From positions 1 through 33,662 of the forward strand of contig JBBCAX010000049.1 of NCBI GenBank assembly GCA_051382335.1: a DNA stretch of 33,662 bases, in the 5' to 3' direction. Shown here one piece after another: positions 1 through 33,662 of this stretch. The DNA comes from Deltaproteobacteria bacterium TL4. Lineage in GTDB: Bacteria > SAR324 > NAC60-12. The first letter of the stretch is position 1; each line of letters starts with the position of its first letter. The notes beneath the pieces are model-generated. The model was not told the origin of the DNA. It saw only the letters and a program-made list of their open reading frames with translations, and did not search any database. The translations under genes were made by a program, and so were the position numbers.

Positions 1-377
1 GGTTTGGCCTGAAAAACGGGAAATAATAACCTTGCATTAATTCATTCATAAAATAAAACCACTGATATTATTGAATAATTAAAACTAAAACCATGAATCA
101 AATGTTCAAAGTCCAGCATAGATGAATCCTTCATTTTAATAAAGTTTTCTTTAATTGAAAGTATCCCACTCAATCATCACTTTTTTTACGGATGGAATTT
201 CCTAAGAAAACGACGAAATTGCAGGGAAATCTCGATAAAACCAGCAAAGGGAATTCAGATGTTTGTTAGTGTTTGAGGCTTCGAAGCCCCAAACCTATGT
301 TTTTTAAAATAGAGAGTTCACTTAAAATGTTACCTAGCATACTCTTCAAAAAACATCTATAGCATATGTAAAGAAAC

Positions 378-500
378 GGCTATAGTCATCGTTTCGCCAA
401 AAGGCAGCTATCTTTGAAATCCGGCTTCGACTCCGCTCAGCCTCCGAGTGCGTTCCCTGAGCGAAGTCGAAGGGACATTGGCGAAACGATGACTATAGCC
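378..500. mobile_element. 123-bp MITE (IS1595-like ends) enclosing a palindromic REP-like hairpin
   Basis: Perfect 23-bp terminal inverted repeat GGCTATAGTCATCGTTTCGCCAA (378-400) / TTGGCGAAACGATGACTATAGCC (478-500). Exact 8-bp flanking direct repeat AAAGAAAC (370-377, 501-508). Inner inverted repeat CTTCGACTCCGCTCAG (425-440) / CTGAGCGAAGTCGAAG (457-472), 15/16. GGC ends with an 8-bp AT-rich duplication are typical of the IS1595 family; the family assignment is inference. Confidence 0.88.
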
Positions 501-605
501 AAAGAAACTTATCAGTCCACTATTTCAGTTCAAGGGGTTGGCTGTCAGCAAGTCGGGCAAGGTTCAAGTGAGCAAGTGAACGAACTGAGGAAAACCTGCG
601 GAGTT

Positions 606-1490
606 TTACGGCGTTTCTTTGTATCCCCTGAAGATCTGGAGTTGCCAGTCTTTGTTTTTATATTTTGAAACAAAGCCTTCAACATACAGGATATCATTTT
701 TCTTGAGCGTATTCAGCTTGAGACGTTGTCTTTGCTTTTCAAAAGAAATGATTGGAAAACCTGTTTTCATTTGCGGATGCTTCAGATAGATCAACTGCGC
801 TCCTTGAGAAAGATCCTTGAGCGTTTGAACGGTTCCGTAGGTTTTAAGGAAGTGATTGTTATATTTTGAGGGATCCAGGTGTTCCAGGGCTCGTTGCTGA
901 ACAACAAACCATTTATTTTGTGATGAATAAACGGTCCGTCCTTCAGCCTTGAGGCGAGTCAAGTATTTTTGGCGGGATTGTGGGGAACTCCAAATTCCCT
1001 TTTTATTATTAAACGCAAGGGCTTCGGCCTGAAGATAGACCTCAAAATCGTCAGGCCATTCAAACCTTGTATCAAAAGGGCTATGCCCTTTACGGATAAT
1101 TTCCAAATTCAGATTTTTTTGATTTGAGGTCAGTAAACCTAAAATCCGGTGATAGGTATCGAATTTTTGATCAGGGTTGGTCCACAGCAGCAAGGTGGAT
1201 TGGGTGATCGCCTTTTCCAAAAACCCTTTTGCGGATACGCCAAATCTTAAGTCCTTTCCCTTATGAGAATCCGAGAGTTCCGGAGTATCTACATACCACA
1301 GTCGGATACGCTCCGTTTTAGTTAGTTTTTTGTTTTGATTCAGATCAATATCCAAGGTGTCTCCGTCAATCACTTTTTTCGCATAAGCGGAAACCTTCTT
1401 AGCCTCCCATTTTGCGGGAACGCCCTCTTGACTCCAGCCACTGGGGCCTTGAACCATCACGATGAGTATTAAGAAGCTTATTTTCAACAT
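606..1490 (-). CDS. Secreted thermonuclease (staphylococcal nuclease family) with C-terminal OB-fold-like extension
   Basis: Hydrophobic N-terminal signal; SNase motifs VIDGDT, RIRLWYVDTPE, DTYHRILG, NLEIIRKG, KKGIW. The last ~100 aa are beta-rich (OB-like, inference). Confidence 0.85.
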   Translation of the reverse strand: MLKISFLILIVMVQGPSGWSQEGVPAKWEAKKVSAYAKKVIDGDTLDIDLNQNKKLTKTERIRLWYVDTPELSDSHKGKDLRFGVSAKGFLEKAITQSTLLLWTNPDQKFDTYHRILGLLTSNQKNLNLEIIRKGHSPFDTRFEWPDDFEVYLQAEALAFNNKKGIWSSPQSRQKYLTRLKAEGRTVYSSQNKWFVVQQRALEHLDPSKYNNHFLKTYGTVQTLKDLSQGAQLIYLKHPQMKTGFPIISFEKQRQRLKLNTLKKNDILYVEGFVSKYKNKDWQLQIFRGYKETP

Positions 1491-2455
1491 GGAGGACTAC
1501 CTGGTTTTTCAGTAACGATTTGAAGTTGATCCGCCTTAAGCAGCACCTGCACATGCCCTGATAAACCATTGACATAGACAGAAATATGATTGGTGTTGAA
1601 CCAGTCTCTCAAGCGGAGACTTCTTGGACTGCACCATAAATTTTGGGGAGAGGGGACCAACGCATATTGCGGATGGACCCGTTCAAAGAACAAATCATTC
1701 GCCACCGATTCAACTCCATGGTGAGGCACTTTCAAGAAAGAGGCTTTCAAGTCTTCCAATCCCTGATCATTGCCGGAAATATAATTTCCGACAGGTTTGT
1801 TCAAATCACCCGCAAATAAGATCCGGTGCTTTTGGTACTCCAGCCTCAGGATCAAAGACATATCATTCACATCTGTTTTTCCAACAGGGGTATGAACCCC
1901 GTCAAAAGCATAAAGAATCTTTAAAGTAACCTGATTTCCCAAATCGAAGACTTGTCCCGCTGTCGCAATTTTTAGTTCCGCACCGTGGTCCACGGCCTTT
2001 TTTTGATGAGAGATCACACTTTCATAATGGCATCCCCAGGGGATCTCAAAATCACAACGTTCTTTATCCGGTAAATTAAAATAGAGTTCCTTGATTTGAA
2101 CGCCGTCATTGACCAAAGCGGAAAGGCCTTCATAATGATCCCGGTGCGGATGTGTAATGAACACCTTATCAAAGGAGGAGAGGCCTTTGGCTTCAATAAA
2201 AGGAATCAGGCTTTGTTGCGCTTCGTCATAATATCCCGCATCAATCAAAATCGTTTGCCCGCCTTTGACTTGAATGATATGCGCGTCCCCTTGTAACGCT
2301 CTATTGACGTTGACCATGCTCCACACCAAATCCCCGGACAGAGGTTGCCTGACCCTTTGCAAGGTCGTGGTTGAGGGATCTTTTTTTGAATTTTTAGAAT
2401 CAAGACAGGAAGTCAGGAAAAAAGCACACAAGCATACGGCAGCTATTATTTTCAT
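1484..2455 (-). CDS. ComEC/Rec2-type MBL-fold metallo-hydrolase, predicted lipoprotein
   Basis: Lipobox-like FLTSC; motifs QGDA, LIDAG, THPHRDH, NDMSLILRL, LFAGDL, LKVPHHG. No ComEC membrane channel domain. Overlaps the nuclease start by 7 nt. Confidence 0.82.
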   Translation of the reverse strand: MKIIAAVCLCAFFLTSCLDSKNSKKDPSTTTLQRVRQPLSGDLVWSMVNVNRALQGDAHIIQVKGGQTILIDAGYYDEAQQSLIPFIEAKGLSSFDKVFITHPHRDHYEGLSALVNDGVQIKELYFNLPDKERCDFEIPWGCHYESVISHQKKAVDHGAELKIATAGQVFDLGNQVTLKILYAFDGVHTPVGKTDVNDMSLILRLEYQKHRILFAGDLNKPVGNYISGNDQGLEDLKASFLKVPHHGVESVANDLFFERVHPQYALVPSPQNLWCSPRSLRLRDWFNTNHISVYVNGLSGHVQVLLKADQLQIVTEKPGSPPC

Positions 2456-2654
2456 GGAACAAACCTCAGAGTCCTCTGCGTTTTTGAGTTAAAGCGACAA
2501 CCTACACTAAGGTAATGTAGCAATAATCAAAGCGTAAGTGAAGTGAGGGATAGACATTTCCTCGCTTATTTTGTTAAAGAGTAAATAACGGAGGTATTAT
2601 CGGTTCTCCCACAGGGCTTAAAATTATCGGAAAATCTTTTTCATTGAAAAAATT

Positions 2655-4313
2655 ATGCGAATACATGCACCAGATTTTATAATTCGTCAGATATCCTTAC
2701 TGGTCCTCATGGTTGTCCTCATTAACGCGGGATGTAGTGTTGATGATTCAAACTCAAATGAAAAGGCACTTATTAAATTATCAGCGTCAGCGGTCAGTAT
2801 CCCAGCGGATGGCATTTCAACGGTAACGCTGACGGCCTCAATTTCTGAAGACGCCTCAAAACGAACGATTCGGTTTTTTACAGACAAGGGGAGTTTTATC
2901 GAACGTCAGACTTCAACCGGGTCTGACGTTCAGACAACCAACAGTCTGCTCCAAACTCAGACGAAGGCAGAGACCGATCCTGTCACAGAAAAAAGCGTCA
3001 AAGCCGATCGTTCCGGCAAAGCCTTGGCCACCTTGATCAGCAGCAACTCTGTGGGAACCGCCCACATCGAAGCCACTATTGATGGATATTTGGCTTCAAC
3101 CGCCGTTGATTTTGTCGCTATTGCGGATCCCCTCACACTGAATGTCGCAAACCCCTCGGTTCTTGCTGATGGTGTTTCGTCCACTTTAATCACAGCTACG
3201 GTAAATCCCGGCTTGATCAACCGAACGTTGACTTTCGTCACAGATCGGGGTTATTTCGCTTCTTTGGACGAATCAGGAGCGCGCACACGCAGGCTTACCA
3301 TTAAAACCGACAGTAATGGTTCCGCCAGTACCATATTTTTGAGCAGCACCGAAGTCGGAACCGCTTATATTGAAGCCGTCATTGAAGATTTTCACGCAAG
3401 AACCGTTGTTGAACTGGTTGCCATCTCTGAGCCTTTAGCCTTGAGCGTGGAACAAACAAAAATTTCCGCAAATGGGATGGCTTCGACCTTAGTCAAAGTT
3501 CAAGTCGCGGAAGCGTTCATCAATAAATTATTGACCTTGACAACGGACAGGGGTTCGTTCGGGGCACTGGATGAAACGGGGCAGCGTCTCCACACACTTT
3601 CCATGAACACCGATAGCCAAGGGTTCGCCCAAACAACATTGCTCAGTAGCAGGGATTCAGGTATCGCCTATATAGAAGCCCTCATTGAAGGTTTCCGTGC
3701 CTCAACAACGGTCGAGTTTGAAGCTGTCACCAATCCCTTCTCCTTAAGCCTTGAGCCACACTCTATTCCGGCAGATGGTCTCTCTACGGCAACGATAACC
3801 GTTCAGGTAGAGCCGGGTTTTCGGAACCAACCGCTCCTCTTCAGTACGGATAAAGGTTTTTTTTCGACAAGGACTCCCGCCGTAACCGTCATTCCCAATG
3901 GCGGAGGACAGGCAATAGTCACGTTGATCAGTGGGACTCAAGTGGGAATAGGGCATATTTCAGTAACCTTAAAAGATTTCAATACGCTTGAAAGTTCCTT
4001 GGACTTTACACGCAGTTTGCCAGAATCCCTCATCCTCAATGCTTCCAACGCTACGGTGGCAGCGTATCAAAGTGTTCTCCTCACCGCCACCTTATTGCGC
4101 AGCAGCGGTCAAGCCTCAGAACAAGCGGAGGTTACGTTTTCAACAACCGGAAATCTGGGGCTCATGGACGCACGGGTCTTGTCAGACTCGAAAGGTATCG
4201 CGACAACGAATTTATTCAATCCTGGAGGGACTCCCGGCGGTGTGACGATAACCGCTGCTGTTGGTGAGGGGGAGAAACGGGTTCAGGGTTCAACCGTCAT
4301 TAACTTTGAATGA
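2655..4313 (+). CDS. Lipoprotein with five tandem bacterial Ig-like (Big_1/invasin-type) domains
   Basis: Signal peptide ending NAGC. About 100-aa repeats begin SIPADGISTVTLTA, SVLADGVSSTLITA, KISANGMASTLVKV, SIPADGLSTATITV and TVAAYQSVLLTA, mostly with F/L-x-TD(K/R)G-x-F and TDxxGxA motifs. Confidence 0.8.
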   Translation: MRIHAPDFIIRQISLLVLMVVLINAGCSVDDSNSNEKALIKLSASAVSIPADGISTVTLTASISEDASKRTIRFFTDKGSFIERQTSTGSDVQTTNSLLQTQTKAETDPVTEKSVKADRSGKALATLISSNSVGTAHIEATIDGYLASTAVDFVAIADPLTLNVANPSVLADGVSSTLITATVNPGLINRTLTFVTDRGYFASLDESGARTRRLTIKTDSNGSASTIFLSSTEVGTAYIEAVIEDFHARTVVELVAISEPLALSVEQTKISANGMASTLVKVQVAEAFINKLLTLTTDRGSFGALDETGQRLHTLSMNTDSQGFAQTTLLSSRDSGIAYIEALIEGFRASTTVEFEAVTNPFSLSLEPHSIPADGLSTATITVQVEPGFRNQPLLFSTDKGFFSTRTPAVTVIPNGGGQAIVTLISGTQVGIGHISVTLKDFNTLESSLDFTRSLPESLILNASNATVAAYQSVLLTATLLRSSGQASEQAEVTFSTTGNLGLMDARVLSDSKGIATTNLFNPGGTPGGVTITAAVGEGEKRVQGSTVINFE

Positions 4314-4405
4314 ACACGAATTTTTTTTGTAAAGAGTTTTTCTTTTGAAGAGTTTCCGGATAACCGGATGATCGGAATTTTAGAAAATTAGGGGCAACCG
4401 TGTTG

Positions 4406-4972
4406 TTACAAAAACTTAAGCAGATAGCTTCCGAGAATGTAAAAGAGATCGAGTCCGACTATCCCATAAAAGAGGTATCGCAAAATTTGGGAAAGTTGAC
4501 GTTGCTCCCAAAGAACCAAAGTGCAAATGATGAAAAAACTGTAATGAAAACCAAAAAACACGGTGCTCCCGATGCCTTGTGATAAGCCATAGATCAACGC
4601 ATACCCCAAGCCAGTGCTGATTTCAATCCAAAGAGAACGGTACCCGTAAAAAATGCCACATTGACGACAAGTTCCCCGACCCGCCATAAAAGAAAATATC
4701 GGAATGTTTTCATACCATTTGAGTTGATAACCACAGGCAAAACAAAAGGAGCGTGCGGGATGGGCAATGTTCAAACGACCTTGGGCCACCAGCGTTTTTA
4801 AACGATCAGAAAGCTGGTGGTTGTGGAGGAGTTCCTTTTTTGCCTCGGTTGACAGAAATTGAAGCGGAATGCGATCAATGCACACATTCATAAAACTGCC
4901 GATTGCGGCTCCAAAAACAAAAGAAAAAAACAACTCCATCGCATACAGCAAATTCCACATAGGGGCACTCAT
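4406..4972 (-). CDS. Prepilin peptidase (A24A/PilD) N-terminal-domain protein, short and apparently lacking the peptidase catalytic motifs
   Basis: FGAAIGSFMNVCIDRIP, RSFCFACGYQLKWYENIPIFSF and RGTCRQCG match the PilD N-terminal Cys4 domain. The ORF is only 188 aa with no GxGD motif. The start may be a few codons downstream. Confidence 0.75.
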   Translation of the reverse strand: MSAPMWNLLYAMELFFSFVFGAAIGSFMNVCIDRIPLQFLSTEAKKELLHNHQLSDRLKTLVAQGRLNIAHPARSFCFACGYQLKWYENIPIFSFMAGRGTCRQCGIFYGYRSLWIEISTGLGYALIYGLSQGIGSTVFFGFHYSFFIICTLVLWEQRQLSQILRYLFYGIVGLDLFYILGSYLLKFL

Positions 4973-5227
4973 AAAAAAACTTGGGGTATCCGCATATTTT
5001 TCAAACGATAACTGTTTATTTTCTCAACAAGATAAAGTTAACGCCGTCAATCGGAAGAGGACTCTGCCTTTTAGCACAAACCACCGCAGAGTAACAGTTC
5101 CAAATGTACGGAAATTTCGATTTTCAATTTGCCAAATCGGTTTGATTGCTTCAGAATAAGGCGGGGTGATTTTTTACTTTTCCGATGTTTTCGTGATTAT
5201 GTTCCGGTATGTGGATGAAAAGGTGGT

Positions 5228-8200
5228 ATGATGTTCTCTATGAATAAAGTCGGGTTCCGCTCCCTTGAATCGCAGCTTGGTCTGATCTTCCTGCTACTCT
5301 TGCTTTTGCCTACGTCCTTCATTGGCTGGATGGCCTATGGGGTAGCCATAGATGTTGTAAAATCCGATCGTATCAAAGCGGTTGGACGGGTTGCCGATGC
5401 GCGACATGAACAAATGAAGATGGTTTTTCAGCGTGCCTCCGAACGCGTTGAGGGGAAGTTGGCTGATTTGCGACGGACTTGTGTCGAACCGCGCCATAAC
5501 CCGGCTTGTGTCCGTCAGGCGTTGACTGCCTTTATCCAAAGCGAAGGCGCGCTGGGCGCCACTATTCACGGTTTAGACGCCCCCCTGACGGAGGGAGAAT
5601 CCGCCGTTGCTGAGGAAATTCCAAGGTTCAAGAAGGACCAACTCGCTCAATTCACAAAATACGAAACAGGCATTGAACGCCGCTATTTCATTGTGGCTGA
5701 GGAACCCGGGGAAAAACTCCGATTGGCGGTCACCTATTCAGTCAAGGTGCTTCAATCCGTCTTCATTTCTCACCTTGATCTCGGGAATTCCGGTGAAACT
5801 TTTCTCACTGATGACCAGGGCTTCTTCATCACTAAAGCCCGCTACCCCTCCATTCAGGGATACAGTCACCCGATTTATGCTACGCCGATGCTGCGTTGCC
5901 TGACTCCCGAGAATGCTGAGACGCTCGATCTTGATTATCGCGACGTACCGATTATCCACGGCTTCCGCTTCATTCCGGAAATAGGCGGGGGTTGTCTCAT
6001 GGCACACATCGACCAGGCCGAAGCCTTTGGTCCACTGAGCACCTGGAGGAAACATTTTTTTACCTTCATTCTCGTCTTTGCCGTATTGGCGGTCATCGTT
6101 GCCATCTTTTTTGCGCGATGGCTTACCCGCCCCATCAGTCAACTCACCAAGGTGACTCATGATATCGCGGCGGGAGCCCATTTCGTGAGGGCTGTGCCGG
6201 TTGGCTTCAGCGAAGTAGTTGAACTGGCCAAGGCTTTCAATGCCATGACCGACCAATTGACAGAGATCAATGCCGGCTTGGAGCAGCGGGTATTGGAACG
6301 GACAGAATCCCTGCGTGAAGGTCATGAAACGCTCCAAGATATTCTGGCAACTACCCTGAATGGCTATTGGCGTGTTGATCTCCAGGGCCATCTGCTTGAA
6401 GTCAATGCGACTTACTGTCAACAATCGGGATATACACGTGATGAGTTACTGGGAAGGAAAATCTCTGAACTGGATGTGATCAAAAATCCTGAGGAGACAG
6501 CAAAACACATCAAGCAGTTGAAAGCGAAGGGATCCGACCTATTTGAATCCATACACCGCCGCAAAGATGGATCACTCTGGCATGTCGAGGTGAGTGCCAC
6601 GTATCGTGACTCTTCAGGTGGGCAGCTCATTGTGTTCCTGCACGATATTTCGGAGCGTATACGTACCAATGAAAAAACCACAACCGCGCTCAAAGAGCTT
6701 GAAATTGCTATGTGCGCGCAGAAGGAACAAGAAATAGAGTTGCGCCAATATAAGGCTATCATTGATTCTTCATCTGATGCGATTATCAGTAAAACACTCA
6801 AGGGCACCATCATGAGCTGGAACCTTGGTGCCGAAAAACTCTTCGGTTTTACAACCCAGGAAGCCATCGGCCAATCGATGAAAATCACGATTCCAACAGA
6901 GCGGATTAGTGAAGAACCTGAAGTGTTGAAGCGTATTGCGAACGGTGAGCGAATTGATCATTTTGAGACAGTTCGCTGCCGCAAAGATGGGCACTTGATT
7001 GATATATCCGCAACCATATCGCCTGTTTTGGATGAGCGTGGCAACGTCATTGCTATTTCCAATATTTCCAGGGATATGACTGAACGCAAGCAGGTGCAAA
7101 GTCAGTTGGAGCGTATTAACGAACAACTCAAACTACGCACGATCGAGGCCGAAGAAGCCAACCGGATCAAGTCTGAATTTATTTCCAACATGAGTCACGA
7201 AATACGCACTCCAATGAACGCCATCATCGGCCTTGCTGATTTGGCTCTGAGCCAGAACCTGTCAGCCAAGCTGCGCGATTATTTGAGCAAGATACACACC
7301 TCTTCCCTGGCATTGCTCTCCATCATCAACGATATTCTGGATTTTTCCAAGGTGGAAGCCGGTCGTTTGGAACTGGATGCACAGGAATTCAATCTGGAAA
7401 AAATGCTGAAGAATGTGTTTGATCTGTTCATTACGCATGCTGAGGAAAAAGGAATTGAACTCTTTGTGACTATATGGCCCAACGTTTCGTTGATGCTGGT
7501 GGGTGACGGCATGCGCTTGGGGCAGGTGATGAACAACCTGATCGGTAACGCCGTAAAGTTCACGGATTCCGGTGAAATTCATATCAAGGTTGAACAGACC
7601 CTGACGGAGAGAGGCTATACGACACTTCATTTCTCGGTTCGAGATACCGGTATCGGCATCTCCCGTGAGCAACTCACACTCTTGTTCAAACCGTTCACCC
7701 AGGCTGACAGGTCGATTACCCGACGCTTTGGCGGTACCGGCTTGGGGCTGACCATCAGTCAACGGCTGGTGGAAATGATGGGCGGCACGATTTCCGTGGA
7801 AAGTGTACCGGGTCAGGGTAGCACCTTCAGCTTTACGCTACGCTTTGCCGTATCCGAACCGAACTGTCCTACCCAGCATGAATATGCCGCTTCAGCAGCG
7901 CCTGATATCAACAAAATCGCGGCCAGTATCCAAGGTGCGCGCATTCTGCTGGTTGAAGACAATCCTGTCAATGTCCAGGTGTCCCAAGAAATATTGGAGC
8001 GCGCCGGATTCCTTGTGGATGTGGCCAACAATGGGCAACAGGCATTGGACCTCTTGCCGTCTGAGCGTTTTGACGCGGTGCTGATGGACGTGCAGATGCC
8101 TGTGATGGATGGTTTTATGGCGTCCCGGGAGATTCGGAAAAACCCAAAGTTCGCCGATTTACCGATTATCGCGATGACCGCCGCAGCCACGGATCTCGAC

Positions 8201-8965
8201 AGAAAAGCTTGCTTGGCCGCAGGAATGACGGATCATGTGGCAAAACCGATCATGCCCCTGGATCTGATGACTGTACTGAAAAAGTGGATCAAAAATGGAC
8301 AGACGTTTGATCGAAATGGTACGATGAAAAGTGTTTCCTCAGGGGCGGCAGGAGATCCCAGGCTTCCGGCTGAATTGCCAGGTTTTACCCTTAGAGAGTC
8401 ACTGGCACTGGTCAGTGGAAACCATGCGATACTCATCCGGGTGATGCGTCAATTTGCCGGAATATTTGCCAAGGCTGCCGATGAAATGAAGCAACTCCTC
8501 AAGTCGGGTCAGCTGGATCAAGCAGGGGCTTTGGCTCACAAGCTCAGAGGTGGAGCGGGAAACATCGGTGCCAGGGAACTTCATACCGCGGCAGCCAAAC
8601 TCGAACAGGAGATCAAAAAAGCGGTATCCATTACCAGCCTGGAATTATTCGAGCGGGAACTGGTACAGGTCTTGTCTTCCATTGCATCGCTGCCAGAAGT
8701 CCCACGTCCACCGATAATTGCTTCGATTTGTGAAAAATGTAAATGGGTGGATGCCAAGGGCTTGTTCCGTCAATTGCAAGTGCTGTTGGAAAATCATGAT
8801 TTGATTCCTGACGAATTGATCACTGAATTGAAGAATTGCATCGGGTGTCAAGAAATGCTAAATGATTTGGATGTGTTAGTCCGTCATGTGGTCAATTTTG
8901 ACTACTTCAGGGCACTGACCCTTCTTCAAGCAATCCAGTGTACGAAGGAGCACAAACGGGTTTAA
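5228..8965 (+). CDS. Hybrid sensor histidine kinase (TM-periplasmic Cache-like-TM-HAMP-PAS-PAS-HisKA-HATPase-REC-Hpt)
   Basis: Two TM segments; HAMP (TRPISQL...ELAKAFNAM); two PAS/PAC motifs (RRKDGS, CRKDGH); H-box FISNMSHEIRTPMNAIIG; NLIGNAVKFT, VRDTGIGI, FGGTGLGL; REC ILLVEDN...LMDVQMPVMDG...KP; Hpt AHKLRGGAGNIGA. Confidence 0.95.
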   Translation: MMFSMNKVGFRSLESQLGLIFLLLLLLPTSFIGWMAYGVAIDVVKSDRIKAVGRVADARHEQMKMVFQRASERVEGKLADLRRTCVEPRHNPACVRQALTAFIQSEGALGATIHGLDAPLTEGESAVAEEIPRFKKDQLAQFTKYETGIERRYFIVAEEPGEKLRLAVTYSVKVLQSVFISHLDLGNSGETFLTDDQGFFITKARYPSIQGYSHPIYATPMLRCLTPENAETLDLDYRDVPIIHGFRFIPEIGGGCLMAHIDQAEAFGPLSTWRKHFFTFILVFAVLAVIVAIFFARWLTRPISQLTKVTHDIAAGAHFVRAVPVGFSEVVELAKAFNAMTDQLTEINAGLEQRVLERTESLREGHETLQDILATTLNGYWRVDLQGHLLEVNATYCQQSGYTRDELLGRKISELDVIKNPEETAKHIKQLKAKGSDLFESIHRRKDGSLWHVEVSATYRDSSGGQLIVFLHDISERIRTNEKTTTALKELEIAMCAQKEQEIELRQYKAIIDSSSDAIISKTLKGTIMSWNLGAEKLFGFTTQEAIGQSMKITIPTERISEEPEVLKRIANGERIDHFETVRCRKDGHLIDISATISPVLDERGNVIAISNISRDMTERKQVQSQLERINEQLKLRTIEAEEANRIKSEFISNMSHEIRTPMNAIIGLADLALSQNLSAKLRDYLSKIHTSSLALLSIINDILDFSKVEAGRLELDAQEFNLEKMLKNVFDLFITHAEEKGIELFVTIWPNVSLMLVGDGMRLGQVMNNLIGNAVKFTDSGEIHIKVEQTLTERGYTTLHFSVRDTGIGISREQLTLLFKPFTQADRSITRRFGGTGLGLTISQRLVEMMGGTISVESVPGQGSTFSFTLRFAVSEPNCPTQHEYAASAAPDINKIAASIQGARILLVEDNPVNVQVSQEILERAGFLVDVANNGQQALDLLPSERFDAVLMDVQMPVMDGFMASREIRKNPKFADLPIIAMTAAATDLDRKACLAAGMTDHVAKPIMPLDLMTVLKKWIKNGQTFDRNGTMKSVSSGAAGDPRLPAELPGFTLRESLALVSGNHAILIRVMRQFAGIFAKAADEMKQLLKSGQLDQAGALAHKLRGGAGNIGARELHTAAAKLEQEIKKAVSITSLELFERELVQVLSSIASLPEVPRPPIIASICEKCKWVDAKGLFRQLQVLLENHDLIPDELITELKNCIGCQEMLNDLDVLVRHVVNFDYFRALTLLQAIQCTKEHKRV

Positions 8966-8995
8966 TTTGAAACACTCCATGAGAAGTCTTGAATA

Positions 8996-10159
8996 ATGGC
9001 TGAACAAAAACAATCTAAGCCGCTCGTTCTGATTGTAGACGATACGCCTACCAATCTCACGGTGCTGTCCGATGCGCTAAAATCGGACTATCGCATCAAG
9101 GTCGCAACCCACGGTCAGTTGGCACTGGATATCATTCGTAAGGATAAACCTGTGCTCGTTCTGCTTGACGTGATGATGCCGGGGTTGGATGGATACGAGG
9201 TTTGCCGCAGAATCAAACAGCAACCGGAGACCCAGGATATTCAGGTGATCTTCGTTACAGCAAAGAACGACACTGTTGATGAAGAGGCCGGCTTGAATCT
9301 GGGTGCCGTGGATTACATCACCAAACCTTTTCGGTTGCCCATCATCAAAGCCAGGGTGCGTAACCATGTCAATCTCAAACTGAAGTCTGAGCAATTACAG
9401 GAAAAAACCGATGAATTGGCTCGAAAGAATGAGGAAATAACTCAGGATTTGAAAACAGCGGCAGTGTTACAGTCTCAATTATTCACGGGCTATCGCACTC
9501 CTGATTTTTTAAAAGTAGCGGTGCGTTATCTCCCCCATTCCTACGTTTCGGGGGATATTTACAAAATTTATTCAGATGATGCTGGTCAGTTCAAACTGTT
9601 TCTGGGAGATAGTACCGGACATGGCCTTGCGGCCGCGCTGACAACAATCATGGCCGATATTCTGCTCAGTCAAAAAGCCGATGCGGCTCCTGGCGAAACG
9701 ATGAATTACATCAATGATGCCTTAAAAGCCCATTTGCCTATCGACCGTTTTATGTCAGCCATCCTTCTGCAAATCAGGAAAGATGGGCCTTTGGCGATTG
9801 CCAACGCAGGACATCCGCCCTGCCTGCTGCTACCGGCCAATGGAGAAGAACCTGTCTTGTTGACTGCTAAAAATATAATGCTGGGGATTTTAAAGACCCC
9901 AGAGTTCCAATGTAAAGAAGCCATTTATACCCTCCAGCCTGGAGATCTGGGCCTTCTTTATACCGATGGAATCACAGAACGGGACAATTCAAAGGGAGAT
10001 TTTTTTGGTGATGAACGGTTGATTCAGTTCATGAGGGAACATCGAAACATGGAAGTGACAGCCCTGTTGGAAAAGCTGATACAAGCGGCGGATCAGTTTG
10101 CGGAAGGCAAGGCTCCGGATGATGATGTAACATTGATTGTGTTCCGGTATTTGGGATAA
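8996..10159 (+). CDS. Response regulator with SpoIIE/PP2C phosphatase output domain (RsbU/RsbP-like)
   Basis: REC VLIVDD...LLDVMMPGLDG...KP; coiled-coil linker; PP2C motifs VSGDIY, GDSTGHG, NAGHPP, LYTDGITE, DDVTL. Confidence 0.92.
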   Translation: MAEQKQSKPLVLIVDDTPTNLTVLSDALKSDYRIKVATHGQLALDIIRKDKPVLVLLDVMMPGLDGYEVCRRIKQQPETQDIQVIFVTAKNDTVDEEAGLNLGAVDYITKPFRLPIIKARVRNHVNLKLKSEQLQEKTDELARKNEEITQDLKTAAVLQSQLFTGYRTPDFLKVAVRYLPHSYVSGDIYKIYSDDAGQFKLFLGDSTGHGLAAALTTIMADILLSQKADAAPGETMNYINDALKAHLPIDRFMSAILLQIRKDGPLAIANAGHPPCLLLPANGEEPVLLTAKNIMLGILKTPEFQCKEAIYTLQPGDLGLLYTDGITERDNSKGDFFGDERLIQFMREHRNMEVTALLEKLIQAADQFAEGKAPDDDVTLIVFRYLG

Positions 10160-10160
10160 A

Positions 10161-10174
10161 CCCACCCGGGTGGG
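10161..10174. repeat. Perfect 14-bp GC-rich palindrome just after the response-regulator stop, between convergent genes
   Basis: CCCACCCGGGTGGG is its own reverse complement. There is no clear U-tract, so a terminator role is uncertain. Confidence 0.4.
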
Positions 10175-10230
10175 GTAAGAACTATTCGCCTAAAATCTAA
10201 TAGTTTTCTTTCAAGGGATGCGCCACAGCG

Positions 10231-10890
10231 TTATTCTGTTTTTTTAGAAAAGAGGATGACCTCTTTGTTTTCAAAGCTTAGTTCGGCTAGCCAGTAGGTT
10301 GCCAACCATTGACAGGTTGTTTGTGAGAAAAAGCAGACATGCGTCGGATCATTTTTATAGTACCATTTCCCAAAGGAATCGCCATCCAGGACAAGTTCCG
10401 TCATGAGTCCCAAGATACCACCCGGCTTTAAGCAAGACCACAAGCGATTCAAATCTGCTTTGGGATGGTGCAAATGTTCCACCACTTCTGTGGACGTAAT
10501 AAAATCATATTTTTTTTGGAACACCAACAAATCGGGCGCGTAAAAGAAGTCGTAGATATTCATAAAATGTCCAGCCTCTTCAAACATCACAGAGAGCGTA
10601 GGGCCTGGACCAGAACCAAAATCGAGACCTAAACTTCCGGGAGACAAACGCTTTTGCATGGGAACAAACAGGCGACTGAGAAATTGACGATAGCCCTGGT
10701 CGTGCTGATCGTTTTGATGAAAATCGTACCGGGCTTTTTCGTCTTCTGTTGATAAAAACTGCTCCGAGGGCACAAAGATCAAGTCACATACTGGACAACG
10801 AAAATAGTCCCGCGACTTGTCTTTGTAAAGGACCTTTGCCTCTAAGGATTCACATAAGGGACAAGTTTGATTTTCATCATTGATGTTCAC
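10231..10890 (-). CDS. Class I SAM-dependent methyltransferase with N-terminal Zn-binding CxxC pairs
   Basis: CPLC...CPVC; motif I LDFGSGPGP; YDFITSTEVVEH; LKPGG; DPTHVCFF. GTG start preceded by GGAG. Confidence 0.88.
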   Translation of the reverse strand: MNINDENQTCPLCESLEAKVLYKDKSRDYFRCPVCDLIFVPSEQFLSTEDEKARYDFHQNDQHDQGYRQFLSRLFVPMQKRLSPGSLGLDFGSGPGPTLSVMFEEAGHFMNIYDFFYAPDLLVFQKKYDFITSTEVVEHLHHPKADLNRLWSCLKPGGILGLMTELVLDGDSFGKWYYKNDPTHVCFFSQTTCQWLATYWLAELSFENKEVILFSKKTE

Positions 10891-10961
10891 TCAATTCTCC
10901 ATTTTTGTTGCCTCTGCCTACAAGCTTTGAGATTACGTGGACAAAGGGCGTTGGTTTCTAC

Positions 10962-12368
10962 TTACGAAACGCCGGGAGCTTCGAGAATATGCATACACAT
11001 GGCGGCTTCTTCAGAACCCAAGGCGCCGCCGCCGTTTTCGGCCATAGCCAGTTTCGGATTTTTCACCTGACGTTTTCCCGCATTCCCTCTGAGTTGCGTA
11101 ACCAGTTCATGAATTTGTCCCAGTCCTGACGCACCGATCGGATGGCCTCTTGATAACAATCCGCCACTGGGGTTGATGGGGATTTTACCACTAAGTTGGG
11201 TTGCGCCTTTTTCAGCAAAAAGGCCTCCTTCTCCCTTGGGACAGAATCCCAGGTTTTCGACTTGAGCCAATTCTCCAAAGGCTGTGGCATCATGAACTTC
11301 CGCCAAGTTGATATCCTCCGGACCAACCCCCGCCCTTTCGTAAGCCAGTTTGGCAAGTCGTTCTCCAATGTTCGGAAGCTCACTGCCTTCAGGATATTCC
11401 ATTCCTGAACCCAGAATAGAGGCTCTGATTTTGATCGCTTGTTTCTGTAAGCCAAGTTTTTTTACCATGTCTTCAGAACACAAGATTGCGGACGCTGAAC
11501 CATCACCAATAGGAGCGCACATGGAGCGGGTTAAGGGATAGCTCACCAGACGGTCCGACAGAACTTTTGCCACAGGTACTTCAAACTGATATTGAGCGTT
11601 AGGGTTCAAAGTACTGTTGAAGTGGTTTTTTGAGGCAATGATCGCCAGTTGTTCCACGGTGCTGCCATAGGTTTTCATGTGCATTCTGGCCGCATAACCA
11701 TAGATGTCCATGAAAGGGGAATGATCTCCAGAGGCGAATTTGCTCAACTTGTAAACGGTCTCATAGCCGAGACGTTCTCCCATCGTAATGCCCACCGTAA
11801 AAGCATCTCGGGCTTCCTTAATTTGAGCTTTGAGCGTTTTTGTGTGCTTACTGGAAGAAGATTTTTCAGGTTTGGAATATTTCTTTTTGAAGGCTTCAAC
11901 GACTTTTTGATCTTCTTCAGTTAATTTAAATCCACTTAGATTCTTTGTGTTTTCAAGGCAATTTTCAATATCGGTTCCGCCTAAAAACGCGGAAAAAGTG
12001 TTCATTTTGTTGGTGTTGAACATTTGTTCCGCACCGACAGCCATCGTGATGTCATAAAGCCCGCTCATGACTCCCAACCAGGCGTGATGTAACGCCGTGG
12101 AACCGCTGGCACAAGCATTTTCGACGTTGGTAATCGGGATTTTTTCCAACCCCATTGGGCGAAGCGCAACCTGCCCCCGGATGCACATTTGGCCTTTCAT
12201 GTGTCCCCAGCTTGAGTTGGAAAACCAAACGGCCTGAATGTCTTTCAGATCCATGGCGGAATCCTTTAAGCAGCCTAAAACGGTCTGCTGGGAAAGATCC
12301 TTAATACTTTTGTCCAGGTACCTGCCAAATTTAATCGTATGCACTCCAACGATATAAACATCTCTCAT
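10962..12368 (-). CDS. SCP2/SCPx-type thiolase family protein
   Basis: NVENACASGSTA (catalytic Cys), SPFMDIY, CAPIGDG, EVHDA, NPSGGL, GHPIGASG, ENGGG. Carries a long charged insertion. Confidence 0.9.
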   Translation of the reverse strand: MRDVYIVGVHTIKFGRYLDKSIKDLSQQTVLGCLKDSAMDLKDIQAVWFSNSSWGHMKGQMCIRGQVALRPMGLEKIPITNVENACASGSTALHHAWLGVMSGLYDITMAVGAEQMFNTNKMNTFSAFLGGTDIENCLENTKNLSGFKLTEEDQKVVEAFKKKYSKPEKSSSSKHTKTLKAQIKEARDAFTVGITMGERLGYETVYKLSKFASGDHSPFMDIYGYAARMHMKTYGSTVEQLAIIASKNHFNSTLNPNAQYQFEVPVAKVLSDRLVSYPLTRSMCAPIGDGSASAILCSEDMVKKLGLQKQAIKIRASILGSGMEYPEGSELPNIGERLAKLAYERAGVGPEDINLAEVHDATAFGELAQVENLGFCPKGEGGLFAEKGATQLSGKIPINPSGGLLSRGHPIGASGLGQIHELVTQLRGNAGKRQVKNPKLAMAENGGGALGSEEAAMCMHILEAPGVS

Positions 12369-12398
12369 AAGTCACCTCCATAATAATGTTGATCGATA

Positions 12399-13493
12399 CT
12401 AGGCAGCGTTTTTTTGCCAAAGGGAAATACTTTTTATTTGTGGATGTCCCAGCAAAAACTCACATTGTTTGGCATCCCGAAAACGTCGTTCCTGTTCATA
12501 GTCCTCCATGTAGCCATTGCCTCCAAATATTTGAATTCCATTGGAAGTTTGTCCAGAAAGTTTTTCCGCACTGCTTAGCGCTAAGCCCATTTGTCCGTCA
12601 TTGATGGAGTTTTCCGGTTTAAGGGACATCAGGATTCCACGCCAGCTTTCGTACAAACTCGCGTTATCTCTGTAGAGTTCCGAGAGCATTTTTTTCATCA
12701 CGGTATGTTCCTGAATGATTTTGCCTCCCTGATACCGTTGGGCCGCATATTTTTGCGCATGAGCATAACTGCTTTGGAGAATTCCTGAACGGATGGCCAG
12801 CATATAAACTTCAGCTTGAGACCACAGGGTTGTGACGACTTGAGTGCAGCGGGCACCTGTCATGATTTTCTGCTTTTCCAATACGTCCACATGATTCAGT
12901 GTTAAATCGCCCACAGGACATCCTCGCAATCCCAGCGTGTGTTCCACAGGTTTTCTTTGATACTCACTATCGTATTTCACATGAGCATCGGCGTAATCGA
13001 CAAAAATCAGCAGGTTTGGTTCCTCAGGAGTATGAAACAGAGGTAACATCAGCTTTTTCGCAATAGGAAGCGCAGGAATAAAAGTCCATTGACCCGAGTA
13101 GCAAAGGTTATTGTTGGTTTTTTGCGCCTTGAGGTAATGTTGCCATTCCTGGGGATGGTCAAACAGAGGCAAGGCCACCCATCCGTCAGGTGCGTCCAAA
13201 CCCGCGCTAGCCAATAACGATCCCGCCATGTTTTGTTGCACGACCAGTAAGGCGAGACTGGGGGAATAGCGGGCCAGCGTGTAAGCCGTTTCAGCGACAA
13301 GATCCAAGGCTCGCGAGGTTTCCGGAGTATGCAGAATATCGAGAATTCCCAGTTTTTGAAGTTCGTTGAATAACGCTTCGGGAAAGGTGGGATTTTTTTG
13401 ATAAGCTTCCAACTCTTTGAGCCACTGCTCCTTGTGAGCGTTGCACCAGTCTTCTAAAGTTTCACGTAATATCGATTGAGTCTCTTGATCCAT
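12399..13493 (-). CDS. Acyl-CoA dehydrogenase family protein, degenerate (possible non-catalytic partner subunit)
   Basis: TLGLRG, YAAQRYQGGK and IQIFGGNGYMEDYEQERRFRDAK are present. The canonical IYEGTxE/Q segment is replaced by EFLLGHPQI, and the N-terminal FAD motifs are poorly conserved. Confidence 0.8.
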   Translation of the reverse strand: MDQETQSILRETLEDWCNAHKEQWLKELEAYQKNPTFPEALFNELQKLGILDILHTPETSRALDLVAETAYTLARYSPSLALLVVQQNMAGSLLASAGLDAPDGWVALPLFDHPQEWQHYLKAQKTNNNLCYSGQWTFIPALPIAKKLMLPLFHTPEEPNLLIFVDYADAHVKYDSEYQRKPVEHTLGLRGCPVGDLTLNHVDVLEKQKIMTGARCTQVVTTLWSQAEVYMLAIRSGILQSSYAHAQKYAAQRYQGGKIIQEHTVMKKMLSELYRDNASLYESWRGILMSLKPENSINDGQMGLALSSAEKLSGQTSNGIQIFGGNGYMEDYEQERRFRDAKQCEFLLGHPQIKSISLWQKNAA

Positions 13494-13501
13494 AGTCTCT
13501 C

Positions 13502-15001
13502 TCAGTTTATAAATTGTTGCTGAAGGCGTTTTTTCACATAATCCAGCATATTGATCTGGTTGGTTCCTTCATAGATTTGTAACAATTTCACATCTCGTAA
13601 CAATTTTTCCGCGCCATTAGCGTGTCGGCAGCCTTCTTTTCCCATTAACGAGATTGCCTGCTGACAATTTTGAAAAGCCAAATCCGAGCAGCTTACTTTA
13701 GCGACATCTCCGTAAGCCGTAGCGATATTTCGCTCGGACTCTGGCATTTTTTGAAAGCCAAGCCAATTCGCGAATTTTGTCATTGCGGGCGCGTCAAAGA
13801 AGGCTTGGCTGAGACTTTTGACAGGAGGCATTTTCATTAACCATTCCGGCGCGTCCTTACCCAAGGTTAGACTGTCGATCAGGGAGAGCAGGCCTTTATA
13901 ACAAACAGCGGTTATGGCATTTAAATAAATCGCGCGGCTCATTTGAGCACGTCTACAGAGCTCGGCCAATTCCAGTTGAACCCACTGATGCTGTTCCATG
14001 GGAATTCCCAGCATTTGACTTTTACGAACATAAGCCAGTGCTGTACGGTAAGCGCCTTCAGCAACGCCCGTCGCAAACCCTCCAACACCGCTCCTGGTCG
14101 CGCCGAGAACATTCGCTAATAAAATTCCAGTCGAAGCCTTCCGATCCAGGCAAACAACCATATCATCAGGAACAAAAACATCTTCAAAAATCATTTCACT
14201 CGCAGGACAAATCCGTTGTCCCATTTTCTTTTCATTCCTGGCACAGGAAACGCCTTTACTGTGATTGGGGACCAACAGGATCAAGCTTGATTCCGCAAGA
14301 TGCGTTCTGTCAGAAAAAGCAAAAACCACATGCAAATCGGCAAGGCTGCCGTTGGAAATAAACACTTTGTTGCTGTTTAAGACGTAGCCGCCTTTGACTT
14401 TTTTGGCAAAGGTTTTCAAATTAGCTTTTTCAAATTCTTCAGAATCTTCCGCGTCAGAACCAGCACCTGATTCAGTGAGACACGTTGAAAGCAGAATAGG
14501 TTTTCCCTTTCGTTCATTCTCACTGATCAAATCCGCAATGTATTTGATCAATCGGGTATTCATCGTTGCGACAACACATGAAATGGCCAAGCCACTGACA
14601 CCAATCAAGTTGGCCAGACCGACACAATGGGTCGCGATGACTTCCAGATTGATCACATAGGATATAAAAGGCATCCCTCCCCCGCCTGTGATTCTGGGAA
14701 AAAATCCGGAAAATAATTGGTACTCACAGGCTTTCTCCAAAATATCCCAGGGAACATAGGAAGGGTCCTTCATCACTTTGAGGTCAATTTCCAAGGCCCG
14801 AGGCGCGATGTAGCCTTCTGTAAACTCAATAATTCGGTTATAGTAGTGTTCCATTTCCGTATAACCGCTCACTCCCTTTTTAGCCAGATAAGCCAATTCA
14901 GGATATCGTTCTTCAAAGCTCCACTCTTTGGGTAAAACCCCTGCTTTGGCAAAAGGAGGACATTCCTCCACAAAAATAGATTGATTTTTAGACTGGCTCA
15001 T
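13502..15001 (-). CDS. Acyl-CoA dehydrogenase
   Basis: CLTESGAGSD, LNSNKVFISNG, KKMGQR, FEDVFVP, EKLLRDVKLLQIYEGTNQI (catalytic Glu position intact). Confidence 0.92.
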   Translation of the reverse strand: MSQSKNQSIFVEECPPFAKAGVLPKEWSFEERYPELAYLAKKGVSGYTEMEHYYNRIIEFTEGYIAPRALEIDLKVMKDPSYVPWDILEKACEYQLFSGFFPRITGGGGMPFISYVINLEVIATHCVGLANLIGVSGLAISCVVATMNTRLIKYIADLISENERKGKPILLSTCLTESGAGSDAEDSEEFEKANLKTFAKKVKGGYVLNSNKVFISNGSLADLHVVFAFSDRTHLAESSLILLVPNHSKGVSCARNEKKMGQRICPASEMIFEDVFVPDDMVVCLDRKASTGILLANVLGATRSGVGGFATGVAEGAYRTALAYVRKSQMLGIPMEQHQWVQLELAELCRRAQMSRAIYLNAITAVCYKGLLSLIDSLTLGKDAPEWLMKMPPVKSLSQAFFDAPAMTKFANWLGFQKMPESERNIATAYGDVAKVSCSDLAFQNCQQAISLMGKEGCRHANGAEKLLRDVKLLQIYEGTNQINMLDYVKKRLQQQFIN

Positions 15002-15009
15002 AATGCTCC

Positions 15010-15837
15010 CTAAAGACCTCTCATTGAGGCAAGACGGTTGATGATGTTGCCATAAGTTTCCGGAAACAAACGTTGAATCAGATCCATAGCCTGGGCATCA
15101 GGACCAATCAGAATTCTTTCTTTTTCACGGGTAATGCCTTTGATGATTTTTTTTGCGGTATCCTCCGCGGAGGTCATCGTCGCGTTATCAAAGGACGTCG
15201 CGAAAGATTTGGAATCACGGGATTTCCCATCAATGCTTTTATAGGCGCGAGCGTTATGCGCGATCCGGGTTTTGATGCCACCGGGATGAATGCATGAAAC
15301 TTTAACGGAGGTGCCTTTGAGTTCCTGTTTCAAAGATTCCGTGAAGCCTTTGACGGCAAACTTTGAAGCGTTATAAACCGCCATGGTCGGAACTGCGACA
15401 ATGCCAAAAATACTGGAAATATTCACAATATGGGCTTCCTCTTGTTCTTTGAGGTGTGGCAGAAACGCTTTGGTCCCATAAACAACGCCCCAAAAATTAA
15501 TGCCCATCAACCACTCAAAATCCTCATACGAAACATCCTCAATCGTTTGAGCCACGGCGACACCGGCGTTATTGATCACAAGATGCACATCATGGTGCTG
15601 ATCAATCACCTCTTCAGCAAACTGATAAACCGCTTCTTTTTTAGAAACGTCCAGGGGATGGGCACTGACCTTGATTGAATTTTGACTGACTTCTTTTCTG
15701 GTTGCCTCCAAGCCTGAAGTATCGATATCCGCAAGCGCGAGATTACAACCTTTTTGGGCTAACTGCAAAGCGAGTTCCCTTCCTATTCCCGAAGCGACTC
15801 CTGTGATCACCGCTGTTTTTCCTTTTAAAGAACGCAT
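15010..15837 (-). CDS. Short-chain dehydrogenase/reductase (classical SDR)
   Basis: TGVASGIG, NNAG, ISS, YNASK, HPGGIKT. The acidic residue in LADID suggests NAD(H) preference (inference). Confidence 0.93.
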   Translation of the reverse strand: MRSLKGKTAVITGVASGIGRELALQLAQKGCNLALADIDTSGLEATRKEVSQNSIKVSAHPLDVSKKEAVYQFAEEVIDQHHDVHLVINNAGVAVAQTIEDVSYEDFEWLMGINFWGVVYGTKAFLPHLKEQEEAHIVNISSIFGIVAVPTMAVYNASKFAVKGFTESLKQELKGTSVKVSCIHPGGIKTRIAHNARAYKSIDGKSRDSKSFATSFDNATMTSAEDTAKKIIKGITREKERILIGPDAQAMDLIQRLFPETYGNIINRLASMRGL

Positions 15838-15913
15838 CGTTTTGACTCCTCTTCTCGTTTATTTGTTATAGACATTCATTCAAATAAATTCATTTGAGTC
15901 TAACCCAGACTGT

Positions 15914-15989
15914 GGAGTGCCAAAGCTTGCTTTGGCCAAAGCCCAAGAAAGGCCTTCGCCTTTCTGGCCAAAGCAAGCTTTGGCACTCC
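15914..15989. repeat. REP doublet (REPIN-like) of a GGAG-headed palindrome, possibly within a degenerate MITE (~15871-16056)
   Basis: Perfect 25-bp inverted repeat GGAGTGCCAAAGCTTGCTTTGGCCA (15914-15938) / TGGCCAAAGCAAGCTTTGGCACTCC (15965-15989). Each arm is itself a hairpin GCCAAAGC-TT-GCTTTGGC. Imperfect outer inverted repeat with an 11-bp perfect core AAATAAATTCA (15882-15892) / TGAATTTATTT (16035-16045). Confidence 0.82.
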
Positions 15990-16083
15990 TGAAACAGCGT
16001 TGTTTCAACGGATCTCGCAACAGGATGAGTTTTCTGAATTTATTTTCATGAGTATGACACCCTTTGAAACTTATTGCCAGAAT

Positions 16084-16869
16084 TCAGTTTTTCCTACTGG
16101 CAAGTACAGCCGCCCCTAATGCTCCCATCAATTGAGGATCTTCATTAAGAGGTTCAATTTCAACTCGTAAATATTGATGCAGAGATTGGAGCAAGCCTTT
16201 GTTTTTAGCGCAGCCTCCGGTCACCGTGACATTAGGTTCGATGCCGGCTCTTTTCGCCATGCCAAAAACACGTTTGCAAATGGAAGTATTGATTCCCGCG
16301 GCAATATCCGCTGGCGGAACACGGCTGTTCAGTAAGCTGATCACTTCGGTTTCAGCAAACACGCTGCATTGAGAGGTAATGGAAACGGTTTTTTTTGAGT
16401 TTAAGGAGAGTGCGGCTAACTCCTCCAGCGACATTTGGAAGATACGAGCCATGGCCTCAAAAAAGCGTCCTGTTCCCGCGGCGCATTTATCGTTCATGGC
16501 AAAATCACGCACGGTTCCGTTCTCATTCACCGAAATCGCTTTGACATCTTGTCCTCCGATATCGATGATCGTTCTTATGGTAGGATTGCAGTGATGCGCG
16601 CCAACAGCGTGACAGGTAATTTCAGAAACGTTCTCACCCGCAAAAGGAATTTCGGTTCGCCCATAACCGGTACCCACCAAAAATTTTAAGTTTCGATAAC
16701 CGTCTAAATCCTCAATTGGACGACACGCTTCCTCAAGAACTTTGGTTGCCGTTTCTACAGGATCAATTCGACTGGGAATGAGCGCGCTTCCCACAATTTT
16801 GCCCTCTTTAATAATAACGGCTTTACCTGTGGTTGACCCCACATCACAACCTCCATAATAACCTGACAT
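16084..16869 (-). CDS. 2-hydroxyacyl-CoA dehydratase activator (HgdC/HadI-like; BadF/BadG/BcrA/BcrD ASKHA ATPase)
   Basis: DVGSTTGK, TGYGR, EITCHAVG, IDIGGQDVK, MNDKCAAGTGRF, SQCSVFAETEVIS, TGGCAKN, GALGAA. Confidence 0.93.
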   Translation of the reverse strand: MSGYYGGCDVGSTTGKAVIIKEGKIVGSALIPSRIDPVETATKVLEEACRPIEDLDGYRNLKFLVGTGYGRTEIPFAGENVSEITCHAVGAHHCNPTIRTIIDIGGQDVKAISVNENGTVRDFAMNDKCAAGTGRFFEAMARIFQMSLEELAALSLNSKKTVSITSQCSVFAETEVISLLNSRVPPADIAAGINTSICKRVFGMAKRAGIEPNVTVTGGCAKNKGLLQSLHQYLRVEIEPLNEDPQLMGALGAAVLASRKN

Positions 16870-16894
16870 AGTCTCTCCTTTGATAATTTATTTT

Positions 16895-17032
16895 GGCCTC
16901 CGGTCTAAGCCGGGACAGTTGGAGTACCAAAGCTTGCTTTGGCCTGGAACGTGAACGTCTTGCTTGCTCCTCGCCAAAGCAAGCTTTGGCACTCCATTGA
17001 GAGCGGTCCTGTCCCGCTTTAGACCGGAGGCC
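16895..17032. mobile_element. 138-bp MITE (IS1595-like ends) enclosing a GGAG-REP doublet
   Basis: 24-bp terminal inverted repeat GGCCTCCGGTCTAAGCCGGGACAG (16895-16918) / CTGTCCCGCTTTAGACCGGAGGCC (17009-17032), 22/24. Exact 8-bp direct repeat TTTATTTT (16887-16894, 17033-17040). Inner REP arms at 16921-16943 and 16973-16995 belong to the same family as 15914-15989. Confidence 0.88.
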
Positions 17033-17051
17033 TTTATTTTTGTTTTTTTGT

Positions 17052-18524
17052 TTAACGATCGAGACGCTCCGCTTTCATAATCGTTTCCATGAATTCTTCA
17101 ATTTGTCGTTTCATTGAGGAAGGGTGTGAAATCCTGGAGTCGCATAAATCATACTGCAGAAAGAACAGCGGAATATTCCGTTTCCGGCATTGCTCCCGGA
17201 AAATACCGTTCAAGGCTTTGGTATTTTTGCAGCCAACATGCTCCGCCATAAAAATCATATCCAGGTCAAAATGTTCGTAAATGTGGAAGAGATCTGAAAA
17301 AAAGTTTTCAGAAGGTCCTCGGGTATGACGCGCCATCGGACCTTCCATAATGATCTGTGCCAGCCCATCCAGCATGGAATCAGGCGTTGCGGTATCAATA
17401 AAGCCGTGACGCTGGAAAGACATCATATCCATGATAAACGCAATGCCATAAGTGCTTTCCGTCCAATTGTATAAATCGGAAAAACTGGGAGTTGTGGGAT
17501 TCCACATCAAGGCTCGGAAGCGTTCTTCTTTGAGTGCGCCTTGTCCTCGCTCACGAAGTTGAGTTGCGAGTTTCAGCAGTTTTTTGAAATACTCAATGCT
17601 CAACGCATAGCCGGGAAAAAACTGTGAAGTAATCAAGTGCCCAAAAATAATCGGCTCTCCCGCCATGGGCGCGGGACGTTCCCGAAGCATCTCCCAAAGC
17701 TCCAATTCCAGTTCCTTGGCCTGATTACGCATTTCACAAATTTCACGTAACCGGTCCCAATCCATGCGTCCCGGTGTTTTTTCTTCCAACCAGGTGATCA
17801 TGCGTTTTAACTCTCCTACGAAATAGGTCCTCGCCCGTTCATTTTTGAAATTATGTGGAATATCCAGGCGAAACGCGGGAGCCTGGAGTTCCCGTTCCAT
17901 GACGGTATAGGAGGCCATCCCGCTATCACAGGGAAGATTCGACGCGACAATAGCGACAGGCGTAGGCATGTGTTTCATCAAGGTCATGCCCATGGTGGTT
18001 TTAGGCAAACTACAGGTGTCGGGCGCAATGCCTTCATTTTCCGCGGCATCAATATACGCTTCAGCAATGGGCGGAAATACCAAAGGCATGACCATGCCTC
18101 CAAACTCCCCCATCCAGGGTTTTAAGCCCATGGCCATCAAAATTTCAGGAGGAACCATATCTTCATGAAGCACGACTTTATCAGGATGCGTAAAAACGCC
18201 ATCCAGTAATTCTTCCATCACTTGTAATAATAATTTCGCAACCATCGCATTGGCTTCACGGTATTCTCCTGTGCGTCGATGAACCAGTTTAAAATAAAGG
18301 AATTCAAGGTTGATCACAAATTCCTTCAGCCAGGGGTAGCGCTTCATGTTTTTGGTGATTTCAGAAACTCCGTGTCTTCTGCTGAAATTTCCAACTTCTT
18401 TCAAGAGTTGAAATTGATATTTGGCGTTAATACTCAAGTCATTGACATTTTCCTGGAAGGATTTGTGTTTTAAATTTGCCACTCCCAGATCAAATTCGGT
18501 TCTTAAAATTTCAGCGATATCCAT
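17052..18524 (-). CDS. 2-hydroxyacyl-CoA dehydratase family subunit (HgdA/HadB/BcrB-like) with N-terminal extension
   Basis: Putative [4Fe-4S] ligands APDTCSLPK, NLPCDS, HVGCKN; FRLDIP; C-terminal DSR...IEEFME; adjacent to the activator and partner subunit. Confidence 0.85.
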   Translation of the reverse strand: MDIAEILRTEFDLGVANLKHKSFQENVNDLSINAKYQFQLLKEVGNFSRRHGVSEITKNMKRYPWLKEFVINLEFLYFKLVHRRTGEYREANAMVAKLLLQVMEELLDGVFTHPDKVVLHEDMVPPEILMAMGLKPWMGEFGGMVMPLVFPPIAEAYIDAAENEGIAPDTCSLPKTTMGMTLMKHMPTPVAIVASNLPCDSGMASYTVMERELQAPAFRLDIPHNFKNERARTYFVGELKRMITWLEEKTPGRMDWDRLREICEMRNQAKELELELWEMLRERPAPMAGEPIIFGHLITSQFFPGYALSIEYFKKLLKLATQLRERGQGALKEERFRALMWNPTTPSFSDLYNWTESTYGIAFIMDMMSFQRHGFIDTATPDSMLDGLAQIIMEGPMARHTRGPSENFFSDLFHIYEHFDLDMIFMAEHVGCKNTKALNGIFREQCRKRNIPLFFLQYDLCDSRISHPSSMKRQIEEFMETIMKAERLDR

Positions 18525-18578
18525 AATGCACTCTGTAATAATTGATAGCTTAAAACGGTCCTACTTTCCCCTTCCGCC

Positions 18579-18761
18579 CAATACCCGTGAATGAAATCAT
18601 GTTCGTAGTTCCGCCTTTAGGCGGTAAGCCTTGCAGAAAAGCCGCCTAAAGGCGGAACTACGAACTTTTCACAATGACGTCAGCAAAACTCGCTATAATT
18701 TTATAAGTGGCTGTAATTAAAATACTTATTATTATTTTCCAAATTTCATTCACGGATATTG
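18579..18761. mobile_element. 183-bp MITE (IS4-like ends) enclosing a GTAG-REP doublet
   Basis: 19-bp terminal inverted repeat CAATACCCGTGAATGAAAT (18579-18597) / ATTTCATTCACGGATATTG (18743-18761), 18/19. 11-bp flanking direct repeat CCCCTTCCGCC (18568-18578) / CCCCTTCCACC (18762-18772), 10/11. Inner perfect 24-bp inverted repeat GTTCGTAGTTCCGCCTTTAGGCGG (18601-18624) / 18642-18665. Confidence 0.85.
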
Positions 18762-18771
18762 CCCCTTCCAC

Positions 18772-19902
18772 CTATTTCCCCATACTTTCGAGAAAGGCCT
18801 GGATACGGGTTTTGAGTTGTCCTTCACCGGACAAGCGATATTCGCGTTCCAGGCGTAGAATGGGAATATTGGTTTTACGAAGTGTGGTCACTAAAGGACT
18901 GGATTCAACCCCCCATAAATCACAGAATTTCATGGTTTGAATCACAATGCCCTCAACCCTGTATTCTTCCGCAGTCTTAAGAATTTCTTCAATACGCTCA
19001 TCAAAATTATCCATCATGCGAGGACAAGAGGTTTTTCGCAGTTTATGTTCAGCAAGAGTTCGGATCGGGTCTTCCTCTTTTTCCGGAATCGGGTTCAAGC
19101 CTGGAATCGAGCCTGTACAGTACCGATCCGCAACGATTAAGCCTCCCATTTTTTCAATCACGTGCAAATAACCGGGATCATCCAATTCACTCCCCACCAC
19201 CATCAATCGCGCTCGAAAAGGGGTTTCCAGTTTTCGCGTCTTCAAGTCCTCCCGAATCTTTTGAAAAGCGGGCATCATTGGAGCTAGAGGTGTGACGGAA
19301 CCGACTTTGAGCAGCGTATGGAATTCAGTCCCCGTTAAAGGCGGCTGGTCCTGTTTACGCAATTCACCAATGGAACGCATGAGTGCCAAATATTGGTTAC
19401 GTTCGCTGATGGACTTTCGGAGGGCCTCCGCCCCAGTATTCACGCCAAAGCAGGAGGCCAGGGATTGTGCCAGGGTTTGAAGCTCTTCAACATACCACTT
19501 CAAGGCGGCATCCGTGGTTTTATGCGGAAGATCCAGCATATACGCAAAGGCTGGCTTAGTAAGATACACCAGGTTATCATACAAGCGTCTTAAATGATCA
19601 CAACTCGCGGTAAAGACCCAACCGTCAATATGCTCGTAGCGGAAATCCATGGCATATTCCAGCAAACTGCGTGTGTAAGAACAGGTCACATTTGAAAGAT
19701 AAGTATCCGCCATTTCTGTCCCCGCGACACCGGGTGCGGACATCCTTACAGGAACCAGCCCCTCCACCGAAAGTAACGCTTCCGGAATATAACTACAGGT
19801 ATAACCGATCAGGCGTTTTCCTGCGGCCTTTGCTTCGTCTAAATAGGGATTACTTGTATCCGCAATGAGGTCATTAAAAGACTCGGGTATCATTGATTGC
19901 AT
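18772..19902 (-). CDS. 2-hydroxyacyl-CoA dehydratase family subunit (HgdB/HadC/BcrC-like)
   Basis: GYTCSYIPE, TCSYTRS, SCDHLRR, LDLPH, DRYCTG, SCPRM, KFCDLWG, GQLKTRIQAFLE. Confidence 0.9.
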   Translation of the reverse strand: MQSMIPESFNDLIADTSNPYLDEAKAAGKRLIGYTCSYIPEALLSVEGLVPVRMSAPGVAGTEMADTYLSNVTCSYTRSLLEYAMDFRYEHIDGWVFTASCDHLRRLYDNLVYLTKPAFAYMLDLPHKTTDAALKWYVEELQTLAQSLASCFGVNTGAEALRKSISERNQYLALMRSIGELRKQDQPPLTGTEFHTLLKVGSVTPLAPMMPAFQKIREDLKTRKLETPFRARLMVVGSELDDPGYLHVIEKMGGLIVADRYCTGSIPGLNPIPEKEEDPIRTLAEHKLRKTSCPRMMDNFDERIEEILKTAEEYRVEGIVIQTMKFCDLWGVESSPLVTTLRKTNIPILRLEREYRLSGEGQLKTRIQAFLESMGK

Positions 19903-20711
19903 TATGAGATCTCCATATTTTCCAAAACGGGAAGGGCTTTGTTAATGAGTGAATTGTTGTTCCATAAACCCAACGTGTGTACGATCTCTCGGACAGCAAC
20001 CACCGCGGGGTTCGCTGAAGGAAGTTTCCATAAAGACGTTCCTTCCCGGTCAAAACGTCGAAGTAACGCATCTTCGGGAATAGTTCCGACTAATTTCATA
20101 TTTTGCGGAAGCTGTACCTTTTCAAGCTCAGATACTCGATTCGCAACAACGGCAATGTGAAAGTCAGGTGCCAATTGAGAAATCATTTCCAGTGTCTCCA
20201 AACTTCGAATCGAGCCATCAACCACAACAATCACTTGAGAAACGCGCTGAGTCACTTGCCGGTTGATTTGTTCCAGTCCTGCTTCCGCATCAATGACAAT
20301 GGCAGAAAACTGAGAGGCGATTAAGTCAATAGCTTCTCGTAAAAGTCGATTTACGGGGCAGTAACAGCCCTTTTTTGAGGAATGGCCCATACTCAGAAGA
20401 GAGTAATCAGCACGCTCGGTCAAGGCTTCCAATAAAAGATAATCCACTTGCTCCGCAAGTTCAACTTTCCCCTCTTTGCTGGCTCCACGAGCCGCGGCAA
20501 TAATTTCATCACGGACTTGCCCCAACGTTTTGGCGGATCGTTCTCCAATGACAGAAACCAATCCTCCGGCGGGGTCCGCGTCCACTAAAAGCAGCGGTTG
20601 GATTCCCAAGTCAATTAAGGTACGAGACAAGAGCGCGGAAAGAACGGTTTTTCCAACACCCCCTTTTCCGCACACAGCGATGATGGGTTGAGGCGTTTCA
20701 AGGGTTGACAT
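19902..20711 (-). CDS. cooC: CooC/AcsF-family nickel-insertion ATPase
   Basis: Deviant Walker A GKGGVGKT, VDADP, metal-binding GCYCPVN, DAEAGLEQINR, ANRV, IPED. Overlaps both neighbours. Confidence 0.85.
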   Translation of the reverse strand: MSTLETPQPIIAVCGKGGVGKTVLSALLSRTLIDLGIQPLLLVDADPAGGLVSVIGERSAKTLGQVRDEIIAAARGASKEGKVELAEQVDYLLLEALTERADYSLLSMGHSSKKGCYCPVNRLLREAIDLIASQFSAIVIDAEAGLEQINRQVTQRVSQVIVVVDGSIRSLETLEMISQLAPDFHIAVVANRVSELEKVQLPQNMKLVGTIPEDALLRRFDREGTSLWKLPSANPAVVAVREIVHTLGLWNNNSLINKALPVLENMEIS

Positions 20712-21480
20712 TTTGTTTCCTCCTTTTTTTTATAACCAGCACTTCTCGAAGGTCGTCGCAAACTTCGTTTTCATCACAGGTTTTACAAGACATGTCCGAG
20801 CATTCCAGGTCCCCGTCACTATTGATCGCGAGTTTCTTGTGCTGTCCTGATAAGATGGCGGCTTCCTGAGCGATGGATTTTAGTCCTTCAACCTCCAGGG
20901 CCGAGGAGGTCACAAAAGCGACTTCAACCGCTTCGACTTCCTGGAATTCACTTTGATACAACTCGCTCAACGCCGCTCCAACGGCTCTAAAGGTCAACCC
21001 TGCCTCAATCCCACGATGACTCACACGAATCCATAAGCGTCCTGGCATAGATCGCGCGGCGTAACCTTGAATTCTGTTGGTTAAAAACTGCAACTTTTCA
21101 AGATCAAAAGGATCAGGTCTCGAATCCGGTTTTAACGCAAGCATGATTACCTGAGCAAAAGGAGACTTCGGTTCCGCTGGCATTTGATCCAGATCCGGTC
21201 CGATCAAAGAAATTCTTCCATGATTTACCAACTCACGCTTTGACGTCAACAATAACAACGACTGTGATTGCGTGGAGGGGTGTCCCAACTCCACGGCGGT
21301 GTCTTTTGCAAGAATAATCTCAGGACGGCCTTTCTCTTTGGGCTTCAACTTTTGATACACAACCTCATCCACTTCCATGATTTTTGTTTGAGGCGATGAT
21401 TCAAAATGCTGTTTGACCCTCTTGATTAAAAAGGCCATATCCGTAAAGGTTGAAGGGACCGGAGTCGCAAGGGCTTCCAT
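20698..21480 (-). CDS. Stand-alone homolog of the acetyl-CoA synthase (CdhC/AcsB) middle domain with a C-terminal Cys4 motif
   Basis: DTAVELGHP, GRISLIGPDLDQM, PFAQVI, NRIQGY, LWIRVSHRGIEAGLTF and VEAVEVAFVT resemble ACS domain-2 motifs (VELxGP, GKVxVIGPDI, WxRVSKxAxxKGF). Ends with C-x4-C-x2-C-x5-C and has no A-cluster domain. Homology recognised by eye. Confidence 0.65.
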   Translation of the reverse strand: MEALATPVPSTFTDMAFLIKRVKQHFESSPQTKIMEVDEVVYQKLKPKEKGRPEIILAKDTAVELGHPSTQSQSLLLLTSKRELVNHGRISLIGPDLDQMPAEPKSPFAQVIMLALKPDSRPDPFDLEKLQFLTNRIQGYAARSMPGRLWIRVSHRGIEAGLTFRAVGAALSELYQSEFQEVEAVEVAFVTSSALEVEGLKSIAQEAAILSGQHKKLAINSDGDLECSDMSCKTCDENEVCDDLREVLVIKKRRKQNVNP

Positions 21481-21487
21481 TGTGTTC

Positions 21488-23371
21488 CTAAACGGTGACA
21501 GGTCGAACTTTTTTCAATCCTGCAATCAAGTTACTTGGAGTTCCTGACATCAGGATTTTGATCTTCCCTTCTTTTTGTCCAATTTTATCCAATAACAGAT
21601 TGGTGGCCCACTTTGCGGTAACATTGGTTTTTTCCATAAAAACCGCAGGATGAGGGACAAACGCCATATCCCCTATGAATAACAAGTTATCAAAGGGCGA
21701 TTGAATCGGAGGACGAAGGCTTTCATCACCAGGGTGATAAGTTGTATAGTGACGCCATTTATTGAGATAATAAGACTGGTAGGGTGGCAGATCGGGCATC
21801 ACGGTTTTCAATTCAGCATGACACTTTTCAGCAATCTCAGCATTGGTAAAATTCTGTACCAGATGCGCTTTGGAAATCTGAGTTTCAATAATGGTGATAT
21901 CTTGTCCCGCGTACTCTTTAATGATACCTCGGGTATTTCCCTCTAACGCGGGGAGGGTCCAGTTGATGGTGATCCCCAGATGCTGGAATCCTGTCGCGAA
22001 AAAGACGTAATTGTCGGGTCTTTCCTTGAAGCGATCTTTCCAAAATTGACCGCCTTCAAACCACATATTGAGTACATAAACTTCAGTTGCGTGGAGATTG
22101 GTAATATTATCAAAATACTTATTTCCCCCGAGCACATTCTGGTTCATGGCAATCAATTTTTGACTGGCGGGAATATCCATCGCGCTGATGTAAAAATCGG
22201 CTTCAAAGGTTTTTTGTGTTTTTTCTTCTTCAGAAAGCAGCTTTAACTTCGCGCCTTCAGCACCGCAAAAGGGACACTCCTCATAATGCATGTTGCCGTA
22301 AATCAGTTCACCGCACACCTGACAACGCCTGACTTCAGGCATATTTATTTGACTGGTAAGGATCCCGGCGATTTGTCCATTCTTCACCATCAAACGTTCC
22401 ACTTCTGTGTTATAATGGATTTCTCCCCCTTTCCCGAGGATATAATTGACCATCGGTTGAAGAAAGGTTTCTCCGGGGGGATTCATGTAAAAATTAACAT
22501 CCCAATCCTTTGGAGAACCGGCGACTAACTCAAAAATATTGCCTACCGTCAAGGCCGAGAGTTTATCCACGTTGTTAAAGTAAGCCATCTCCACAATGCT
22601 ATCGACTATTTTGTAAGTTAAGGCATCAGACAGTCCCAGCTTTTTGCAGTAGTCCTCGATGGTCATACTATCCATGTATTCCCGTTGCTTCTTGTCCGCA
22701 TAATCAAAAGTCATCAGTCTTAGGAAAAAGGAGAGGGCTTCGCTCTCCTTGCCTTTCAAATGATCCAATTTCATCAGACCCGTAAGCTGTTCCACACGGT
22801 CATAAGGTGAAGGCCACGTTGTTTTGGGGATGTAACTTTGCGTTCCATCTTTATCTAAAAAGGTATAGATCGAATTTTTTTCACTCGCATCCTGAAGTTG
22901 AAATCCATATCGGCCCATGAATTCCCTCAAGTTGTTATAAAAACCCCAAATAGCGTGGAGTCCATGCTCTCGTATAAAGCCTTGAAAATTAGGATCTTTT
23001 TTCCAAGGATGATCCTTGGGGCCAAACGATTTATCTCTCCAGGATTTTAACTTTCCGCCAGGGATACCGGTCTTTTCTAAAAGTGTCACTTTGAAACCTC
23101 TGGAACTCAACTCAACACCCGCTTGCAGTCCAGACAATCCTCCACCCAAAATACAGACCGTTTTTCCATTGGATTTGAGATCAACATGGTTTTCGTCAAC
23201 CTTGGGATATTTAGCTCTGTAGAAGGGATCGTCGTTTAGCGGAATAGCGGCCAGTCCTGTGCCTCCCACCGCTGCGGCAATACCCACGGTCGTCGCAGAC
23301 ATTCCTAAAAAGCCCCTGCGCGTCGTTTGAGTCGGATCTTGATCTTTTGATTGTGGTTCTGAAGGTTTCAT
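21488..23371 (-). CDS. Tat-signal FAD-dependent oxidoreductase (amine oxidase/phytoene desaturase/CrtU-like fold) with inserted rubredoxin-like module, paralog B
   Basis: Tat motif TRRGFL plus hydrophobic stretch; Rossmann ILGGGLSGL...LEK...GGK; EHGLHAIWGFYNN; CQVCG-x11-CPFC insertion; C-terminal NLLFIGD...FMEK. Confidence 0.8.
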   Translation of the reverse strand: MKPSEPQSKDQDPTQTTRRGFLGMSATTVGIAAAVGGTGLAAIPLNDDPFYRAKYPKVDENHVDLKSNGKTVCILGGGLSGLQAGVELSSRGFKVTLLEKTGIPGGKLKSWRDKSFGPKDHPWKKDPNFQGFIREHGLHAIWGFYNNLREFMGRYGFQLQDASEKNSIYTFLDKDGTQSYIPKTTWPSPYDRVEQLTGLMKLDHLKGKESEALSFFLRLMTFDYADKKQREYMDSMTIEDYCKKLGLSDALTYKIVDSIVEMAYFNNVDKLSALTVGNIFELVAGSPKDWDVNFYMNPPGETFLQPMVNYILGKGGEIHYNTEVERLMVKNGQIAGILTSQINMPEVRRCQVCGELIYGNMHYEECPFCGAEGAKLKLLSEEEKTQKTFEADFYISAMDIPASQKLIAMNQNVLGGNKYFDNITNLHATEVYVLNMWFEGGQFWKDRFKERPDNYVFFATGFQHLGITINWTLPALEGNTRGIIKEYAGQDITIIETQISKAHLVQNFTNAEIAEKCHAELKTVMPDLPPYQSYYLNKWRHYTTYHPGDESLRPPIQSPFDNLLFIGDMAFVPHPAVFMEKTNVTAKWATNLLLDKIGQKEGKIKILMSGTPSNLIAGLKKVRPVTV

Positions 23372-23456
23372 AAAGAACTCCTGTGATAGGGTTTCATGCG
23401 CTAACGAACGGAAATTAACTCCCCAATTATCGTCTGATCCAGTATTTTAAAAGCGG

Positions 23457-25304
23457 CTACACATAAACGGAGGCCACAGTTTTTAAGGCTGAAACAATGG
23501 CACTGGGAGTACCCGACATTAAAATTTTAATTTTCCCCTCTTTTTGTCCAATCTTATCCAACAAAATATTGGTTGCCCATTTTGCGGTGACATTGGTTTT
23601 TTCCATGAACATGGAAGGCATCGGAATAAACACCATATCTCCAATAAATAACAAATTATCAATAGGGGACTGAATCGGAGGGCGTCTACCTTCATCCCCA
23701 GGAAGCCACCGTGTGTAGGTCCGCCATTTGTTAACATAGGAGGATTGGTAAGGCGGAAGTTCAGGCATAATACCCTTCAACTCTTCGTAACAACGATCCG
23801 CCATTTCCTGATTAGATAAGAGTTCCACATTATGAATCTTGGCAATTTGTGTTTCAATAATGGAAACATCATATTCTTCATACTCCTTGACAATCGTAGA
23901 AATTTTACCCGTTTTTTCATCGCGCAAAGGCGTTGCCCAATTAGCGGTCAGTCCTACGTAATCGAAACTTGTCCCAAAGAAATTGGGAGGTGTCGCTTCT
24001 TTGATTGGCAGCAGCTTGGTCCAGTGTTTTCTGCCTTCAACCCAAAAATTGACAATAAACACTTCCCTGGAATGCAGCCCCAAGATATTTTGGAAATAGG
24101 GATGTTCCCCGAATGACTTGATATTCGTCGAAATCAATTTCTGCATTCCCGGGGTATCCATCGCCATGATAAAATAGTCAGCATGGAATTCCCTTTCACT
24201 TTTTTCGCTGTCATTGAGATCTTTAAGTTGCGTTCCTTCAGCGGCGCAAAAAGGGCAAACCTCATGGGGGTCATCGCCATAAATCAATTCCCCGCAAATT
24301 TGACACCTTCGAAGTCTTGCTCCGATAAGCTGAGTGGTGAAGACACTTTGGATTCGATCCGGATTCCTGTTGAGGTGCGTGACCTCCGTGTTGTAATGAA
24401 CGGTTCCTCCCTTTTTCAGGATATAATCCACCATCGGTTGTAAAAAAGTTTCGATGGGAGGATTAGCAAAAAAGTTCACCTCTAACATGTCTTCAGGCGC
24501 TCCTGCAATCAACTGCATGAGCTGCGCAAATACAGCGGCAGAGCAGACTTTGACGCTGTCAAAAAACGCCATTTCCACGACACTATCAATCAGCTTGTAG
24601 ATACTTGCGTCCGAAAGCCCCACCTTTTTACAATATTCCTCCAACGTCATGCTGTCTAAATAATCACGCTGAGCTTTATCGGCATAATCAAAAGTAAACA
24701 ACTTTTGCATCACCTTCAATAAAGGTAGCTCTTCGCCTTTTTCAAGCAGGTTTAGATTCATGAAGGAATAAAGCTGCTGTAACCGGTTGTAGGGCGCGGG
24801 CCAGGTTGTTTTGGGAATATAACTGAGCGTTTTGTCTTTATCCACAAAAGTGAAAATGGATGTACGATCAGGCAGATCCAGAAGTTGCATGCCATATCGT
24901 CCCATGAACTCCCGTAAATTATTATAATGTCCCCAAATGGCGTGTATCCCATGTTCTTTAGGGAAGCCTTTAAAGTTTGGGTCTTTCTTCAAGGGATGAT
25001 CGGGAGGACCGAAGCTTCGATCCCGCCAAGACTTTAATTTACCACCAGGAACACCCGATTTCTCCAGAATTTCGATTTTAAACCCTCGTGCCGCCAATTC
25101 AACACCGGCCTGAAGCCCTCCGAGTCCTCCCCCCAAAATACAAACCGTTTTCCCATTGGCAGGAAGTTCAACGTGATTTTCTTCAACATAATTGAATTTC
25201 TGACGATAAAACGGTTCTCTACTTAAAGGGACAGCGGCAACGCCTATTGCCCCGACCGTCGCTGCGGAATAGGATAAAAACTCTCGTCTGGTCGGTTTCT
25301 TCAT
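23457..25304 (-). CDS. Tat-signal FAD-dependent oxidoreductase with inserted rubredoxin-like module, paralog A
   Basis: Tat motif TRREFL; ILGGGLGGL; EHGIHAIWGHYNN; CQICG-x11-CPFC insertion. Colinear with 21488..23371 over the full length, with an almost identical C-terminus. Confidence 0.8.
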   Translation of the reverse strand: MKKPTRREFLSYSAATVGAIGVAAVPLSREPFYRQKFNYVEENHVELPANGKTVCILGGGLGGLQAGVELAARGFKIEILEKSGVPGGKLKSWRDRSFGPPDHPLKKDPNFKGFPKEHGIHAIWGHYNNLREFMGRYGMQLLDLPDRTSIFTFVDKDKTLSYIPKTTWPAPYNRLQQLYSFMNLNLLEKGEELPLLKVMQKLFTFDYADKAQRDYLDSMTLEEYCKKVGLSDASIYKLIDSVVEMAFFDSVKVCSAAVFAQLMQLIAGAPEDMLEVNFFANPPIETFLQPMVDYILKKGGTVHYNTEVTHLNRNPDRIQSVFTTQLIGARLRRCQICGELIYGDDPHEVCPFCAAEGTQLKDLNDSEKSEREFHADYFIMAMDTPGMQKLISTNIKSFGEHPYFQNILGLHSREVFIVNFWVEGRKHWTKLLPIKEATPPNFFGTSFDYVGLTANWATPLRDEKTGKISTIVKEYEEYDVSIIETQIAKIHNVELLSNQEMADRCYEELKGIMPELPPYQSSYVNKWRTYTRWLPGDEGRRPPIQSPIDNLLFIGDMVFIPMPSMFMEKTNVTAKWATNILLDKIGQKEGKIKILMSGTPSAIVSALKTVASVYV

Positions 25305-25380
25305 CTTATTCTCCTAAACATAAAACAAACACGAATCAGGATGGTGAGGGGCCATCAAACTTGGATGCTCACAACGGGAT

Positions 25381-25734
25381 TTAATACCTTTTGGGAAGCG
25401 CAAAATCTTTAGTTTGATGAAGTTTCCTAAAATAATATCCCGCTTCAAATCCATTTTGGATGGTAATCGCGTCTGAAGTGCAGGCAGCGAGACAACATCC
25501 ACACGCGACACAAAGGCTAACGCCTGGAGCGTTATAGACCAGGAAGGGGATAGATTCAGGGTCCTTTTTATCTTTGTGTTTGTCAATCGACAGCGATCTG
25601 CCTGGACAAATGGAAACACAAACACCACAACGATTGCATTTCTTCTCGTCAAAAGTCACTTCGCCTGTATGCATATCCTTGGCATCATCATAGTCAGGAA
25701 AATTCCATCGTTCTGTACGTTTTAAGAATTGCAT
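25381..25734 (-). CDS. 2x[4Fe-4S] dicluster ferredoxin-like protein
   Basis: CNRCGVCVSICP and CVACGCCLAACT motifs; starts 1 nt after the nitroreductase stop. Confidence 0.88.
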   Translation of the reverse strand: MQFLKRTERWNFPDYDDAKDMHTGEVTFDEKKCNRCGVCVSICPGRSLSIDKHKDKKDPESIPFLVYNAPGVSLCVACGCCLAACTSDAITIQNGFEAGYYFRKLHQTKDFALPKRY

Positions 25735-25735
25735 C

Positions 25736-26485
25736 TCATTCTCCCAATCTTTCTACTCTTGGTTTTTTGTTGTTAAGATCATCAAACCAGTCCACCCTCT
25801 GTATCTCTCTGGGGACTTCCCCGTCCAATCGACCTTTAGGTTTTCCGATGGCGATACAGTCTGTTAAACGATAAGGATATTTGACCCCAAAAAATTGACG
25901 CCAGTGTGGGTAATACATCAGGGCTTTAATCAGTCCAATCCAACACGTTCCCGCTCCCATGCTATGCGCCGCAAGCACCATGTTTTGTCCGCAGATCCCG
26001 ACATCCAAGGCCGGTTGTCCAATCCCTCGGGAATCCTCCAGGAGAAGAATAAGTGTCGGTGCGCCATGAAAAACGCCAACCTTTTCTTTAACTATCTGCT
26101 GCATTAAGGAAAAAGGAACGGGGTGAAATTGATGTGGATTGATTTTTTTCAAGGTATTGCTAAGGGGTTTCAACACCCGGTTGACTACGGAGTTGTCATT
26201 ATCCATCACCCCCATGAGCACTTTGAAAAAACGAATAATATCTTTCTCCATCTCATCAATCAGCTCTTTATTATTGACCACCACAAACTTCCAGGGCTGT
26301 GAATTCCCCGCTGAGGGGGCGTAACGTCCCGCTTCCAAAATTCTGCGGATTTGATTATCAGGCAAGGGGGTACTGCGAAACGCGCGGATGCTTCTTCGTT
26401 CCATGATTGTCTTTTCAACAGGATTCCAATTCATCCCCTCAACATATCGTCCCAAAGGTGACAGTTCTTTATTTACTGCGGTCAT
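25736..26485 (-). CDS. Nitroreductase (FMN-binding) family protein
   Basis: RRSIRAF, APSAGNSQPWKFVVV, QNMVLAAHSMGAGTCWIG, IAIGKP. Start reassigned to ATG 26485 (GGAGG upstream) instead of 26536. Confidence 0.9.
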   Translation of the reverse strand: MTAVNKELSPLGRYVEGMNWNPVEKTIMERRSIRAFRSTPLPDNQIRRILEAGRYAPSAGNSQPWKFVVVNNKELIDEMEKDIIRFFKVLMGVMDNDNSVVNRVLKPLSNTLKKINPHQFHPVPFSLMQQIVKEKVGVFHGAPTLILLLEDSRGIGQPALDVGICGQNMVLAAHSMGAGTCWIGLIKALMYYPHWRQFFGVKYPYRLTDCIAIGKPKGRLDGEVPREIQRVDWFDDLNNKKPRVERLGE

Positions 26486-26559
26486 GTTTGTTACCTCCAA
26501 GTGACAGGAAGTGAGGACGAATCTGCGTTCACTCACCCCTCGGTTAAAAGAGCTCGATC

Positions 26560-28290
26560 TCAGGACTCAACGCATTGACGTGTATCGGGTGCCGTCCAAG
26601 TATCCGCGGTTACGCCCTCGGCTTTGAGGAGGTGTTTCACAACTCGATGCGTTTCCGTTTTAGGCAGTTCTTTGAGCATCCTGACATAAGTCGGCATGGC
26701 ATAACGTGGCAGTTTCCCTTCCAAATCTTTGAGCAGTTGTTCTGGCGTTAATTTTTCTCCAGGTTTGAGAACCAAAATCACCATAACCTCCTCCTCACCC
26801 AGCGCGGAAGGGACACCAAAGGCGGTACTCTCAACGACGGAAGGATGTCGGTCAATCACACTTTCTAATTCAAGCGCGGAGATGTTTTCGCCTTTGCACC
26901 TCATGGAATCGGTCTTACGTCCTTCGAAATAAAGAAATCCGGCTTTATCCTTTGAAAGCAGATCCCCACTATAAACCCATCCATCTCGAACCTTCTTTTT
27001 GGTGGCTTCTTCGTTTTCAAAATAAGCAACTTGAGCATGACTCTGTTCTCCAACGTAATGAATCAATTCTCCTGGCGTGTTGACAGGAACATCATTTCCG
27101 GCATCATCAATCAAACGATAACGCTTTCGCCCCATAGGTTTTCCCACAGAACCCACCGGTGCGTTTCCAAAATTAAAGGTTGAAAATCCGCCGCCGTCAA
27201 CAGCCGCAAAAGCTTCCCAAATTTCAACATTAAACCGCTCCTCAAAAGGTTGCCACAAATGAGCAGGACAGGCCGCGCTCAGCACTTTACGAACCTTGTG
27301 TTTTCCATCCAGAGCGTCAGGCGTTTGCTTCATTAAAATGGCAATCATGGTACCTAAGGTATTGAAAATGGTCGCTTCCGATTCCCGGATCTCTTTCCAG
27401 AAATTTCTGGCACTGAATTTCCGGGAAAGAACGACGCGAGAATTGGCAAACATCGATTGAAAGGTCGTAATGATCAGCGCGTTCGCATGAAACAAGGGCA
27501 GGCAGGTATAATAAACATCGTCTTCTTTAAGTATCAGATGATTGAGCAGCCTCACTAATTTGGCTTGGGAATGGCCATATTGGTAAACCACACCTTTGGG
27601 ATGTCCTGTCGTTCCCGAAGTGTACATCAGCATACTTGGCGCTGAGGACTCAATCCCGCTTAAGGGAGTTTGCTGGGGCTTACTTGCCAACAAAGTTCGA
27701 TAGGGATGCCCCGTCTGCAGTTCTTGATCACTGGAAAACTCAGGCACAATGACGATTTCAATGCTCTTTTTCAGTTTGGCTTGAACTCTCTGAAGTTCTG
27801 GAAGCAGAGCTGGCGAAGTGAAAATCGTGTCGACTTTGGCATTGTTGATGATGTAGGCCAACCCCTCATCTCGCAAAGAGGTATTGATGGGGATGACACA
27901 GGCCCCAATCCTTTGTGCGGCAAAAAAGATTTCCAGAAAGGCTGGAACATTGGGTAGAAAAAGACCGACCATTTTGGAAACGTTGGTTCCCATGTCGAGA
28001 AGAGCCTGGGCAACTCGTGACGCATGATCATTCAAATCCTGATAGCTGTACCGCTCACCCTCAAAGTCCAGAAAAATCCGCCCTCCATATCGAGACGCTC
28101 TCTGGTCTAATTCTTCAGCCAACGTCCGGTTAGGCATAAAACGAGGTTCCTTGGCTTTTACCGTTTCACTAATCGTATGCAAAAAGGGAATCAACCCTTC
28201 ATTGCGGATTTCGGTGCTTGCGAAATGGATGATCCCCTTCAAAACCGCTTTCTTCAAAGCGAGTGGATCTCTGATTTCTGGCTGTGTCAT
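26560..28290 (-). CDS. AMP-forming acyl-CoA synthetase (CaiC-like carboxylate-CoA ligase)
   Basis: YTSGTTGHPKGV, LPLFHANA, SGDL, GRKTDSMRCKGENIS, PKTETHRV. Probable start ATG 28290 (AAGGA upstream); the ORF track start is 28311. Confidence 0.92.
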   Translation of the reverse strand: MTQPEIRDPLALKKAVLKGIIHFASTEIRNEGLIPFLHTISETVKAKEPRFMPNRTLAEELDQRASRYGGRIFLDFEGERYSYQDLNDHASRVAQALLDMGTNVSKMVGLFLPNVPAFLEIFFAAQRIGACVIPINTSLRDEGLAYIINNAKVDTIFTSPALLPELQRVQAKLKKSIEIVIVPEFSSDQELQTGHPYRTLLASKPQQTPLSGIESSAPSMLMYTSGTTGHPKGVVYQYGHSQAKLVRLLNHLILKEDDVYYTCLPLFHANALIITTFQSMFANSRVVLSRKFSARNFWKEIRESEATIFNTLGTMIAILMKQTPDALDGKHKVRKVLSAACPAHLWQPFEERFNVEIWEAFAAVDGGGFSTFNFGNAPVGSVGKPMGRKRYRLIDDAGNDVPVNTPGELIHYVGEQSHAQVAYFENEEATKKKVRDGWVYSGDLLSKDKAGFLYFEGRKTDSMRCKGENISALELESVIDRHPSVVESTAFGVPSALGEEEVMVILVLKPGEKLTPEQLLKDLEGKLPRYAMPTYVRMLKELPKTETHRVVKHLLKAEGVTADTWTAPDTRQCVES

Positions 28291-28497
28291 GATTTCCTTT
28301 CCTTTGTTCATTAATCATTATACTTGCATGATCACCCCCCCATGAGTATCCCCATAAGGCGCATGATTCTCTGGATATTTTTTTGGTATACACTTTGTTT
28401 ACCGGCGGGGTATACAACAAGTGTATTCAAAATTCAACAACTATTTTGAAACATTTTTAGCTATAAAATAGAGGGAATAAGGTTTTAAAAGGAATAT

Positions 28498-28836
28498 TTA
28501 GTCTCGTTTCAGCATCTCTTTGTCGATTTTAATGAGGATTCCGATTTGCTCATCGTTCAATTTCCCGAGAACTTTATGGACAATCATGTGCATCCCCCCC
28601 TTCATGGTTTTGATACCGATGTTGACAATTTTTAAGCCAAAGCTGCTGACTTTCAATTCATTGGGAATTCGCCAAAAGAAGTAATCAACACCAATGTCGA
28701 CTTGCTCCAAGAGTATCTCGATGATCCCCGGAAGATACTGTTGATTGTTTGACGAATCCTGCTCCATTTTTTCAGCAAGGCGTTGAAGTTTATCATATAA
28801 TTCATCGGTAATTGGAAAAGTACAATAGGATGTCAT
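28498..28836 (-). CDS. Hypothetical 112-aa helical protein
   Basis: Non-overlapping ORF with ATG start, on the same strand as its neighbours, filling the gap. No motif recognised. Confidence 0.6.
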   Translation of the reverse strand: MTSYCTFPITDELYDKLQRLAEKMEQDSSNNQQYLPGIIEILLEQVDIGVDYFFWRIPNELKVSSFGLKIVNIGIKTMKGGMHMIVHKVLGKLNDEQIGILIKIDKEMLKRD

Positions 28837-28943
28837 AGTTTTATCTCACTCATAATGTCATAATATAGATCATCTCAATGCTCGATTTTGATTCAGATGA
28901 TACGCTCAAAAGGGACAGTATTGATATTGTCAATCATTAAATC

Positions 28944-28978
28944 AATGCGAATCCGAGTGAAGGTCTCACTCGCGCATT
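28944..28978 (-). terminator. Stem-loop immediately after the MerR-family stop codon
   Basis: AATGCG..CGAGTGA-aggtc-TCACTCG-CGCATT bulged hairpin followed on the minus strand by AT-rich sequence; the U-tract is weak. Confidence 0.45.
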
Positions 28979-29733
28979 CAATCCAACTGTTTTTGGATCG
29001 GTGGTAGGGGAAAGGTCTTCAAAAATTGAAGTATTTTCCGCTTATGTAAAATTCCAATCAACTCATTAAACAACGGAATGGCCTCTGTCACCATCCTCCA
29101 GGCCTCATCCACTTGAATGTCACGCATGTGTTCTATTAATAACTGAAATTCTTTAGTAAATAATTCCGAGACCATTTCTTCGTACATGGCCAGATCTTTG
29201 GGAGTTACATTTCGCATTGACGAAAACCCCATGTCTCGTAACGAGGCCCAGATTTTAAGGACTCTCTGATCATCGAACGATAACATGACATTGCCTTGAG
29301 ATTCTTTAATATTCAACAATCCAATTTGCTTCAGTTCCGCTAACTCTTCCTGTGAAACCGATAAATTTTTTAAAACCTCAACTAAGACCGCACGACCCTC
29401 ATGATTAGGGTCTTCGGAACTCAACTTTTGTTTCAAAATCTCCAGCGCAATTTGCTGCCGGTCTGAAAAACCTTCTTCTTGACTTTCCGTCAGTATCGCC
29501 TTAATCGCTTTCAACGGAAGAAAGTGCTGTTCCTGTAACTCCTTGATATGTTTCAGGCGCTCAATATGCTCGGGACCATACCAGGCCATGTTCTTAGCCG
29601 TCTTTTCATGCTCCGGAAGCAACCCTTCCGCAATATAAAAGTGAATCGTCTTTTTACTCACACCGGTCTTGTCCACTAACTCACTTACACGATATCGTTG
29701 TTTTGGCGTGGGAGTTGTTTTTTGAGAAACCAT
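28978..29733 (-). CDS. MerR-family transcriptional regulator
   Basis: N-terminal YRVSELVDKTGVSKKTIHFYIAEGLLP...WYGPEHIERLKHIKELQ...LPLKAIK. Probable start ATG 29733 (AAGGA upstream). Confidence 0.9.
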   Translation of the reverse strand: MVSQKTTPTPKQRYRVSELVDKTGVSKKTIHFYIAEGLLPEHEKTAKNMAWYGPEHIERLKHIKELQEQHFLPLKAIKAILTESQEEGFSDRQQIALEILKQKLSSEDPNHEGRAVLVEVLKNLSVSQEELAELKQIGLLNIKESQGNVMLSFDDQRVLKIWASLRDMGFSSMRNVTPKDLAMYEEMVSELFTKEFQLLIEHMRDIQVDEAWRMVTEAIPLFNELIGILHKRKILQFLKTFPLPPIQKQLD

Positions 29734-29764
29734 GAACATCCTTGTCGCTTATTACCATTAACTA

Positions 29765-29816
29765 TATAGTGTCTAGTATTACTGGCCACTATAGGTACAA
29801 TCATTTTGATTGTCAA
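29765..29816 (-). promoter_or_regulatory. Sigma70-type promoter of the MerR-family gene with overlapping 29-bp palindromic operator
   Basis: Minus strand TTGACA (29816-29811), 17-bp spacer, TATAGT (29793-29788). The imperfect palindrome TATAGTG-TCT-AGTA-T-TACT-GGC-CACTATA (29765-29793) starts at the -10 box and covers the expected +1. Confidence 0.75.
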
Positions 29817-29874
29817 CAAGAAAATAGGGTATCCCGCACTTTTTATATAAATCCTTATCCCAGCTAAAAGCCGA

Positions 29875-31443
29875 TTACGCAATAGTGACTTGTGAACCAA
29901 TGCGTGCGACAATGATCGTAATATCGTCTTTCCATTTTTCTCCTCCATAGTGAGCAAAGGCCGCTTCAAGAATGTGCTCTTTAATTTGTGCGGCGGTCCT
30001 GTTCCCAGACGATTTCAAGATTTGTTTTAACCGTCGAGTGCCGAACATTTCGGCGTTGGAATTGGTATTTTCTGTCAACCCATCCGTATACCAAAGCAAA
30101 ATACTGCCTTCTTGCAGGGGGTGTGTCTTTACTTGCCAGTTAGCGTTTGCGCCAGCTCCAATAGAATAGCTTCGTTGCCTCAATGTCACAAGAGACGTGC
30201 CATTCAGAGTAGCCTCTGATTCCTGAGCAGGGCACCACAGATAAAGAGGACAGTGGGCCGCGCTGATCCAGTGAAAGACCTTATTTTTCAGGTCAATCCT
30301 GGAAAAGAATAAGGTCATGGTATAATGACCCTGTGTTGTATTGAGGACATAGGCGTTCAAGTTTCGAAATAAGTCCAGTGCGGAATCAGGCTCGTTCAGA
30401 GAGGATACCGGTTGATTCTCTACAAAAGCCTGACAAAAACCACTGGTCATTGCGGTCACTAATGCGGCAGGAAGGCCATGTCCTGAGACATCACCAATCA
30501 ACACGTCCAACATTTGTTGTTCCGGGTGATGACGAAAATCGTACCAGTCGCCCCCCGTTTCAGAAGCGGACTGATAAAAAGTGGCAAGATCGAGGTTAGG
30601 ACATTGAGGAACTTGGCGAGGAATGATGAATTGTTGAACGATCTGCGCTGTTTCTAATTCCAACTTTGCGCGTTCCATGGATTTTAAGGATTCACGGGCT
30701 TGAACCAGATTACGAATCATGTCATTAAAGGCTTCTTCCAGAATTTTTAGCTCATTCCTTTTAATAATTCCAATATTGATCTGAACGTTTTCCAAATTCT
30801 CCATGCGTAACTGTTCCGCTGCGAGAGCGAGTTTGGAAAGGGGGCGTCCCAACACATAATGGGCACACCCGATGAAAATAAGCCACAACGCTGCTGTTTT
30901 CAAAATGGAATTTACCAAAATAAATAAAAATCCATACTTAATCTTATCGATCACAATATCCGTGCTGGAGTACAAAGTGATTCGACCCACATTTTTTTCA
31001 AAAGAAGGGCTTTCTCGATAAATCAAAGGAAACGATTTTTGGAACAAAGCATAGACCAGTTTTTGTTGGATAGGGTGTTGCTTTTTACCATCGTTCGAAA
31101 TCCATCGTTCCCCTAATTCATTGGATGTTTCTCCGATTTGAAAAAAAAGGGAGGTTTCATCCTGGATGGTAATACCCTTGATTGAAGGTAATTTCAGCAT
31201 TCCTTTGACAATGTCCTGTAACTGTTCTTCATCCACATTCCATAACGCGTGAGCAATTCCGTTTTCAAATGTCTGATGGAACAGTTCCAAGTCTTCAATG
31301 ATCTCTTGCTTGGTACGCACATATTCTGCAAACATATGAATCAGAGTCACACTAATTGCGACAGCGATATAAAAAGAAAAGACAATCTTTAATAACTGGA
31401 AAGATACGGAGTTATGGATCTGAACTTTAGTCTGGTTCTGCAT
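29875..31443 (-). CDS. Membrane sensor SpoIIE/PP2C phosphatase (TM-periplasmic-TM-HAMP-PP2C)
   Basis: Two TM segments; HAMP (GRPLSKL...NELKILEEAFNDM); ETGGDWYD, GDVSGHG, WYTDGLTE, DDITII. Confidence 0.9.
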   Translation of the reverse strand: MQNQTKVQIHNSVSFQLLKIVFSFYIAVAISVTLIHMFAEYVRTKQEIIEDLELFHQTFENGIAHALWNVDEEQLQDIVKGMLKLPSIKGITIQDETSLFFQIGETSNELGERWISNDGKKQHPIQQKLVYALFQKSFPLIYRESPSFEKNVGRITLYSSTDIVIDKIKYGFLFILVNSILKTAALWLIFIGCAHYVLGRPLSKLALAAEQLRMENLENVQINIGIIKRNELKILEEAFNDMIRNLVQARESLKSMERAKLELETAQIVQQFIIPRQVPQCPNLDLATFYQSASETGGDWYDFRHHPEQQMLDVLIGDVSGHGLPAALVTAMTSGFCQAFVENQPVSSLNEPDSALDLFRNLNAYVLNTTQGHYTMTLFFSRIDLKNKVFHWISAAHCPLYLWCPAQESEATLNGTSLVTLRQRSYSIGAGANANWQVKTHPLQEGSILLWYTDGLTENTNSNAEMFGTRRLKQILKSSGNRTAAQIKEHILEAAFAHYGGEKWKDDITIIVARIGSQVTIA

Positions 31444-31461
31444 CAAAAATCTTGATTGAGG

Positions 31462-31920
31462 TTAGGTTTTTTCTTCCAGGAACTCCAAGGTTTCTTCATC
31501 TTCGGGAGCCATTTGATTTCCACATTGATGACATCGGACTCGAGGAAGCCTCAAAGCGGGTTTCACATCCACACGATGGATGAGAACAGGTTTATACGAA
31601 TTACAATTCTCACAAACGAAAGCGATTTCAAATGAAACAATTTCAACACCTTCTGAAAAAGAAAGCGCAATATTGCAAGCTTCGACTACAGTTTCTGAAC
31701 ACCTTTCATAGACAATTTGTTTTCCTTTACTTTGAAGGCGCCTTAAGTTTTCAATCCATTTTTTCAATCCTATGGAATTAATTTTACGAATTCCGTGTAG
31801 ATTGAGAATCAGCTTGGTATCAGGGCTTTCGTGTAAGGGGGATAAATCCATGAACTCATCAATATTACCCGATAGCACCCATGTTCTATCATCTGTTGAC
31901 GTAATTTCCAGTAAAGACAT
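31462..31920 (-). CDS. STAS-like (anti-anti-sigma type) protein with C-terminal zinc ribbon
   Basis: LSGNIDE, LILNLHGIRKINSIGL (Ser at the STAS phosphorylation position); CENC...CHQC. Probable start ATG 31920 after AAGGA. Confidence 0.72.
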   Translation of the reverse strand: MSLLEITSTDDRTWVLSGNIDEFMDLSPLHESPDTKLILNLHGIRKINSIGLKKWIENLRRLQSKGKQIVYERCSETVVEACNIALSFSEGVEIVSFEIAFVCENCNSYKPVLIHRVDVKPALRLPRVRCHQCGNQMAPEDEETLEFLEEKT

Positions 31921-31934
31921 AACCATCCTTTGGC

Positions 31935-32882
31935 TTAAAGTTGCTTGTTTTTAATAAAACAATTAATAGAACATTGCGATTTGTTCCATCTTCTGTTCTT
32001 GGTATGAATATGAACGATAAACTCGGTTGAGTTTCCAGGGTCCAAGTTAAGGACCAAGGAAGTGACTTTTCTGAGAATCAAGACAAGTCCCAGCCCTGCA
32101 CCCCCCGAAGTGTCTTCAATTTCCATGTGAGTCTTTGCGAACTTACGAACCGCACTGTAGATTTTACTGAGCGACATACTCCCGTATTCATCACGAACGG
32201 AAATAATCATTTGCTCCGGCTCTGACCAGCAATGGACAGATACAAACTTTCCGGTTTCCATTACAATGCTTTTTTGACGATTCCAATGGGAATAACAGTG
32301 TTGCCCTTGCAGGTCCACAGGCGAATGAAAAAAAGAATTGGTCATCAGCTCATCGGAAATCAATTCAATGGAGCGTCGAAATTCACTATTGATATTCAAG
32401 GTGCGGCTCCACTCCGCAATTTCGCTCAAAACCTCGTCTCGCTGTGATGAAGCGTTTAAACACCAGTGTTTGTGGGTTCCTGATACTTTGATGTAAGGCT
32501 CAATCCCCAAAAGAGGTCCCCACAGTAATTTTTTGAGGGTCACAAGCAGCATCTCAAAATGTAAGACCTCTTCATTTTCAACAGCAATCAAGTGCTGGAG
32601 GCTCCATTCTTCACATAAATCTGCTTGAGAAAGTGGAATTCCATGCGCAGAAACAAAAACCAGAATTGCGTCCAATCCCCGTTCTCGCCGTTGAGCCAGC
32701 CACTCTTGACTCAGATGGTCAATGATGATTATAGGGGGCGTTGTCAGCTTCCGGAATTCGGGTTCTGCGATGTGGACACATCCCAAGGACAACGTCGGGA
32801 CTGAGGGAAACTGATTTCTCAGTATTGGCAACAAGAGCTGCTCCATTGTTTGATCTTGGAAACAAATAAAAATTTCAGGCAT
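31935..32882 (-). CDS. GHKL/HATPase-domain protein (RsbW-like Ser kinase) with degenerate receiver-like N-terminus
   Basis: N-box ELISDELMTNSFFH, G1 ISVRDEYGS, G2 GGAGLGL; no HisKA H-box; upstream of the STAS and PP2C genes. Confidence 0.68.
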   Translation of the reverse strand: MPEIFICFQDQTMEQLLLPILRNQFPSVPTLSLGCVHIAEPEFRKLTTPPIIIIDHLSQEWLAQRRERGLDAILVFVSAHGIPLSQADLCEEWSLQHLIAVENEEVLHFEMLLVTLKKLLWGPLLGIEPYIKVSGTHKHWCLNASSQRDEVLSEIAEWSRTLNINSEFRRSIELISDELMTNSFFHSPVDLQGQHCYSHWNRQKSIVMETGKFVSVHCWSEPEQMIISVRDEYGSMSLSKIYSAVRKFAKTHMEIEDTSGGAGLGLVLILRKVTSLVLNLDPGNSTEFIVHIHTKNRRWNKSQCSINCFIKNKQL

Positions 32883-32987
32883 CCGAACTCTAGAACTTAG
32901 AATTTGATAAGATGGATGGTAATGAGCTCAAATTTTTTCCCCATGCGTGGTTCCGTCTTTCATAGATTTATCCGATGCGGAACCTAG

Positions 32988-33128
32988 GTGGCTGTCCGAG
33001 AATACAAGTTGAGCCTAAGTAGGGTGCCGCTTAAGCGAAGCGAGCGCACCAAAAATAAGGGGACCGCAAGCTTTCTGGTGCGCTCGCTTCGCTTAAGCAC
33101 ACCCTACATCACATTCTCGGACAGCCAC
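32988..33128. mobile_element. 141-bp MITE at a CTAG site enclosing a GTAG-REP doublet
   Basis: Perfect 16-bp terminal inverted repeat GTGGCTGTCCGAGAAT (32988-33003) / ATTCTCGGACAGCCAC (33113-33128), flanked by CTAG on both sides (32984-32987, 33129-33132). Inner arms GTAGGGTGCCGCTTAAGCGAAGCGAGCGCACCA (33019-33051) / TGGTGCGCTCGCTTCGCTTAAGCACACCCTAC (33076-33107). Confidence 0.87.
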
Positions 33129-33297
33129 CTAGACGATCAGCCCTTGATCCTAATTTGTATCCATATGCTTTTTAAAGTGTTTTACCAAGTTCCTATCATT
33201 TTTAATTTCAGTTTGTCGACAAGAAATTAACTATTATTTTGAATGTCTGAAATGAAGGCCTTTACAGTTTGCTCCAATTTAAGTTAGATACTATAGA

Positions 33298-33469
33298 GTG
33301 CTTGAAACCTTGAATCCAGGGGATATTTACGGAGAACAAGCCTATCTCGATGGAACGCCGAGTCTCTTTAAGATCGACGTCCTTGAAGACGCGGAAGTCT
33401 ATCCGTTTGAGGATCCCCTGCTTTTAAAAAGCCCGCTCATTCTAAACAATTTATTTTTTAATCCGATCA
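33298..33469 (+). pseudogene. Fragment of a cyclic-nucleotide-binding (cNMP/Crp-type) domain running into a MITE
   Basis: LETLNPGDIYGEQAYLDGTPSLFKIDVLEDAEV matches the LxxGDxFGE...RSAxxxAxxD half of a cNMP domain. The N-terminal half is missing and the ORF tail is read through the element starting at 33470. Confidence 0.55.
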
Positions 33470-33558
33470 GGCCAACGTCATCGTTTCGTCAAAAGGCAGC
33501 AAGCTTTGAAATCCGGCTTCGACTCCGCTCAGCTTGCGAGGTTGTTCCCTGAGCGAAG
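33470..33558. mobile_element. Truncated second copy of the 378-500 MITE
   Basis: Aligns without gaps to 378-466 at 78/89 identities (counted by hand), including the left terminal repeat variant and the inner hairpin. The right terminal repeat is absent within the window. Confidence 0.85.
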
Positions 33559-33662
33559 CGACTGTCTTGAAAGTCAAGTGGTTTTTAAGATATTTTGAAC
33601 ATAATTTTCATCCCAAGGGCAATTGTTTTTGGCCATTGAGTTTAAGATGATTAACAATTTTC

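Follow-up and report, generated by a model that had tools for sequence, protein, structure and literature searches.

REP-type hairpin doublets inside MITE-like elements with insertion sequence ends of several families

By what route REP doublets come to be dispersed in genomes has been asked for a long time, and to our knowledge the transposition of a REPIN by a RAYT has not been demonstrated in vivo. In mobile insertion cassettes (MICs), IS ends move foreign passenger DNA. The bacterial MITEs, such as Correia/NEMIS, RUP, ERIC and Nezha, resemble the elements described here in being short, non-coding and intergenic, with the TIRs of an autonomous IS and a family-specific TSD (available parts of PMC3184786 and PMC10969869), and the accessible text of a 2024 MITE review reports an IHF site in Correia elements. 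Inverted REP doublets, GTAG tags and RAYT genes with copies of these repeats on both sides are the features shared with REPINs and REPtrons (excerpts of PMC3116915, PMC3333891 and PMC6006769), and the accessible part of Delihas (PMC3184786) states that MITE signatures are lacking in REPs. In TIRtrons and in the Pseudomonas fusions of a REP with a stem-loop, REP units are likewise combined with inverted sequences of other origin, and the copies number in the hundreds (available sections of PMC3733652). An earlier note on this DNA had known of no standard description of REP doublets in MITE shells as an element class, and our literature search likewise found none: the accessible text of the 2024 review holds no passage on hairpin-cored nesting, and in that of a MITE survey over 183,232 genomes (10.1101/2024.01.18.576219) the words "REP", "hairpin" and "palindromic" are absent.

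Elements of the window and their parent insertion sequences

The window, by which we mean the whole analysed stretch of 33,662 nucleotides, contains six elements (E1 to E6), each consisting of a TIR-bounded shell and an inner core, a doublet of two inverted REP-type units that folds as a hairpin. They are intergenic and non-coding, and several directly follow a stop codon. Four complete elements, one degenerate candidate and one partial copy had been proposed from the letters alone, and all six, with their doublets, lie where they had been placed. E1 (378..500) is a 123-bp MITE of shell S1 with the ends of a DUF6399 IS; its perfect 23-bp TIRs (378-400 and 478-500) and 8-bp TSDs (370-377 and 501-508) enclose a CGTC/CGTTC-like repeat (425..472) with inverted 16-bp arms (425-440 and 457-472). 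E2 (16895..17032), a 138-bp MITE of shell S2, also has DUF6399-IS ends, with 24-bp TIRs (16895-16918 and 17009-17032) and 8-bp TSDs (16887-16894 and 17033-17040), and its GGAG-headed doublet (16920..16996) is identical in kind to the core of E5, which sits in another shell. E5 itself (15869..16058), the degenerate candidate at about 15871-16056, is real and can now be placed as a member of the large TA-duplicating family S5 (about 70 copies) with a decayed right TIR (about 16035-16058); the arms of its doublet (15914..15989) lie at 15914-15938 and 15965-15989. E3 (18579..18761; 183 bp) has shell S3 with IS4 ends and a 19-bp TIR, and its core is a GTAG-containing REP doublet (18601..18665). The CAAT-ended shell and 11-bp TSD described before are present in it (18568-18578 and 18762-18772), except that the TSD has one mismatch and measures 10 bp in most pairs of the E3 family (15/20). 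E4 (32988..33128; 141 bp; shell S4) has a GTAG-headed REP doublet (33019..33107) and 16-bp TIRs bounded by a CTAG duplication (32984-32987 and 33129-33132); for two nested copies, the empty site falls short by 4 bp.

E6 (33470..33558) had been taken for a truncated copy. It is not truncated, but is one part of an S1 MITE that was split by an IS110-family element, the end of which occupies 33559..33662 on the reverse strand and the body of which lies on contig C127 (locus L255). The insertion point is a single CT dinucleotide within a REP-like arm of the E6 core. This element has both the DEDD and the Transposase_20 domain, a fixed dinucleotide core and neither TIR nor TSD, and it matches the IS621 transposase with E=1.6e-31; in its domains and in its insertion into a REP-like repeat it resembles IS621 and other REP-targeting IS110 elements (available text of PMC11208160).

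As single-stranded DNA, E1, E2 and E4 fold with z scores of -8.9, -10.8 and -12.3, with 0/200 equally good shuffles, and no Rfam family reached its gathering score anywhere in the window. Distinct near-full copies across the genome number 18 for E1, 17 for E3 and 68 for E5; the exact shell-core pair of E2 is single-copy, and its S2 shell occurs as 47 pairs. An assembly artefact is ruled out by the TSDs, by copy-specific variants and by recurrence in other genomes.

The earlier note had proposed to look for full-length ISs with matching TIRs, and parents were found for E1/E2 and for E3. The parent type of S1 and S2 is a 1.7-kb DUF6399 IS with an 8-bp TSD, the protein of which, a candidate DDE transposase, has conserved D-D-E-like motifs and a weak rve match (E=3.5e-4); for S2 this parent comes from other genomes, and the S1 parent is fragmented in this one. 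The two GGC-ended shells have the 8-bp TSDs first ascribed to them, but they are not unrelated, as had been supposed, because they derive from homologous DUF6399 IS elements. ISL3 and IS1595, considered as parents of the GGC shells, were rejected in favour of DUF6399. Our literature search found no papers on the DUF6399 IS family, and our analysis brings to notice this unannotated family as well as an IS110 element with a new repeat target. The parent of S3 is an IS4 element on contig C85 with Nterm_IS4 and DDE_Tnp_1 domains, a TIR, an internal stop and no TSD; TSDs of the IS4 family measure 10-13 bp. Other shells have parents among IS66, ISKra4-like and ISL3 elements. For S4 and S5, the analysis turned up no parent transposase. 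In genome G009, S4 ends lie beside the start of a short ORF whose element body was not assembled, and none of the five DDE_Tnp_1 loci of that genome, tried as S4 parents, bears an S4 end. Across the phylum, the S5 end gave single matches with one mismatch in 2/87 other genomes and nothing else, and viral contigs contained no match to the S4 end and two chance coding matches to the S5 end.

Hairpin doublets inside shells across the genome

Shell and core moved into each site together, and the length or sequence of the target duplication (8 bp, 10-11 bp, CTAG or TA) depends on the shell. For 53 of 231 TSD-bearing copies, a candidate empty site came up at another place in the genome; some lines of this list are self-hits, and seven stem from a single nested insertion that was duplicated along with the host element. 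Full-length matches of at least 95% were obtained for copies of S2, S3 and S6. The empty sites carry a single TSD copy and come from nested family members, not from the six window loci. The search for empty sites suggested earlier was thus successful for nested copies within the genome and yielded none from related genomes, as the E2 region matched 0/30 of them and these relatives are too distant for orthologous empty sites. The MITEs of this genome also nest within one another and within IS bodies.

At least half of the REP-type hairpin doublets of the genome sit within tiny transposons that have the ends of several IS families. Closed TIR shells contain 285 of the 565 doublets, compared with 4.3% of random non-coding segments, and this agrees with the expectation that cores occur in shells beyond their intergenic density. 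With an earlier shell set, which lacked one shell, the count was 233/563, and these shells made up 65 kb of 1.21 Mb of non-ORF DNA. Among 332 doublets beyond the first shell set, 150 have one TIR at a distance of up to 110 bp (null 6.1%), and doublets with unique, TIR-free flanks are at most 68/565, which fails the expectation for REPINs that doublets are dispersed as free units. Noisy TIR seeds (S16 and S21) and false pairs (S10 on contig C84 and S5 on C255) were left out of the counts. Locus L070, considered as an intermediate with a free REPIN in an IS, was rejected, since a cored MITE with a duplication of 3 bp makes up its insert.

The pairing of shells and cores arose many times, far above chance. 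We tabulated 34 shell-core combinations, with up to seven cores in a single shell and a single core in four shells. That REPINs hitch-hike in MITEs, as had been proposed, is demonstrated; the alternative offered with it, a preferential targeting of MITEs, is conjectural, and no entry of a REPIN into an ordinary MITE was caught, the standard copies of S10 (24), S7 (12) and S9 (13) all being core-less.

The proposed link of the cores to HUH RAYT enzymes was found for some of them. The repeat of the E3 core flanks a RAYT gene on contig C302 (80.4 bits with NF047646, cut-off 80) and another on C414, and that of the E4 core lies on either side of RAYT genes on C135 and C315 that are broken. For the GGAG core of E2 and E5, there is no cognate RAYT in the 445 contigs of the assembly, nor in eight metagenome loci with a GGAG core, and the E1/E6 core has no cognate enzyme in the same 445 contigs. 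Because of this lack of a cognate enzyme in the assembly, "REP" is only a resemblance for the GGAG and E1 cores. The single match considered as a GIY-YIG partner of the E1 core, a 658-aa frame, was rejected as probably UvrC. The coupling of two mobilisation systems is supported by the shell parents, the TSDs, the enrichment and the RAYT genes flanked by E3 and E4 repeats. The earlier note would have been contradicted by single-copy shells with no matching IS, by missing empty sites or by an enrichment at the level of doublet density; wherever this could be tested, the shells are multi-copy, parents were found, empty sites exist, and the enrichment is far above density.

Possible role and origin of the hairpin core

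Over eight subfamilies, variants common to at least three copies occur at 0.027 per site in the arms (11/402), 0.063 in the TIRs (20/319) and 0.17 in spacers and loops (82/475). The arms differ from spacers and loops with p=5e-6 and from the TIRs with p=0.33, and among propagated variants the REP arms within MITEs are constrained as much as the TIRs. Private variants per site amount to 0.20, 0.29 and 0.28, respectively, and are thus somewhat rarer in arms (p=0.025). Arm conservation could stem from gene conversion or palindrome self-repair. A perfect IHF consensus was found in 0/48 cored and 5/36 other subfamilies (p=0.012 in a post hoc test). The core-less elements are AT-rich, with an IHF background of 8.3% compared with 2.7% in cored ones, so that the zero among cored elements carries no significance of its own. 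Neither core nor perfect IHF site is present in 13 Desulfobacterales S2 elements of 123-126 bp and in the S9 family of this genome (13 copies), and an internal hairpin scoring at least 12 is found in 35/57 short S2 elements of other phyla. Genome G088 has core-less S2 shells at separate loci (six of 69 bp, one of 63 bp and one of 71 bp) alongside cored forms of 124-151 bp. These bare shells are either mobile without a core or have lost their cores by deletion in place, and the 69-bp form argues against a strict need for the hairpin.

With even chances in our judgement, the elements are mini-transposons with IS-family ends and a REP hairpin pair that likely borrow the matching DDE transposase and likely keep the hairpin as an aid to movement. 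The proposed route starts from what the sequences show: the composite inserts as a unit with its shell-specific duplication, shells and cores were paired many times in the 34 combinations, and part of the cores are repeats that flank RAYT (HUH) genes of this genome. The hairpin pair would have arrived immediately next to an IS end or within a small shell made of two TIRs, and the enzyme bringing it there would probably be the pair's own, of HUH type and active on single strands; no donor loci for the spacers were found in the assembly. Elements of 100-200 bp may be too short to loop freely for TIR-TIR pairing, for which ordinary MITEs would rely on an IHF site and those with a core on cruciform extrusion or a REP-bound protein. 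Judging from the counts, MITE shells rather than RAYTs would be the main vehicle of doublet spread in this genome. The arm constraint and the IHF split, both read from sequence, suggest that the hairpin helps the short element to transpose. More tentatively, and rather doubtfully at this breadth, hairpin-cored MITEs may form a general class in which the doublet is a working part replacing the IHF bend, DDE transposases are the main means of REPIN dispersal, and RAYTs supply hairpins without needing to spread them.

Hairpins might instead land randomly in dispensable DNA, with MITE interiors as safe havens and lucky composites being amplified, while gene conversion or palindrome self-repair keeps the arms uniform and the core is inert for mobility. 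We regard this as unlikely, although it deserves consideration, as the nesting of MITEs within other MITEs and within ISs, the existence of core-less shells that may be mobile, and the lower rate of private variants in the arms too would all fit. Against it stands that the enrichment recurs per independent subfamily, with cores in 48/84 automatically and about 69/84 on sequence inspection, a share inflated by shells S23-S33, which were discovered through their enclosed cores, where doublet density predicts a few percent. In addition, of the 19 shell families that came from a core-blind TSD search, 8/19 have a cored subfamily automatically and 14/19 on inspection, and the hairpin starts at most 8 nt from a TIR in 29/45 combinations. 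Cores would be the cause of MITE birth and not an aid to movement if a REP doublet within a full IS had led to loss of the unpaired body, leaving the paired stems, either by single-stranded cutting and joining by RAYT or by hairpin slippage. TnpA-REP does cut single-stranded DNA more than 400 nt to either side of a REP and join the cut sites (available text of PMC3333891), some spacers resemble IS subterminal sequence (for example, the 160-bp S2 form and the right ends of DUF6399 ISs), and the TIR variant differs from subfamily to subfamily. However, 45 kb of transposase-like DNA contained no shell-free doublet, all matches coming from cored MITEs or from one query matching itself, and cored spacers do not match the bodies of those parent ISs that occur here, in contrast to the core-less 241-bp S1 form, which agrees with the S1 parent at 97-100%. 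As several cores also have no RAYT in this genome and the constraint on the arms after birth would be left unexplained, we consider such a collapse improbable.

Two further accounts would place the cause in the host or in a lost gene. If the hairpin ended transcription or stabilised RNA in the gaps between genes, cored MITEs would last longer and act as donors, and REPs and MITEs do influence transcript stability in other bacteria (accessible parts of PMC3184786 and PMC3733652). The elements are intergenic, several right after stop codons, but cored and core-less MITEs show no difference in gene context (convergent gaps 33/179 versus 5/42, p=0.37; 340/2405 for all gaps, with crude ORF calls), and we give this account little credence. 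The least probable is a TIR-bounded cassette with a REP-RAYT-REP passenger that lost its gene and left TIR-REP-REP-TIR: none of the 12 Y1 matches in the genome is framed by a pair of known shell TIRs, and 113 S2 loci from other genomes include one RAYT match, about 1 kb from the TIR, even though REP-flanked RAYT genes occur here and the available text of PMC3333891 describes a loss of tnpA-REP in E. coli with the flanking BIMEs kept.

Comparison with known systems

Returning to the mini-transposon reading, the hairpins likely aid the movement of very short elements while being spread by them. This genome provides a concrete alternative route for the spread of REP doublets, with support that can be counted, as most doublets lie in or beside shells of presumed DDE type, and the arm constraint together with the apparent division of MITEs into an IHF type and a hairpin type offers a straightforward way to find out if short elements transpose better with a cargo hairpin. 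In contrast to the known bacterial MITEs, the interior is here largely the hairpin doublet of a separate repeat system and can be exchanged between shells that come from several IS families. Unlike in REPINs and REPtrons, most doublets are located within TIRs of DDE type or next to them, and the TSDs with which they spread are those of the shell. TIRtron TIRs, as described in the available sections of PMC3733652, flank tyrosine transposase genes, whereas the shells here match DDE-type IS ends and have TSDs. The passenger of a MIC is a gene, whereas here it is a non-coding selfish hairpin pair, and in contrast to IS621 and other REP-targeting IS110 elements, the element within E6 has a target repeat that is itself carried by a MITE, which adds a third layer.

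Hairpin doublets within MITE shells

All six elements that the earlier note had placed in the window were recovered at their positions (E1, 378–500; E2, 16895–17032; E3, 18579–18761; E4, 32988–33128; E5, 15869–16058; E6, 33470–33558), all intergenic among metabolic and signalling genes and with the target site duplications (TSDs) claimed, which measure 8 bp at both E1 and E2 and 11 bp at E3, where one position is mismatched, and consist of CTAG at E4. E1, E2 and E4 fold far beyond shuffled sequences (z −8.9 to −12.3). E5, E2 and E3 occupy three consecutive gaps in a run of BadF/HGD-D and acyl-CoA genes (15010–19902), none of which is broken; the gene at 2655–4313, with Invasin_D3 and Big_1 domains, likely encodes a surface adhesin.

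In the TL4 assembly (6.59 Mb, 445 contigs), every shell is a TIR family with several copies. Closed elements number 371 and make up 65 kb of the 1.21 Mb of non-ORF DNA, and 233 of the 563 doublets detected fall inside them, in 34 shell–core combinations; the E2 shell (S2) takes seven cores, and the GGAG core of E2 and E5 occurs in four shells. With a later-found TA-targeting shell (80 pairs), 285 of 565 doublets are enclosed versus 4.3% for random non-ORF segments, which is beyond the density expectation. The 332 doublets that fall outside the first set comprise 150 with a single TIR close by (null 6.1%), 6 at contig edges, 108 whose flanks recur in other copies and 68 whose flanks are unique. 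The automatic call found 48 of 84 subfamilies of up to 300 bp to be cored, and manual inspection added 21 with sub-threshold hairpin pairs and left 15 core-less, a share that is biased because shells S23–S33 were discovered via their cores. A core-blind search for a TIR plus a TSD of at least 7 bp gave 84 candidates; of its 19 families, 8 were cored automatically and 14 on inspection. In a side observation, a cored S2 MITE is nested in a cored S18 MITE as a 320-bp double-nested unit with seven copies (C207, C270, C271, C324, C4, C46, C87).

Candidates for the empty sites that the earlier note had asked for were seen within the genome, in other copies of the host repeat, for 53 of 231 TSD-bearing copies tested (many full-length, at least 95%); the comparison genomes comprise no same-genus relative of TL4. 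These empty-site candidates indicate that the composites were inserted as units, and our data show the proposed hitch-hiking of hairpin doublets in MITE shells.

Parents of the shells and RAYT genes of the cores

Full-length IS with matching ends were found for part of the shells. The E3 shell has a 1,717-bp IS4 parent on C85 that lacks an internal hairpin, and the parents of S1 (E1, E6), which are fragmented, encode DUF6399, as does the S2 parent; for S4 (E4) and S5 (E5), which duplicate CTAG and TA and which we take to be IS5-like and IS630-like, the search linked none. Further shells, which came from the core-blind search, adjoin IS66, ISKra4-like, ISL3 and DDE_Tnp_1 genes. At G009 C35:40196–40231 (L157/L159), two S4-type ends stand head to head over CTAG, like a tandem dimer or circle junction.

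S2 matches in other genomes comprise at least 113 loci, with both ends in 63 of the matches listed; six of these 63 are IS elements of 1.7–1.9 kb, of which L065, the element scanned, has an 8-bp TSD and codes for a DUF6399 protein of 539 aa. The proteins of S1 and S2 are homologues at 28–40% identity in which D, D and E motifs are conserved, and therefore the two GGC-ended shells, described before as unrelated, form one family. The DUF6399 proteins (L065, 509–2128; L130) are likely the transposases of this 1.7-kb IS family, which has 23-bp TIRs and an 8-bp TSD and occurs in several phyla; our literature search found no paper that names the domain. Outside TL4, 35 of 57 short S2 elements among the matches listed have an internal hairpin score of at least 12 (one an AT-rich false positive), with Methylococcaceae, Competibacteraceae and other proteobacteria as hosts, and 13 Desulfobacterales copies among the matches listed are core-less. 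Core-less Desulfobacterales elements of 123–126 bp (L023, L037, L057, L084, L089, about position 2201) mostly carry a 9-mer that matches the DnaA-box consensus quoted in a passage of PMC6006769. In a gammaproteobacterium (L070), a full DUF6399 IS has, just inside one TIR, a nested 195-bp MITE that shows a 3-bp duplication and carries a G-rich hairpin doublet, which makes it a further shell–core pair.

Of the 12 Y1 matches in the genome, five were tested, and three of these reach the NCBIfam cut-off for RAYT. RAYT genes flanked by the same REPs, a further expectation, exist for the cores of E3 (C302, C414) and E4 (broken genes on C135, C315), and other cores border those on C287, C257 and C374; none was found for the GGAG core in the TL4 assembly or eight metagenome loci. 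In some shells the hairpin repeats are of other kinds, putatively linked to GxxExxY or DUF559 nucleases. The E1 core is similar to CGTC-type repeats, which a passage of Di Nocera et al. (PMC3733652) describes as lacking a transposase. Elsewhere, Y1/RAYT-like domains lie in frame within long DNA-methylase-like ORFs (C336:3043–3646, with palindromic repeats on both sides; C345 near 9252–9449), GGAG-headed units form a tandem array that lies downstream of a small gene and lacks an adjoining RAYT (C358:1739–2232, L138), and two 16-mers of about 190 copies each on several contigs, outside the shells and cores studied, are possibly a CRISPR repeat.

Origin and possible role of the core

In 29 of 45 combinations, at most 8 nt separate the hairpin from a TIR. 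Spacers are specific to each subfamily, and no donor for them was found within the assembly; unlike these cored spacers, a core-less 241-bp S1 form matches its parent. Neither a shell-free doublet in transposase-like DNA nor, in TL4 or among the S2 matches listed from other genomes, a TIR-bounded RAYT was found. TnpA-REP, according to passages of PMC3333891, uses ssDNA and joins distant cut sites. Such activity would be compatible with insertion beside the TIR stem and equally with IS trimming.

Across eight subfamilies, variants shared by at least three copies number 11 per 402 sites in REP arms, 20 per 319 in TIRs and 82 per 475 in spacers and loops (arms versus spacers and loops, p = 5e-6; arms versus TIRs, p = 0.33), and private variants number 79, 94 and 133, respectively. 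By this comparison, the arms appear to be kept in copies that spread; a similar pattern could arise from gene conversion or palindrome repair. A perfect match to the IHF consensus motif used is present in all copies of the shells S7, S8, S10 and S19 and of the S14 form of 144 bp, whereas all 48 cored subfamilies lack one (p = 0.012, post hoc, last-found shell left out; background 2.7%, 8.3% in AT-rich DNA). Hairpin core and IHF site may thus be two ways for a short element to pair its ends, and a working role of the hairpin in the MITE is plausible. S9 has neither, and gene placement did not differ between cored and core-less MITEs. Evidence against a strict need of the core comes from eight core-less S2 shells of 63–71 bp that G088 has alongside cored ones; removing from its 145-bp form the segment between two 9-bp direct repeats would give its 69-bp form, so that core gain and core loss are indistinguishable here.

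Relation to known systems

The hairpin-cored MITE is a real, recurrent composite of already known parts. In line with the earlier note, no paper on REP doublets within DDE-type MITEs as a class was found in the freely accessible literature searched, which took in passages of PMC3184786, PMC3733652, PMC3333891, PMC3116915, PMC10969869, PMC11208160 and PMC6006769, and a keyword search of 10.1101/2024.01.18.576219 gave no match.

E6, previously taken as truncated, is instead interrupted by an IS110 element, which adds a third layer to shell and core. Window positions 33559–33662 are an IS110-family end, and at least four MITE copies are hit at one fixed CT of the S1 core; left junctions (n = 4; C85, C109, C132, C148) and right junctions (n = 3; C49, C94, C146) fall at the identical CT. 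The IS110 body (C127; L255) has both IS110 domains and matches the IS621 transposase. The element is a candidate bridge recombinase whose target repeat would be new. IS621, too, targets REPs at a CT core, according to passages of PMC11208160.

Follow-up and report, generated by a model that had tools for sequence, protein, structure and literature searches.

A two-block gene cluster of Deltaproteobacteria bacterium TL4 with a predicted double-cubane HGD-D enzyme and a possible role in anaerobic breakdown of hydrophobic acyl-CoAs

What reaction is performed by an oxygen-sensitive type of enzyme encoded among genes for acyl-CoA shortening, and on which substrate? The question is raised by a gene cluster in the window, the whole stretch of 33,662 nucleotides that was analysed from Deltaproteobacteria bacterium TL4 (contig JBBCAX010000049.1). 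The cluster comprises 14 ORFs, all intact and all on the minus strand, at 10962-28311 (Table 1); position 28290 is the second Met of the ligase, whose ORF itself starts at 28311. ORF and Pfam domain assignments confirmed the earlier description of 14 co-oriented genes of named families, many of them overlapping or less than 10 bp apart. This was observed at six of the 13 junctions (-14, -1, 1, 7, 8 and 8 bp); four others measured 23-85 bp and three 182-247 bp. The three long gaps hold dispersed palindromic repeats, and the one between beta and alpha contains a terminator-like hairpin at 18655-18642. Six other intergenic gaps were tested and gave only self-matches in the genome. A MerR-family gene had been noted upstream of the cluster and was found there, but a gene for a 112-aa protein between it and the ligase had been missed. 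A sigma-70-like site (11/12) was located upstream of the MerR gene at 29816-29788, in a promoter scan that gave 35 sites against 28.5 expected. On contig C222 a 53% homologue of the 112-aa protein stands at the head of another FAD-rubredoxin/alpha cluster, and two distant tandem matches to the protein were found on contig C408; its atlas matches were weak and nameless.

Table 1. Coordinates of the cluster genes, the two upstream genes and the repeats in the window.
Feature	Position	Strand	Remarks
SCP2-type thiolase with insertion (block A)	10962..12368	-	catalytic C86, H359, H409 intact
Degenerate ACAD subunit (block A)	12399..13493	-	Leu at catalytic Glu position (alignment)
ACAD subunit with catalytic Glu478 (block A)	13502..15001	-	IYEG motif
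Classical SDR	15010..15837	-	motifs intact; not a conserved cluster member
Dispersed palindromic repeat	15838..16083	.	181 genome places
ATP-dependent activator (block B)	16084..16869	-	PF01869; TIGR00241 above cut-off; both cluster cysteines
Dispersed palindromic repeat	16870..17051	.	133 genome places
HGD-D alpha subunit (block B)	17052..18524	-	three-Cys [4Fe-4S] type, N-terminal extension
Dispersed palindromic repeat	18525..18771	.	beta-alpha gap; 41 genome places
HGD-D beta subunit (block B)	18772..19902	-	six double-cubane [8Fe-9S] cysteines
CooC/AcsF-type P-loop ATPase (block B)	19902..20711	-	intact CxC
Mini-ACS (block B)	20698..21480	-	PF03598 only; ACS middle domain + Cx4Cx2Cx5C tail
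Tat FAD oxidoreductase with rubredoxin insertion, copy 1	21488..23371	-	phytoene-desaturase fold
Tat FAD oxidoreductase with rubredoxin insertion, copy 2	23457..25304	-	PF01593, PF21349, TRREF
Two-[4Fe-4S] ferredoxin (block A)	25381..25734	-	two CxxCxxCxxxC motifs
Nitroreductase-family flavoprotein (block A)	25736..26536	-	PF00881
Acyl-CoA ligase (block A)	26560..28311	-	PF00501; P-loop 231-240
112-aa protein	28498..28836	-	no Pfam match, no known family
MerR-family regulator	28978..29739	-	PF13411; putative regulator of cluster

The cluster consists of two conserved blocks plus extra genes. Block A holds the nitroreductase, ferredoxin, ligase, ACAD pair and SCP2 thiolase; block B holds mini-ACS, CooC, beta, alpha and the activator. 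The thiolase carries the Cys, HDA and GHP motifs of the SCP2 type, its closest solved structures are BbsB and SCP2 thiolase type 1, and orthologues (60-70%) were found in 17 of 35 mini-ACS genomes. Orthologues of the thiolase occur in Smithella, Desulfosudis oleivorans and Desulfatibacillum, degraders of fatty acids and alkanes. Among 16 thiolase loci, homologues of the ligase (40-45%), the nitroreductase (45-62%) and the ferredoxin were present in 12, 13 and 12, respectively; the best NCBIfam model for the ligase, PRK06155, scored under its cut-off. The two ACAD genes are adjacent and the catalytic Glu is present in just one of the products, as in heteromeric ACADs. The Glu478 subunit was found in 16/35 genomes and 9/16 thiolase loci, and the degenerate subunit in 7/16, always alongside it. 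An SDR-like match was seen in one of the 35 mini-ACS loci and one of the 16 thiolase loci. As had been noted before, no crotonase or classical 3-hydroxyacyl-CoA dehydrogenase was present among the 26 window proteins scanned. The TL4 genome (G000) has 16 crotonase-family genes outside the cluster.

Block B recurs in 23-27 of the 35 mini-ACS loci, and block A recurs as a unit. In distant lineages, block A adjoins a related alpha/beta pair (5/16 thiolase loci) or mini-ACS/CooC (3/16). Because both blocks recur in other lineages, chance does not account for the association of the genes, and the pairing in five loci upholds the idea of a pathway. Neighbouring genes include SCP2, START, FadL, DUF1302/1329 and lipase genes; together with the co-occurrence, this lipid-type neighbourhood supports the earlier proposal of an undescribed anaerobic route for a hydrophobic, bulky acyl-CoA. 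The alphas that accompany block A in other loci belong to a different clade with 27-30% identity to the cluster alpha. In five block-A loci (G059, G052, G072, G074, G070) the alpha/beta pair is accompanied by two different activator genes, as in class I reductases.

The expectation of a conserved cluster thus held for the co-occurring blocks and failed for the complete 14-gene set, which was absent from every other locus examined. This absence fits an alternative in which transfer brought together, in this one lineage, two blocks and a flavoenzyme pair that each act on a substrate of their own. The mobile repeats within the cluster are in line with it, as are the neighbourhoods: within 10 kb of mini-ACS (35 loci) the thiolase was found three times, the ligase, nitroreductase and ferredoxin once each, and the flavoenzyme never. 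Mini-ACS was present in 0/40 relatives and alpha in 0/44 family members. Moreover, all seven Oah-positive genomes have mini-ACS and lack the thiolase. We nevertheless consider separate functions unlikely in view of the pairings of block A described above, the position of the flavoenzyme elsewhere beside alpha genes, the ACAD pair, or thiolase and ligase, and the lack of a second beta for block A in the TL4 genome.

In beta, C36, C74, C101, C262, C293 and C327 were present in 32/32 homologues, and Arg53, beside the distal sub-cluster, was invariant. Of the enzymes that Suppl. Fig. 11 of Fuchs 2025 names, BzdN, ThncrN and DCCP, all reductases, possess the set, and HadC, FldC and Acidaminococcus HgdB lack it; BzdN and DCCP have six of six cysteines, HadC four and MbdN three. 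Two reductase subunits, BcrC and MbdN, are without the set, and an uncharacterised Archaeoglobus 'HgdB' carries it. According to Fuchs 2025 the double-cubane cluster stores two electrons and was lost by dehydratases. The six-Cys set occurred in 69 of 74 beta-like proteins, four of which adjoin alpha subunits with dehydratase-like YPEN/CSYAR motifs. Judged from these alignments the motif is ancestral and common, and a net two-electron, low-potential reduction rather than a dehydration is therefore just modestly favoured.

The alpha subunit has the three cysteines and the catalytic-position Glu known from HADs: C171, C199, C432 and K175 were invariant and E140 was conserved in at least 90% (n=30). 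Its motifs are MGEF/CSLPK and not the YPEN/CxYAR of HADs, and it lies outside the clade with dehydratase-like (CSYAR) motifs in a midpoint-rooted tree built from alpha sequences without references. In each of the 12 alpha-type sequences of Suppl. Fig. 12 a Tyr follows the first Cys; the cluster alpha has none there, and carries a DCCP-like CxLxK motif. The best solved matches were BzdN (214 bits vs 194 for HadC) and BzdO (116 vs 81 for HadB); the lead of BzdN over HadC is small. Both subunits stayed under every curated NCBIfam equivalog cut-off (HadB 45/750, HadC 102/700, bzdN 118/454, NF040772 186/350 bits). By its residues, alpha is a poor fit both to the Bzd-type reductases and to the dehydratases. 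The earlier note had called the subunits an HgdAB-type dehydratase; the HGD-D family membership stands, and the dehydratase label is not supported in view of the model scores, the cysteine set of beta and the clade of alpha.

A long-chain 2-hydroxyacyl-CoA dehydratase (or reverse hydratase) with a retained ancestral double cubane is a rather unlikely alternative. It would keep the chemistry of the earlier note at another place in the pathway, rescuing 2-hydroxyacyl-CoAs derived from shortened mid-chain hydroxy fatty acids (10-hydroxystearate) or from 2-hydroxy lipids. Glu140, the single activator with both cluster cysteines, the dehydratase-like alphas beside some six-Cys betas, and the lineages with thiolase orthologues would all suit such an enzyme. 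The six-Cys set, found in no characterised dehydratase, the alpha motifs and the low HadB and HadC scores argue against it. The window has one activator gene, the pattern of dehydratases and DCCP, and other activator-like matches in the TL4 genome are at most 32% identical. The genome encodes one beta and two alphas, the second being a 68% paralogue on contig C222. Alpha genes often occur with no beta beside them, and several alphas likely share one beta and set the substrate range.

The similarity of the thiolase to BbsB and of the subunits to BzdN and BzdO would also suit a pathway of the bbs/bns plus bcr/ncr kind, in which side-chain beta-oxidation gives an aroyl- or heteroaroyl-CoA (not benzoyl-CoA) and the ring undergoes Birch reduction. 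This was judged very improbable. The BzdO ring-pocket residues Ser44, Trp46, Tyr97 and His131 are replaced by Asp122, Val124, Leu173 and Gly202, the first two read by eye via HadB and the last beside an alignment gap. No BbsA-type partner gene is present, and no Oah was found above cut-off in the 100%-complete TL4 genome (best 61/464 bits) or in 28 of 35 other holders. Since a benzoyl-CoA ring hydrolase is lacking and 16 crotonase-family genes lie elsewhere in the genome, the earlier suggestion that the radical enzyme replaces the hydratase is unsupported.

The fold of mini-ACS matches ACS (2.2 A over 156 columns). Its C227, C232, C235 and C241 were invariant in 48/48, and the alignment to the genome's own ACS ends at the Cx4Cx2Cx5C tail. 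The protein stops 19 residues past C241 and the nickel domain PF19436 is absent. It does not qualify as an acetyl-CoA synthase, since the C-terminal part that carries the Ni-Ni ligands is missing; elsewhere the TL4 genome encodes a full ACS, and the ACS C-terminal domain was found in 27/35 mini-ACS holders. CooC has the deviant Walker A and CxC of CooC/AcsF ATPases (K16, GKT and C116-x-C118 invariant, 23/23) and is 36% identical to a CooC-like gene in the CODH/ACS cluster of TL4. Complex prediction weakly supports a pairing of the two proteins: the score was 0.43 and that of the best control 0.00, at least 66% of contacts agreed between runs and partner pLDDT was at least 76. The mark was reached by 116/157 solved and 2/215 mismatched pairs, and those that reached it with a score of at most 0.60 were just 18 solved pairs and both mismatched ones. 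The two proteins likely work together in building or servicing a putative metal site of the alpha/beta enzyme. BzdNO acquired its double cubane when made in E. coli, so the double cubane can probably form without mini-ACS/CooC. No description of the mini-ACS/CooC block was found in the literature.

The two flavoenzyme copies are 58% identical. In copy 1 the four rubredoxin cysteines were invariant (45/45), and the predicted structure (pLDDT 91) best matched the fold of PDS 5mog (E 9e-28, TM 0.85 by target). Equivalog scores were all under cut-off (HpnE 93/283, ZDS 84/622, PDS 80/569 bits). The flavoenzyme was present in just 5/35 mini-ACS genomes and in none of the 16 thiolase loci; all five genomes fall within the 17 thiolase-positive ones, related genomes not being independent. 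In three genomes (G000:C222, G053 and G058) its gene lies directly upstream of an additional alpha.

Our tentative preference, held with somewhat less than even confidence, is that both blocks serve one oxygen-free breakdown route. Its starting compound would be a hydrophobic acid, probably with methyl branches, and the ATP-driven enzyme with its predicted double cubane would reductively unblock beta-oxidation. The substrate is probably a branched or isoprenoid-type lipid. Genes, motifs and co-occurrence were observed; in the order that we infer, the Tat flavoenzymes would act first, oxidising or desaturating the lipid on the outer side of the membrane, and the ligase would form the CoA ester. 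The ACAD pair and the SCP2 thiolase would then shorten the ester, with the hydratase step supplied by a gene elsewhere in the genome and the dehydrogenase step perhaps by the SDR. If this stalls, electrons may flow from the nitroreductase and ferredoxin to the activator homodimer, which would with ATP pass them to the [8Fe-9S] cluster of beta and on to the [4Fe-4S] site of alpha; the reduction would likely clear the block. A bolder version, quite unlikely in our estimate, is a third chemistry of the BCR/HAD/DCCP family. It would have a double-cubane beta core with exchangeable alphas and active-site nickel or an extra metal installed via CooC and the cut-down ACS, and would remove an isoprenoid methyl-branch block without O2, possibly by a one-carbon shortening that replaces alpha-oxidation. 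If true, a nickel-chaperone-type pair that serves an enzyme other than ACS would be new to metallo-biochemistry. To our knowledge, few substrates of double-cubane enzymes are known, and little is known of the anaerobic clearance of branched, hydroxylated and isoprenoid lipids. As ligase, ACAD pair, thiolase, electron donor and radical enzyme are together, the substrates of the ligase could name that of the pathway. Desulfatibacillum alkenivorans DSM 16219, a type strain in culture, has both blocks, which makes the question testable.

No characterised pathway matched, as had been claimed before, judging from model scores and the literature. BzdNOPQ (PDB 8S02; PMC11971306) and ThncrNO share the heterodimer of a six-Cys double-cubane subunit and a three-Cys catalytic subunit, the conserved Glu, the ASKHA activator and the invariant Arg53. 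In contrast to them, the cluster lacks the ring-pocket residues and Oah, has one activator gene and an alpha extended by about 110 residues at its N-terminus, and has mini-ACS and CooC attached. HadBC/HadI, HgdAB/HgdC and FldBC (PDB 3O3M) belong to the same fold family and likewise have an alpha-beta-activator gene set, an activator able to form homodimers and a Glu at the catalytic position, but differ in the six cluster cysteines of beta, in CSLPK/CDxG versus CxYAR/CN in alpha, in the separate clade of alpha and in the lipid-handling neighbours. DCCP/DCCP-R (PDB 6ENO, 7YYL; PMC7317905) has the six ligand cysteines, a single activator and CPLIK/CDG motifs resembling those at the N-terminus of alpha, whereas the cluster enzyme is a heterodimer with just one six-Cys subunit. 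Identity with DCCP, a homodimer in which each subunit carries the six-Cys set, was rejected on the three cluster cysteines of alpha and the NF040772 score. Compared with AcsB/CdhC and AcsF/CooC, mini-ACS is without the N-terminal and the C-terminal nickel domain, but has the middle-domain fold, a CxxC..C that aligns with the first cysteines of the A-cluster and an adjacent CooC with CxC. The flavoenzyme differs from phytoene desaturase/CrtU/HpnE (PDB 5MOG) in its twin-arginine leader, rubredoxin insertion and catabolic neighbours. It shares their FAD fold, related clusters include a Rieske domain, and one 35% homologue bears the JGI label isorenieratene synthase. The Bbs pathway and steroid side-chain beta-oxidation differ in that the cluster has no hydratase, BbsA or DUF35 partner and all equivalog matches are under cut-off, but the SCP2-type thiolase (BbsB), the active and degenerate ACAD pair (ChsE-type) and a ligase for a bulky acid are common to both.

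The cluster is a real catabolic assembly, not previously described, in which two blocks meet that do so in several lineages: an acyl-CoA block (ligase, nitroreductase, ferredoxin, ACAD pair, SCP2 thiolase) and a radical-enzyme block (mini-ACS, CooC, beta, alpha, activator). All 14 genes were found to be intact, on the same (minus) strand and of the families named in the earlier note. That note had also described close spacing, which held for six of the 13 junctions, overlapping or less than 10 bp apart, but three gaps of 182-247 bp flank the activator, alpha and beta genes. Palindromic repeats fill these gaps, and since each matches 41-181 places in the genome (G000), they probably entered late into a predicted operon that was once tighter. 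One of the three gaps contains a terminator-like hairpin. Scans were at chance level for promoters (35 sites vs 28.5 expected) and for terminators (21 vs 23.1). A MerR gene does lie upstream, but a 112-aa gene between it and the ligase gene had been overlooked, one whose product gave no Pfam hit; no homologue of this product was seen near the nine other flavoenzyme loci examined. The window is a whole contig (C49) of a 6.6 Mb genome rated 100% complete, and composition indicated no genomic island (cluster GC 0.42-0.49, genome 0.43). A methyltransferase gene follows the thiolase gene (Table), and none was seen in related loci. No description of the cluster was found in the open literature, which takes in few subscription papers; this is in keeping with the claim that the set matches no characterised pathway.

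A mini-ACS profile built from 48 proteins was searched against the GTDB collection, and 35 loci were found, including in Desulfobacterota, Myxococcota, Spirochaetota and Leptospirales. Within 10 kb, a distance often shortened by contig ends, the activator and beta genes were present at 27 loci each, alpha at 26 and CooC at 23, so that the anticipated conserved co-occurrence was confirmed for this set at 23-27 of 35 loci per gene. An SCP2-like gene occurred at 14 of these loci, and TetR and GMC oxidoreductase genes at 10 each. The gene order of the radical-enzyme block in Desulfatibacillum alkenivorans DSM 16219 is identical to that of the window. None of 40 relatives of TL4 gave a mini-ACS match and none of 44 family members matched the alpha profile, which points to acquisition of this block by transfer.

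The mini-ACS has the fold of the ACS middle domain with four invariant cysteines and, compared with ACS, lacks the nickel domain. Three of its cysteines fall approximately opposite the first cluster ligands in TL4's own ACS. Both a working ACS and a broken gene were ruled out, since the 57 proteins of the family are full-length and their Cys tail does not vary. In CooC, the Walker A and CxC motifs are intact in all 23 sequences compared. The predicted CooC/mini-ACS complex scored 0.43, whereas none of three controls exceeded 0.00; contact agreement was at least 66% and partner pLDDT at least 76. The mark was attained by 116 of 157 solved pairs, compared with 2 of 215 mismatched ones; among scores up to 0.60, however, just 18 solved pairs and both mismatched ones attained it. 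The model thus weakly suggests that CooC may pair with the mini-ACS.

Genes of the acyl-CoA block are rare within 10 kb of the mini-ACS. Orthologues of the thiolase (60-70%) were nevertheless present in 17 of the 35 mini-ACS genomes and of the first ACAD in 16. Thiolase loci of 3.5 to about 40 kb were fetched for 16 of the 17 genomes and contained nitroreductase (13), ferredoxin (12), ligase (12), first ACAD (9), second ACAD (7) and SDR (1) genes, together with activator (6), alpha and beta (5) and mini-ACS and CooC (3); the flavoenzyme was found at 0 of 16. The D. alkenivorans locus has the order thiolase, ligase, two ACADs, two activators, alpha, beta and GMC, with GntR, nitroreductase and ferredoxin running divergently; its alpha belongs to a different clade (27-30% vs the window's alpha). 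A mosaic of unrelated parts would agree with the rarity near the mini-ACS, and is quite unlikely beside the recurrence of radical-enzyme genes at thiolase loci. The thiolase belongs to a large family of 752 clusters; Smithella, Desulfosudis oleivorans and Desulfatibacillum are among the named organisms in it, and no orthologue was found in plasmids. For the window's thiolase, BbsB and SCP2 thiolase are the nearest solved structures. Of the two ACADs, one retains the catalytic Glu, which is replaced by Leu in its partner.

Both flavoenzymes have a twin-arginine leader and are predicted to be exported. Each also contains a rubredoxin insertion, whose four Cys never vary (45 of 45 sequences). The modelled fold matched phytoene desaturase (E 9e-28) far better than amine oxidases (8e-20 or weaker). 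Together with the SCP2 thiolase, the desaturase-like fold hints at a substrate whose chain is methyl-branched or isoprenoid. Close homologues were present in 5 of the 35 mini-ACS genomes. At the nine other flavoenzyme loci an alpha gene lay directly downstream in two, as on contig C222 of TL4, an ACAD pair (58%, 50%) was present in one, and thiolase plus ligase in one. Rieske and cytochrome b genes were identified by Pfam in one, with two more alike by eye; through the SDR/Rieske/cytochrome b set of locus L047, electrons may leave to quinones. Beside the flavoenzyme in L047, L052 and L055, an unnamed ~290-aa protein recurs (by eye). In the phylum of genome G053 the flavoenzyme was found in 1 of 401 genomes, G053 itself, which is no enrichment measure because three candidates were scored per genome.

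TL4 is probably a facultative anaerobe, since its genome has a complete CODH/ACS cluster along with two genes of the heme-copper oxidase family, and dsrA gave no match above cut-off. The activase-DUF2229 fusion (Table) is presumably of the plasmalogen/ether-lipid reductase type, and a similar 1400-aa gene lies near the mini-ACS in locus L026. The proposal that the radical enzyme replaces the hydratase was not supported, because 16 crotonases matched above cut-off in the genome. The crotonase on contig C310 is a candidate for the missing hydratase.

Coordinates of features in the window, elsewhere in the TL4 genome (G000) and at a related locus
Location	Locus	Feature	Remarks
Window 10962-28311		14-gene cluster	minus strand
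Window 10231-10890		methyltransferase gene	N-terminal Cys-rich motif; same strand, 71 bp past thiolase
Window 15838-16083, 16870-17051, 18525-18771		perfect long palindromic repeats
G000:C222:11676-15461	L003	second cluster	112-aa homologue, Tat flavoenzyme (72%), alpha (68%)
G000:C96:14301-23020	L004	CODH/ACS cluster	ACS a 1184-aa fusion with CdhD-family domain, two CooC-like genes ahead of it
G000:C112:32906-37162	L005	activase-DUF2229 fusion	1418 aa
G000:C310:373-2548		GMC oxidoreductase immediately before crotonase	GMC 34% like that of related clusters
L047:6147-11931	L047	SDR, Rieske, cytochrome b and unnamed gene upstream of flavoenzyme	L049, L050 similar

The TL4 genome encodes a single HGD-D beta subunit and two alpha subunits, three HGD-D genes in all, and the second cluster has neither a beta nor an activator gene. 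Five other genomes (G059, G046, G062, G073, G053) show an HGD-D expansion, with 9-19 matches each. Beta Cys 36, 74, 101, 262, 293 and 327 occurred in all 32 homologues that remained after three fragments were left out, and aligned with six in BzdN, six in DCCP, four in HadC and three in MbdN. According to Fuchs et al. 2025 (PMC11971306), the [8Fe-9S] cluster of BzdN serves to store two electrons, and dehydratases lost the double-cubane cluster. Suppl. Fig. 11 of that paper, as far as its partly scrambled text gives the letters, has the six-Cys set in BzdN, ThncrN, DCCP and Archaeoglobus 'HgdB', and lacks it in BcrC, MbrN, HadC, FldC and Acidaminococcus HgdB. The double-cubane motif is stated in the DCCP review (PMC7317905). 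The six-Cys set is ancestral and rules out membership in the described dehydratases, without proving reduction. As proof of reduction it is weakened by a control over all fetched loci, in which 69 of 74 beta-like proteins had it. Net reduction, in keeping with the two-electron store of BzdN, is tentatively favoured at a little under even confidence. Dehydration is somewhat unlikely; four six-Cys beta-like proteins adjoin alpha subunits with dehydratase-like motifs, which would suit it, and the place of the enzyme outside the described dehydratases speaks against it.

In the alpha subunit the three Cys and Glu140 are conserved, but the ring-pocket residues of BzdO are not. The benzoyl-CoA pathway was rejected on this ground and for the lack of Oah in the TL4 genome. 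Among the 35 mini-ACS genomes, the 7 Oah-positive and 17 thiolase-positive ones show zero overlap, kin not being independent. Reduction of a non-benzoate ring would fit a thiolase nearest to BbsB, and is very unlikely with that pocket gone. In a midpoint-rooted FastTree of 83 alpha-like proteins, built without characterised reference sequences, the window's alpha grouped in a clade with the CSLPK motif, separate from that with CSYAR. All 12 alpha-type rows in Suppl. Fig. 12 (PMC11971306) have Tyr after the first Cys, which the window's alpha lacks. The radical enzyme is a variant within the BCR/HAD/DCCP kind, belonging to none of the three described groups.
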